Shown here: positions 1-64,000 of the stretch, in pieces | Layout: each line of letters opens with the position of its first letter | How positions within the stretch are numbered: the stretch's first letter is position 1 | Source of the DNA: Microthyrium microscopicum | Lineage: Eukaryota | Assembly (NCBI GenBank): GCA_010405405.1 | Contig: MU004230.1 | Coordinates: 158,627 to 222,626 of the forward strand | Direction: 5' to 3' | DNA: 64,000 nucleotides | The notes under the pieces: generated by a model | Seen by the model: only the letters and a program-made list of their open reading frames with translations | The model's database searches: none | Told to the model about the DNA's origin: nothing | Translations under genes and position numbers: made by a program

Positions 1-477
1 GCTCCACCACAAGTAAAGATACGAGAGGCAGCACCAAGAGCAATGAACCGAAGAAAGAATGTTGCCATGGCCAAGTGTCCACAATGTGGGGAGAATGTAC
101 CCATGGACGAACTAGAGCAACACATGAAGAGTAAGTCCCAATCACACTTTCATTTTCTGACAAGCCCTAACGTGTTCATAGTCGAGCTCCAAGATCCTCA
201 ATGGCGAGCACAAAAAGCCAAATCAGACGCGCGGAACGCAACCACAAACTTGTCAACAGCAGATGTTGCAAACAACCTTAAGCGATTAGCTTCCCAACGG
301 ACAGATGTGTTCGATCCAATCACCGGTAGACCGCTTAACGAAGAGGAAGCTGCACGGCTCAAGAAGGCAGCCACCTTTTCAGGAGATCCAGCTGATGGAG
401 TGATTCGGCGGCCAGGCGAGACTTTGAGCGTAGAGGATCAGATAAAAGCTATCCACGAGCGCTACGGTCGCACTTAG
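1..477 (+). CDS. PRP21: 3' end of splicing factor 3A subunit 1 (Prp21/SAP114/SF3A1); 5'-truncated by window
   Basis: After removing intron 131-181 (GTAAGT...CTAAC...TAG) reads CPQCGENVPMDELEQHMKIELQDPQWRAQKAKSDARNATTNLSTADVANNLKRLASQRTDVFD, the conserved SF3A1 C-terminal segment; stop TAG at 475-477. Confidence 0.9.
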   Translation, partial: APPQVKIREAAPRAMNRRKNVAMAKCPQCGENVPMDELEQHMKSKSQSHFHFLTSPNVFIVELQDPQWRAQKAKSDARNATTNLSTADVANNLKRLASQRTDVFDPITGRPLNEEEAARLKKAATFSGDPADGVIRRPGETLSVEDQIKAIHERYGRT

Positions 478-1074
478 ACGGCATTGGCGAGCTTGATAGG
501 AGCTACGCCGCAACTATTGATACCCACAAATTAATACCTAGCTGCATCTATCATGATGTTGCGTCTTATCATGCTTTTGGATGTGACCTTGGATTGTACT
601 CTCCTTGACAGCATCGAGCTGATTGGAATCAGCGATGACCACGCAGGGACACTCCTATGCTCAACTATAGTAGAGTGTCTATTATTCGCAACATTATCAA
701 GGAGTATCTATTGCCTCCTAATATTGTCATGTATATGCATACTCTAGCTTGTGAATCAACTGTCTTTAACGTTAGCGGAGTACAAATGATGACGAGATCA
801 GTTTCTCGAACGAATATGTATTAAATTCAGTCTGTTATGATCTATCTCCAGTCAAAATAATTCACTTCGAAAAACGCAATAATTCCTCTTTATCTCGCAA
901 ACTTGTGCTCTATTTTTGTTGTATTGCTCATCCATTATTGCATCACATCCACAACGATCTGCAGCACGGATCTCAGCAGCGGAAACTTTTTGGCAACGAA
1001 CCACCACCAAAAGCCCAACCTTTGAACTCTCTCAACCTTTTTCTCCCATCCCACGCCCAGCAGCATTTCTCCTC

Positions 1075-1595
1075 ATGGCCACAATACAGCGCTCCGTTTC
1101 GCCGCAAGAAGTTCTCTCTCTCGTAAGTCTTCTCTTTCCTGCCGCTTGTGCTCAATGGTCCCCCCGCTTCATACTTCCGTCATTTGCCGCCACAGCGCAT
1201 CCCTTCTCACAACTCCCACTGGCACGCTTTGACTGACACTTTGCGCTTCCTAGTACCGCCAACTCCTCCGCACATCTGGCCAATTCGCCGCATATAACTT
1301 TCGCGAATACTTCCGGCGGCGCACTCGCGATGCGTTCCGCGAACATCGAACAGATACTGATGCAGAAGCGATCAATGGCCTGGTGGGCAAGGCGCGCAAG
1401 GAGCTACAAGTGTTGAAGAGGCAGAGCGTCATAAGTCAATTCTATCAGATGGATCGGCTGGTTGTGGAAGGCGGAAAATCAGGCAAGCAAAAGGGCGGTA
1501 GAGGTGATATTGTGAGGGAGAGCGAGACGGGGTAAGATATTGAATTCACATTGAGTATTGGATCATGGCTAACAATTGACATTAGATGGAATTGA
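1075..1595 (+). CDS. ISD11: LYR-motif protein Isd11/LYRM4 (mitochondrial Fe-S cluster assembly); missed by ORF track
   Basis: Exons 1075-1122, 1254-1531, 1586-1595 with canonical GT-AG introns give [47 protein letters not shown]...[24 protein letters not shown]...GWN*. LYR and YNFREY..RR.RDAF motifs are typical of Isd11. Confidence 0.93.
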
Positions 1596-2004
1596 AAATG
1601 ATGTTATCATTATTGGGCCTCAACAAGTGGTTTGAGGCATCACCAACTGTATGAATAGTCGTGTTGGTATTGATTTTGGCAAGTGTCTCTGGTTTCAAAC
1701 TTGATTCCCCGATCTCTGCTCTGTATTTTTGATCTCATCATTCATCATTCATATCATGTCCTCAATTGAGAAGTTCCCTCATCCATGCGCCACCAATCTA
1801 TGGGCTTATAATAACGAAAAGACACGGAGGTGGATAGGGATATGGTTTTCGTCGCCCGTTTAGCTTGGGTAGAGGGTGCTGATAGCATTACTGCGGCGTG
1901 CTCCCTATGCGGTTGAGTTTAAAAGAAGTTGCTGGCTTTTAGAAACGTCAATATTCGCGATCACAACACATCATGATGTGGGCTCACTGCAAAATCGATC
2001 TGCT

Positions 2005-2211
2005 TCAACGCGACTGCAATATGGATGGATCAAGGTTGAAGGAACTGGCAAGATATTCGGCATATCGTTTTTGACTGGCGGCAGTGATGCGTGTGAGGCT
2101 TTCTCGGCGACCGCCATTTGGAGAATCTTGAGTGGATTGTGATGATGCTGAGTCGGAGTTTGAGGAGGATTGAGACCAGGCAGAGCTCCATGTACTGGTA
2201 TTCGATGCCAT
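2005..2211 (-). CDS. possible small Ser-rich hypothetical protein
   Basis: ATG-initiated 68-aa ORF with protein-like composition in an otherwise empty interval; no recognisable domain. Confidence 0.25.
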   Translation of the reverse strand: MASNTSTWSSAWSQSSSNSDSASSQSTQDSPNGGRRESLTRITAASQKRYAEYLASSFNLDPSILQSR

Positions 2212-3732
2212 ATTGTCGTTTGAAAGGGAATATCACGATATACGTTGATATATCGAACGAAAAAGAGAAGCACGTTGGATTTCGGCGACGATTACAGTCT
2301 TTATGATGCAGAGAGAAGCTTGTTCTCCAGTCAAAAGGACCAGAGGTGAGTTAGGGGTAGACTTCTTATGTGATATTTCATTAGCCTACCACGAAGGCGA
2401 AATCTTGCACAATTAGCACCAAAGTCTCAACGATGGCGGTTCAAGGATCAAGTTGAGACCAGAGAGGCCATGTCGCCAGCAAAGCTATAGCATGCCTTAC
2501 CCAGCATTTATCAACCAATGTCAAGCTTGCCATTCAACTTGTGTACCTTTCACATCCAGCGCCCTGGGCTTCACGATCCCAATCGTCTGGAATTTAGCAT
2601 GGCTTGTGTGCATTCATTTGGTCCGGATTACATGCCGGCACGTCCGCCAGCGAACTTCGTGCTCGTCGTGCATATTCACCTGAATCCATCTGTCCCGCTG
2701 AGTGGGGCTGCTCCCTGACCTCAGGGTTTAGATCTTGATCGTAGTCGTAAGCCTGGATGAACGTGCTCAAGGCGTAGGAGTAGAGATTTTCTTGCCAGCT
2801 GAGTACTCTTCTCTTCCTCCGCTTGGCTTGCCTCAACCATTCACGACTCCCAACGCCATTCAAGCATAGCTATTGGGTCAAATTCATAATACGACGAAGT
2901 AAGCAGAGGAAAAAAATATTCATCGGTCCGTTCGCAAAGCAAAATGCGCCAGTGAGCGGGAGCAACCGCCCGTGACAAGGACTTGATTTTTCTTTCATGG
3001 ATCAGACGCACAACACTTGCTAGAGTTTTCGTCGGCCCGTTGGACCAACCTCCATGGAGAATTTCCGCACGACGACCTCATCCATCAAGGACAATATCGA
3101 CCCGCGCAACGTAATTCCATTGTTCATTATTCAAATCCCAAAACAGCCTTGTTCCGCCCAAGAACTGGACCACGCAGCTAGTCTTCTAGCTGCCTTGTAC
3201 ACGCGCGAAGGTAGCTCTCGTCGGTGGATCCACGCGATGGTCTTCACATCTTTTCTGATTTCAATGGAGCCAGCAACCCAGTAATTGCAGGTTGACCAAC
3301 CATTTCTAGAGTGACGAGAGCGGCCTGGTGGTGGAACATGCGCAGCTGCGAGGGGATGCCGACTGGCTGATTCGTTCAGAGCTTTTCTGTGAGACGGGTA
3401 GACCGTGGTGGCAACGATGGGGGATGAAGAAAACTCTGATGCTGGTCCTGTTTAGGAAGCATATATGGATGCTTTCGGCTAAGTGCGGATATAAACTAAT
3501 ACTCGACATTTATATGTGCGGGATTAACAGCAACGTTTCCCAGCTCAAAAGGGGGATGTATTGTCTTCAATGTTCTAGACTGATTGTTGCAAACAGGTAC
3601 ATTTCCGAGTGTTCTTTTTGATATGTTTCTCCGATAGTACACATGAACATACACATTCTAATCAGGAGCTACCAATATCTCTATGGGTAAAATTTGCCTC
3701 GATATTCTTTCGGCGAATTGACTGTACGCTAC

Positions 3733-4830
3733 CTAAACGAGAGTTATGGCATCCTTTTTATACCAGGGCAAATTTAGTATCTCTCCATCCATAAGCCCAT
3801 GTACATAGGCATGGCCGATGTACCTGAAAATTGACCCAACCTTCCAAATAACAAACAAAAGCTTCATGCCTTGTACCATACAGATCCAGTCTCCAACTTC
3901 TGCTTGCTCAGGAACACCCGCAAAGTAGCCTCGATGTGTCACACAAAATCGACGATAACGTGACCGTCGACGAACAGCATCAACAAATGTCTTTGCCATT
4001 TGTTTTTGGCTGGAAAAACTACTTTCAGAAAAGCTTTGGAGGGCCTCAAAGTTCTGCCCTTCCTCTTCTTCGGCCTCTTCTTCATCCAGCGAGATGTTGC
4101 CAATTAGTGTCCTCCATAGAACCTCCGAAATGTCAACTCCTGTCACATATGGTTCAGTTGACTGAGCAAGCTGCAGTTGCTCATTGAGCCATGTCCTCTG
4201 GCCTGGTGCTCCCAGTTACGCATAATGCTGGCCCACGGGCTCGCTTTGGTTGCTTATTTTGTCAATCAAACATCTGGCAACCTCCAATCTGTCTGAATCT
4301 ACTCTAAACTCGCAAATGGTAGATCCACATGCCCGATACACGAAGTTGAATGCGGTTCCCTGGCTGGCGACTTGCCATGTAGACCAATCGGTGACCCAAG
4401 ATGGTAAATGAAGAGTCCTCTTGCCTAGATTGCTGTACAGGATATCTAAACTATGGGACTCTGACAGAATCCGCGCAGCAACTCTCGTGTATAGGTCCTC
4501 AGTTGAGCAGTCATAATCCACTGGTATACCCCCGACTCCATCGTATTGCGAGAGACATGATAAACAATATATCTTATCTCTTGGATCTGTTGCTTGGAAT
4601 GGGTGCGAGATCGTCAAACAGTCAATAGACTCGATGGTGCCTGATCCCGGAGACTTAATTCCCGCCATAAACGCAGTCTAAGAAGACATTCCCTTTTATC
4701 TTGGGTATTCTCGCTAGCGCTGGGTACCAGGAAGGCTGGTAGGGACTTGTTGAACAGCCTTGAACATTTGCTGGGAGGAGATACCACTGAAAAGTCTTTC
4801 GTCCACACATCAAGATAAGATTTCTGTTCC
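3733..4830 (-). pseudogene. HET-6-like heterokaryon incompatibility protein remnant (C-terminal half)
   Basis: Motifs LILMCG..FQW, FQATDPRDKIY, VDY, LPSWVTDWS and RRFCVTHRGY...GDWIC...FRYIGHAYVHGLMDGE. ORFs 4216-4668 and 3733-4146 share a frame but are separated by TAA at 4216-4218; no room upstream for the N-terminal HET domain. Confidence 0.8.
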
Positions 4831-4979
4831 GAATGAACTTTCTAAAGGGCGAGATGGATGGTCTAAGGATGGCTAAGTCCTCACCAGATTCGAAGTCGTT
4901 GATCTAGGAGATATAGGTTGCGTCAAATAATTATCTCGATTGTTTCACCCTTGAAGCTTTCTTCTCTCCTTTCCTGCCG

Positions 4980-6777
4980 TTAGAAGATAATCAACTCAAT
5001 TTTTTCAACCTTAAGGCTTTCTTCACCCCTTTCCTGCTCTTCCCATGCCCATGAAGCTCTTATATAAGTAAAGATGTCTTGTTGAAGAGATAATTGTGCC
5101 CAGCCATTCGAGCTATTCTTTATCTGAATCTCAAATAGGTTTTGTGTATCCTTCCTGAATTCCATTCGTGTAAGAAGTGTCGGGGTATTTGGAGATAACG
5201 GTGGTGATGGCGAAAATCGTCTCAAGGTAGGTGCTAGCTGAACTAGAACCCCAAAAGGTTCATTATTGTTATAGTTAGCAACCTGATAAGGGTCCTGGCA
5301 GTTATCAAGACAGACGATAGCGTACAAAGCTTCCTTTGGGGGGCAATCTCCTTCATTCTCGCTCGATATACCAGAAAGAAGGAGGATGAATTCCTTTGGA
5401 CCCTGTATATTTTCGATCTTGGGAGCGGCTGCTAGAAGACCGGCAAGATTGCCTGAGAATATAAAGGATGGAGTCTGGAGCCTATATATACTGTTTTGAA
5501 AATCGATGCAGCAAAATATCTGACTAAAGATTGGGAGTGTAAAGAGGTCCATAGTTTTACCCTGAAATGAAGGGATAAACTGGTCTAGTGATTGAGGGTA
5601 CTTAGAGCGATTCTGAACAGTGCTGGATTCGCCTCGACTACTCGGTGGAATGGAGAAGAAATCGAGTATTCTTGGAAGGCCTTCCAATGCTTTGGGCTTT
5701 GATATTTCAGTTAGTTTTCACCTAAGTAAAGGATACGTTTCTTACAATAAAAGTATCAAAGAGGTTGCTAAAAGTCGGCCAATCGATATCCTTGCCAATT
5801 TCACCGAGTGTAGAATTATCAATAGCTGAAATGATAGACTCCACTACTTGGCGAAGATCTGGTGTGGAGCTTGAAGTGTAGTCGATTCGAATACCAATTA
5901 CTCGAAGCTTTAAGATTAGTAAAGTCTCAAGAAGATCCTTCATTTCAACCGAAGAAATTGTTCCATGGAGATTTGTTGATAGTGAGGACGGAAGACTGCT
6001 GGGGGTAGGCAAAGGGGCAGGAAGGAAGCCAATACAAGGATTTGGACCGTCCCATTGTTGAGCATTTTCTAGAAATTTCAATGCACTCCTGACGTCTTTA
6101 TCGTCGCTGTCGCTTCTATCTTTTGTTGAGATGCTTGATCTTGCTTTGCAGCTTGTTTGTACCAGGGCTTGGAACAACATTCGTTGATATTCACGGCTGA
6201 TAAATCTTACTTTCTCGTTTCCATGAGGTATGTCGTCGCCGTACGCTATATATTTGCCAGACAACATAACCAGGCCTAGACGGAATACATCATAGGTCAA
6301 ATGTGGTGCAGGATTTGTGATGTATGGGAACGAGCCGAGCCGTAGGAGGAGCCGATAAAGCATAGAACAACTTAAAGGCAGTTTTGGAAAGGAGGGGTCT
6401 GGAACGGTAGAACAGAATTTTAGAAGATCCTTTTCACTCCAATCTAGCCTCTAATTAGTTCAGACTTAAACATTCAGAGGGCGTGTACAAACAAGCATCC
6501 GTACTTCCAACAGGCTTGGAGATATGAGTAAAGAATAAGGATTCAAAACCTAGTTCTTCTTCCGAGCTAAGACAGAACCGTGCAGTATATCGAGATAGCT
6601 TGCGGTGAAGGATATCTAAATAGTTAGCGTCATAGTATATTTATTTTGTTGAAGATCTGTACCTCTTGTTTCTATTGGTATATCATAGTCGGCTAGTGTC
6701 TCGACATTTCTTGGACGTTCTCCAGGGTGTTTCGGATTCCAGTCCTCGGGCTTAATACGTGAAAATGCCAGGCCCAT
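4980..6777 (-). CDS. divergent Rtc5-like / TLDc-domain-like protein with N-terminal myristoylation motif
   Basis: ATG at 6777 (MGLAFS; G2/S6 pattern). Introns 6616-6662, 6444-6504 and about 5697-5746 join ORFs 5722-6363 and 4980-5687. Segments WSEKDLLKF, LYRLLLRLGSFPY..APHLTYD..LVMLSGKY, RMLFQAL, ILLLSG, LVQLAP and W..EESLKVEKIEL parallel fungal Rtc5 in order (recalled). Confidence 0.6.
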
Positions 6778-7138
6778 ATTTGTGATAAGCAGACAGGTTG
6801 TTAAAGAGAAAGGTTGAAAGAAAAAGGCAAGGATTGTAGGCGAAGTTTGGAAGACAGTGAGGACTGAAGTAGTAGCAGAAATTAGGCTGCCACTAACAGC
6901 TACCCGCTGGTCCCATGTAAAGGATCGGGGTACGAACTATGACTCTACTGATAGGAAGAATTCTCCGTTCCGAGTATATCAGAAGACTTCTAGATCTAGT
7001 GTAGAAGAATTTTGATGTTTGGAAAGTGAGCAGCGTGATGATAGACGAAATGCTGGAAGAAAATAAAAAAGTAGATATATTCCAAAACCAGGCGGTTGTG
7101 GTTGAACATTGTTTGTTTTTACAATGCAGAACGTTAGT

Positions 7139-7232
7139 GCTTCTATAGCTCAGTTGGGAGAGCGCAGCACTGAAGTCTTGAATTACCTGGGGTGACATGC
7201 TGAGGTCACCCGTTCAATCCGGGTTGGAAGCA
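7139..7232 (+). tRNA. tRNA-Phe(GAA) with 21-nt intron (7176-7196)
   Basis: Acceptor stem GCTTCTA/TGGAAGC plus discriminator A; D arm TAGCTCAGTTGGGAGAGC; anticodon stem CAGCA/TGCTG with GAA at 7172-7174; T loop GTTCAATCC; oligo-T Pol III terminator immediately downstream. Confidence 0.96.
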
Positions 7233-8464
7233 ATTTTTTTATTCTTATACCTAGTATGGAGAAGGTACAGCTTTCTGTACTGTGATTCATTATCTTAAAG
7301 GTCTTTTTTGGCTGTGGTTCACAAAGGTGTTAACAGCTTTGATTTAGCCAGGACTAGCACCCTAGAATTTTAAAGAATCTAAAGGATGAAACGCATAAGA
7401 TTAAGGAGAGAAGTCTGAAATATCCAAAACTCGAAAGATGCTCTGAAGCAATATTTTTGGGCGATGTGGTTGTTCTAAAGTCTTTACGAGATATGAACAA
7501 GAGGTAGAAAACCTTCTATTCTTTTGTAACATAGCGTAATGTGCTTATATAGAGGTACTTGTAGCCTACATGGTACCTACCAGAACAGAGTTTACTAAAA
7601 TACCCGGTAGGTACTGAATATTGCTCGGTAAAGATAGCGCAATACTCAACCAGCTACCTAAAGTAGAATCGATAGAGAGTAGCCTTCGCGAACAAGAGAG
7701 CCAGTACTAGTACCGTAGGTAACAGGTACTACTTTTCCCAGTTTCTATTCAGGCTTTGAAGCGTGTGAACGTTTAGCCGACCTACCTGTATACCACTTCA
7801 ACCATTGATGTCATTAGTAGATCAAATATCCCAACCTCTGTTCGGAAGGTAGTTTCAGCATATAAGCATACGTTACAGGAGTATTAAAGACTAGCATAGT
7901 TTCTGAACTTTTGGAGACCCGACTTTCTGGAGGCAATTGTTCAAGAGGATTGCTCTAATTCTACTCTACCGTACTCTATCACTACTATTTTCCTGAATCA
8001 GGGTTTGACTTTCTCTCAGAGCCTAACCTCCTGGTCTCCTATTGGTATCAAGTTGAGTCTCGTAACTCTCGTTTCAGTTGTCTTACTGTACTAAAAAAGA
8101 GGCATTGAAAAATCTAGAGTTGCGCCAATATTGAACTAACCGCGCCGCGGCTTTCTTAGGAAGCCTGGCCCAGCGCCACCAGTCTCAGTACCAGATATCT
8201 CGAAATATGATTTGTTGTAGAATTGCCAAGATGGGGAAAGCAGATGGACTAAATTTCTAAAGGCTTGCTATTGGTATCGTGGCATATTCATCCAGCCTTG
8301 CGGTACAGGAAGCCCCTACGGGTCTACCGCGTCCCTTGTTTTAGCACTCGTTCCTTCTGTTTTGTAGTCGCGCTTTCTTAAGAGTGGAATCTTCCTCTAA
8401 ACCATAACTTTGAAAGTACCACTAATGAACTCCAAGTTCTACACTCTCATTAAATAAATTCAAG

Positions 8465-10667
8465 ATGCTCTCGCTTTTAGGCACCGTAGCTGCCTTGCCG
8501 CTCATTTTCGCCTCCCCCTTTGATTCAGCAGATGTTATTGCTAAAAGGGCTCAAGTCTGTGGTAGTGCTGGATACGACAAAAACACCAAGGCGTACTTTT
8601 ACGATGACAAAACCCTTGGTTCCATAAGTGCTTGCAGCGCTCACTGTCTTGCGGATACCAAGTGTCTTTCATATGCCGTAGGAAGTGGTGAATGTTTGCA
8701 CTATACTGTTGCCGTGTAAGTTGACGACTTTAAACTCAAAATCAGGTTCGACTTTTCTAGCAGAGCGATGTAGCGCTTTTGCTAAATTGCTAATGTATAC
8801 TCACTTCAAACTTATCGAAATTGAGAATCTTATTTACAAGACTAATATGAACACAGAACTGGCAATCTCGCAACCAATGCCGCATCTCCTTTTGCATTTT
8901 ACGACAGAGCTTGTGTGAGCAGTGTCTCTAGCTCAATTCGGCCTTCCAGTTCGTCAATTCATCCTTCTAGCTCTTCAACTCGTCCCTCCAGTTCTTCGAT
9001 TCGGCCATCATCTTCTTCTGTCCGACCTAGTTCAACAGCTGCCATCAGCTCGTCGTCGCTGACATCTTCACGAACATCCACGTTCTTAAGCTCGACCCGT
9101 TCTTCGACAACGTCAAGCTCAACAGCTTCCACATCAGCCTCATGCTCACTCCGCGGATATGATCTCAACAAGCCAGAGTCTTACATTGATTCTAGCAATG
9201 CTGCCTATCGGAGTGCTACCGGATGCGCCGCTTTCTGCAAAGCCCAGTCTACCTGCGTATCATTTGCTTGGAGCAGTTCAGTATGCTATTTATATGCCAA
9301 GCCTGTCGTGGGCAACTTCAAAGCTGATGCAAGCTCACCATACCGTAAGATTTCCCTATGTCAAAACACACAGCGCATTCGATGGTTCCCACAGAACGTG
9401 TCTCTGGTCGAGTGATGTGGCTACCACCAAATGCGATGGGTGGTTTATTAATTCACGCCGAAAAGACCCTATCGTCTTCTCAGACGAATCGCCTCTTCTC
9501 ATAATCTTATACTAACAATTTCAAGTGTTTTATGATCTGACTTGCCCTGGACTTTTCCCTACCTCGTCATCCTCTTCAACGAGCTTCACCTCTTCAACTA
9601 TCTCTACAGTGTCCTCACTAAGCAGCAGTGACCTGTCATCATCGACAATAAGCTCCTCGAGCTCGTCCGAGATGTCTAGCTCTTCTATTTCAAGCTCAGA
9701 CACATCGTCAACAGTATCTTCTGCCACATCTTCTGCCCCAAGTGCTTCCGCTAGTGCTTTGATGTGTCCAGTTCTAGATGGGTCATGCTATTCTGAGCCA
9801 AATGGCTTGAGAAATTACCAAGTGACTTGTAACAACTGTCTGCAATTTTCAACCTACGTTAGCTATTGCTCATTTGACTCTTGTCTTTCCCTTTGCGACG
9901 CTGACAATTCGTGCGTTGGCATATCATGGATTCAACAAGAGTCTGGCGCAGGCTATTGTTATACTCAAGACGGTACCACCCCGCTAAGTGGTCCGGATCT
10001 CCAATTAGACGGCTGTACTGGTGCTATCGTATCGTCTTGTACGCCAGCAGCAGTTTCCTCATCTTCCGCAAGTTTGTCGGTCACACCCACGACCTTTTTG
10101 GTGTCATCATCCTCAGCTAGCGATCCAGCATCCTCTTCTTCTACGGACATTGCTTCGACCTCTTCCACCACGGACATTTCATCGGCCTCCGCCACGGATA
10201 GCTCATCAGCCTCTTCCACTGTCAGTCCGTTGACCTCAACGACCTCGTCTATTGCAGTAGTTACGACAAGTTCGATACCAGTCTCCAGCTCGACCACTTC
10301 GAGCACGATGCCCGCGACAAGCTCATTCGCTCCAAGCCTTCCTAAATTTCAACTGGTGTATGGCCCAGCCAATGGATGTCTTTACATTCCCAATGGATAT
10401 CTCGGTGCTATCGAACCTGATGGTTCACTCACCAACGCTGAGCTTGCAGAGCAGTGCGCAGAGTTCTGCGACTCGACAGCTGGCTGTAATTCGTTCGGAA
10501 TCAATCAAATGCCGGCTTGTGGCTCAGCTGGACCGTCCGGCTACTGCGTCATTGCTTCAGACGTAGCGACATCTTCAGGCGCTGAAGAACAGTGTGGACT
10601 TGGCACGAGTTACAACGGTTGCTCGATTTACCAACAGGGCGAGAATTATAACCGTATCAGCAACTAG
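8465..10667 (+). CDS. secreted Ser/Thr-rich protein with four Cys-rich PAN/Apple-like modules
   Basis: Exons 8465-8715, 8857-9344 and 9526-10667 splice in frame. Signal peptide MLSLLGTVAALPLIFA, KR site, Cys modules (C..GYD...C...C....C.S+....C..Y) separated by Ser/Thr linkers, including five imperfect SSSSxRP repeats. Confidence 0.85.
9345..9525 (+). other. long (181-bp) intron; candidate introner-like element copy 1
   Basis: GTAAGA...ACTAAC...AAG; core 9376-9465 aligns with 54102-54192 of the hydrolase intron (62/91 identical by hand). Confidence 0.6.
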
Positions 10668-11259
10668 ACTAGTAGATATTCCCAAGCTCTCTGGAGCTAT
10701 TCCATTCCAATGTATACCTAATGTAATAGTAGTCATTTGAGACGGAAACTTGGTTGGATACCTTTTTGTCACTTGAAATAATATAATCATACTCACTTGG
10801 ACTGCACTCCATTGTAGATGACCAGGGTAAATATATCTGTCACACTTTCGGCATGACCGGAGCCACAACAGACCAGCTTCAAGTTATTTCTGAGTCAATT
10901 GGCCTTGGAGCACAGCTGCATCCTATGCTCGTTAACTTTCCAGTATTTGTGCTAAAAGAGAACCGTGTTGCGAGATACATTTTCCTGACACTAAGGCAAT
11001 TTGATGAAAAGGATCGAGTCTAATAACCTCATGCTAAGCTCTTTAAGCCGCTAATGAGAGATATCGTAGATCATATATGGAAGCCTGTCACCCAGTCCAC
11101 AGCAGCCTAAACATAAGCATACACAACTACACCTACCAGAAACCGGGAACGCAGAAAATATCTGGCGATCAGGTAAATAACACTGCATATCAAAGTTATA
11201 GCACGTGGCGATATATGGAATATCGTTTGCAGTAGGTCGTGATTCTCAAATTCTTGAAA

Positions 11260-11345
11260 GACGGCTTTTAAACGTCCCCTCCGTCGCCTTATTCAACCCC
11301 TGATCTCCGCTTATTCGTCCCCTCAAATATCCGAAGCCAAAGGAT
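11260..11345 (+). repeat. left TIR of MULE
   Basis: GACGGCTTTTAAACGTCCCCTCCGTCGCC...GAAGCCAAAGGAT is the reverse complement of 46684-46769; internal subrepeats CTTATTCxxCCCCT. Confidence 0.97.
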
Positions 11346-12184
11346 ATTAGGTTAGGGCTTAGCAGAGGCGTACAATTTAACTATATCTAGCTTAGCTTAA
11401 TAATAATTTTATTATTTTGCATTACTAGCGTTAAAAACTATATAATCTACTTCTTAAGTCCTTTAAGTTTCTAAGTCCTTAACTACTATTATTGTAATTC
11501 TTTTCTACTAATATATAAATTCCTATTACTATAACTATATAATATTAAATTTAAATCTACTACTAGATTCACTAGAAGCTTTCTATTCTTTTATTAAAGA
11601 AGGAATTCTTATAATTTAAAACTATAGTATTACTAATAGTTATACTATAATAACTAAGTAATCTAAACTTAACTTACTAAAGATTAACTAAAAATATATA
11701 TATTATCTTACCTACGACTATAGCTATAAAAATACCTTAATATCTATTAATACTTAAAATACTTTTATAAAACAACGTAGTTACCCTTAGAAGATAATTC
11801 TTTAAAAAAATTAAAATACTAGAATTTAGTATATAGAATTTAAAGATAAAGACTATAACTATAACCCTTTATAAAATCTTACTATATATATACCTCTTTA
11901 CTAATTATAATTAAAATAAAATAATATTACTAAATAAGTTATTAATATAGTATTAAATAGTATTATAACTTATTATATTATAAGTACTCTTAAAGTTAAA
12001 TAGCCTAGTAATCTTTATATAAGTTTTAATATAATAAATATACTTTAAAAAAAGTACTAATAACGTCTTATAAGTTATTTACTACTTTAGACTATATTAA
12101 ATTCTTTTAGAAAGAATAAAGAATAGAATATTAATATTATTACGAACTTAAAGTATAATCTTAAGATATTATTCTTTACTATAG

Positions 12185-15100
12185 TATAAGGAATCCTTAT
12201 AGGTTTAGTGTTTAGTATTAGATTTAGAGATCTAATCCTACAAATAAGATCTCTTTATCTCGTTTAGGGTTAGTATATCTAAGGATCCCCTAGGCCCTAT
12301 ATCTTTACATCTATAGCTCTATCTCTAAATCTCTTCTCTTTATACGTAGATCCTATAATATTAGCTATATTCTGCTTACCTAATTATGCTTAATAGCTCC
12401 TTATATAATCTACGTACCTCTATATTAAAAAATAACTCTATATGTTTATTACGTATTGCTAAATTGTTACTAGCTAAAGTCGTGCTTAAATCTACTAAAT
12501 AATAATAATATATTAGTAGTATTACCCTTAGTTAGGATTAGCGCTATTTAGATCCTTATAGAAGGTACTAGTAAAGCTATAAATACCTAATTAAACGAAC
12601 GCCTTTTTAGCGTTATTTACTAAAATAAAGAGCATAAAGTAGTTAAAGCGTTTTACCCTACTATATTCTTTTACTAACGATCTATAGAGGCGTTTCTACA
12701 TCCTCTCTACTTACTATCTACTTATATATACCCTATTCCTTATCTAAAAATATTTATTATTCTATTATCTTAGTTCTAATAATAATAGAAATAATATTAC
12801 TATAGATTCCTAGAATAAATAGCGCGTTAATTATAGTATGCTACCTTATTTTCTCTATCTTAAACGTAAGCGTTTATAATCTTATTTACTAGAACGCTCT
12901 CTACCTTCCTATAACTTATATAGACGCTTTTTAAAGGCTACGTTAGTTGCATTAGATATAGAAGCTAATTAGATATTAACCTTATAGTTAATCCTTTAAT
13001 ATAAACTACTTAATATCTAAAATTCTATTAAACTTTTTCTAATACTTAAAAAAAATAAAGGAATCTCTAATAATAAAAATACTAAATTTCTACATTAGAA
13101 CGCTATAGATATTTATAAAGTAGAAAAAGCTTTTAGAGTAGTACTTATTATAGCGTTAATAAAAGAGCTAGGATTAGAGAAGGAGGTATTAACTTTTAGT
13201 ACTATCTAGATTACTAGCCCTTTCGTAATAAAGGTAATTAAAGAAAAAGAACGTATAGTAAAAGTATTAGATAATAGTAAAGTACGTTTTTTAAAAAATA
13301 TATAACTCTAATTAGATTTACTACTTAGTTAACCTAACTCTTTAAATATTCCTTTAAGATTCCTTTTCTATTTGCTTATTATATCTATAGACCTAAACTA
13401 CTAGGTTACTCTATTAGTAGTAGATAAGCCTTTATTTATATAGGCCTTATACGAAATTAGACTAAAATAAAGAAAATAAGTATTAGTAATTTGCTAAGAC
13501 GAAGTAGACTTATTAAACTTAGTATAGAATTAATACTTTACTATTAAAGGAAGAGATTTTTTATATTATTATATTAAATCTAGCTACCTTAAAGATTTCT
13601 TTAAATAACTTTATACTATACTAGTAATATTATAGACTATAGCTCTTTACTATTAGTCTTTAAGATTAGTATAAAATATTATTATAAAAAACCTCTTAGA
13701 ATTAAACTTTAATATAGCTTATCTTAAGAAGTTATTTAAAACCTTATAAGATAAAGCTATAGATTAGTAACGTTTAATAAAGAATATTTAAGCCTATATT
13801 AACTAATTATAACGTAACTATACTATTAAATTAAATATAATACGCTAGTTAGAATAATAGGCTATTATAAAGCTAAAGACTAAATAAGCTACTAACTTTT
13901 AATACTAAGAATTAGTTAGCTTACTATATACTAAGGTTACTAAACTAGAAGGATAGCTATAAGTAGTATTAGTTATAGTATTATTCCCCTATATTAATTA
14001 TAAAGATTTAGAAAATAATACTATTCTAAGTCGTTATATATTAAACTCTATACGTCTTATAGTATTAAGTAATATCTAACTTATAGAAATATAATATCTA
14101 ACCCTATTATTAACTACTATAAGTATAGTAGGTAGTTACTCTTATTTTAAGAAACTTAGTAACTTTACTAGAATTAATATAACTAAGTATAAAATATAGA
14201 AGGAAAAAATACTTAACGTCTTATTTAACGATAAGGCGTATTTATACGTCCTAATAGAGAAGAAAAAGATTAAGTTTATTTACTAATGCCTTACTAGTAC
14301 TACCTATAACCTTACTATTATTTAAGAAGATAAAGAATTAAAGAACTTATATAAGTATATAAATAAGATATAGGCTAATCTAAATAGCTACTTCTATTCT
14401 AAAAATAGTTTTAAAGACGCTAAAGCTTAGTTAAAATTACCTAAGGCGAAAATAAAGGATTCTAAGACTCTTTAAGAGTTTTTAGGATAATTTAAAGCTA
14501 ACTCTATAGATATAGAACTTAATAAATATAAAAAGATTATTAAACTTAAAGACCTTATTTTAAAGAAGTTTATAAACCTATTAGTAGCTTATAATATTAA
14601 AGACTTTACTACTTTCTATACCTAACTCTATAACGTTAGTCATTATATTAACTATAAACTAAATATTAATATAAATTTAAATAATAGTAACTTATATTAG
14701 AATAACTTATATTAAGTAAATAATTAGTCTTCTAATTAAGGAAATAATACTAATACTAAAAATAATAATATTTCTTAACTCTTAGATATATTCTAAGTAC
14801 TAAAGGCTAAGAAACGTTATATTTATTATAATAAAAAAAGACATCGTATTAATACTAAGAACCTACCTTGTAAGAGTTAAGAGCTATTATTTAATTAGAA
14901 GATTAAAGCTAAAGTTATTTAACTAGCTATAGTATTTATATACGTATATTAAGGTTAATAGCCTTCTATTAAGGAAGCTTAAGATAAAAATAACTACTAT
15001 TTATTAAACTAGATACTCTTTTATTAAGCTATAAGGAGAAGCTAAATAAGAATAAAGCATAAAATAAATAAAAGAAACGTTAGGATAACTAACCTAATGC

Positions 15101-18100
15101 CTAACTACTTAATATTAAAACTAATAAGCAAAAAGCTAAGAAGACCTTTTATAAGAATAAGGAGGTCGTTATTAGATATCTATATTATTATATTAAGCGC
15201 CTTAAATATAAAGAAGTAGTCTATAAAGGACGTATTATACTAGTATACTCTTAAGCTATCTATATATTACTAGCTTTTATTATACTTATAATATAGCTAA
15301 AGAATATTAAAAAGAAAGACCTTATTATTAAATCCTAATAAACTATAGTAAAGTAAGTTTATATTCTACGTAGTAAAGTATATTCTAATATAAGTATTCT
15401 AATTAATATAAGTAGTAGCACTATAAGTATTATTAATCTTTACTACCTAAGATAATATAGTATACTAATATTTAACTTAACTTAACCTTAAATTATTAAG
15501 CTTATTAATAGTAAGTCTATTTCTATAGTTAATAAGGCTACTTTTATTAATATCTATATTAGCTACTATATTAAATAGCTTAGTTATTTCGTTATAAAGG
15601 TTACCTTATACGACCTTATATTAGGAGCACCTTAGATAGACTAATATAAAGTTAATCTCTATAAGGAATTAAGAACCTTAACCTTTAGTAGTATATAATA
15701 TATTACTAATTATATTATATTACGTTATTTAATATTAGTAAATCTAAAAGGACGTATAATTAATCTTCTTCTTCTTAATAATATAGATATTACGTTCGTA
15801 TTAGCTATAGTATTTAAGAAGCTTTTAAAGCGTAAAGACGCTATTATTAACGCCTTTTAGCTAGAAGATTTTAAAAAGATAAAAGACGATAAAATAATAG
15901 ATAAAGATAATAATAATAGAGAAGTAATAAATTTCTTTACTTATACTATTTATAAAGAGAATTATATTAAATAGTAAGATAAGCAGGATAGCCTATATAT
16001 ATTATAAGAAGAAATACTAAAGCTTATTCTAGAAGAGTTCTAACGATACTTTAAGGTCTTTAACCTAAAATAAGCTAATACTCTTATACTATATTAAGAT
16101 AAATTTAATTACGCTATTAATCTTATCCTAGATATAAAAATACTAAAACGTTATCCTATCTTAATATCTTTAAAGTAGGTATTAGTAGTAAAGTAGTATA
16201 TAAAGTAATTATTAGTACGTAGGTTTATAAGGCCTTCTAAATCTTAATATACTATACTAATACTTTGCGTTAATAAGCTAGGTAATAGTATTAGAGTCTA
16301 TATTAATTATTATAGACTTAATAAAATTACTATTAAGAATAGTAATATTCTTCCTTTTATTAACGAAATACTTATATATTTAATATATATAAAGTTCTAC
16401 TTAAAATTTAATATTATTATAATGTTTAAATAGATTTAGATTAAACTTAGAAATAAATATAAAATAGCCTTTCTTACTTAATATAGCCTTTTTAAATTTA
16501 ACGTTCTCTTCTTTAGTCTTATAAGGGAACTAGGAATATTTTAATCTTATATTAACTACGTATTAATATAATTTCTTAATGATTTTATTACTATTTACCT
16601 TAACAATATCTTAGTCTTTAATAAGACGTTAGAGAAATATAATATATATATTTATTTTATCTTAGATATATTAGAATATATAGGTTTATTCTTAGATATT
16701 AAGAAGTCTAAATTCTATATTTAGAAAGTTAAATACCTTAGTCTAATTATTATTACTAAGGGTATTAAAATAAATCTTGCTAAAGTTTAGGCGGTACTAG
16801 AATAGGAACGACTAGCGTGCTTAAAAGATATTTAGACGTTCCTTAGATTTGCTAACTTTTATTATTACTTTATATTTAGCTATTTAGCTATAGTAGCGCT
16901 ATTAACTAATCTTATAAAAAAAGACGCTATTATAGTCTTTCTATAGGATCTAGAGAAGCTAAAGGAGAGAGCGTTTAAAGCTCTTAAAGAAGCTTTTACT
17001 TCTACTCCTATCCTTATTTACTTTAACTATAATAAAGAAACTTAAGTAGAAATAGATACTTTAGATTAGGTATACGTAGTAGTATTATTATAAAAGGATG
17101 CTAATAGAGATCTTAAACTTATCGCGTTCCTATCTAAGAAGATAATACTTATAAAATATAATTATAATATCTATAATAAGGAGCTATTAGCTATTATCTA
17201 AGCTTTTAAAGAATAGAAACTTAAACTCTTTAGTATAGAAGACGTTATTAAGATCTTCTTAGATTATTAAAACTTCTAGATATTTATAAAAATAAAGAAG
17301 CTTACTTACTATTAAATATAATAGGCTAAATTCTTATTATAATTCTACTTCTTTATTAAATATTGCCTAGGAATAGCTAATAGTAAAGCTAATACTCTTA
17401 TAAAACGTTCCTAAGATCTTCCTTAAAGTAATAATAATCTATAGATTACTTAATAGTATTAACTACTTCTATTTCCCTACTAGTTTAGTATAAAGAAGGT
17501 AGTTAAGCTTACTATAATTCTTATTAACCCTATTACCTTATCTCTTTTATAAGTAGCTATAATTATAGTAGATAAGTTAAATATTACTATAATAGAGAAA
17601 TTATATTTAGAACCTATTATAGAGAGCCTTTAGAATAAGGCTTTAACTAGTTTAGATAATTCTCTACTAGTTAATAAGAAATCTCTAGATTTTGCTCTAG
17701 AATAATTCTTAAAAGAGGTAATAAAAGTAAGTAAGATTAATAAGCTATTAATTATAATTTAACTAGCTAAAGTATAAAAAGACTACTTTCTACCTTTTAA
17801 TATCCTTAACTAAGAGTATATTAAGTTAATAAATTATAAAGCTATACTAAATAGTATAGTACTCTACTAGTAAAAACTCTTTATTTTTACTACTTACTTA
17901 CGCTATAAAGCTATAAAGTAGGCTTATTAATATAAGGTAATAAAATATAAAGGAGTTATAATAATATACTATTATTTATAGTAAGACTATTAGTAGCTAT
18001 ATATATTAGAGTTAGTAAAGACTTTTATTAAGGGCTATTATTATATCTTTACTAAACCTATATATTAAAAGAAGTAAAGCTTATTAAGATCCTTTTTACT

Positions 18101-19840
18101 ATTAGAGTATACTTAGTTAGATATCTCTATTAACTTTATTATCTCCTTACTAAGATGTACTTACTAAGGAATTATCTATTACTATATTATAGTTATAGTT
18201 AATCGCTTTATATAGTCTTAGAGATTTATTACTCTTCTTAATCTATTAGTTAAAATAATAGTTATAGTATTTATTAACTACGTCTAGAAGCTTTATAGTT
18301 AGCTAGATTCTATCTTATTAGATAGAGGAACCTAGTTTATATTAGTATTTTAGGGCTACCTTTATAAACGTATTAGCATTACCTTAAGGCTAAGTATAGC
18401 TTAGTATCTTAAGACGAATAGAATTATAGAGATCTTAATTACTATACTTAAATAATACTTGCGCTTATTTATTAACTAAGACTAAGATAATTAGGCCTTA
18501 TTATTACTTTTTACTAAGTTTGTAGTTAACTTAGTAGTAAGCGTTACTATAGGCTTTATACTATTTAAGGCCTAGAATAGCTTTCTTCTAAAATTAGGAT
18601 TAGAATTAGCTTATTATTTACTACCTAAAGCTTTATATAAATCTATAGTAGCTTATAAGGAAGTTGCCTTAGTAAATTATATTTAAGATAGTAGAGAGAA
18701 GTTATACTAATTTCTAAAGAAATAACTAGTATAAGCTTAGTTATAGTAAAAGCTCTACGCTAATAAGTACTAGCGTCTAGTACCTAATCTTTATCTAGGA
18801 GATTAGGTTTATCTTAACGTTTATAACTATAATATAATATACCTTTTAAAAATACTTAATAATAAGAGCGTAGAATCGTTTAAAGTCCTTTATAAGATTA
18901 ATAGTATTACTTATAAGTTAGATCTACCTAAGTTAATAAAAATATATCTAGTATTTTATACTTAGCTATTGTACTTTATTAACGATAAGGCTAAGCTTCT
19001 TAAGGAAGTTAATCCTCTACTAGCTACTATTAGCAAAATTAAAGGTGAAGAAGAATAGCTTATAGGCGCTATTATTAATAGTAAATAGGAAGGCTATAGT
19101 AAAGGCAAAGTCCTTAAATATAGAATTAAATAGAATAGTTATTATAATAAGAGTTAGTAACTATAGTAGAATATACTTAACGTACCTAATACTATTTTAG
19201 AATTTTATTACCTATATCTTAATAAACTAAGTCTATATCTCTTATAAAAGCTACTAAAGCTTAACTAAGAAGAAGATTATAATATTAATAGTCTACCTAC
19301 AGATTAGGATTTTACTATATAAAAGCACTTTGTTTTTATAGTTTTATACTCCTTGTTTTAGGTTTAATTTAATAATACTACTATTAAAATTATTAAATAT
19401 TATAGACTAGCTTAAATAGATATCTTTACCTTTATTAATAAGTTTAGATAATTACTAGGGTTAGTAAATAACGTATTATAGTTTCTCTTAGTAGTAATAT
19501 ATATAAAGGAGTTTAGCATTTATATAGACTAGATTAGACTAGACTAGACTAGCCTAGCCTAGCCTAGAATAGAATAGATTAGAATAGCCTAAGAGGTTTA
19601 TTTTAGAAGAGGGGAGTTATATAAGGAATCCTTATAGGTTTAGTATTTAGTATTAGATCTAGAGATCTAATCCTATAGATAAGATCTCTTTATCCCGTTT
19701 AGGGTTAGTATATCTAAGGATCCCTTAGGCCCTATATCTTTGTATCTATAGCTCTATCTCTAGATCTCCTCTCTCTATACGTAGATCCTATAATATTAGC
19801 TACATTCTGCTCGCCTAATCGTGCCCAATAGCTCCTTATA
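12185..19840 (+). mobile_element. Ty3/gypsy chromovirus LTR retrotransposon A (RIP-degenerate), inserted in the MULE transposase
   Basis: 221-bp LTRs 12185-12405 and 19620-19840; TSD TATAG; PPT AGAAGAGGGGAG before the 3' LTR. RIP-reverted RT (RVCIDYR.LN.IT.KN, about 16290-16340), RNase H (NYDIYDKELLAI, about 17160), integrase (W.DISIDFI, about 18115) and chromodomain-like segment (about 19050-19230) in gypsy order. Confidence 0.93.
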
Positions 19841-22800
19841 TATAGTAAAGTAAATTAAGGTATTTTATATATATCCTAATATCTTACTCTTAAACTATAC
19901 TTACTATATAAATTACTATAATATACCTTTACTTTACTTTACTAGTAAGATACTAATAAATTTCTACTTCTTTATAGGATTTATCTTTATAATAAGAGAG
20001 GATAAGCATTAATATTATTAAATACTTTAGGTATTTAATTATCGTATTTAATTTAGTAGTTTAAAATTACTAAATACTATACTTACTAATAAATCTATAG
20101 CTCTAAAGAACGTAGTTAGTAAGAAATTTCCTAATATTTAATAAATTCTTTACTTATAGTATATTAATAAGGCTATAGAATATTAAATTATCTTAGTCTT
20201 TAATATAGTAAATATACGTTTAAGATTAGAAGCATTTAATTAGGTTTAAGCATAGTAAACGCTTATAATATTAATATAGAAGAATATAAGTAATTTTATA
20301 TACTTTTATCTATTTATTAATACTAATCCTTTTATAAGTTATTAATACTACTACTATCGCTAAGTATAATCTACTTTAGTCTAACTTTACTATAGAGTTT
20401 AGTAATAAGCCTAAATTCTTCTTTTATCTTTATAATACTTAGCTTAATTATAAAGAGAACTTCTATAAAGCTTATATTTAATAAGTTTAGTATTTTAGTA
20501 TTACTATATAATTACTATTAAAAACCTTTTATAACTTTATTAAACTCTAGCTTAGTTCTTTAAAGCTAGATCTTAATATTATAATTAAAGTTTATAAAAG
20601 CGCTACCTATACCTCTCTTAATTATATCTCTAAAAGAATAGGTTTAGATTTTATTTAAGTATAATTATAATACTTTTCTTCTCTAATTCCTATACTACTA
20701 CTACTATTTTATAAAGCAATCTTAAATTATACTATTATAAAGATTACTAAGTAGTTTTATAAATCTTAAAATAAAGGCTAGTAATTACTATATAGGCTTC
20801 TTTAAAGCTATTTATAGATTACTCTATTCTTATACTATTTAAGTATAATACGTATTTATACTTAAATAAACTCTAGATAGAACTAACGTTACTTTATATT
20901 AGTACTATAAACGACCTCTTAATTCTAGCTTTAATAAAGCTTAGCTAATTATTAGCTTCCTACCTTCTACTATAGCTTTAGCTAAACCTAAGATTTATTC
21001 TTCTATTTCTATACGAGCTAGTAAACGTCCTTAAGTTAATATAAATATTACTTTAATACATTAAAATCTATTATATTAGGAACTTCCTCGTTCTTTAGTA
21101 GCTTTATTAGCTTTAATAGCTTTAATATCTTTAATAGTACTTCTAAAGCGTAAACGTAAACGTTCTTATAAGATTATAACTTTAGTAGCGTTAAATAATA
21201 GTAATTTAGCTATAATAACTTTATTAGCGCTTATAATAATTAAGAAGGACAATAGTAAGGATTTTAAGGATATTAATACAATTCTTAAAGCTCTACTAAA
21301 TCCTATTTAGACTATTAATTTAGCTAAAGATACTATTAGGGACCTATAGGCGTAAGGGTATAAGCTAATAGTAGATATAATTTAAGAAAACTAATACGAA
21401 GAATCTAAGAGAGAGAGTAAGGAATAGTTATAGGTAAGCTATACTAAATAATCTTTAGGCGCTAAGCCCTTAGTATTACATAATAGGGGATGCTAATAAT
21501 ATTATAATAGGATTAATAATAGTAGATTTATAATAATACTTCTCCTTTTAAGATTAGCGCTCTTAAGCTAAAAACTTATAAAAGAATAAGATCTATAATT
21601 AAGTTATATAGTCTTATAATTTTAATACTTTTTAGGGTATAAAATATAAAATATAAAAGTAATAAAAGTAAAGATAATAACCTTTCTTTATATATAATTG
21701 CTATATATACTTATTTCTTATACTACTCTTTAGCTTACTAAAGTAACTATTAAGAGGTATTAATAAACCTTAAGATATCTTTAGAATACTTTAGTTTATA
21801 GACTAAGTATTAAGGTACGCATAGTAGTATCCTTTTACTATTCTAAGAGAATTTTATCTAAATTATATTTTTCTTTTTTCTTCTTTTAAGGGTCTATAAA
21901 TATAGGGTATAGTCTAGGTTTATTAGGGTTCTAGTTATAATATTTAGCAACTAGCTCTAAGTAAAAGTTAAGATTTAACTATAGTTACTAGTTAGAGTTA
22001 TAGTTCTAGTTATCTTATCTTATAAACTAAACTTTATATTATAAAACTTTCTTTTTACTAAAACCCTTTATAATGCTTATCTTATTATTAATAATATAGT
22101 TAACTACCTATTCTTATTTTATATTATTATCTATATTTATAATTAAGAAAAGGTTATTAGGTTCTTAGATCATTATAGTATATTTAGGAATAGAGTAGAG
22201 TAGCTAAGCGTAGAAAACTAAGTAAATCTTTATCTTCTCTAGTAATTCTAACTTATAAGTAAGAATATTAATCTTTTTAATAATTTTAAAAGGTCTAGTA
22301 GATTTATTATTAAGAGACTTTAATAGTTAGAGAGATTTATAATAGTAAGTATTAAGTTATACCTAATTACTTAGTTTAAGGTTTAGTGCTAGTTAATAAG
22401 TCTTATTAGCTTACTTTTCTATAAAGGTAGTAGACTATAAGATCTATTTATAGAAGTATTTATAAAGATTAGTATAAATATAGAAATACTAGTTAGTAAG
22501 TTATTACTTAGTTTAGATTAGCTTAGTTCCTAAGAAGGCTTTTAGAAGTATTAGTTCTAATCTTAATTAAGGAAGATAACTATTAAGTATATAGAAAGGA
22601 CTTATTTTAGTAGAAATATAGATAGCGTAGTTAGCTTTAAATTTAGTAAATAGTAGTAGTCTTACTTAGTTATTTTATTACTAGTTAATAAAGTACTTAA
22701 GGTAAGCTTTTAGTACTATAACTAATATTTCTATAATATTGTTACCTTATAGGTATTAAGCAGTAGTTAAGTAAATAATAATACTAATATGCTTATAGAA

Positions 22801-24763
22801 ATATTACTAAAATATAGATATAAATTATAAACTATAATTAGAAAGGATAGAGTTAAGCTATCTTATATACTTCTATATTTAGTTAAGGAACGTAAGGACT
22901 ATTATCTATACGCTTAAGTTAGGAAGAAGAATAAATTATTAAGTATATATTAGCTTATCTATAATAATTATAATATAGTAGTAGATAGTTTTAAGATAAA
23001 TATAGGGTAGTAAGATAACTATAAAGTTAATAAAAATATTAAACTAAGTATAGTTAGGTAGTAAAAATAAGTAGAGAAGACCTTACTTCTTTTACTTAAC
23101 TAGTTTAGAGAACGCGTACTTATATACTTTAATATAGTGCTTTATATCCTTAGCTATATAAAGTTAGAAATAAAATTAGTAAAGACGTTAGTATGTAGAA
23201 GCTATACTATTATAATTTATAACCTTATAATTATATATATATATAATAGCATAGTATTAGAGATATTCTATAGAGAGAATAAGGAGTTATTATCTATATT
23301 AAATAGTATTATTAGTAAGTACTTAGTAGTTTCTAAGTTTAATTAAATTCTTCTCTAAAGTACTATATAGTAAGTAATATAATTATACTACCTTAGAGTT
23401 ATAGATTGCTTAGATAAGCTTATCTAATTAGCTAGCCTTAATAATATTTTTCTATAATATCTTTAAGTTAGCTAGCGTGCTATCTATCTTAGAGTAATTA
23501 ATTAGCTTACTTAGGATTAGGGTAGAATTCCTTATAGTTAGTTAATTAATTAGCTTACTTTCTATAGTTAGTATATTAACTTTATTAGTAATAATTATAG
23601 TAAGTTTAATTATTATAGGTTATTTACTATTAATAAGGAGAATAGTAATTTTAATAGTATATTAAGTATTATAAAAGTAAGATATTTCGTAGTAGGTATT
23701 AAAGTTATAAGAAGAAAGAATTAGTTATATTTATTAAGTAATCTATAGATTATTATTAAATTTTAGAAGATTTTATAATCTCTAAGTTAGTATATCTACT
23801 TTTATATTAGAGAGACTATTATAATATTTAATCTTAAACTAGAATTAGAAAAAGAACTCTACTTATTAAGCTTAATAGTAGGATAGCTTTTTAGTTAATA
23901 TAAAAATATATAAGTTAAGATAGTTAATAAAAATTTATATAAGGTTAAAGGTTAAAAATAATTTAGGTTTTTATTCCTTAAATACTTATATAATTATAAG
24001 TAGCTCTTTATTATAGATATTATAATTATATTTCGCTAAGGTTATCTTTTTAGAAAGGAAAACTACTAAATGAAGCTTGCTATCTATACCTTTTTAAGAG
24101 AAGATAGCTACTACTACCTAGTTTAAAGTATTAGTTTTAACCTAAGTCTTAGCGTTAGGATTAAAGTAATAAAGAATTAGGGTAGTAGTAAAGGCCTTCT
24201 TTAAGGCATTAAATACTTATTTTTTAGGTCTAGTCTTACTCTATAAAAAGTATAAGGAAGCGTCCTTTTTAGTTAGTATAGTAAGTAGTATAATAATTTT
24301 TAAGTATTTTTTAATAAAATAGTAATAAAAGTTTATAAAACTAAGGAATATTTAGATGTCTTTTAGGGAGATAGAGTAGTACTAGTTAAGTATAGCATTA
24401 ACCTTCTTCTTATTTATTTAGATTCTATTAGGTATAATAATAATACTAAGATATTTAACTAATTAGGTTATAAACTTAGATTTAGAAATATTAAGGTAGA
24501 GTCTAGCTTTTTTAAGCTTATTAAGGATTAGATAAACGTAAATAATATACTCCTCTTTAGTCTTACTCTAAATAAGGACGTTATTAAGATAAATTATAAT
24601 AAAGTTATTAAGGTATTTATATATAGCGCTATTAATATAGGATTAAAAGCTTCTTAGTAATTCTATTATACTAAATAGTATTACTAAGGTTTTAAAGAGT
24701 TTATATTACATTAAGAATATAGTCTTATATTTATCTTCTTTATAAATTTAAATATTATTAAAG

Positions 24764-27700
24764 TGTAATAATTCCTCTTTATAGGCTTTATAGCGGTGTT
24801 GTAAGAGAGATCTTATTGTAAGATTACGTACTAGACCTAGGGGGGTTAGTACGCCTAAGGATCTACTAAGTAGACTTACTTTCCTTATAGATCTATAGCT
24901 CTTTTAGATCTTCTTCTCTCTCTCTTCTATTTATAGATTCTAGAATATAATCTAATTATCTACTTGCTTTAAGTTCTATAGCTCGTTATATAATCTATAA
25001 ATTATTTAACTATCTATGTGCTTATACTACGCACTCTAGAATTTACTTCTAAAGAAGCGCCTATATAGATTAATATTCTATATACGTAGTCTTAGACTCT
25101 ATTAAAGATCCTTTATAGATTTACTAAATTTATTAGCCCTATTAACCTCTTATCTAATTAGAGTATTAGGATTCCTTAATACTCTTTAACCTATTAATAG
25201 TCTAAGTGTTAATTGCTTCTTATCCTTAGTTCTATAGAATACTAAAGTTTATCTTCTATACTACTACTAAATATTTATAATTATACTTAATATACTTACT
25301 ATTAAAACGTACTAAATAAATAAGTATTCTCTTCTAGTACCCTTCTTTATTATTTATAACTATAGCTAATAAGGCTCTTAACTAATAGACTTAAGTTAAT
25401 AGCTATATAGCCTACTTACTATCCTTAATTACTTATACTTAGCCTAATAATTAGCGCTTATCTCTATCTTTTATATACTTATATTACTTATCTTTATTAC
25501 GTTGCCCTTTTACTATATATGCTAAGTATTAAAGTAGACCTAATACTTAGGATATAGTATAACTAGATACTATTTAGAAAGTAGTAGATTTAGTAGAGAG
25601 TATCTTAAGACTATTAAAACTACTAGAACTAGACTTAAGAGTATTATTAGAAGATAAAGATAAGTTAGAAAATAATTGTCTATTAGAACGAGGCTATAAA
25701 GGCAAAAAGACTAAAGCGTTAGAAGACGCTTCTTAAAATACTAGTTAAATAACTTTACTAAACTAAATAAATATAGGAAATAACTAGCTACTAGCTCTTT
25801 TCTAATCTAATGATAATACTAGACTTTTTCTTAGAATATATAAATAGCTAATAGAACTATGCTAGTAAGCTAAAGGCTCTAGAGTACTATCTATATTAAT
25901 ATTTTACTATTCTATAGTAGTAGACCTTAATTAACTAGTTACTTTGATCGTTAATAAGAATTCTCTAATCTTCTAAGCTACTTAAGTATAAAAGATACTT
26001 AGTAAAGAAAGTAACGAGCTAAAAGACGTAGAAGTATACTTTTATTATAAAGAAAAGTAATTAGACTTTTGCTACTACTCTTACTACTTAATTAAATTAG
26101 GTATAAACTTAGAATGTTTATTAAAAGGAGAGATTATACTAGATAACTTAGTTATATAGCTCTACGCCTTATTATTAGCCTTTTAAACTATAGCCTACCT
26201 CTTTAAAATTAAGTAGAATATAAATGCTTATAATATAGACTTAATCTATACTCTCTAAGAAGAAGCTTTAGAAGCTTAGGGAGAGATATAGAACTTAACT
26301 AAAACTAATAATAAACGCGTAAAGTAGATTACTTATCTTAAAGTATAAATTTAAGATAATATTATTACTTTTAAGGAAGTAGTAACTACTTACTAAAAAG
26401 TATAAGAGTTATAATATAATAATAATTTACTTAAGGAAGTACTTATTATTTGTGTTAATAAGATTAATAAATACTATAAGGCTCTATAGAAGAAAGTAGA
26501 TAAAGTTACTATTCTTTAAGTTTAAGTTAACGCTCTCTAAAAGAAACCTTTAGCTACTAAGGCGACTAATCTCTATCTTAATTATAATAAGTTAGTAGAT
26601 AATAATCTATTTTGCTAGACCTCTCTAGCTTAAGATATAAACTAACCTAACTTAAATATACTTCTAAGGGTACTAAACTTATGTTAAACTATTCTCTTCT
26701 CTAACCTTAACTTAATTAGTAGCGCCTTTCTCCTTAAAGTATAAAGTAATAAGCCTTTACTCTTTTTAGGAAAGGATAAGTAGAAGTACTATGCTTAGAA
26801 AGGTAAAGTACTAGACTACCTTAATAATAATGTATAAGTCTATTTTATAAAAGCCTCTAAGATCTAAGTCGTCTAAGGAGTAATAAAGGATTAAGTGTTT
26901 AGCACTATTAATGAGTAAAGTAACTATGAGTTAACTAACCTATATTTATTTATAGTAGAGATATAGTCTAATCTAGATTATAAGTATAGTATTAAAGATA
27001 GCTATATTACTACTAAGACCTAGCTTAAAAGTTAAGAAGCTATAATAAAGCCTACTAAGAAGCTTAAATAATTCCTAGCTTACTTTTTAAAGAACTTATA
27101 AGAAGCTAAGCTTAATAATTAAGATAAGATTATTAAAATATATTTTCTTCTACTTTTAAAATTTATAAAGAGAGTACTTTTTATAGAATTAAAAATATTT
27201 ATGAATTTCCTTAAGAGTTTATATACTATTGCTTATTATATTAAATACGTTTCTTCTACTAATTTATAAAGCTATAATAATAATAATTATCTAGTAGCTA
27301 AGGGTAGTAAATAAAAACTTAAGTTTAACTACTCTTTAGATATCTATAATGCCTTAAAAGCTAATAACTATTATATAAAGTATAGAGAGAAAGGCTATAA
27401 CTATTAGTATAATTTAGTACTATATAAAGATAGAGATACCTTATTAGACGCTAAAATCTAACTAAAGGTTATAGCTATTATTATAGAGTTTGCTACTATT
27501 TATAATTAAATTGCTACTTAATCTCCTTAGTTCTTAACTATAAAGAATAATTATAATAAGTATAATTATAGTAATGATATAGAAAACTAAAAGCTTCTCT
27601 ATAGAAACGCGTAAAGGAGCTAAATAAGTAAGAAGCGCATAATTAGTAATAAAAGAAGAATAAACCTAACCCTAAGCTAGTTCTTATAGAAGAATAAATC

Positions 27701-30700
27701 TAATATAAGGTTAATAAGACTATCTAATGCCTAGAAGTTAACTTTTAATGAGTATTATCCTTAGAGCCTATTATATTTAATAATACTAAGTTAGTAGTTA
27801 TTAAGATATCTTTTGCCTTTATAGTATATAATTTCTACCCTTAAGAAGTAGCTACTATACTTATAGTAAGTAATTAGTAGACTACTTATAATACTATATT
27901 TTCTCTAAAGTAAGGCTACTACTTAAAAATTAATATCCTTATAGATATAGGGAGTAGAGTAATAAGAATTATTTACCTTAACTTTATTAAATAATATAGA
28001 ATCCTTACTATTAATCTCTCTACTTCCTAAATTATATAATTAGCTAATAGTAAAGCTATTATAAAGGTTAATAAAGTTATTATAGTTAATATCTATTTAG
28101 AAGGGTATATTAAATAAATTTACTACTTTGTTATAAATATAGCTAGCTATGATATTATTCTTAGTAACCTATAGATTAACCTCTATAAGGTTACTCTTAA
28201 AGAAGGAAAGAAGTAAATCCTCTTTAATTTAGACTACTACTTAGTATATTATCTACTAGCTAGTCGCCTAATCTTAGTAGATTATAAAGGCTATTTAGTT
28301 AACTTAACTAATTCTTACTTTAAGAACGTTACTATAGTTAGTACTACTACTTTTATTAAACTATTAGAATGAGGCTAGTAATTTAGTAAAATCTAGCCTA
28401 ATAATTTTAAAGATAAAAAAGATAAGAAACTTTTAGATCTAGATTTTATACTAAAAGAAGATATTACTATTAATTTAAGCAAGATCTTACCTAAAGACTT
28501 TAAAAAGTAGTAAGAGAAGTATAATAAACCTTCCTTTTTATAAGAAGAGATTCTTAAATGTTTACTAAAAGAATATTACTATTATATAGACGTCTTTAAC
28601 CTAAAATTAGGTAATAAACTTATACTACACTATAGCAAATAGAATTACTTTATTAATATTATCCTAGACGCTATAATCCTTAAACGCCGCTATAACAGCC
28701 TAGGTTACTAGGAATTGCTTATTATTAAACAATACATTAATTAGATGCTTAGTTAAGATTAGGTTTAGGCTAGTAAATTATATTACGTTACACTAATGCT
28801 ATATGCGTACAAACTAAAAGAAGGAATTTAAGTTTATATTAATTACTATAGACTTAATAAGATTACGTAAAAGAATTATAACGTTTCTTTGTAGCTACTA
28901 GAAACTTTAATCTATATTTATTATATAAAATACTTCTTTAAGTTTAATATTATTACTACCTTTATATATATTTATATTAAACCTAGTAATAAATATAAAA
29001 CTATATTCCTAACTCGCTATAGGTTATATAAATTTAAAGTTATACTCTTTAGCCTTACTAGAGCTCTAGGAACCTTCTAAGCTTATCTTAACTATATTCT
29101 AATTAATTATTTTAATAACTTTATTATAGGCTATATAAATAATCTATTAGTTTTTAGTAATACTAAAGCTAGCTATACTATTTATACTTACCTAGTCTTA
29201 AAAGTAATAAGTAAAGTAGAATTATACTTAGATATCTAGAAGTATAAATTTAATACCTAATAAATTAAATACCTTAGCTTAATTATTATTATTAAAGGCA
29301 TTAAGATAGACTTAGAGAAGGTTTAAAGCGTAGTTAATTAGTAATATCTCTCTTTAATTAAAGATATTTAAGCTTTTCTTAGCTTTACTAACTTTTATTA
29401 CTAATTTATTCTTAAATATTTAAAGACTATAGCACTACTAATAATACTTATAAAGAAGGACGCTATAGTAATCTTCCTTTAGGACCCTAATAGGCTAGAG
29501 GAACGTACATTTAAGAAGCTAAAGATAGACTTTACGTCTACTAAGATATTACGCTACTTTAACTATATTAAAGAAATATAGCTAGAAATAGATACCTTAG
29601 ATTAGGTTTATACTATAGTTCTCTCTTAAAAAGGTAATAATAGGAAGCTTTACCTAGTTATATACCTTTTAAAGAAGATAACTTTAGTAGAATATAATTA
29701 TAATATTTATAATAAAGAACTTCTAGCTATTATCTATGTATTTAAGAAATAAGAACTAGAGCTATTTAGCTCTATTAACCCTATTTAAGTATTCTCTAAT
29801 TACTATAACTTTTAGACATTTATAATAATAAAACGTCTCTCTTAATAATAAGCTAGATAGGCTAAGCTTCTTTCTTAGTTTTACTTTAAAATAAAGTACT
29901 AACTAGGTATAGTTAATAGAAAAGTAGATACTCTTACTTATTAGTTATAAGATATTTTATAAAGTAATAATAATCCTTATGTCTCTTAATAAGTCTAACC
30001 TTTACTATTCTTATACTAATTTAATATAAACTATATAGTAAAGCTAGCTATATTACTTATTAAACCTACTTACTTCTTAATACTATACCTAGTTACTATT
30101 ACTTAGAATAAGTTAGATATTTCTAATTCTATAGGTAAGCTACTTAATCCTATAGGAGAGTCTCTTAGTAATAACGAGACGCCTAAGAGTAAGCTACTTA
30201 ATTTCTTAAGAGATAACTTATTTCTAGATTTTAATAGTAACTAGTTTTTATAGGATATTATAAACATAATAAAGCATAATAAAATAATAATTACTATTTA
30301 TTATGCTAAAACTAACTACTAGCTCTTTTTATCCTTTAATACTTTAGAATAAGAGTAAATTAAGCTTAGAGACTACGTAGTAGCTACTAATAAAATAATT
30401 CTTTACTATAACTAAATCTTTATTCTTTAAGAAAAGCTTTAGCGCTACGTTATATAGAGTATATATAGCTATAAAGCTATAGGCTATAGTAAAGTAGTAA
30501 CAATTTATTACTATCTATAAGAGAATTACTAGTAGCCTAAGATATTATAGGACGTTAAGAGCTTTATTAAGGGCTATAAGTACGTATTTACTAAATTAGT
30601 TCACTAAAAGAAGTAAGGCTTCTTATAATAATTCTCTCTCTTTAAGCGCGCATAGTCTAATATCTCTATTAATTTTGCTATCTTATTATCTTATTATTTA

Positions 30701-32418
30701 TACTAAGGTATAATCTACTAGTACGTTATAATAGTTATTAACTAATATATATAGACCTAATACTTTATCTCGCTACTAAACCTTTTTATAGACTTAATAG
30801 TACTAGCCTTTATTAACTACATATAGAAGCTTATTAGCTAGCTATTAATAATTCTTTTAAATTATAGTAGCTAATTTACCTCTATATTTTAGAAGCGCTT
30901 ATATAAATATATAAGTATAATATTCTACCTTAGTATAGTATTTTACCCTAAAACTAATAGTATAACGAAAATCTTAGTCGCTATACTTAAGTAGTTCTTA
31001 TGCGCGTTCATTAACTAGGATTAAAATAACTAGGTAGCTCTTCTACCCTTTACTAAATTTGTAGTTAATTCCGCTATAAACGCTACTATAGGAGTTATAT
31101 CTTTTAAAGCTTAAAATAAATTTAACTCTTAATTAGGCCTTAAGTTCTTATATTACTTCCTAAAACCTATAAATGCCTCTATAGTAGCTAATAAGGAAGC
31201 TATTAATATAGACATAATATAGAAGGGTTACGCTAAGATATATAATTATCTAATAGAGCAATTAATTTAGGTATAAGCTTAGTAGGTAGAGTACGCTAAC
31301 TACTACTACTACGTAGCTTTAAACCTATTACTAGGCAACTAGGTTTGCTTAGATATATAGAACTACTCTATATTACGTTCTTTAAAAACTCTAGATAATA
31401 AGAATATAGGCCCCTTCTATATAATTAAAAAGATTAATGCTATTACTTATAAACTTAATCTTCTTACTTCTATAAAGATGCATAATATTTTTTACGCCTA
31501 GATTCTCTACTATATTATAAATAACGCTAAGCTGCTTAAGTACGCTAACCTACTACTAGTAGTCGTTAGAGAGACTATAAATAATAATAAATAGTCTATT
31601 AACGCTATTATTAATAGCTACTTTGCTAGTTAATATAAGAAACTATAATATAAGATTAAGTATACTAGTTATAATAAAGCTAAATAGTATAATTAGATAG
31701 CTACTAAGAATATGCTAAAGCTTATTACTAAGTTTTATACTTAGTACCCTAGTAAGCTAAGTCTATATCCTACTTAGATACTACTAATACTAGAGCCTAC
31801 TAGTAATAATATTAATTATAACTCTAATAGCGTTCTTACTAATTAGGAGGAGTAAAATAATTATACTACTAATTCCTTTATATTAATAGGATTACTAACT
31901 ACTAGACTACTAGGACTTAAGAACTAGAGTATTCTAAGGATATCTTAAGGTTTATTAATACTTCTTAATAGTTACCTTAGTAGGCTAGAAGTTAAGATAC
32001 TCTAAACGACTAGTAAGGTTAGTATTATACTATAAAAGGATCAAAATATTATTTATTACTAAAAGTTTATTAGACTAGACTAGACTAGACTAGACTAGAC
32101 TAGACTAGACTAGATTAGAATAGAATAGATTAGGAAAGTAGATATAATTAGTAGTTTATAGCCTAGAGAGCTATACTAAAGGAGAGGATTATGTAATAAT
32201 TCCTTTTTATAGGCTTTATAGCAATATTATAAGAGAGATCTTGTTGTAAGATTACGCGCTAGACCTAGGGGGGTTAGCGCGCCTAAGGATCTACTAAGCG
32301 GACTTACTTTCCTTATAGATCTATAGCTCTTCTAGATCTTCTTCTCTCTCTCTCCTGTTTATAGATTCTAGAATACAATCTAATTATCTGCTTGCTCTGA
32401 GTTCCGTAGCTCGTTACA
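24764..32418 (+). mobile_element. Ty3/gypsy chromovirus LTR retrotransposon B (RIP-degenerate), inserted in the RT of element C
   Basis: 227-bp LTRs 24764-24990 and 32192-32418 (TGTAA...TTACA intact in the 3' copy); TSD TAAAG; PPT AAAGGAGAGG; RT/RNase H/integrase remnants about 28800-31500. Confidence 0.94.
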
Positions 32419-33962
32419 TAAAGGTAGTAATAATATTAAATTATAAGAAGAATTTTGCTTTATAGATCTTTATTAAAGTCTCTATTAAAAGTAGTAGTAC
32501 GTTTTAGTTAGTTAGTATAATTTTATTAAGTCTATAGTAGTTAACATAGATATAGATACTATTACTTAGTTTACTAATATATAATATAGGTATAGCGTAG
32601 TAGAAAGTACTTAGGTAAATAAAGCCTTTTCTAAGTATATTCTTAATATATTTCTTAATAACTTATACTTATTAATAAGATATACTATAAGATTTACATA
32701 TAGGTACTTTTATATTTAGGTTAGTAGTAATAATATAGTTAAAACCTAGTTAATATAGTAGTAGCTTATTAGCTTAGTAAAAGTTAAATAAGAAGATATA
32801 GTAATAAAATTCTAGTAGTATTAATTTTAGTAACTCTTCTTATATTAGTAGGTTATAGTTAAGCTTTTTACGCTATTTAGTATAGTCTTCTATAGAAATT
32901 ATAGCAATACTAGTAACGTTCTACTAAGAGATAAGATTAGAGTCTTCTTCCTCTTCTAAAGCATTAAAGTCTTCTTAGTAAAGGGCTATAAAGTAGTAAT
33001 TTTTACGCTATATTATAGCTATAAAGACTTATAGTAATACTATATAGATATTAAGGATGTTTTTTTATTATTTATCTATAATTACTTAACCTTTATAGTT
33101 AATAATAATTAGGTAATAAGAAGCTATATAGTACTTTATATAATACTTAGAGTAGAAGCCTAATATATATTAGCCTTCCTAGAGCGTAACTTTATATTTA
33201 TTTATCTATAAGTTACTAAAGATTATATTATAGTTAGTAACTTTTATTATAAAGTAAAGAATCTACTTAAGGTAGATACTAATATATAATATAATAGCTA
33301 CTATATAGGTTATCTTTATAATAGCGTAGCTATTAGCTATTTTAGTATAGTAAGGTTTAGTTATTTCTACTAATAGAATATTATAGATTTTAAAGTAATA
33401 AAGATTAATAATACTAAAAGTACTACTACCTATATTAATTAGGACTTTTATTTTAGTATACGCGTTATTATTAATAAGGATATTACTAGTAGTACTCTAC
33501 TATTAGCTTATCTTTAGAATAGAATATTTTAGTAATTAGTTAATAAGGACGTAGGCTACTAATATATAGATAATAGCTATACTTATAGAGTTGCTTTTAG
33601 TCTTAGAGTTACTTAGGTAATTAATAATAGCCTCTATTTAACGTTTTTATTATTTATTATACGCTTCTATTTTATTTAGCTCTTTTATATAGCGTTATAA
33701 AGAAGCATCTAGTTTCTCTAGTTCTAGTAGTAATAATTATTATATATTAATAAGTAATTATGCTATAGGGTTAGGTTTTGTAGTTAAGTATTATTTTACT
33801 ATAGATAAATACTAGTAAGCTTAGTAGAGATATTAGAATTAGAGAAGGCTAGCTTACTCTTATACTTTAAGTTCTTATCTTTATAGTTATAACCTTATTT
33901 ATTATATTAAGTATAGTAATAGTCTTATATTAAATATTAGTATAGAGTAACTTTATAGCGTA

Positions 33963-35765
33963 ACGTCGTAGGCATAGTAAAGAGTAGGCATAGTAAAGAG
34001 TAGCTTTAACAAAATAATTTACAATACTTTACTACAAGTTATCTTAGCTAAAACATAAGATATAATTATAAAATTAAATGCATTATATAGCTTAAATTAA
34101 GAGCTTTGTGCTCATGTTCTTTTTGCCCTTCTTTTAGCCCATTTTGCTTCTTTAGCTTCCTCGAGATTAACTAACTCCTATTTGCCTAAAAATTCCTTTA
34201 CAGTAAGTAGTTTTACATTGGAATCAATTCTGTTAACTCTTTTACGCTTCTTCTTGTTCTTATATCTATTAATCTTAGTATTTATAATAGTAAGAAGTAA
34301 TTTATAGTAAGCTAGATTAGCTTCTAGTGCTGCATTTTTAGTACAAAGATCTTACAGATTAGAACGACGATCATAATTGCTTATAACTTACTAAATTAGC
34401 CTTAGAAACTAGCTTTCAAAAGACTGTTTAGGCCTATTTTGTATAGAGATTTCCTCTATTAGTCTAGAATTGAAAACAAAGTAAGAAGAAAGAGGAATTT
34501 TGTAATCTAGAGGCTAAATTCTAGTCTTTTTAAAGCTAGCTTTAACGTTCTTCTTTGTAATAGATATTAGCCTAATTTTGTAATATATTTCAATGAATCT
34601 AGCTTTAGGAATGCTTGCTTCATTAAAGATACTATTAAATTTGCTAAGTTCGTTCCTATATACTAATTTAATGGATAAAAAGACTCTAACGTCTAATAGT
34701 TGTAAAAGATATAATATATATAGCGAAAGATATAATATAATGATTTAATTCTTAAAGTAAATGCGTATAAACTTATAGGAAGTATATAATCTATAGTTAT
34801 TAAGTAAAAGAAGACGCTAAGTTTAACGATAAGAGGGTTTTGTTTAAGGTATAAAAACCTCTTTAAGCTAGTAGCATCCAATATTATTAGAAGTCTATTC
34901 GTTCTAAGAATTAGTAAATTACTAATCCTTATAATCCTTAGGCTTAAACTAATAAGGAAGCTAAGTAGACTAGTAATTTTTGCCTATAAAGATAACTAGT
35001 AGATTAATAACTTCCCTAGCTACTGAAATTGCTTCCAGAGAGGTGTTCTACTTCGCTCTAGAAGGCTATTTAATAATAGCTCGTTTAGAGGTGTTCTTTA
35101 TAGTCGTAACTACTTTCTAATTATTTACTTCGCTAGTTTAAAGACCTAATTCGTCCATATTATATTTGTTTAATAGTATAATATAATATTCGCTCTAGAT
35201 CTTCTCTAGACGATTAAAAAACTCGTTAATTGCTTTGGAATTATATCTAGTAACTCTTTCTAATTTAATTTTACGAGATAGGATTGCTTTAATAGCTTTA
35301 TTCTAATTAACAAAGTAGGTATGCTATTTTTAACTAAGATTAAACGACAGGCTAGTAGATTCCAGTATATCTACGGCCATTTTATAAATACGTACGTATG
35401 TAGGGGCATATCTAGCTCGATCTTCTGCTAGTATCTAGTCTACAAGATGCTTTTCTATATCTAGAAGCATTTTCTGTTACAATCTATAGGCTTGTTTTGC
35501 TAGCAAAGCTTTAGCTAGTCTTTTCTATAAAGTTGTTCGTAGGATACTAGTTATCTTCGAACAAGCAGCCAAAGAAACGAAATCTCTAGCCAAAAATTGT
35601 TTAACTACATTCTCTATGTCTTAAGGATTTGATTTCATTTTAAAACAATAAATTTAAGTATTATTTAATTATTTTATTATAGTTTATAATTATCTAGATC
35701 TATTCTATTAGGGTGTAGATAGGGCTGCCCTTTACTATGCCTGCTCTTTACTATACCTATAACGT
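33963..35765 (-). mobile_element. pogo/Fot1-type Tc1-mariner DNA transposon (1.8 kb, RIP-damaged)
   Basis: 42-bp TIRs starting ACGT (33963-34004 / 35724-35765), each with an internal 17-bp direct repeat, flanked by TA. Minus-strand transposase from ATG 35638 with YNMDE (about 35150-35165), RLLIILD (about 34880) and LQ.LDV.VF (about 34680-34705). Confidence 0.92.
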
Positions 35766-36035
35766 TAGTATATAGTTAATTTAGTTATTAGTTTAGTTGC
35801 TATTATTATTATTCTAATTGCTAGATAGCTTATTTCTATTATTAGTTTTATATTTAAGGTTTTAGTTAATAACTTATAACTTATTAATATATTTAGTAAT
35901 AGTAGTAGCCTTAGAAAGGAATAGGTACTATATAATTTCTTTAATAATTATATATTTAAAATAAGTAACCTTATTTACTTTTATAAGGCTAGTATTAGCA
36001 ATTTTGCTATTAAACTTAGTAATATATAGAGTAAG

Positions 36036-39000
36036 TATAACGAGTAGTAGGACTTAGAGTAAGTAGATAATTAGCTAGTATTTAAGAATCTACGTACGAG
36101 AGAGAGAGAAAAAAGATCTAGAACTACTATAAATCTATAAGGAAAGTAAGTCTACTTAGTAGAACTTTAGATACGCTAATACTCTCTAGGTCTAGCGCGT
36201 AATCTTATAATACTAAGATCTCTCTTAATATAGTACTATAAGGAATTATTACATAATCCCCCTCTTTAGAATAGCTCTCTAAGCTATCTTAGCTTATTAT
36301 TACTCTTCTAGTCTATTCTAGTCCATTCTAGTCTAGTCTAATCTAGTCTAGTCTAATTTAGTCTAGTCTAATAAATTCCTTCTATAATATAATACTAATA
36401 ATTAGACATTTAGAGCATCTTAACCTCTAGCCTACTAAAGTAACTATTAAGAAGCATTAATAAACCTTAAGATATCTCTAGAATACTCTAGTTCTTAAGT
36501 CCTAGTAGTCTAAGGGCTAGCATATCTATGCTAAATAGAGATATTAGTAATATAAAGAAAGCAAACTTTTTAGTACTAGTTAGTAAGGACACTATTAGAG
36601 TTATACGTAACGTTATTATCTTTAGTTAGCTCTAGCTATAGTAGAATCTAGAAAGAGTAAGAGCTTAGCTTATTAAGGTAATAAGCATAGAATTCTACAA
36701 TTAAATTTAGAGCGTTCTTAGCATTATACTAATTATACTATTCTACTACATTATAGCCTATAAATTTAATTATATACTATAACGTCTTCTTTTTAGTCTA
36801 GGGCTTATAATAGCTATTAATAATTATATCTACCTACTATTCTATAGTTTCTTTAGTCTTACCTATAATTATAAAAGGAAGATTTAAATATTTTAGAAGT
36901 TTAGTATTATTAGCAATATAGTAAAGAATCTAAGCGTAGAAGACATTATATATTTTTATTAAGAAGGATAGATCTAGCTTATATATAATAGTGTTAATCT
37001 TTTTAATAATATAAAAAGGTCTAAAGCTTTTACTATTAAGTATTTTTAAAGAATAAGAGGTAGAGTAATTACAAGTATCTAATCTTACCTAATTACCTAG
37101 CTATAAATCTAGTATAGCTTAGTAATAATAATTAATATACTTAGCTTATTATACCTAAGCCTAAGTAAGTTACTCTATAAGATATTTATATATATTAACG
37201 TAGCCTTATTATATAATATCTATATTAGCCTCTTCCTTATTAGTAGTAATAGAGGTATAAGATAAGTAAAGAATAAAGTAGTTAGCTTTAAGGCCTAATT
37301 AAGGGTTAAAGCTATTTTATACCTAGAAGGACGTAATTCCTATAGTTATATTTACTACTAAGTTAACTATAAATTCTACGAATAGTAGTAAAGCGACCTA
37401 GTTATCTTAATCCTAATTAATAAAGGCTTATAAATACTACTTTAGAGCTATAATAAAGATTTCTATAATACTATCTATTTCTAGGTAAAAAGCTATACTA
37501 AAGTAAAGAATAGTACTAACGCATTTATATAAACGTTTCTAAAAGGCTAAAGTAAATTAGCTACTATAATCTAAAAGAATACTTTTAGGCTAACCTACTA
37601 ATCTCTAGATATAGTTAATAAATACTAAAACTATAGATTCTATAAAAAGGTCTAGCAGTAGGATAAAGCGACGCATTCTTATATAACAATTTATAATAAC
37701 TATAACGTAGCAATAAATTACTCCTTAGTAGTAGCAGTATAGTAATAAAATAGCAAAGTTAATAAAGATATCTAACTAAGCGCGTTCTAGTAAGGAAAAG
37801 CTTCTTAAAAACCCTTACTTCTTTTATTATACTAGTTTAGTAAAGACATATTTATAACCCTTTATATATATCTTTACATCTTACAACATTCTAAGCTATT
37901 AATAGGTTTCTTATAAGTAATAATAAGTTATAACTACTCTCCTATAGCCTATAACTTTATAGCTATAAGTAAAGAATAGGACTTAGTAATATAATTTACT
38001 ATAAAGGATAAAGATATAATTACAATATAGAATTATATTATTTATAGTAACTATATAGTTACCTAGCTTAATGCTTTCTTACTTAAGTATATTAAAAAGT
38101 AGATACGTTTAGTAGTTTACTTTAGCCTATTAGATAGCTTCTATAGTTTTATTACTAGTAGACTCTTAAACTATATCCTATATAAACTAATTACTATTAA
38201 AATCTAGGAATTTATTATCTCCTAAGGGTTCTATTAACTCCTCCCTAAGTAATCTTTTATTACTAGCTAGCTTCTTCGTAGAATCTATTAACTCCTCTAT
38301 AGAGGTTAAGATATCTAACTTATTCTAAGCAAAAGTAGCTAAGTATATAATTAATAGTATTACTAATTTAACTAATAGTAAAGCTAACTTAATAGTATAG
38401 AGAGTATTAAATTAGTAAGGAAATAATAGCAATTAGACTTATTAAGAGACCTATAGGTTATTATTATCCTAAAGTAGATCTTATAATTAGTAGGTAAGTA
38501 CGTTAGCTTTACTATTAGATAAACTAAGGTAATATTAAACTTAGAAGTAGAATTAGGATAAAAATTTAGCCTATCTAGCCTATTAGTAAGATAGCTTTTT
38601 AGTTATTATAAAGGTTTACAAGTTCTAGTAGTCTAAAAACACCTTAACTATATCTACTATAGAGAATAGCTTTAGTTCCTATTCTTTAAAGGCGTAAATA
38701 ATTACTAATAACTCTTTATTATAAATATTATAGTTATATTTAGCAAAAGTTATCTTCTTTAATAGAAATATGATAAGCTATAATTTACCTTCTTTATCTT
38801 TCTAAGAGAGCACTATAACATATACTTAATTAGAAGCATCTATCTCTAACTATATTTCTTTTATATAATTAAAGTAGTAGAGGATAAGTATAATAGTAAA
38901 GTCCTTTTTTAGCTTTTTAAATACGTAGTCCTTAGGTCTATCTAAATCCTATAGAAAGATTACTATTATATCTTTTTTAGTAAGAGTAATAAAAGGAGCA

Positions 39001-42000
39001 ACAGTTTAGGAGTAACTATAAATAAAATAGCAATAAAAATTAGCAAAGCCTAAAAACGCTTATACATCTTTAATTAATAAAGGTTAAGCCTATTTAGTAA
39101 TACTTTTAACTTTATTTAGATCTATTTTAATACTAGTAGTAGTAATAATAAGGCTAAAGTATTTAATTTATTTAGTAAAGAAGTTATACTTATTAATATT
39201 AAGATAGAGGCCTACCTTACCTATAGCTTCTAAGATAAGGTAAATATATATAGTATACTAATCTTAGCTCTTACTAAAGACTAGGAGGTTATCTATATAG
39301 CCTATAATAAAGTTATTAAGATATTCTATAAGAACGTAATTTAAGTACGCTTAAAAGGTGCCTAAAGCTCTAGTAAGGCTAAACGGTATAACCTTAAATT
39401 TATAGAGACTATAATAAGTAAAGAATATAGTTTTATATTCATCTCCTAGTTTAATTTAGATATAAGTAAAGGCTATAATAATATTAAATTTTAAGAAGAA
39501 TTTTATATAGTATATTCTAGCTAAGGTTTCTAGTAGTTATAAAGAGACGTTATAGTTCTTCTAAGTAATTTCGTTTAGGCCTTAATAATTAATATAGATA
39601 TAGATACTACCTCTAGGTTTATATATATATAACATTAGGGCAGTAAAGTAGAATTTACTAGCTTAAACTTAATTATAGCTAAGCATTTAATTAACATACT
39701 ACTTAATAACTAGTAATTCTTAATATAAGAAGGTATTATATCTTTACTTAAGAATAGTAGCGTTAGGAATAATATTAATAAAGTAGTCCTATTTGCTATA
39801 ATATAGTACTAAATTATTACTTAGCTTTAGGTTAAAAACGTTAATATAGTAATAAAATTCCTTTAATAGTTTCTTTAAGATTTCTTCCTAGCTTAATAAA
39901 AGCTAATTATACTTCTTACGCTACTTCTTATAGTCTTCTAGAGATATTTTAGAAAGATTAATTATAATATTCTCTTTTAGCGTTTCTAATATAGAGGAAT
40001 CTAGTAACGCTTTATTTTTATCTTTATCTAAATCTTCTAGCTATACTTTACTAAATTCCTATCCTTATTCTAGTATTTTTATAAAAGCTATTATACTAAC
40101 TATAGTAACGTTTTTCCTATTTAGCAAAAAGTTAGTAAAGTTATAAAAATAGCCTTTATAATCTACTAATATTAGATAACTATAGAGTAAGCAATTTACT
40201 AAGTAATAGGTAAAGTTAAAGTAGATTTCCTTTTTACCTTCTTTAAGAATAACTTTATAGAGGTTTACCTATAGATTTCTAAAAATAATATCATAACTAG
40301 TAATGTTTATAATAAAGTAGTAAATTTACTTAATATACTTACTAAGGTATATATTTACTATAATAGCTTTATTTACCTTAGTAACTACTTTACTATTAAT
40401 AAGTTATATTACCTAAGAAGTAGATAAATTTATTATAAAAATACTATATTAATAAATAAAATTTAGATATATAATACCTATTACTTTATTTCCTATATTA
40501 ATTAATACGTTAGTTTAGACGTAATATCCTACTTTTAATAAATAAGCTATACCTTTAGTAGTCTACTAATTACTAACTATAAATATCTTAAAAACACCTC
40601 TTAAATAAAAACTATTAGTAATAAATACTAAAAAGATTTAGATTACTATAAGCTCTAGCTTTACTAGCTTTTATAGGTATTTAATTATATCTTAGACTAT
40701 ACTCTAGATTTATTCTTTAGTAAGGATAAGTTCTTTATTAAACGTCTATTCCTCTATAGTTAATTATTTAAACTAAGTCTTCTCTATAGGCTCCTAATTT
40801 AGCTCTAAGTTAAAGTTAAAGTTATAATTTAGCACGTCTTTATCTCTTTCCTTATTATCTAAGTTAAAGTTAGATATATAGACTTAATATCTTAATATTT
40901 TATTAGTAGTAAGAATAGTCTCTAGCTTATTCTCTAGATTAAATACGTATACTTAATATTTCTTCTTCTTTTAATAATTATATACTTCTTACTTATTTAG
41001 CTCCTTTACGCGTCTATATAAAGAAGCCTTTAGTTTTCTAAGTCGTTATTAGTACGTAAAGGATTAGAATTAAGTTATATAAATATCGTAGTAAAGATAA
41101 TAGCTATATAAGTAACTTTAGCATAAATCTTAGTATTAAAAAGAGGATCTTTACCTATATATAAAGCATTTACTTTCTAATAACTATATCTTTATTCTCT
41201 ATATTAGATACAATAGTTATCCTTTTATAGAGTATAAAAGACTTCTTATAGACGTATAATTTTACTATTATTATTAGTAGTATTATTATAAGTACTACTA
41301 CTATTATTATAGTTTCTACGCCCTCTACCTCTATAGCCTCTATAAGAGCTATTAAAATTAAAGTAGCTATTATTATTAATTTCTATAGAAGGTTAATATT
41401 TTATTTAGTAAGACACCTTATAGAAGTTATTAATAAATTTAGAGTAAGAGTCTAGTTTAATAAATAGTAGATAATTAGTAAAACGCTTTAGCAATAAGTT
41501 ACGTAGTTTAATAATCTTCTCTTTATTAAACAATCTTACTTTATAAGAATTAGAAGAGAAGTAAGCAAAGTATTCTTCTACCTTTTCTAATACCTTTATT
41601 TAAGCTTCTAATATTTTAAGCTAGGCTTTAGCCTTTATAAAACTATCCTTAGTAATATATTTGTAGTTTAGGTCTACCTATACTTCTTTTAAGTAAAAAT
41701 ATAGATTATAAGAATCTTATTTACTTTACTCCTTAATAGTAATAAAGGCCTATTTATCTATCCATCCTTAAATTAGATAAATCTTAAACAACTCTATATC
41801 GTATATAAGGGCATTCTTATTAAGGTAATTAAGCACTTTAGCTTTCTAGGTATAATACTTATCTTTATCCTTTTTATTAAACTTAGTAGGCTTTTCTCCT
41901 TATTTCCTAAAACCTTTACTTATAGCATATATTAAGGAATTAGAGGTAAATTAGCAAGGTATAGAACTTCTATATAAAGACTAGCAATTTAAGTTTAAAT

Positions 42001-43918
42001 TAGGACTAACTAATATAGAGCGTAGCAAGTTATTATTAGCATTCTTATTAAGATTAGCGTAAGGGTTATTTATTTTCTTAGGTACCTTAGATTTTTAAAA
42101 GACTTTAACTTATACTTAAAGCATTATAACTTTATTAACTTTCTACTAAAGTATAATTTAGAACTAATCTAGTTTAAAGGATTAAGACGTAACTATATCT
42201 TTTAGAAAAGCGTTATTATACTAGAAGTTATTTATAGTTTTACAAATAGTAACTCTCTTATTAAGAGAGACGTCGCTATCTTAAAGTCTAGTATTTAGCT
42301 ATAGGATCTCTACTTAACAGTCTTTATTTACTTTTATAAAGTTATCCATTAGATTCTAGTTTTATTTAGCATCTTCCTCTAGCTAAGCACTATAGACTTT
42401 CTCTTTATTTAATTACTTAGCTTAGATAATATTTATATCTCATTCTATATTATAAAGGTAGAATATAGCCTATATCTTTAAGTAGTAATTAAACAATATT
42501 ATAATAAATTCGTTAAGGTCTAGGCTACCTTTTAAAGTACAAGTAAGGCCTTAGCTAGATTAGATAACAAAGTAATTATAATATAGTAGTTCTAAGTCCT
42601 CTAAGGTCTTTTATACTATTAGTAGAGTAAGCTCTAACTTCTAGCCTTCTTAACTAAGCAATACTTAGCGCGCTATAACTTAGAATTATAATAACTTATA
42701 GTCTACTAAGAAATTAATAATATAATTTAAGTCTATAGTAACTATATAATAGCTTTTAAATATTAAAGGAACGTCTACTAATTCTAAATTCTTTTATATA
42801 ACTACTAACTATTTAATAATTTCTTATAGTAAGCTAGTATTATTTTTAAAGATTCTATAAATTTTAGTAATATTACCTTCCTCTTTACTTCTAAATTCCT
42901 TATCTCCTTTATAAGTAGTATCTTTAATATACTATTTTAAGAGTTCTACTCCCTTATTATTATAAATTAGGGCTTTTCCCTTACTCTCTTTTTATAATAA
43001 CCTAAGTAACTAGTTATTATTATCTTTATTAAAGTTTACTAATAATTTCTATAGTTCTTAATTACGTATAAGTAGCTTCTCTATAGATTATAAAATCTAT
43101 ATAGTATCTTAAGTATCTAACTAGCTAATATCTAGTATAGTAAAAGAGTAACCTAAGATTAATAAGTAATACAAAAAAAATAGAGATTAATAATAATTAA
43201 GCTAGTTAGCCTTACGCTAAAGTAAAAAAGATTAATATAAATAGCTATCTACTCTACGTCTACTCTATAGTAGTAAAGAAACTTAGTTACTTATAATAGT
43301 AATAAATTCTTACTAGCTATTAGAGTCTTTAATTAATAATTACTACGAAAGAAATTTAGAGTTAAGAATAATTTTAGTTCAAAGGTAGTATTTAGAGAGA
43401 TTATAGTAAGAAAGATAAATTTAGTATTCTTACATATAAGCAATTAAGAAGTAATCAAAGCTTAGACCTTTTATTAATCTAATACTAATTAAAATAATTA
43501 GTGTTAGAGAATCCTAACGCGCTAATTAGTTTTAGTATTATTAGATTTTAAAGTAAAGCTTAAAATTTTAAAGTCCTACGTATAAAGTATAATAGGATAT
43601 TACCTATATAGAGAGTAATAAGATATTACCTACGCTAAACGATTTAAAGCTTTTTTAATACGTAGTATAAGTGTATAACGATTTTATAGTATGTAGATTA
43701 TATAATAAGTAGTAGGACTCAGAGTAAGTAAATAATTAGCTAGTATTTAAGAATCTACGTACAAGAGAGAGAGAAAGAAGATCTAGAACTACTATAGATC
43801 TATAAGGGAAGTAAGTCTACTTAGTAGAACTTTAGACGCACTAATACTCTCTAAGTCTAGTGCGTAATCTTACAACACTAAGATCTCTCTTAATATAGCA
43901 CTATAAGGAATTATTATA
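36036..43918 (-). mobile_element. Ty3/gypsy LTR retrotransposon D (RIP-degenerate; relative of B), inserted in element C
   Basis: 218-bp LTRs 36036-36253 and 43701-43918; TSD GTAAG; PPT complement TAATCCCCCTCTTT after 36253; element-strand LTR begins TGTAATAATTCC as in element B; minus-strand pol remnants about 36700-40500. Confidence 0.93.
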
Positions 43919-46683
43919 GTAAGCTTCTTAGTCTTCTTTATTTAGTTTAAGGAATTTTATAACTAGGTAATAGCGTCTTTATAAGTATTATGCTTCTAAG
44001 TATATTAATTTAGGTTCTTCTAGAACTCTATTATATTAGAGTATAAGTTTAGTAATTTATATTACATATAGTCCTTAACAAACCTAAGAGTAATATTAAG
44101 AGTTTTACTATATACCTAAATAGTAGTATTTAGTTTTATAAGGAAAGAGGCTTACTTATTATAAAGATAGTCTTTAATATAAAGCTTCTATATAAGATAT
44201 TATTTAGGGTTATAACTAGAGTATTTATCTAGATTACTTTATTTACGTTTCTTACTTTTACTACTAGCTAAGGATTTAGATACTACTAGGGTTAGGCTAT
44301 TAGTTTAAATACAAGAGACTTATTAATAAAGGAAAGGCATTACTTACTTATTATTAGAGTTAAGTTAGTAGATATTCTTTTTAAACTTATATACGAACTA
44401 ACTAAGCTAGTCTTTAAGATCTTTATTTTAGAAGTAAAGGGCTATAATCTCGTTACGCTTCTTAATATAAGAGGTATATAGTTATTTAATATTATTAAGT
44501 ACTTTATTAAGTTCCTATTAATTTATATTATAAGCGTTTTCTAGGTAGAAGACGCGTTTATTATCCTTATAGTTAGCTTTAATTACGTAGTTAAGTTATT
44601 AGTAAAGTTAATTTGCTTTTATACGTACTTTATTAGTTATAACTATAGCGTTATTAAGTTTATTAGTTATATCTTTAATACCTTATTTATAGTATTAATA
44701 AGTATTTATTATATTATTTAGTTAGGTATAGGTCTCTTAAGTATAGAGATTAGCTACTTAAGCTAATTTAATATAATTATATAGCTATTTAAACTAAAGT
44801 TCTAATAATATAGTAATACTATAAAGGAATTTTTTATAAGTCTTAATAATTTCTAGATATAAGTTACCTTAAGTATAACGTATAAGTATAGAGTCTAGAA
44901 AGACGCTTTTAATAGTACTATCTAAAAGAATAGTTTTCTAAGCTTAGAAAGTAACTTCTTTATAAAGAAGTTATACTAAGGATACTTAATTCTTCTTATC
45001 TAGAGTAATTAATTAGTAAGTAATAAGGTAAAAAGGTATCTAGTAGTTTAATAGTAACTCTTTAATCTAGGCCTAGTCTACTAGTTAAAGAGTAGCAATT
45101 AGAAAATTAGTAGAGAATATCTTCTCTTTACTTTTATTTTAGAATTATAATTAGCTATAAATATAGCTACTCTTAGTAATTTTTAGAATATTAAATAGTA
45201 GAGGTACCTTAGCTATAGAGCTATAATAGGAGTATAAGGAATTATAGTATAAAGCTTAGCTATAAGGTAGTTCTATTATAGTATTATTATTATTACTATT
45301 AATCTAAGTATAAGGTAGTATAATTATAGACTAAGTAGTATTTTAAGTCCCTAATTACTATTACTCGTAAAGATAAGATATAGAATAAGTCCTATAGATC
45401 TTATTAGTATCTTCTATAGTAAGATAAGAGTTTAATATAAAGTAAATATAAATAGTAGATATAGGCACTAAGAAGTCTTAAGACGAAGTATAAATAGGTT
45501 ATAAAAGTATAATAAGTAATTTAGAAAAAAAAATAAAAGGTTTAATTTATTATAGTTTATTTTTAGGGCTTATTATAATATAGTAAAATAAGTAAAGTTT
45601 TACTATAAGTATAGTAGTAGAGAGAAGTAGTAGTAGTAAAGAAAAATTATTAACCTATAAGTCTAGTAGAGTAGAAGTTCTAAGTTAATTAGAGTCCTTT
45701 AAGCCTTTTAATTAGATACTAGAAGTCTAAGCTTCTAATAAGGTTAAGAATTAAGAGTTTATATATTTACTACGCTAGTAAGTTAAATTTACTAAGATCT
45801 AAAAATAGGATTCTATATTTATATAGGTAGATATATTAAATCTTTAGATTTTAATATGCTAAAAATTAGGATTATTTTTTAAATAGTATAAAGTATTAGT
45901 TTTATATTAGGGACCTATAAGCGTAAGGATATAAGCTAATAGTAGATATAATTTAAGAAAACTAATATAAAGAATCTAAAAGAGAGAGTAGAGAATAGTT
46001 ATAGGTAAGCTATACTAAATAATCCTTAGGCGCTAAGCCCTTAGTATTACGTAATAAGGAATACTAATAATATTACAATAGAATTAATAGTAGTAGATTC
46101 GTAATAGATACTAATTAGGCTAAAGATACTAATTAGGCTAAAGCTTTATAGCGTAAGAAGCGCGTTATTAAACCTTTAGCGCGCGTTTATAAGAATATTA
46201 TAGCTAATAAAGATCTTAAAATCGTAGAATTACACTACTAAATTATAGCTCTTTAGGCTACTTTAGCTTAACTAATACTATAATATAGAGGGCGCAGAGA
46301 ACGTAGATTTTATAAAGGATAAGGAGGACAAGCTTATAGTAAGTAATTATAATATTATTATACTAAAAATAGAGTTAGAATAGGATATAGGATACTTAAT
46401 TTATTACTATATTAAAAATAGGGTTAAGATATATTATAGAATAATTATTTTATACTTTAAAAATAGTAAAGAGATATTATATAGTTAAGATTCTATAGAT
46501 TTTATAGTTTTATGCCTAAAATTATAGTATTCTTAGGATTATAGCTTTAAAGCTACTAATATAGTTTTAGTACTTTAGTTTTATAAAATATTAGATCTTT
46601 AGATACTAAAATTATGCTTTAGTACCACTATAATACTATAAATTTATCACGAGCTTCCTATTTAGGAATAGCTCCAGACCAAC

Positions 46684-46769
46684 ATCCTTTGGCTTCGGAT
46701 ATTTGAGGGGACGAATAAGCGGAGATCAGGGGTCGAATAAGGCGACGGAGGGGACGTTTAAAAGCCGTC
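46684..46769 (-). repeat. right TIR of MULE
   Basis: Reverse complement of 11260-11345; followed by TSD TTCTTGAAA. Confidence 0.97.
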
Positions 46770-47200
46770 TTCTTGAAACAGGGTTTCGCCAAAACTTCAG
46801 TTATTAGCCCCTTCCAGGCTGTCACTGACGGATACTATTATTGAAATAACTGAAACAGGAGGCCTCTGCATAACAGCTCCATAAATAGCAGAGAACATAC
46901 CCTCAGTTCTTGGCATTTGGTTGGTACTACAGTCTTAGGGTATGAAAAGTGGCTGATACGATGATCGACCAAGTTGACAATTGCAAAATCAGGCACAATA
47001 GACAAGGAGATACGTCCAATTATTGCATTTGGGGTATAATAAATGCGAAGATGAAGTGAACACTCTGCAGAGTCTGTATATAAGGCGGAACGCCAGTCCA
47101 TGATATCACTCAATTCAGCAACCAACATTCCTTCAATCTCAACATCACTGCAAAACAACAATCTACACTCACTAAATCCAACTACCAAAACTCAATCAGA

Positions 47201-47541
47201 ATGAAGTTCACTTTCACCGCTATCAGCCTCATCAGCCTTGTTGCTGCCCAACTCGCTCCCGGCAGTCTCCCAGCCTGTGGCCGCGACGCTCTCCAGCGTG
47301 GCGAAAGTGCCAGCCGATGCGGCGCTGGTGGTATGTCATTAGAACAATGCTTCCGCTATAACGACTAACAAGATATCTAGATACACGATGCTTGTGTGCC
47401 GCTCCTCAGGTGCGATCTGCTTTCCAGCAGGATGTCAATTCAGCCTGCCCAAACCGTGATGATAAGCAAAAGTACGCCAGCACTTTCAACCGCGCTTGCG
47501 GTGGACAGCCTGGATTTAACGCTATTCGCGTTCCAAACTAG
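47201..47541 (+). CDS. small secreted CFEM-like protein (96 aa, 6 Cys); missed by ORF track
   Basis: Exons 47201-47330 and 47381-47541 (intron GTATGT...ACTAAC...TAG): MKFTFTAISLISLVAAQLAPGSLPACGRDALQRGESASRCGAGDTRCLCAAPQVRSAFQQDVNSACPNRDDKQKYASTFNRACGGQPGFNAIRVPN*. Signal peptide; PxC...CxxxDxxCxC pattern; TATATAA about 120 bp upstream. Confidence 0.85.
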
Positions 47542-48107
47542 GCCCAGCTACTTGGTTAGCCGGACATCTCGTGGTCTTCGGGGGTTGTCTGTAGTAGGCT
47601 GGCAGAGCGTGGATGAAATTGTACAGTAGTCTTGTAAAGATTATTTCATGAATGAAAGGCATTGTTCAACACTCTTGACCATTCAGTTTGGAACAACTTA
47701 TTGTGTCCCTTTTCACCTTTCGCCTAGTTTGACAAACTCATAATACTTGTTTGATCGCCTATGAGATGATTAGGACATATCGAGCGAGCGAAGCATATCA
47801 CAAGTCCTGAGATTATATACCACTTCACCAAATATCGCCATGCACCCATCAATCTCAGAAGAAAATATATTCACGAACAATGTATTTCGCCAGAGACATG
47901 CCAGTCTCCATTCGCTAACATATGATGCAACAACTAGCCACCATCCAGCCAGTATGCAAAAAGGTTCCCATTTTATACAAAACCACACAGTCCGAACCTT
48001 CCAAAATGCCTTAGCCACGCCTGGGCTGTCCATAGGTTCCGAGCGAAGCCAGCAAATATCCCACATAAACGACCGACTAAGCCAAAGCGCCGCTGATCCA
48101 GCCATGC

Positions 48108-51100
48108 CTAATCTTTGACTTTGTTCTGGCGCTTCGCAGTCCCAATGTGAGTATTATGGACCTTTGTCGCAAACTTCAGACTCGTCACCGTCTCGCTTAG
48201 ATGAGCCTGGAGTGGACTGATCATGACGAACATGAGGGTCTTTGAGTTCCCGCCCAAAGAGTGTTGAAGCAGATAGGTCAACTGGAGGATTATGTTAGCA
48301 AGTGCTGCTTAAGCGAATGGTTGGATGACTTACTTTGCTGTTGCGGTAGGGAATGTGGCCGCTATCTCCTCGACCGAGAGCACCGATGACATCGCCAAGG
48401 CAGCTCAGGCTCTTATTGATGTTTTGAGTTTCTTTGAGTCGTTGACCCTCAGCTTGAGAGTGGGCGAGACGTTCGCTACCGGCCAGATCGACAAGATTGA
48501 GAGTACCTTCGCTGCGCTCTCCGGTTATTGAGTTCTCGCCGACAAGGGTGAGAATGAAGACCGAGTGACTTCGGGAGGAACGTTGGTTGGCTTTAGTTGC
48601 GGCGACACTTCGATTTCGATCGGCGCGGTTCAGGACACCTTCGACAGCTTCAGGCGAGTCCAGAGGCATGATTGTGACATCAGTGATGGTTGTTTTCATC
48701 TTTTGCATGTCGTGCCGAATCTCATGCTTTTTCTTATCGAACTCCTCGGCTCGGCCAAGAAGATCATTCAGATTCTCATTGTATACTTCGACAAACGAGC
48801 CCTCCATCTTGTAAGACCAACCTTTCTCTTCCAGCGCCTTGGCCCAGCCGTAGATTTGGCGGACCGCACGAGGGATCATACCATCTGACGAACTCATGGT
48901 ATACGTCTTTCCGGAACCTGTTTGGCCATAGCAGAATATACACACATTGTAGCCATCAAGTGCACTTTGAATGAGCTGGCTTATTTCGTCGAATATCTCG
49001 CCATTTGTGGACGAGGGACCAAACACTCGGTCGAAGGAAAAGGGATGTTGAGGGCGAGTAACGTTGCCCAGAGCGCTCTTTGTTTCAGCACCGAATATGA
49101 CCACCTCTTTGGCCTCATCATCGAGATCCGGATACTTTATTTTAGCATTTTCTTCTTCTTCGTCTTCAAGCGTTGGCCGTACTCGGCAGAACACGCGGAT
49201 ATTGCCTTTAAGTTCCTGAACTTGGTTGTGAAGCTTACGGCGCAATGTCTCCTCGGCACGAAGCTTTTCTATAGCCTCGTCCCGGGCGGCGACGGCCTCT
49301 TGGGTCTGGCGATGTAGAGTTGCAAAGGCAGAAGATTGCTGTTGATTGTTGGACTCGAGGAAGTCGATCTGCGCTTCTATCGCCTGATTCTTCGAAGTCA
49401 TGGTAAACAGCTCGGTAATCTTTTGTTGTAGTTGGAGCTCTAGTGCTGCTCGCATCGTTCGTTCCCGTTCCAAGTCCGCAATCTTCTGGGTCAGGTCGTC
49501 TCGTATCGAATCAGCCTCTCGCTCCTTGTTGCCGATGCTCGTGGCGATCTTTTCGATTTGAGCGTCGCGCTGGCGAGCTAGCTCCTCCACCTCCGTTGCC
49601 CGTCGAGCCTTTTCGTCCTGCAGCTCGTTCTGATGTTTCCGCACGAGATCGGATACCTCCAAGTTATGCTCACGTTGCAAAGCGGAGATTTGCTCGCGGG
49701 TTTCTCGTTGGGCGGATTGCAAATCATTTCCGGCAGCCGATGTCATTCGTTCCATGTCCCGCGAATGCTTCTCCGTCATGGATTCGATCTCGTAACGATG
49801 CTTCCGCTCCATGTCGTCAATTTCGATTTCCATAGTGCGTTGTATTTTCTCGGTCTCGAAAGCGAGTTGCTGACTCTCGAGCTTCAGCTGGTCGTATTCG
49901 CTTCGCAACGAGCTGTTGACCGACTCTTGCTTGTCCCGAGCAGCCTCCAAATCCAGGATCTTTGTTCTCATCGCATCGGTGAGCTCCTTCATACTGCTTC
50001 GCTCGAATGTCGTGCCCATCATTTGGGTTTTTAGTCCTTCGTACATACCTTCTATGACCGCGATGCGGTTTTCGACCTCACGTGGATTTTCCCAACCTGG
50101 CGCTGTCAAGTTAGAATCTTTATTAAGAAACTTGGCCTTTGTAGGAGAAGAGAAAGGAGACGCGCGAGAAGGAGATGCTGCGCGAGACTTTTGTGGACTC
50201 TTGCAGTTGTCTTCCGCCTTTGGAGGTGGTAACATGATGGCGGGCGGTTTAGTTGCAGGAGTCTTCTGAGGTATCTTACTACCCAGCACAGACTGCGACT
50301 GCTTCTTGACAGGCGTGGACGGCGATTTGTTTCGTCGGAGGGTCAGGTTATGCATAGCGAAAGAAATATCCTCGTCTTCGGGGATAGCTTCCAGCTGTGC
50401 ACGGTGGACTCTCTTTACAGTTGGAGATGCAAGAACGCTGGGTGATGAAACCGTTCTCGCAGATACATGTTTGGCAGTTGATGGTTGTCTATGAGGCAAA
50501 CTTAAACGTGTGCCTTTTAGACCCATTTTCTTGCTTTGAATCGATGACTGAGGAGTAGAAGAAATTGGTGGTTTACCATTGCTTGACCGGGAATCCTCTT
50601 CTTCCGGTTGTGATGGTTTTTGGGCGGGGGCGCGAAGTCCGACGTTTTGTGATTTGGCCCGCGCGTGGCCTTTGGGGTTTGGTTGTCTATATTGGGCGAG
50701 CATCGAGACGGGACGAGAGTTTGTAGATGCTGCCAAAGGACGCGCGTTAGGAAGTCGAGAGTTGTTAGACTGTGCTCCGTGGTTTTGTGCTCTCGAGCTC
50801 GGTCGCATGGTGTTGGAGGGCGGAGGCATTCTACTTGACATGCTCATGCCCATAGCAGAGGCAGGCCGTCGTTCCATGTGTGAGGCCGCCACCTTACGCT
50901 GCTTGCTTGGCGGCTCGGCAACTTCTTCGTTGTTAGAAAAGTCTTCGTAAAAGTCATCGGGGAGCATTGTACTATCGGAAGTCTTATGCTTCATCGCCGG
51001 AGGAAGGGGTAGTCCTGTAGCCCGAATATTGTTTTGCGACTCGGAGATTTCGTTGAGCTGGATTTTCGATTGTGCGGAGGGCATTTGAATACGGCTTGGA

Positions 51101-51204
51101 GGTCGGAGACCAGAGGGCGCTAGAGGCTATAGAATCGTTAACACGGCTCCACGTGAAATGTTGCTCCCATGTTTGCTACAGACCTTGTTCTCCGACTCCA
51201 TCAT
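48108..51204 (-). CDS. klpA: kinesin-14 C-terminal motor protein (KlpA/Kar3)
   Basis: Coiled coil followed by LKGNIRVFCRVRP, P-loop [44 protein letters not shown]. Introns 51127-51183 and 48282-48333 complete the ORF. Confidence 0.96.
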
Positions 51205-51698
51205 GAATACGGCTCTTGACAAGTAAAGAGCAAAAAGCTGTAAAGAAAAGAGAAGAGAAGCCAAACGCAATACTATGCTGAAGATAGAGCGTGAATAATG
51301 CGACGGGAAGGCGTGGGTATCGTGAAGTTGTATTGTCGTTGTTGGGATGGTAGGATTGGGAGTTGTTGTTGGTTCTTGAATTAGAGTAAACAAATCCCAA
51401 GGAGAGCAGGGAGTAAGGAAGCTTGCAGTGACTCTACGACAGGGATGCCCTTGCTAGCGTGCTTGAGCTTCGCGACAAAAGCACAGACTATTTTGGGAGA
51501 CGCCAAGACCTTCACATGCTGGCAAAAGCTGACCATCTTCACTTCCAGAAAATATCATCGTGATGCCACCTTGTTGTTGCCCAAAATAGCTTGCAGCTCC
51601 GATTTCTCAAACTAACTACACTTCTCATCAAGTATTCAGACATCTAGCTTCTATGGGATTGGATCTGTCGACTTCCTGCGCCATCGCCACCCACCAAC

Positions 51699-52888
51699 AT
51701 GGAGAAGTACTCTCAATTTCGAGATAGAGGTACGTTATTATATCCTTGACTATGGCTCTAATTATGATGTTGGTCTTCTTATTCCCATAGCGAGTATCTT
51801 TCAACGCCAGCAGGGGTGCTCTATTTCCTTTGCGACAGTGATCAAGAGCTGCAAACTCGTAGAACAACACTAACCACTTAACAGGATCTGGCGTTGCGCC
51901 ATTCTTCCCAGTCCCACGAGAAAGCTCCGGTGTATATCTACCATTCCATATATTCCTGTTCATTATACGACTGCCACTTCTCGTCGGTTTCGCGTTTACC
52001 TACTTTGTCATCTTCTCGTGGCTCCCAGTACCAGCTTACATTAAGAAACCCGCCCTTTGGGTCATACTTGGAATACCCGGTATATGGTGGATAGATCTAC
52101 AAATCGATGGGGTCAAGAGAGGCTCGCTTGCGAAACATCAAGATCGGTTGCCTCAGCCAAGCTCAATTATCGCCTCCTCGTTTACATCACCTATCGACTG
52201 TCTCTACCTGGCCGCAATATTTGATCCTATATTCACCGCATCTTATCCCAATACGCGCCTAGTACAGCAAATCTCGCTGGCCCAAGCCATATGGCGAGCA
52301 CTAACATCTCCTCAATCTCTTCCACCGCGTGGTGCGCGCCTTGTTCCTCTCTGGAAGCTCATGAAAGAGAATCCAGATTCCTTGATCGTCGTTCTCCCCG
52401 AATGCACAACCTCTAATGGACGCGGCATCCTCGGCTTATCACCCAGCATCTTAACTACTCCGCCAAACGCGAAGATATTCCCGGTCAATCTACGCTATTC
52501 GCCAGCAGATGTTACAACTCCTGTGCCAGGCACCTACATCTCTTTCTTGTGGGATCTCTGCGCAAAACCTACTCACTGTATTCGCGTACGAATCGCAGAG
52601 GCTGTCCAATTATCAGGAGTACGCTCGCAGCAATCTCTGAATGATTTTCCTGCGAGAGTTCGGGATGATGATAAATATACAGATAAGGAAATTGGCGCGT
52701 CTTTTGGTAGTGCAGAAACCTTGACCAATGACGATCTTCCGAGGGAACTGAACATCGAAGAACGCAAAGTGCTGGATCGGATAGCGGATGATCTTGCAAG
52801 GCTGGGGCGGGCCAAACGAGTCGGCCTTGGTGTTCAAGAAAAGGTCGACTTCATCAAAGTCTGGACCAAAACCAGACGGATATGGTGA
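51699..52888 (+). CDS. LOA1: lysophosphatidic acid:oleoyl-CoA acyltransferase (Loa1/Vps66 family)
   Basis: MEKYSQFRDRGSGVAPF N-terminus after intron 51730-51884; FTSPID and PECTTSNGRGIL acyltransferase motifs. Confidence 0.88.
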
Positions 52889-53314
52889 GAATCGCAAGAT
52901 AAAAACTCTTTGTCATGATACGAACCTGTAGACAGTACCGAACGACATCCCGGTGCGGTGTATTACATACAAAACGAATTAATGCATTTAACTGGAAACA
53001 TGAATAGCGTTCGAGATTCTACAATACATGATGCGCTTCTAGTCAGGGAAATTTTCCCCATGGCACTGTTGAAACAAAAGATTGTTTATTTCCCAACGTA
53101 CTCGATAGTGAGTCAAGCATTTTACGCATTCTATGGGAATGAAGTACATGATAGTAAAGGGCAGCATATGGTAGACATCATACTTGATGGGAGTGCCAGT
53201 TATTTTGTCCCCCAGTTGAACGCCCCTCTACTTGTCCAACCTCAAGGACAATTATCCAACCAGAAGAAATATTTACACCAAGCCAAACACCCATACCACC
53301 AGCATCACCATACA

Positions 53315-54444
53315 ATGGCCTCCCCGGATTCAAAAGACTACACTATCCAAACCACGCATGGCACCCTCGCCATCACTGACGTCGGCACCGGCTCTCCAGC
53401 TCTGTTGATGATTCACGGCAACTCATTTAACAAACGCATCTTCCACCATATTCTGACCTCACCTCTCTCCAAATCCCACCGACTCCTCGCCTTCGATCTC
53501 CCCGGCCATGGCGCCTCCACCAACGCTCCTGACGCAGAGCGCTCCTACTCCATGCCCGGCTACGCTGACGCCGCCATTGAAATCCTCACGAAACTCGAGA
53601 TAGGGCCCGTCATCGTCCTCGGCTGGAGTCTAGGTGGCCACATTGCCATAGAAATGATCCCCAAATATTCACCCCTCCTCGGTATCATGATAGTCGGCAG
53701 TCCGCCGGTCAACGCTGGTGAAGTCAACACTGCTTTCACGCTAGCCAGCGGTGATGACGAGGAAGGTTGGCGGTCCGCATATGCTGCGCGCGGAGATCTG
53801 ACTGAGGCGGAGATGCTGGAGTATGCACACGTATGTGCTGATCCGCCGTATGAAGACTGGATGGGGGAGAGCGTTGTGCGAACGGATCAAAGAGCGCGGA
53901 AATTGATGTTTGAGGCGTTTGCGACCAGCCCAGAGTTGAAGCAACGGACGATCGTGGAGGAGGAGAAGAAGGTAAGATTAACCGCATGCCCGCTCATATT
54001 GCTTGACGACATCCCACCAATTCCGAATTGTCATGCTTGGTCTTTGCAGCTCCAGTTTCAATCGGTGTCTGGTCAATTCCATAACATCGTATCTCCCAAT
54101 ACATTCGATGACTCGCATAGAAGGCGTTTCCTATACGAATGCGATAGATCCCATCAAATACGATAGGTCTTGTACGGTTTTACGCCGAAAAGGCGATATG
54201 GAGCGTGTTAGCTCTAAACGTAGTCTAGACTAACGAATTCCAGGTGGTTGTGGCGGTGGTGAATGGCAAGGACGAGCCGTGGATGGATCTGGGATGGATT
54301 AAGGGGGTCAAATATGGTAATCTGTGGCGGGGTGAGTGCGTGGAGATGGAGGGCTTGTTGCATGCACCGTTTTGGGCGGATCCGACGGGCTTTGCAAAGC
54401 TATTGGAGAGTTTTGTGGAAGATGTGTCGAGGGGCAGTGGGTGA
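53315..54444 (+). CDS. alpha/beta hydrolase, AidH-like (putative N-acyl-homoserine lactonase/esterase)
   Basis: Exons 53315-53971 and 54244-54444; LLMIHGNS, DLPGHG, RSYSMPGYADA, GWSLGGH, RTD.RAR.LMFE.F, AVVNGKDEP, GNLW, HAPF. Confidence 0.9.
53972..54243 (+). other. long (272-bp) intron; candidate introner-like element copy 2
   Basis: AAG|GTAAGA...ACTAAC...CAG|GT; removal restores the hydrolase in frame; homologous to intron 9345-9525; contains several inverted repeats. Confidence 0.6.
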
Positions 54445-54673
54445 AGTATTTGTTCTGGCGGAGGTCATATGGCAGGACAGCTCACTAGGTGCGTGAAGGT
54501 GTGTATGAATGAAACGATTCGTTGTTTTGCCACGGAAGTGGATGATATGAAGAAATCTATACACATAAGCCGCCTTTATACTCCAGCTATGCAGTAGTAA
54601 TAACAAAGACATTCCATGAAGCGAACGACCAGCAAGAACAGCCGTCAAAGCTAATTAAATCGATTGACACAGC

Positions 54674-56132
54674 CTAGTTTTCAGAGGCACCTGAAGTTTC
54701 CTTGTTCTGCTTCCATTGCCATTCTAGGATGATGGGTACAAAGTGCCATAATCCAAATTCTGGCCAGTAGCAGTCTACAAACCGGACTTCGGTGGTTTGA
54801 TGACATTGCCAGAGCATAAAGTCACTTAGTCTCTCGACGCCGCTAGTTCTGATGAGGAGATCCAAAGGTGGAGCGTCACTTCCGGTATAGGTATGAGATG
54901 TCAATGTATTCTCGTCAATGTTTTCGATATCTGGATACATTGGTGGCAGTGGCGGACGAGGTGACGCGTTTGCGTGTTCACCGTTGTTCCCCAAAGTAGT
55001 AGATTCGGAAACAGCAGTTTTGGTTTGGTAGTCTGTAAGTTTATCGGCAAGAGACTGTAGTTCTTGAAGCTGAGCGTCGCTGAGATCAAAGTCTAGTATA
55101 TCTCGAACTTCAATAAGTTTTTCTTCCTGGGACAGTGTTATATCCTTTAGATATACGAGAATTGAAGAAGTCGCTCCGGCTATGACCTCTTCGTCAGCAG
55201 TTGCAGTGTTCTCATCTGCTGCTTCATCTAGTAAACTTTCGACAGCTTGAAGAATGTCTTGGTACACCGCACCTGTGCCAGGAGTGGATGGCTTATAGAC
55301 GTAATCTTCCTCCTCTGTAGATTCCATAGCTCTGGTCGATTCTGGCATGCCACTCGTGGCCCGTTCAAGAGATTTGATTCGTCCAGCCTCGATTTGTCGA
55401 GCGATGTGGGTTTCTGAGAAGGGTCTCCTTAATCTGGGCCTGAGTGGTTGGCAGTATTGTACTACCGTCTTTTGAATGGCAGTTGCCATCTCATCACGCG
55501 ACGTATATGGTGCGCAAATGTTCAATACGGCCCTAGAAATCGTGAGTTAGTCAAGCATAGTAGGATGCATTGGCGAAGCGTACTTTGTGTTATGGCGTGT
55601 CAGTTCCATAGCTTGGTCTAAAGTCTCCAAAACATCGGGTCGAATCATCTCCCTCCTTCCTAGCAGTTGTATCTTCGCTCCATATTTGTCGAGTAATTGC
55701 CCATGTTGTGCTAGTTGCCCGAGCCTCATCTTGGCCATGTCCATGAGATTGTCAACCTCGCTTCTGGAACGTTTGAAATTCTCGATGCTGAAAGCATATA
55801 CGGTGACTACTTTGACTCCTATTTTATAGCAGATCTCGAGTATCTATGGAGGTAAACGCGTCAGTATGTACGTTCAAAATGTATACTACTTGGAGCCGAC
55901 TTACTCTAGCCAATGCTTCAAACCCGGCACTGTGTCCTTCGGTCACCTCTTGCCTCTTGCTGCGGGCAAACCGTCGGTTGCCGTCCATGACGAACGCAAT
56001 GTGTTTTGGTACTGGGCCATGCCGTAATGCGCCGAGCAGAACATCTTTCACAGCAGCACTACCGTGCTCGAGAAGAAACTCGACAGGAGGCGATTGGACG
56101 ACCCACTTTCGAAAAGAAGCTGAGGATTTCAT
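54674..56132 (-). CDS. RER2: cis-prenyltransferase / dehydrodolichyl diphosphate synthase with an inserted helical domain
   Basis: [66 protein letters not shown]; introns 55844-55904 and 55533-55583. Confidence 0.93.
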
Positions 56133-56679
56133 GGTGAAGAATGTATGTATGGAGTTTTCGAAGGAGTCGGATGAATGGGAAAGGCGTCGAGCTTAGGAAA
56201 GCATGCTGTGGCGTACTAACAAGGAGGACTTTGTGGGACAAGGTCAATTGTTATGATGGAGGGGAGAACAATTGAGTCGAATGTGGTAGGTCGTACGGTC
56301 CGATATAGTGTGGTAACAGGTTGCGTCGTGAACCAAGAATCCAAGATCACGTCGAATGGCTGCTGCGTCCCTTTACTGTTTTTAGGTCAAACAAATAGAG
56401 GGCCGGCTGTGATTGGTCACACAAGCGCTGTAGCGAGCCCTGCCGAGTCTAGCCGCCAAACCATTTCTCTCCAAGCAAAAGCAACACCGCCCTCATAATC
56501 CCACATCATCTTCTACTTCAACTCATCTCCATCTTCAACAACATCCGAGATTCTGAGATTCGAGCCATCTCATCCCAATCTCTGGAGAGCCCTGGTCCTG
56601 ATATATGCTATCTGACATTCTGCGTCTCGCTTAGTTGACTCGCAGCGTCCGAGTGCGTTTGCTCTTAGGCGGGAAAACC

Positions 56680-58302
56680 ATGTCTGCTATCGAGCCGGCG
56701 GAATCGCAAGTGCCGCAGCAACTGGTTGAGCAACTCAGTAGAGGCTACGACTCTTTGACAGTCGAATTTCAAAGACTCAGTCAACAACATCAGGAACTTG
56801 AAAATAAGCTCGCTTGGGCTAAGCAACAGGTCGGTTAACCCTCTTTTCCTCCCCCCTCCTCTGAATGATGATCTACTTTAGCTCTAGATCTGTAGCTGCA
56901 CAGCAGTGTTGACAGACAACATACGAAATCAAGAACCTGAACTCAGAACTCCACGCTCTCATGCTTTCCCACAATCATCGAAACCCCCTTCGCTAATTTG
57001 TCAAAGTACCTAGATGCCCTCAAGCGCTTCACTCCTACCACATCATCGAAGGATTTTCACGAATTCCTGACTGAGCTAGATGAAGCAGGCGCAGTACAGA
57101 ATGAGAATGAGACTAGTTGGCTAGATCAACTGGCCAAAAGCTCCGATGCAGAAAAGCGAGCGAGAGCCTACAATGTTCAACGTGCCAAAGACGCAAGAGA
57201 GAAGCTCGACTATCGTAGAAACGTTGCTAGTGCAGAGGGCTCTGTGAAAATATGGAAGGATAGTCAGACCGATGGTAGCCCTGGTTTGGAGCAGGATTTC
57301 ACTACTTCTGGCACGCCTGGCCGCCTTGGATGTCCTTTTGCTGCAGGGAAAACAAATAGTCGCCGAGGAGCAACAACTCCACGAAGTTCCATCTCAAAAA
57401 CATCTCTCGGACGTAGATCCAAGAGACCATCCTTCCACGATCCTATAAGGGCAGAGATATGTGGTAATAATCATCCCGTGTCTACCGCAGCTTCTGTAGA
57501 AGGCTCAATGCCCCTGTGTCCTATCCGCTTCTTAGATCAACACTCTCCTGAGGAAGTGGCACAATATTTCGAAAAGCACAAGCACCAATTACCTCGCAGT
57601 CATGAAATGTGCATCAGCCGATTTCAAGAGAATGAAGACGCTTTGCGATCACTGGACTCCAAGTATGCTAATATGGTTAGCATGGTCAATGGCCTAGGAA
57701 AGGTCCATCAACCGATGCTTCCGGAGCCTGAAGAAATAGCTGTGGAAATAGACGAGGACACTATGCAAACTTCCACGGCTCATGTGGAGAGATGGGCACA
57801 AAATGTCAGCGTTAGAGGCGAAGACGATGGAAACGAACCCACAGCTGCTGGCGAAGATCGTGAAAACCATTTCGATCGATCTTTGAAGGAGATTCGCGTT
57901 GGAGAATCTCCCAGTCGACCCTGGGGCATTACTGTTCCGGAAGATAGAGGTGATGCCACGTCAAGAAAGAGCGATCCTACAGCATCGCCATTAGAACCGG
58001 AACTTCAGGGGGAGAGATCTGGTGATGGTCCTTTGCCACCACTACGATGTCCTTTCAGCGGGATAACAGCAGAAACAACAGAAGTTCCTCCACCTGGGCA
58101 TCCTGATTTCACGCCTCGTCCTGTAGAAGAACGAAGGCATACACCTCCTCCACAGGACATTCCTAAGGCAAAATCGCCAGCTCAAGTATCGACGCAACAG
58201 TCCAGTAATCCGCTTCCTCAGATGGTGTTCAATGGACCAGTATTTTTTGGGTATCCACCGGATCAGGCAATGAATATGCTCAAGCAGTCAGGTTTGATGT
58301 GA
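56680..58302 (+). CDS. hypothetical protein (N-terminal coiled coil, Cys-Pro motifs)
   Basis: Exons 56680-56829 and 57007-58302 join in frame; motifs GCPF, CPIRFLDQHSPEEVAQYFEKHKH.LPRSHE.C, RVGESPSRPWGI, FNGPVFFGY. Confidence 0.8.
56860..56947 (+). ncRNA. intronic box C/D snoRNA, probably guiding 18S rRNA 2'-O-methylation
   Basis: Inside intron 56830-57006: terminal stem TCTGA/TCAGA, C box ATGATGA (56865-56871), guide TTAGCTCTAGA, D'-like CTGT, C'-like GTGTTGA, guide ACGAAATCAAGAA, D box CTGA (56937-56940). Confidence 0.85.
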
Positions 58303-58899
58303 GAGCAGGGCTTGGAAACCTCAAAGATGTGATGAACCTTGCACAAATGCATAAATAATTAGACTTAGCGAAATATTATACCCCCTTTGTATTCTTTGCA
58401 AACCTGATATTTGTCCGTTAGCGTAAAAAGAGCGGCAACCGGCGCTAAGCACGGAAATAAACGCGTATCGATAAGATCCTGGTAACTACCCGGACTTACC
58501 CTCACTAGGCTGTAGTTCGCGGCTCCTTCCAGAGCTCTAGGTAGTATTCAGATGGAACATGCCAGACGTCGTCCAGTCTCTCAATTCACCACATGCATCT
58601 CGGAGGCGATTTGACTTCACTGTTGCTTTCCACATCACAAAAGAGTCATGAGAGTAAAAACAAAGCCACTGTTTGCTCTCAACCTCACCTTCTATCTTTG
58701 ACAATTTCACCCACCTCTATCACGATTTGAGCCGCCATCGAGCCTGTCCCCACAGTACCCATTTCACGACCGCCGCATTACTACTTCCAGATCCTTGTGA
58801 CAAATCAACTGTCGCTACTGTTCTTCAAGCGCTGTTGAGTATATCAGGGTTGCTTTCTTAGGCATCCACGCAATAATCTCGTCCTCCCTTTATCATACA

Positions 58900-61800
58900 A
58901 TGCACACGACATTCTCAGGCTCGTCCCGGCGGCCTCGCCAAGTCAATTTGTCAGGCCGACGAGGTGGAAATCCATTTGCACCAGCCTCAAGTCACGGGCC
59001 TCCGTCTGCATTGGCTAGCGCACAGCAAGAGAGAGAACGCCGGCAGCGGGAACGAGACAGATTGAACGGCGCAAAGGTTGTTCAGCGTTATTGGCGGGGA
59101 TACCGGTCAAGAGCTTCGCTCAGTACCAAATGGCGGCAGGAATGGGACGCAATAGAATCACAAGCCGGCGATCGGTCACAAGACAGGCCCTATGAACAGG
59201 AAGGAACTGCTTATGGTCAAGTTCGACTGTTTCTTCAATTCGCAAGTTTGCGAAGTCAGCAAGACCAGGAAAGACTATACAAACTACTGCGCCGATTATC
59301 ATCCTCCGTCAATCTGGACTCGGGGTTTGCTTCAAGCGGACCATGGCCAATGTTATATCTGAGATTACAAAATCTGCTGCTTGCTGGGCTGGACCGGACC
59401 TTGGACTTGAAACAGCCAAATAGAGAGACTGAGCAGTTGCTCTTCGACAGTCTAGCTTTCACCATTGATCGAATTTCCGAACTCACCACACGAAACGCTC
59501 CGCAGCTCTATCGAACGCTAGCTCGATTGATTAAGCAATTCAGCTCGTCCAAAGGTCAATCCAAAGTCGACCCCGAACGTCTTATACACTGTACTCTAGT
59601 TCCCCTTAAATCAATCAATGCTAGAACAACAGTCATGTATGCATCATTTGCGTGGCATATTCTGACTTTGGAACAATTATCAAAGACACCATTTGCGCCA
59701 CGTAGTTTGGAGCTCCTAGCAGATGGCATAAACTACAAGCTTCTTGCCAATTCGTTGGTAGAAGCCTTGTCATCTACCAATCCACAAAAGGACGAATTCA
59801 CCAAAGATTCTAGGAAGATGGCCTTTGTTCTTGCGTACCTCATTTATTTTTATCGACAGGCACATCGTTTCAATACATCCAATATGTATAGCGACGACAA
59901 AGATTACATGTCATCTGTGTCGACTCTTCTGTCTTTGGTGGTTGCTGAATCGGTCTCCAAAAGATCAAAGAGGGGCCACTTTGAAGACGACAGCGAAGAC
60001 TTTGATTTGGGACTGGTAGAAAACAACTCTTTTGTACAAGAACAAGTTCTTTCACTAGTGGATAGTGACAGCATCAGCTCGCTTCTTGGGAACAAAAGTA
60101 AAGAAAAACCAAATGACTATTCAGTGTCCAACGGCTTAGACAGCGACGCGAAGCAGTTGGCGTCCTTCGCCTTGACACTTATGCGATTCTTCCCAAAGAA
60201 AGCAGATGATGTTCGGATTGCGCTATACCGAGGATCATCAACTGTCTTTTCGGCGAATGTCGATGAAAAGGTCCCAACGATAGCCTATCTTTGGCAGGCG
60301 GCCAAATCAACACACATTTTCCAAACAATATGTCAGAATCCTGATGAAGTCGTCCCTTTGCTCAAGGCTCAAACAAATCGCGGATACTCAACCTCCTCGG
60401 CCAGTGCATTCAGGTCTTCTTATACTAGTGAAGAGATTCGAGATGAATGGAGAATAATACTCGTCTTCTTTGAACTATACACTTTTGTTCTTAGATTAAT
60501 GGATGACGAAGAGTTTTTCTCTCCAGCTGCCTTGACATCCTCCACCAGTACAAGTTGGGCAAGCCAGAATGCACTACCTCTTCAAGATGTAAAAACCATC
60601 ACTGTCTTTCTGAAGAACCTTGGGTTTTCCATGTACTTTGATGTGCTTCAACTGTCCGAAGTAGAACCTCATCGGGAAAGAGATCCTAGTGTCATTGGCA
60701 ATTATTTCAGCATCTCAGCACGAAATCAGGCAGAAAGTAGTACCGACGAGCCTAAACCACAAGAACCGACTGTTGCTGGAATCACTGGTATTTCAATGGA
60801 CTACGTTAAGGGTATTGTAACTGGTCTTCTTCGAATGTTGTATGAGCGCGACTCTCGAAGACCCTTTTTACCCAAGGGTCATTGGCTCATGACTTCACGT
60901 CTTGAAATGGATGGATTCATTTCTCAAGTTGTTCAAGAGGATGAGAAGCGTCATAAGATAGAAGAGGAAGATGAGGATATTGGCGATCCACATAGCTATG
61001 AAGACGAGGACTCTGAAGACGAATCGCAGCAGCTTGTTGGAACATCTCACAGTTCCAACCTACGTCGTCAGGAAAAGCTTCGACGACAACAGCGTAAATA
61101 CACAAGAAGAAAATTCCTCGCATCCGTTGCCCCTCGATTAGAAATACTCCAAAACATGCCATTCTTTATTCCCTTTCAAACCCGAGTTGAAATCTTCCGA
61201 GAATTTATACGACTAGATCAACTTAAACGTCGAGGCGCCTCCGACGCAGAAACATGGGGCCTCATACACAGTATGCAGCACCCTGAGATGTTTAGAAAGC
61301 ATCATGCTCGCATTCAAAGAAACAGCATATTTGAAGACGCTTACGAGCAGTTCCATCCGCTCGCCCAGGGTTTGAAAGAACCAATACAGATCACATTCAT
61401 GGATTCTTTTGGAAACGAGGAAGCCGGAATCGATGGCGGAGGAGTCACCAAAGAGTTCTTGACCAGCATTACCAAGGAAGCGTTTGATACGAACGAACCA
61501 TATGCTATGTTTGTTGAGAATGAGCACCATTTGTTATATCCCAATCCCACTGCTATGGAGGAATTGAAAGAAAATCCACAGCGTCAAGCGATACTGGCGG
61601 GTGACAAACCTATTGCAACTGCTGCCTCCGCTCTGCTCAATCGATTCGAGTTCTTGGGCCGAGTCGTAGGCAAATGTTTGTATGAAGGAATCCTCGTGGA
61701 TGTTAGCTTTGCAAGCTTTTTCCTTCTGAAATGGGCCCTCACTGGCGGAGAAGGCAACGCGCCTAAAGAGACAAGTTACCGGGCGAACTTGAACGACCTC

Positions 61801-62558
61801 CGTGATATGGATGAGGGCCTGTATCAAGGACTGGTAAGTCATGTACCCATATGACCATAGTGTAATACTAACAGGAACAGATCAAACTCAAAAATTACTC
61901 TGGCGACACCTCTGACTTTGGTCTCGATTTCACCATTGTCGACACTATTATTACCAATTATACGACAGGAAAGACAAAGAACATCACTCGCGACCTAAAA
62001 CCAGATGGCGCAAACATGGCTGTCGACAATCAAAACCGGCTATTGTACATCTTCTGCGTCGTACAACACCGGCTCAATAGACAGCCATATAGTCAAACCG
62101 CTGCCTTCCTTCGAGGCCTCTCATCCATGATCAAACCATCATGGCTAAACATGTTCAATCAGTCCGAACTCCAAACCCTCGTAGGAGGAACAAGCTCAGA
62201 AATCGACGTCGCAGACCTACGACGAAACACTCTCTACGGAGGGGTATACGTTATTGGTGATGACGGCCTCGAGCACCCTACGATACAGTACTTCTGGCAA
62301 GTCATGGAAGAAATGTCTGATGAGGAACGACGAGCAGTACTCAAGTTCGTCACAAGTACACCGCGCGCTCCATTACTCGGTTTTGGCAGCCTAATGCCTC
62401 GGTTCAGTATTAGAGATTCTAGTAGTGATCAAACTCGGCTGCCCAGTACAAGTACTTGTGTAAACCTGCTCAAGTTACCAATGTACAAAACCAAAGCTGT
62501 GTTGAAAGAGAAGCTGCTGCTGTCAGTATTTTCTGGTGCAGGCTTTGATTTATCATAA
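58900..62558 (+). CDS. HUL5: IQ and HECT domain E3 ubiquitin ligase (Hul5/UBE3C type)
   Basis: IQ-like VQRYWRGYRSR; PFFIPF.TRV.IF; EAGIDGGGVTKEF; LPSTSTCVNLLKLP (catalytic Cys); C-terminal GAGFDLS; intron 61834-61880. Confidence 0.94.
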
Positions 62559-62707
62559 TCAAGTTCGGATTCAGCATTCACTTTTACCTCGAGCGTTTTG
62601 TTTGCATACAGCGGTGGAATTTGTATTCTAGTTGCTCGTTCTAGCCAATTAATGACACAGAATTATAGACTATCATGATTTGATGAACCATCATTCGCCT
62701 TTAATAC

Positions 62708-63790
62708 TCATTTCCCTCTATGTAGCTTGAATGCTTCTTGTACTGTCATGCCTCCTTCAACGTCTTTGATGACCTTCTCGTCTGCGCCTACGAGCTTGGG
62801 AAGTAATTCCAGTACTTTGTCCAATAATTTAAGAGGTATACAAACTGCGCCCCTCTCAACTGGGTCGATCATCACGATATCCCCCTACTCAGCATTAGTT
62901 ACCCATTGCATCCCACTTGACTCGAAACAGCTTACCGGACACACTTCTGTGTTATCTATTTGTATTGGCACGTCCGTCGCCCATGCCTGTAGCAGTCAGA
63001 AAAGTAAATCCATGACACTCAATGGAAGCCATCAATCGCCAAGGAAGCCATCAAATACTCCCAGGAAATCATACCTTCGCCTCACCCCCCGACCCAACAA
63101 TCGACGTCCCCTTCGACCAAACCTACTACTATCAGCTTTTCCTCCCTTCTCCTCACCATAATATGTAGCTTACCGGCACACTCAACCCCCTCATAACCTC
63201 CAAATCCCTCACCCTCCCATCAACCACAACCCCCCTCGCCCCCAACCTAACCATCCGTTCCGCCATAATCCCCCCGACCACCGCAACCTTCTGCCCCCTC
63301 GGCTGGCTAATCACCATAATCTTGCCCTCCCTCGCAAGGTCCGCATACGGCACGCCGGCGGGCACATTCGGCAATGGTTGCGCCAAAGTTGTGCTAATAA
63401 GACCCAGCGCGCCACCTAATGCGCCTTCGCTAGGCGCTGGGAAGGAGGTGGTGGAGTGTGAGACGAAGAGGACGGTGGATGCGGGCGCGATGATTTTGGA
63501 AGTGGTGGGGGAGATTGGAGAGATGTCTGCGAGGAAGCCGGCGCCGGGGACGTCGAGTTTTAGGAGGGCGTCGGCGATGTCGGGGGCGGCGTAGGTGGAG
63601 AGGGTGGTTAGTTGGGCTGTTGACATTTTGCTGGTTGGGTTAGTTGAAACTTGAGGGTCGTGGTGGTGGGAGAGGAAAGGTACCGGGAGGTTAGAGGAGA
63701 TGTATGACGGTTAATTGTGCGGGGAATTGAGGCGCGTGTTGAGAAAATTATTGATGAGGCTATGCGTGGCTCTAGCCTAAAGATGCTCAT
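62708..63790 (-). CDS. RraA-like / HMG-aldolase family protein with predicted mitochondrial presequence
   Basis: DIADAL and AVVGGIMA..GARGVVVDGRVRD motifs, then PGDIVMID..GAVCIP; four introns including 63631-63683, which joins an Arg/Ser-rich leader in frame; stop TGA at 62708-62710. Confidence 0.85.
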
Positions 63791-64000
63791 GTTCTATCTT
63801 AAAAGTCAAGGGAGGAGCTCTATAGCTCTATCGCGAAGTAATGTTGTAGTGATGTCGTCTGATTGACCCGAGGTCGGGTGGTGACAGGGATTATGCCACT
63901 TGTTCAGCCTTATCCTCAGCCTTATCAACGTCAGCGACTCCAGATGTTATCATTACTATGTGAATAAAACGAGTATTCAACAATTAGATAATAAACTGAT

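Follow-up and report, generated by a model that had tools for sequence, protein, structure and literature searches.

Among candidate sources of new fungal introns, introner-like elements (ILEs) rank first, and they are said to have been described in Dothideomycetes by van der Burgt et al. in 2012. Quick decay into ordinary-looking introns is thought likely, so that most past ILE activity would be invisible. Two papers name Zymoseptoria tritici, Fulvia fulva, Dothistroma septosporum, and others as ILE hosts (PMC4457414, PMC3609843). In PMC3609843, ILEs are recognized by a cluster that grows more than 2-fold under HMM search and are set beside low-copy introns (LCI), i.e., few similar introns in unrelated genes that are possibly degenerated ILEs or products of rare transposition; Septoria musiva is given there as a species with degenerate ILEs only, and decayed copies can escape standard searches. 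Two further systems come close. Symmetrical sister (stw)introns of Hypoxylaceae are similar introns that proliferated at new positions (PMC8469720), and in the transposon-type introners of algae and other aquatic eukaryotes the element supplies the splice signals and its insertion makes the intron (PMC9860276, according to which ascomycetes are the outlier). The pipeline of Gozashti et al. (2022) looks for similarity that comes to within some 10 intronic nt of each intron boundary, with an e-value of ≤1e-5 and ≥4 introns.

Here, we compare with these systems two long introns, copy A and copy B, that lie in different genes of a 64,000-nt stretch of the genome of Microthyrium microscopicum, a leaf-litter fungus (the window), together with a third copy located on another contig (Table 1). 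On balance, we consider it probable that copies A and B go back to a single ancestral element carried in an intron, from which they have since diverged, and represent an old, low-copy, decayed ILE-like family.

Table 1. Features of the two introns, their host genes, and the third copy (window coordinates)
Feature	Position	Strand	Details and evidence
Host gene A, for a Ser/Thr-rich, apparently secreted protein with weak PAN-like modules	8465..10667	+	ORFs, junctions
Exons of host gene A	about 8465-8715, 8857-9344, 9526-10667	+	
Copy A, intron 2 of host gene A	9345..9525	+	181 nt, phase 1; sequence
Splice signals of copy A			donor GTAAGATT; branch site CTAAC 9512-9516; AG 9524-9525
Imperfect inverted repeat (hairpin) in copy A	9363..9446	+	arms 9363-9393 and 9416-9446
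Core of copy A	9376..9472	+	homologous to 54102-54199; blastn
Host gene B, AidH-type alpha/beta-hydrolase	53315..54447	+	exons 53315-53971 and 54244-54447
Copy B, sole intron of host gene B	53972..54243	+	272 nt, phase 0; sequence
Splice signals of copy B			donor GTAAGATT; CTAAC 54230-54234; AG 54242-54243
Extra 5′ block of copy B	53980..54101	+	without counterpart in copy A (MAFFT gap)
Core of copy B	54102..54199	+	blastn, shuffles, nhmmer profile
Stretch matched by the third genomic copy	54086..54130	+	run X1, record 8, 38,272-nt contig (near its position 17.9 kb), + strand

Splice signals and length of the two introns

A preliminary description of the window, made from its sequence, had noted that the PAN-like and hydrolase genes share the intron start GTAAGATT, which the sequence bears out; this donor occurs in 2 of the 13 introns surveyed, copies A and B, and in 0 of the 11 others. 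Toward the 3′ end, both introns carry CTAAC and then 9 nt with the terminal AG (9512-9525 and 54230-54243). Their acceptor ends (last 34 nt) align with a score of 11, whereas pairing each of them with the 11 other introns (22 comparisons) gave no score above 8. Both have a canonical donor, branch site, and acceptor, and both junctions restore conserved protein sequence: the spliced PAN-like junction ..ASSPY-L-FYDLTC agrees with ..AASPFAFYDRAC of the paralogous module 1, and the conserved C-terminus of the hydrolase picks up exactly after copy B, in agreement with relatives. The database ORF P0001 is a read-through of copy B. This protein homology supports copies A and B as real introns. One 4450-nt contig of run X5, an RNA run only by guess, spans 52900-55532 unspliced and with 0 differences, and it is therefore uninformative on splicing.

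The two introns are 3 to 5 times longer than their neighbors, as previously stated (181 and 272 nt versus 47-61 nt), the comparison being with seven short introns whose signals are canonical and whose flanking frames are open. Long introns are not peculiar to copies A and B, since four further candidates of 83-155 nt are present in the window. The other long introns (141, 131, 155, and 83 nt) were rejected as family members, since between 51 and 425 of 500 shuffles attained their scores against the two copies.

Host genes and intron positions

Every Pfam match of host A (PAN_2, PAN_3, and PAN_4; E of 6e-4 to 8e-3) falls below the curated cut-offs, and the “PAN-like” label that had been given to it is thus not confirmed. 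Host B matches Abhydrolase_6 (E = 2.6e-17), with 4g5x as the best solved relative (E = 3e-73 for P0002), and by Pfam the two hosts are unrelated. The hydrolase had been thought bacterial in origin. A quick unrooted tree took in 113 of the 120 matches listed (7 rows of <200 aa were left out). In it, all 10 named fungi fall together with the window gene on one side (47 rows) and all 9 named bacteria on the opposite side (66 rows), with an SH-aLRT of 100 for the split. A bacterial origin is not shown by this placement within the fungal group, which also weakens the argument for intron gain drawn from such an origin, and the direction of transfer is unreadable since the tree has no root.

Gains had been proposed at both intron sites. 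At the DNA level, the copy B site is intronless in two fungal homologue loci, L001 and L002, which carry another canonical intron instead; at the protein level, all six relatives inspected (P0002, P0005, P0006, P0010, P0012, and P0018) are contiguous there. The hydrolase intron is accordingly missing from every relative with a readable structure. On the PAN side, as described, the site equivalent to intron 2 is uninterrupted in module 1. Both intron positions look lineage-specific, judging on the PAN side from the paralogous module only.

Homology of the intron cores

Aligned with a blastn scoring of +1/-1, the cores are 67.3% identical across 98 nt (window-wide E = 2.7e-8). The originally reported 62/91 identities were reproduced with +2/-3 scoring (68.1% over 91 nt; E of about 0.009-0.014 against the whole window). 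The shuffle check that had been suggested was also run: the local alignment score of 36 is reached by 0 of 2000 dinucleotide shuffles (mean, 17.0; standard deviation, 2.3; maximum, 29), and trimming the splice-site ends leads to the same outcome. On a 106-column alignment, the cores display 69 matches, 20 transitions, 17 transversions, and 1 gap. An nhmmer profile recovers the copy A core with an E of 1.5e-30, as expected by construction. At the sequence level, copies A and B are truly homologous, and the central claim of homologous introns in two unrelated genes, one for an alpha/beta-hydrolase and one for a Ser/Thr-rich PAN-like protein, is upheld. Translated in any common frame, the two copies share no 5-residue word.

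BLAST-detectable likeness is confined to the interior, with its start 32 nt into copy A and 131 nt into copy B and its end 53 and 44 nt, respectively, short of their 3′ ends. The match falls short of what the Gozashti pipeline looks for, covering intron positions 32-128 in copy A and 131-228 in copy B, with an E of 0.009 (+2/-3, window alone). A tandem of two units in copy B was considered and set aside as unproven: 54011-54044 in its 5′ block bears a weak and nonsignificant likeness to the 3′ half of the core (score of 12, matched by 65 of 1000 shuffles), and the block scores 9 against copy A, which 797 of 1000 shuffles attain.

Hairpin potential had been ascribed to both introns, which holds for copy A, whose 31-nt arms are 77% complementary and 22 nt apart (folding z of -2.5), but not for copy B, where no inverted repeat was found and the folding z of +0.11 resembles that of its own shuffles. 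Since both arms align between the two copies, the hairpin appears to be ancestral; it is disrupted in copy B by one-sided changes.

A third genomic copy

The third copy, found among DNA contigs of the same organism, is identical to copy B at 38 of 45 letters (84%) and differs at the other 7. A loose end directly before it (run X4) closes with AAG/GTGAGATT plus 6 nt, and its first core block starts from intron position 31, compared with 32 in copy A. Because AAG/GTGAGATT recurs in the third copy at the spacing seen in copy A, the splice donor appears to be part of the repeated unit, as in ILEs. A donor carried at a fixed distance from the core would be an introner-like pattern rather than that of a repeat dropped anywhere, a distinction supported by these sequences. 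Judging from 30 letters, the third copy probably lies inside a gene.

Among 8 of 9 records listed for the near-complete run X1, the hydrolase intron has matches of at least 80% at one further place: one record is the source itself, six correspond to an unrelated upstream repeat, and one is the third copy. Neither blastn nor nhmmer --max detected a third copy within the window, where the only extra nhmmer --max match is the reverse strand of copy A itself (E = 0.01), and a metagenome scan with the two-block core pattern returned 0 matches. Runs X5 and X6, which bear other organism labels, contain sequence identical over copy B; record 22 of X6 spans 53965-54200 with 0 differences. All three copies are in sense orientation relative to their own donor, an argument that is weak with three copies known (chance of about 1 in 4). 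Elsewhere in the window, self-BLAST (+2/-3, masked) outlines an AT-rich island with transposon debris at 11-47 kb, and a short dispersed repeat upstream of copy B (53138-53218) is unrelated to the core.

Origin of the copies

A decayed ILE-like family could have arisen as follows. The ancestral unit would have measured about 180 nt and carried its own donor, GTRAGATT, then, after about 22 nt, a hairpin that has 31-nt arms and spans some 85 nt, a roughly 25-nt tail, and probably its own branch site and acceptor; we infer that the acceptor end belonged to the unit. Copies would have entered unrelated genes in sense orientation, where the spliceosome would remove them like ordinary introns, and drifted after entry, the hydrolase copy losing its hairpin and acquiring about 120 nt behind the donor. 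Spread is presumably over and may have proceeded by one of the routes put forward for fungal ILEs, reverse splicing or retrohoming. Splice consensus could contribute to the shared donor 8-mer and to the modest likeness of the acceptor ends. Counting against a decayed ILE, similarity is restricted to the interior, which the Gozashti pipeline would treat as a repeat inserted in an older intron, and copy B is no more folded than its shuffles, with 0 of 11 compensatory pairs.

The same interior-only pattern, which published pipelines discard, would suit a MITE-like palindromic transposon of about 85-110 nt inserted into two pre-existing, nonhomologous introns, an origin that we regard as unlikely yet worth weighing. 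A MITE would be expected in many copies, intergenic ones included and in either orientation, with target-site duplications next to its terminal inverted repeats. Such an insertion fits the imperfect inverted repeat of the copy A core (31-nt arms, 77%), but the likeness extends about 26 nt past the 3′ arm of the palindrome, around which no target-site duplication is visible by eye. It would also agree with the 122 nt from donor to core in copy B that have no counterpart in copy A; however, the donor 8-mer is identical in copies A and B, and GTGAGATT stands at equal spacing (±1 nt) in the third copy. Finally, although the genome contains transposon debris, such as the AT-rich island and the dispersed repeat, blastn and nhmmer find no copy in the 36-kb noncoding island of the window, one further match of ≥80% occurs among 8 of 9 X1 records listed, and both intron positions appear lineage-specific.

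That the genome has its own multiplying intron family, as initially inferred, is not supported, and an active, high-copy introner family multiplying now is highly improbable. The closeness of copies A and B, within 45 kb, does hint at more copies than are seen: the calculated expectation of close pairs is about 0.007 for 3 copies in about 37 Mb (a genome size taken from a supplement row) and about 1 for about 30 copies. Against current activity, no near-identical copies, an ILE trait, were found among the three (67% for A versus B and 84% for the third copy), X1 yields the single further match given above, and the hairpin is lost in copy B. Moreover, the species is scored with 0 introners in two published genome-wide screens (e-value of ≤1e-5, similarity near both ends, ≥4 members).

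More speculatively, copies A and B may be what can still be recognized of a large introner burst, now extinct, in the Microthyrium lineage, a possibility that we put forward tentatively and with some doubt. Its main hint is the 44-kb spacing of the two copies, very unlikely with 3 copies but expected from about 30 upward. Tens to hundreds of introns would then derive from one hairpin-bearing element and now be 65-70% alike, and both screens would score the genome as introner-free because they require strong end-to-end BLAST similarity. Under such a burst, profile searches should bring to light “fossil” families of introners in genomes that now count as negative, and a considerable part of the intron gain in fungi would be traced to them.

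Tests for a conserved RNA

The cores might instead belong to an intron-encoded small RNA family, snoRNA-like and kept for function. Fungi have intronic snoRNAs, and the intron location and core of about 95 nt would fit. The structural check proposed at the outset nevertheless gave a weak consensus fold (-6.25 kcal/mol) with 0 of 11 pairs compensatory between the two sequences, and one-sided changes break the copy A hairpin in copy B. Across the window, Rfam reports no family at gathering score; at an E of up to 10, the PAN intron region has no match, and the hydrolase intron region has a single noise match to an animal lncRNA (E = 9.3). No C/D or H/ACA boxes conserved at aligned positions were seen by eye, and neither copy displays the combination expected of snoRNAs (boxes along with either a terminal stem or two hairpins, plus a match to a known family). 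The longest identical runs, 9-11 nt, are roughly what chance gives at 67% identity (calculated). These Rfam and shared-structure tests lend no support to the earlier alternative of a dispersed intronic ncRNA, and a snoRNA-like family is very improbable indeed. Chance resemblance of two long introns can practically be dismissed: the pair was chosen after 64 kb had been read and the window-wide E is just 0.009-0.014 with +2/-3 scoring, but E is 2.7e-8 with the scoring suited to 67% identity, 0 of 2000 shuffles attain the alignment score, and an independent third copy exists.

Comparison with known introner systems

If the decayed ILE-like reading holds, the family has been caught late in decay, in Microthyriales and in a genome counted introner-free by two large screens. 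The case would show the splice donor moving with the element, the hairpin being lost in some copies, and length increasing as well as decreasing. Taken alone, it is a small, expected addition; if a profile search found many more decayed copies, the published introner prevalence would be an underestimate.

The likeness to ILEs is one of described features. As in ILEs, copies A and B are canonical spliceosomal introns, homologous to one another across unrelated genes and longer than regular introns, with a hairpin-forming interior (here copy A), positions that look lineage-specific, and borders without target-site duplications or terminal repeats; the fungal class is also the same. Described ILEs, however, number tens to hundreds of near-identical copies, whereas three are known here with 67-84% identity, one of them (copy B) lacks the stable fold, preserved through compensatory changes, that is expected of ILEs, and the two genome-wide screens found none in the species.

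Transposon-type introners resemble the proposed unit in that the splice signals come from the element and the intron is born on insertion. Many of them are bordered by target-site duplications, terminal inverted repeats, or both, and families comprise 5 to >2000 copies, neither of which is seen here. Sister (stw)introns share internal inverted repeats that form a long hairpin and the lack of flanking duplications. They differ in that their inverted repeats are terminal and 45-55 nt long, their donor often harbors a nested intron, and their copies are recent and numerous; here, the 31-nt arms lie in the interior of copy A, nested introns were not seen, and the family is old. The LCI of Collemare and colleagues are likewise a handful of similar introns in unrelated genes; those form near-identical BLAST clusters of normal length and folding energy, in contrast to copies A and B, which are long and far from identical. 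Our verdict is that this is probably either a decayed ILE-like family or a “low-copy intron” family.

Homologous introns in the PAN-like and hydrolase genes

Copy A (intron 2 of the PAN-like gene) and copy B (the only intron of the hydrolase gene) both start with GTAAGATT and end in CTAAC, followed by 9 nt finishing in AG. Their interiors align collinearly (9376-9472 with 54102-54199), and a blastn search of the whole window on both strands, with +1/-1 scoring chosen as suited to their divergence, recovered this core at 67.3% over 98 nt (E = 2.7e-8); scoring of +2/-3 returned the 62/91 identities of the preliminary description. The local score of copy A against copy B was 36, compared with a mean of 17.0 (standard deviation, 2.3; maximum, 29) for dinucleotide shuffles, of which 0/2000 reached 36, and the outcome was unchanged with splice-site ends kept or trimmed. 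The similarity is genuine and withstands comparison with shuffled introns. Elsewhere in the window, the next best blastn matches to either intron (E of at least 0.1) fell in the branch-site region, and an nhmmer profile of both cores found nothing more than the reverse strand of copy A itself.

Features of the window and of two metagenome loci
Feature	Position	Length	Remarks
Copy A, intron 2 of Ser/Thr-rich PAN-like gene	9345-9525	181 nt	Phase 1
Imperfect inverted repeat in copy A	9363-9393 and 9416-9446	31-nt arms	77% complementary
AT-rich island without ORFs	10700-46800		GC 20-27% versus 44-51% in flanks
Inverted repeat at both island edges	11258-11348 and 46681-46771	91 nt	97.8% identity
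Island direct-repeat pair 1	12185-12407 / 19620-19842		
Island direct-repeat pair 2	24764-24993 / 32192-32421		
Island direct-repeat pair 3	36020-36251 / 43687-43916		
Kinesin ORF	48298-51126, minus		99% identity to NCBI protein of Microthyrium microscopicum
Short dispersed repeat	53138-53218, core 53155-53196		~120-160 nt upstream of hydrolase start codon
P0001, protein-database ORF of hydrolase	53315-54163	283 aa	Translates through copy B
Copy B, single intron of alpha/beta-hydrolase gene	53972-54243	272 nt	Phase 0
Intron after ..SW, locus L001	1813-1881		Short, canonical
Intron after ..SW, locus L002	about 620-684		Short, canonical

Both copies are predicted to be introns because homology supports both junctions. 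Without copy B, the hydrolase reads ..EEEKK/VVVAVVNGKDEPW..HAPFW.., in agreement with the C termini of all inspected relatives, and without copy A the PAN-like protein reads ..ASSPY-L-FYDLTC, matching module 1 (..AASPFAFYDRAC) with no indel. The unspliced form is carried by a sequencing run guessed to be RNA, and the tail of P0001 consists of 64 unrelated intron-encoded residues in place of the conserved 66-residue C terminus. The pair is long, as previously proposed, relative to seven window introns (47-61 nt) that have canonical signals and lie between open frames, but not unique in length, since four more candidates measure 83-155 nt. Intron 1 of the PAN-like gene (8716-8856) is likewise long (141 nt), and ahead of its branch site stands AATCTTAT, the 8-mer which in intron 2 pairs with the donor; apart from this 8-mer, it showed no significant likeness to the family.

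Genomic setting

The window has the character of a segment of fungal chromosome, its gene-bearing parts being 1-10.7 kb and 46.8-64 kb. The kinesin match points to Microthyrium microscopicum (Microthyriales, Dothideomycetes) as the most likely organism. The hosts of copies A and B stand on either side of the AT-rich island, which contains repeats of several kb at 65-72% identity and three direct-repeat pairs (220-230 bp, ~91% identity) with members 7.4-7.6 kb apart. The island resembles the remains of three LTR retrotransposons that decayed through repeat-induced point mutation; the inverted repeat at its edges is much better kept than any sequence within it. The dispersed repeat near the hydrolase, which has no second significant copy within the window, is matched by six other contigs of sequencing run X1 at ~85-97% (records 2-7) and by contigs of runs X5 and X6. 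The latter two, filed under two other organism labels, are identical to the window over 52900-55532, which suggests that one organism was filed under different labels or was present in samples of mixed content.

Possible intron gain in the hydrolase gene

The database protein P0002 is 59% identical to the window protein; compared with P0002, the related proteins of the soil metagenome loci L001 and L002 show 58% and 56% identity, respectively. Both loci are clearly fungal because each has a canonical intron of ~66 nt after ..SW (GTAAGT..CTGAC..TAG and GTACGT..CTAAT..CAG, respectively). The window gene has no intron at this place and neither locus has one at the site of copy B; intron positions in this family therefore vary by lineage, in both directions. 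Nine of the 10 loci examined were uninterrupted through the copy-B site (L009 shifts frame nearby), and P0002 and the five nearest proteins in a quick, unrooted tree of 113/120 rows (P0005, P0006, P0010, P0012, and P0018) were contiguous there. Copy B is thus absent from every relative whose site was readable, all just 51-61% identical to the window protein. This absence would fit the intron gain put forward earlier, which, given the distance of these relatives, may be recent or old; the accompanying argument from a bacterial origin found no support, as the tree placed the window protein in a 47-row group with all 10 named fungi, separated from 66 rows with all 9 named bacteria by a branch with SH-aLRT of 100%. 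Among solved structures, 4g5x is the closest relative (E = 3e-73 for P0002); it is named just "alpha/beta hydrolase fold protein" in the structure bank and is presumably AidH; the label AidH-like is reasonable.

Splice sites and alternative origins

Inclusion of the splice sites in the homology is the test separating an introner-like element (ILE) from a repeat landed in an older intron. The donor 8-mer is the same in both copies and occurs in 0/11 other surveyed introns, and the final 34 nt score 11 between the copies, versus at most 8 in 22 comparisons with other introns. Contigs of the same organism's DNA runs were also matched to 52900-55600 at a likeness of at least 80%. Record 8 of X1 (a 38-kb contig) differs from 54086-54130 at 7 of 45 positions and is the sole further genomic place among the matches listed; by our calculation, ~1e-4 such matches would be expected by chance in a ~37-Mb genome. 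In run X4, from the same sample, a loose end directly before this third copy finishes ..AAG/GTGAGATT plus 6 nt, and the first core block starts at intron position 31, compared with 32 in copy A. These observations count for inclusion. Against it, the part detectable by BLAST is interior only, and copy B has 122 nt from donor to core lacking a counterpart in copy A, as would follow if a small palindromic transposon had inserted into introns already older. Given the shared donor and the donor-to-core spacing of the third copy, we regard such an insertion as less likely than a decayed ILE family.

What confidence remains is divided among a family still active, a gene for an RNA, and coincidence. 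Copies A and B differ at 37/106 aligned sites (20 transitions and 17 transversions), a corrected divergence that we calculate at ~0.47 substitutions per site, ~5 times that of the neighboring island repeat pairs. X1, with contigs up to 107 kb, holds the entire 2.7-kb stretch within one 29-kb contig; the best 8 of its 9 matches comprise the source, six of the unrelated dispersed repeat, and the third copy, so copy B has no young relatives among the matches listed. The species has "ie" = 0 in supplementary table 4 of Gozashti et al. 2022 (PMC9860276) and an entry of "0 0", read without column heads, in supplement file 6 of a 2025 follow-up screen. To call a family, the 2022 pipeline, as described there, demands a BLAST e-value no higher than 1e-5, similarity close to either end, and 4 or more members; copies like A and B would escape it. 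The published screens therefore rule out a family that is active but not one that has decayed. Our literature search found no paper treating ILEs together with Microthyrium. The homologous introner-like introns of the preliminary description were borne out, but its family multiplying in this genome was not. With three copies in the genome, ~0.007 close pairs (<45 kb) would be expected, whereas with ~30 copies such a pair is unremarkable; the proximity of copies A and B hints at either many decayed copies or locally made insertions.

The hairpin potential ascribed to both introns held for copy A, whose fold is more stable than that of its shuffles (z = -2.5; as good in 2/200), but not for copy B, which lacks an inverted repeat and does not differ in folding from its own shuffles (z = +0.11). 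Both arms align between the copies, and the hairpin therefore appears ancestral and decayed in copy B. Differences at paired positions are one-sided (compensatory in 0/11 consensus pairs), the consensus fold is weak (-6.25 kcal/mol), and Rfam gave no match; a conserved structured RNA, including the dispersed intronic noncoding RNA suggested earlier, is therefore unlikely.

Comparison with known introners

ILEs are described as about twice the regular intron length, with stable predicted structures, and as prone to decay until indistinguishable from regular introns (PMC4457414, PMC3609843). Like ILEs, copies A and B are predicted introns of greater length in unrelated genes and, for copy B, at an apparently lineage-specific position; unlike ILEs, they are not near-identical. 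In structure the pair is split, with a hairpin in copy A and none in copy B. A further class set apart by these authors, "low-copy introns", likewise occupies unrelated genes and may consist of degenerated ILEs; the ILEs that they report from Septoria musiva are all highly degenerated (PMC3609843). Copies A and B behave like an ILE, and we would class them as a low-copy ILE family in decay, a reading that we hold to be somewhat probable.

What the first reader, a model, noticed from the sequence alone, without database searches (positions are those of the whole stretch)
55028..55297. Brr2 plug-like domain inserted inside RER2 cis-prenyltransferase
Seen in sequence: between RPFSETHI and SESTTL...YPDIENI (usually a low-complexity loop in Pezizomycotina Rer2) lies an in-frame ~90-aa helical segment, [23 protein letters not shown]...[17 protein letters not shown]...[11 protein letters not shown]...[14 protein letters not shown]. 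From memory it matches, motif by motif, the N-terminal plug domain of spliceosomal helicase Brr2 (Y+P.T..T...Y..IL / EVVRSAADAVLE.LKD / DKKKEIDDLL / FNELVNLGKKITDY). I know of no dolichol-synthesis enzyme with this domain. Inference: a captured spliceosomal domain in an essential ER enzyme that kept its catalytic motifs.
Basis: partly seen in the sequence, partly recalled or inferred. Interest (0 to 1): 0.8.

Follow-up and report, generated by a model that had tools for sequence, protein, structure and literature searches.

The report
Brr2 plug domain inside fungal Rer2
A small four-helix domain otherwise known from the spliceosomal helicase Brr2 sits, expressed and in frame, inside a surface loop of a dolichol-synthesis enzyme in one group of fungi; the capture is real, but what the domain does there is unknown.

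Summary
Window 55028-55297 (minus strand) encodes residues 242-331 of a 448-aa Rer2/DHDDS-type cis-prenyltransferase (P0003, named by its source as Microthyrium microscopicum).

- **Homology to the Brr2 plug:** Pfam BRR2_plug matches at 29.5 bits against a cutoff of 25. It matches 43 of 52 relatives on their own. A profile built only from 12 Rer2 inserts finds human, worm and yeast Brr2 plugs at E 1e-8 to 1e-6.
- **Fold:** the AlphaFold model (pLDDT 89) superposes on human Brr2 residues 102-182 at Z 13.1 and 1.3 Å rmsd.
- **Expression:** a spliced transcript contig removes both small introns and keeps the insert.
- **Distribution:** the insert is found in Microthyrium, Trichodelitschia, Venturia and many metagenomic relatives. 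Other Dothideomycetes have a short acidic loop at the same place.
- **Origin:** the inserts form one group in the careful trees, and the organism's own Brr2 keeps its plug.
- **Divergence:** the copy evolves fast and is strongly acidic, with median net charge -11 against -1 in Brr2.

Function is inferred only. No paper reporting it was found in three full-text searches, although public Pfam pre-annotations already flag it.

The parts
55905..56132 (-). Exon 1 of the cis-prenyltransferase gene (residues 1-76, with the [10 protein letters not shown] catalytic motif)
   Evidence: The spliced translation equals P0003. The transcript contig joint lies at 55843/55905.
55844..55904 (-). Intron 1 (61 nt, GTAAGT...CCATAG)
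   Evidence: Skipped by the run X1 contig. Intron ends printed.
55584..55843 (-). Exon 2 (residues 77 to about 163)
   Evidence: Aligns to human DHDDS.
55533..55583 (-). Intron 2 (51 nt, GTACGC...TTCTAG)
   Evidence: Skipped by the run X1 contig, with the cut placed +1. Intron ends printed.
54674..55532 (-). Exon 3 (residues about 163-448 plus the stop codon). It holds the end of the catalytic N-part, the whole expanded loop with the plug, and the C-terminal catalytic part ([19 protein letters not shown]).
54929..55468 (-). Expanded loop, residues 185-364. These 180 residues stand where human DHDDS has 11 (residues 169-179).
   Evidence: phmmer alignment to 6w2l_A: query 35-184 and 365-437 align to DHDDS 19-168 and 180-250.
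55298..55405 (-). Linker 1, residues 206-241. Low-confidence and acidic. It follows the conserved RPFSE(T/S)HI motif, which insert-less relatives also have.
   Evidence: pLDDT below 50 at residues 220-238. Alignment.
55028..55297 (-). Brr2-plug-like four-helix domain, residues 242-331 (profile envelope 240-333). Net charge -15.
54935..55027 (-). Linker 2, residues 332 to about 362. Low-confidence. It contains the S-x-STTL motif that insert-less relatives share, and ends at YPD.
   Evidence: pLDDT below 50 from residue 335. Alignment.

Best explanation
Shown: the segment is a true homologue of the Brr2 plug domain, a small domain made of two helical hairpins. It is embedded in a surface loop of the catalytic subunit of the dolichol-pathway cis-prenyltransferase (Rer2/DHDDS family). 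It is translated as part of the enzyme.

Inferred origin: the domain was captured once, in an ancestor of a Dothideomycete group that includes Microthyriales, Phaeotrichales and Venturiales. The most likely donor was that lineage's own BRR2, which kept its own plug. The piece landed in a loop that was already long, disordered and acidic, and it left the catalytic core unchanged.

Inferred function: the copy has kept its fold and length but lost most sequence constraint, and it has become about ten charge units more acidic than any fungal Brr2 plug examined. I think it most likely works as a folded, flexibly tethered acidic extension of the host loop. In that reading it is a steric and electrostatic appendage that can transiently cover a basic surface of the enzyme complex or hold a partner, in the same general way that a tethered plug works in Brr2 and ASCC3. 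I do not think it has anything to do with splicing. I put the domain identity and exonic status at about 0.95, a single capture at about 0.85, an own-lineage donor at about 0.7, and the tethered acidic appendage role at about 0.35.
For: **Homology**
- BRR2_plug scores 29.5 bits (cutoff 25) on the 90-aa segment.
- 43 of 52 relatives match the model on their own at E<=0.01, best 4.1e-8.
- A profile of 12 inserts hits human Brr2 101-182 at E 1.3e-8, C. elegans Brr2 at 2e-7 and yeast Brr2 at 1.1e-6. The top 5 of 10 PDB hits are all Brr2.
- Against 1.84 billion representatives, the same profile gives 296 hits at E<=1e-3. Of the best 150, 9 have cis-prenyltransferase flanks, 74 have Brr2 flanks and 67 have neither, most of these being short fragments.
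- BLASTP of the insert against the organism's own Brr2 (residues 126-207) gives 29% identity and E 1e-7. The insert of P0023 reaches 36-41% identity and E as low as 1.6e-18 against Dothideomycete Brr2.

**Fold**
- The AlphaFold model of the insert has pLDDT 89.4 and four helices.
- Foldseek's top two hits are Brr2, with TM 0.76 and 0.73 and rmsd 1.6 and 1.4 Å.
- VIA-align's top five are all Brr2 plug, best Z 13.1, rmsd 1.3 Å over 81 residues, 30% identity. ASCC3 follows at Z 8.2, and unrelated folds score 6.9 or less.
- The solved plug is described as 'two roughly perpendicular helical hairpins' (PMC4699386, passages read).

**Expression**
- The run X1 contig skips exactly 55532/3-55582/3 and 55844-55904 and is continuous over 54400-55531 with no differences.

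**Distribution and origin**
- Among the 76 of 120 listed homologues in which both flanking motifs were found, 31 have a motif spacing of 193-233 residues and 45 have 114-167.
- The only named insert-bearing species are Microthyrium, Trichodelitschia and Venturia effusa.
- The inserts form one side of a branch at 100/100 (LG+G4) and 96/95 (LG+C20) support.
- Median BLAST bits are at least as high against 120 Pezizomycotina-type Brr2 plugs as against 16 distant ones for all 11 inserts tested. For P0023 the medians are 63 and 43.
- All 120 listed Brr2 relatives, including the organism's own, carry PF21188.

**Tethering**
- In the whole-protein model the plug has pLDDT 85-97, between linkers with pLDDT below 50.

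**Charge**
- Inserts have median net charge -11 (n=53). Pezizomycotina-type Brr2 plugs have -1 (n=120). In this organism it is -15 against -1.
- The host loop is already acidic in the 21 insert-less relatives, median -5 over about 65 residues.
Against: - **Weak sequence constraint.** Among 32 insert-bearing proteins, the plug's mean pairwise identity is 0.32. That is no higher than its linkers (0.31-0.32) and far below the catalytic parts (0.77-0.78). This argues against a tightly constrained interface and fits a passenger domain.
- **No co-evolved partner surface seen.** The net charge of the catalytic core does not differ between insert-bearing and insert-less proteins (-4 to +2 against -4 to +3).
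- **Borderline Pfam scores in context.** The whole protein scores 24.1 bits, just under the cutoff of 25.
- **Weak single-method statistics.** Foldseek's own E-values are not significant (0.11 and 0.30). The VIA-align tool notes that helical models can reach Z of about 13 by common arrangement, so the structural match counts only together with the sequence evidence.
- **Donor unresolved by trees.** LG+G4 places the inserts with Pezizomycotina Brr2 (97/98). LG+C20 with two extra rows places them beside a long-branch distant Brr2. AU tests reject neither placement (p 0.47 and 0.50). The taxa of the 'distant' Brr2 rows are unknown; they are defined only by 31-52% identity to P0129 beyond the plug, where a match was found.
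- **No functional data exist.**
Confidence: 0.6

Rival explanations
1. Tolerated passenger. The plug was captured by chance into a permissive disordered loop and has no function of its own. Selection only keeps it folded, soluble and in frame so that it does not harm an important enzyme. The acidification simply follows the composition of the host loop.
For: The plug's pairwise identity (0.32) equals that of the linkers. The host loop is acidic in insert-less relatives too. The core charge is unchanged. GC3 of the insert is 0.32 against 0.49 for the rest of the CDS, which may reflect weaker codon selection, though this rests on 90 codons only.
Against: The fold, length (76-94 aa) and reading frame are kept across at least three orders and dozens of metagenomic lineages. 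The sequence is still recognised by the Brr2 model in 43 of 52 members, while the neighbouring low-complexity stretches differ in length and are hard to align. No loss of the insert within the insert-bearing group was seen, but sampling is thin.
Confidence: 0.3
2. Brr2-like autoinhibitor. The tethered plug docks on the catalytic core or on the Nus1 partner and gates substrate entry or membrane binding. This would give the clade its own switch on dolichol synthesis, by the same principle as plug autoinhibition in Brr2 and ASCC3.
For: In Brr2 the plug blocks RNA access, and its removal raises RNA affinity (PMC4699386, passages read). In ASCC3 the plug-like domain must be covalently tethered to inhibit (PMC7608686, passages read). 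Here the domain is tethered by two flexible linkers and is strongly acidic. Diphosphate-binding sites of cis-prenyltransferases are basic (established knowledge, not tested here).
Against: No co-evolved basic surface was found. The plug sequence is poorly conserved. The surface that binds the helicase in Brr2 has no counterpart in this enzyme.
Confidence: 0.12
3. Chance or convergent resemblance. The segment is an acidic helical stretch that merely looks like the plug.
For: The single-sequence phmmer E-values against PDB are not significant (1.7 and 3.9). Foldseek E-values are 0.11 and 0.30. Three repeat proteins with a short similar motif (P0140, P0171, P0207) also score against the insert profile, which shows that part of the pattern is common.
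Against: Significant forward and reciprocal profile matches cover the full domain. Pairwise E reaches 1.6e-18 for less diverged members. The model superposes at 1.3 Å over 81 residues with 30% identity.
Confidence: 0.02
4. Artefact. The segment would be an assembly chimera, an unannotated intron, or a mis-joined gene model.
For: None found.
Against: A spliced transcript contig is colinear with the window across the insert, with no differences. The same architecture appears in independent assemblies of three named species and many metagenomes. Both introns have canonical GT..AG ends and lie elsewhere.
Confidence: 0.01

Closest known systems
Brr2 (SNRNP200) N-terminal plug domain, Pfam PF21188
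   Same: The sequence family is the same, shown by forward and reciprocal profile matches. The four-helix, two-hairpin fold is the same (PMC4699386). In both cases the domain is tethered by disordered linkers.
   Different: The host protein is a cis-prenyltransferase, not a Ski2-like helicase. The domain is internal, in a loop, rather than near the N-terminus. No PWI-like domain follows it. Net charge is about -11 rather than about -1. It carries an extra 7-10 residue acidic stretch between helices 1 and 2 (alignments). Its tree branches are much longer than those of Brr2 plugs.
ASCC3 plug-like domain (human residues 59-142)
   Same: It is a four-helix plug-like fold. It was the next-best structural match after Brr2: Z 8.2, rmsd 2.8 Å over 89 residues. 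It is a tethered autoinhibitory element (PMC7608686).
   Different: Identity in the structural alignment is only 7%. ASCC3 did not appear among the profile hits against PDB sequences. It too sits in the N-terminal region of a helicase.
Rer2 / DHDDS catalytic subunit of eukaryotic cis-prenyltransferase (PF01255; PDB 6w2l, 6z1n)
   Same: Prenyltransf scores 236 bits. The match to human DHDDS is E 8e-54, with the [14 protein letters not shown] and IRTSG..RLSDF.LWQ blocks aligned.
   Different: 180 residues, including a folded domain, stand where DHDDS has 11. Insert-less Dothideomycete relatives have about 50-100 disordered residues there.

Membership tests
Brr2 plug domain (PF21188) | Match to the curated Pfam model at or above its gathering score | tested here: met
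   29.5 bits for the 90 aa, 27.5 for a 147-aa piece and 25.2 for exon 3, all against a cutoff of 25. The whole protein scores 24.1, just below the cutoff. 43 of 52 relatives match at E<=0.01.
Brr2 plug domain (PF21188) | Reciprocal: a profile of the candidate family finds bona fide Brr2 plugs over the full domain | tested here: met
   Human Brr2 at E 1.3e-8 (residues 101-182), worm at 2e-7, yeast at 1.1e-6. At least 74 of the best 150 representatives have Brr2 flanks.
Brr2 plug domain (PF21188) | Fold: two roughly perpendicular helical hairpins | tested here: met
   Tested on a predicted model only. It has four helices and pLDDT 89.4. It superposes on human Brr2 102-182 at Z 13.1 and rmsd 1.3 Å over 81 residues. 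The fold description comes from PMC4699386.
Brr2 plug domain (PF21188) | Context: N-terminal region of a dual-cassette Ski2-like helicase, followed by a PWI-like domain | tested here: not met
   The host has only Prenyltransf and BRR2_plug. No helicase, Sec63 or PWI domain is present. The segment is therefore a homologue of the domain, not a Brr2 protein.
Brr2 plug domain (PF21188) | Function: docks between RecA2 and HB and blocks RNA loading | not testable with these tools
   There is no helicase in the host protein. The surface is strongly acidified relative to Brr2.
Rer2/DHDDS cis-prenyltransferase (PF01255) | Family model match and conserved catalytic blocks | tested here: met
   236 bits, E 4.6e-70. 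The DHDDS alignment shows the [20 protein letters not shown] and IRTSG..RLSDF.LWQ blocks.
Rer2/DHDDS cis-prenyltransferase (PF01255) | Heteromer with a Nus1/NgBR subunit; dehydrodolichyl diphosphate synthase activity | not tested
   No genome is held, so the Nus1 orthologue could not be fetched. There is no biochemical assay.
ASCC3 plug-like domain | Structural and sequence similarity to ASCC3 residues 59-142 | tested here: inconclusive
   Z 8.2, rmsd 2.8 Å, 7% identity. ASCC3 is not among the profile hits in PDB.

The most novel reading that the evidence does not exclude
The captured plug has been put to use as a tethered gate on the dolichol-pathway cis-prenyltransferase. An acidic pseudo-substrate or steric plug would reversibly cover the basic diphosphate-binding mouth or the membrane-binding face of the Rer2-Nus1 complex. 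That would carry the Brr2/ASCC3 principle of autoinhibition by a covalently tethered plug from RNA helicases into lipid-carrier synthesis, and give one fungal clade its own control point on N-glycosylation capacity.
Probability: 0.12. Interest if true: 0.75.

Novelty: new variant of a known kind. Interest (0 to 1): 0.55.

Why it matters
In the papers read here, the plug domain is described only in the N-terminal regions of Brr2 and, as a plug-like fold, ASCC3. In both it is a tethered autoinhibitor of a helicase. Here the same domain was copied into an unrelated, conserved ER enzyme and kept over a long time, long enough for the copies to diverge to about 30% identity across at least three fungal orders.

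That makes it a clean natural case of domain capture into a permissive loop. The donor and the recipient can both be identified, both are present in the same genomes, and insert-less sister lineages are available for comparison. It allows a direct test of what a regulatory domain becomes once it is separated from its partner. The marked shift to negative charge and the loss of sequence constraint with the fold retained are already measurable outcomes.

On the practical side, it marks a clade-specific feature on a conserved glycosylation-pathway enzyme in a group that includes plant pathogens (Venturia), and it gives a phylogenetic marker that joins Microthyriales, Phaeotrichales and Venturiales. 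The biological importance remains unknown until a deletion is tested.

Tried and rejected
- **Docking test.** The plug was scored as partner against the two halves of the catalytic core. The verdict was 'no answer' (score 0.02, mark 0.34, alignments not used, partner fold uncertain in at least one run). It is not evidence either way.
- **Whole genome.** No genome is held for this window. I could not look for a second cis-prenyltransferase paralogue, for Nus1, or for the BRR2 gene's DNA and intron positions.
- **Cluster names.** I obtained named Brr2 relatives through the search for homologous proteins instead. The taxa of the 'distant' Brr2 rows stay unknown.
- **RNA run search.** No listed holder is on record as RNA. 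The one holder, X1, is labelled 'RNA?', and its contig proved to be spliced when laid. Contigs show presence only, so a minor isoform lacking the insert cannot be excluded.
- **Quick trees.** The 69-row LG+C20 careful search did not finish, so only the quick tree was seen. The quick LG+G4 search on 34 rows missed a tree better by 7.4 lnL. I discarded that quick search in favour of the careful runs.
- **Last homologue search.** Run with the insert profile and 'longer' lengths, it returned only 25 hits, all cis-prenyltransferases, because candidates were crowded out. It added no new named species. Whether Verruconis and Tothia, whose Brr2 groups with Microthyrium and Trichodelitschia, carry the Rer2 insert is unknown.
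- **Whole-protein model.** Confidence was poor outside the plug (mean pLDDT 61.6) because most alignment rows were C-terminal fragments. It says nothing about where the plug sits relative to the core.
- **Extent of the captured piece.** tblastn extends the own-Brr2 match about 35 residues upstream of the plug, but pairwise alignments of other members limit the shared part to the plug plus roughly 10-15 residues on each side. I do not claim more than that.
- **Literature.** Three full-text searches found no paper that joins a Brr2 plug with a cis-prenyltransferase. Subscription journals are not covered.
Full report
**1. What is in the sequence**

The finding lies on the minus strand.

The gene has three exons: 56132-55905, 55843-55584 and 55532-54674. 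The two introns are 61 and 51 nt long, with GTAAGT...CCATAG and GTACGC...TTCTAG ends. The spliced translation is identical to a recorded 448-aa protein, P0003, which its source names as a di-trans-poly-cis-decaprenylcistransferase of Microthyrium microscopicum.

Pfam finds Prenyltransf (PF01255) at 236 bits. Against solved structures the best match is human DHDDS at E 8e-54. Query residues 35-184 and 365-437 align to DHDDS 19-168 and 180-250. So 180 residues here occupy the place of 11 in the human enzyme, and the [14 protein letters not shown] and IRTSG..RLSDF.LWQ blocks are all in place. The insert is residues 242-331.

**2. Is it a Brr2 plug?**

*Sequence, forward.* The curated model BRR2_plug (PF21188) matches the 90-aa segment at E 1e-6 and 29.5 bits, against a cutoff of 25. 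Larger pieces score 27.5 and 25.2 bits. The whole protein scores 24.1 bits, just under the cutoff. Scanned one by one, 43 of 52 relatives match the model at E<=0.01, the best at 4.1e-8.

*Sequence, reciprocal.* A profile built only from 12 Rer2 inserts (alignment A2) was searched against all PDB sequences. It found 10 sequences at E<=10. The top five are all Brr2: human at 1.3e-8 (residues 101-182), C. elegans at 2e-7, yeast at 1.1e-6, and two fragments at 3.2e-5 and 8e-3. The other five have E of 0.45 or more.

The same profile was searched against 1.84 billion representative proteins and gave 296 hits at E<=1e-3. I classified the best 150 by their flanks:
- 9 are cis-prenyltransferases.
- 74 are Brr2.
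- 67 have neither flank; most are short fragments.

I scanned ten of those 67 against Pfam. Seven carry BRR2_plug. Three are repeat proteins that match only a short motif.

*Pairwise.* The insert aligns to the organism's own Brr2 (P0276, residues 126-207) at 29% identity and E 1e-7. Less diverged members do much better: P0023 reaches 36-41% identity and E as low as 1.6e-18 against Dothideomycete Brr2.

*Structure.* AlphaFold2 on the insert alignment gives a confident four-helix model, with pLDDT 89.4 and pTM 0.82. Foldseek against the PDB ranks two Brr2 chains first, with TM 0.76 and 0.73, rmsd 1.6 and 1.4 Å, and 27-29% identity. Its E-values (0.11 and 0.30) are not significant on their own. 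VIA-align gives Z 13.1 and rmsd 1.3 Å over 81 residues, at 30% identity, to human Brr2 102-182. The first five rows are all Brr2 plug, the ASCC3 N-terminal fragment follows at Z 8.2, and unrelated folds score 6.9 or less. The crystal-structure paper describes the plug as two roughly perpendicular helical hairpins (PMC4699386, passages read).

Sequence and structure together leave little room for chance.

**3. Is it expressed as part of the enzyme?**

One public run (X1) holds 90% of the sampled words of the gene region. When laid on the window, its 4450-nt contig skips exactly the two introns, with CT..AC ends on the plus strand, which is GT..AG for the minus-strand gene. It is continuous from 54400 to 55531 with no differences, so it covers the whole insert and both linkers. 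The segment is therefore exonic in a spliced transcript. Contigs cannot exclude a rare isoform without it.

**4. Distribution**

The exon-3 protein has 1599 homologues at E<=1e-3, of which the best 120 are listed. In 76 of those 120, both flanking motifs (PYTSRDE-like and [12 protein letters not shown]) could be found. The spacing falls into two classes: 193-233 residues in 31 proteins and 114-167 in 45. The other 44 are fragments or lack one motif.

The alignment shows that the long class carries the conserved Y-x-P ... (K/R)-(I/L)-(T/S)-D-(Y/W) block. The short class has a low-complexity S/T/D/E/P-rich loop in the same place. Both classes share RPFSE(T/S)HI before it and STTL...YPDPE after it.

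Named insert-bearers:
- Microthyrium microscopicum (Microthyriales)
- Trichodelitschia bisporula (Phaeotrichales)
- Venturia effusa (Venturiales)

The rest of the insert-bearers are unnamed metagenomic proteins.

Named proteins without the insert include Aulographum, Phyllosticta, Neofusicoccum, Cryomyces, Elasticomyces and the lichen fungus Acarospora (shown in the alignment). Going by motif spacing alone, Rhizodiscina, Delitschia, Zopfia, Diplodia and Piccolia also lack it.

Many rows already carry PF01255 together with PF21188 in their precomputed annotation.

**5. Origin**

The organism's own Brr2 (P0276, 2227 aa) and all 120 listed Brr2 relatives keep PF21188. The plug was therefore copied, not moved.

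Both careful trees of plug sequences put all 12 sampled Rer2 inserts on one side of a branch, at 100/100 under LG+G4 with 34 rows and 96/95 under LG+C20 with 36 rows. That fits a single capture.

Where this group attaches to the Brr2 tree is not resolved:
- LG+G4 separates the distant Brr2 rows at 97/98 and places the inserts among Dothideomycete Brr2 (72/91).
- LG+C20, with two more distant rows, places them beside a long-branch Brr2.
- AU tests reject neither alternative (p 0.47 and 0.50).

Two similarity measures lean towards a fungal donor from the same lineage:
- The insert profile scores 56-64 bits on the top-ranked Dothideomycete-type Brr2 plugs (the organism's own scores 49.8) and 39-57 bits on the other Brr2 rows examined. 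Human, worm and yeast Brr2 score 38, 35 and 32 bits.
- For all 11 inserts tested, the median BLAST score against 120 Pezizomycotina-type plugs is at least as high as against 16 distant ones. For P0023 the medians are 63 and 43 bits, with top identities of 41% and 26%.

In three of those eleven inserts the single best hit was marginally higher in the distant set. The distant rows carry no taxon names.

In the 64-kb window, Brr2 itself matches nothing but the insert.

**6. What has happened to the domain since**

Among 32 insert-bearing proteins that cover all regions, mean pairwise identity by region is as follows:

| Region | Mean pairwise identity |
|---|---|
| Plug | 0.32 |
| Linkers | 0.31-0.32 |
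| Flanking catalytic parts | 0.77-0.78 |

The tree branches of the inserts are several times longer than those of the Brr2 plugs of the same fungi. Even so, length, helix pattern and frame are kept, and the fold is predicted with confidence.

The clearest directional change is in charge:

| Set | n | Median net charge | Range |
|---|---|---|---|
| Rer2 inserts | 53 | -11 | -16 to -4 |
| Pezizomycotina-type Brr2 plugs | 120 | -1 | -5 to +2 |
| Distant Brr2 plugs | 14 | -4 | -8 to +2 |

In this organism the insert is -15 and its own Brr2 plug is -1.

The host loop is acidic even without the insert, with a median of -5 over about 65 residues in 21 insert-less proteins. The catalytic core is no more basic in insert-bearers.

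In the whole-protein model the plug has pLDDT 85-97 and is flanked by stretches below 50. The rest of that model is poor, with mean pLDDT 61.6.

**7. How it most likely works**

The following are shown: a folded plug homologue, flexibly tethered, in a surface loop of an otherwise intact cis-prenyltransferase, transcribed in frame, of single origin, fast-evolving and acidified.

The rest is inferred. In Brr2 and ASCC3 the plug acts only when tethered, as a steric competitor for the substrate path (PMC4699386; PMC7608686). Its helicase partner surface is absent here, and its own surface has been remade, so a splicing-related role is very unlikely.

The reading I favour, at about 0.35, is a folded acidic extension of an already acidic loop. 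It would be a steric and electrostatic appendage that may transiently shield a basic surface or hold a partner. A pure passenger role (about 0.3) is nearly as likely, and the low sequence conservation speaks for it. A specific autoinhibitory gate (about 0.12) is the most interesting option. I found no co-evolved surface that would support it. A docking prediction gave no verdict and counts for nothing.

**8. Comparison with what is known, and novelty**

The domain belongs to the Brr2 plug family by sequence and fold. The protein is not a Brr2: it has no helicase, Sec63 or PWI-like domain. The enzyme belongs to the Rer2/DHDDS family and has an unusual insertion.

Three full-text searches found no paper that links the two:
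- Brr2 / plug domain / cis-prenyltransferase
- BRR2_plug / PF21188 / IPR048863
- Rer2 / Dothideomycetes / dehydrodolichyl diphosphate synthase / domain insertion

These searches cover open-access papers and preprints only. The architecture can be seen in public precomputed Pfam annotations.

I rate it a new variant of a known kind. It is a well-documented natural domain capture with both donor and recipient at hand. Interest is moderate until a function is shown.

Noticed in passing
P0123 (974 aa): An unrelated protein carries several tandem plug-like copies (5 matched stretches; BRR2_plug at 102 bits) followed by a weak match to the NAM-associated C-terminal domain. It looks like a plant-type captured or duplicated gene fragment. 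So the plug has been copied out of Brr2 more than once in eukaryotes.
   Followed up: partly
P0140, P0171, P0207: Long repeat proteins with units such as MQDPSLTPQEKQQRIQQIM match only positions of about 44-75 of the insert profile. Pfam assigns them to the SXP/RAL-2 (ANIS5_cation-bd) family. The LKDxSLxxEEK helix motif of the plug is therefore not unique to it.
   Followed up: partly
window 55028-55297 versus the rest of the CDS (54674-56132): GC at third codon positions is 0.32 in the insert against 0.49 in the rest of the coding sequence. Overall GC is 0.44 against 0.49. With only 90 codons, the cause (relaxed codon selection or amino-acid make-up) is open.
   Followed up: no
window about 55400-55440 and 54990-55010; alignment: Short motifs in the loop are conserved in Dothideomycete Rer2 with and without the insert: RPFSE(T/S)HIxRNI just after the catalytic helix, and S-x-STTL before YPDPE. 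This suggests the loop has a function of its own, independent of the plug, perhaps as modification or binding sites.
   Followed up: no
P0276 and P0003: The organism's BRR2 and this RER2 are each recorded on a contig of the same length (4,545,044 bp), so they probably lie on the same scaffold. BRR2 is not within this 64-kb window.
   Followed up: partly
window 52919-54444 (+) and 54400-54700: The neighbouring plus-strand gene ends close to the 3' end of the RER2 gene, in convergent orientation. The run X1 contig continues about 2.7 kb beyond 54400, so it probably merges transcripts of both genes.
   Followed up: no
Brr2 plug tree: In the quick tree, the Brr2 plugs of Tothia, Microthyrium, Verruconis and Trichodelitschia group together (SH-aLRT 92). 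This matches the set of orders in which the Rer2 insert is found. Whether Tothia and Verruconis Rer2 carry the insert was not established.
   Followed up: no
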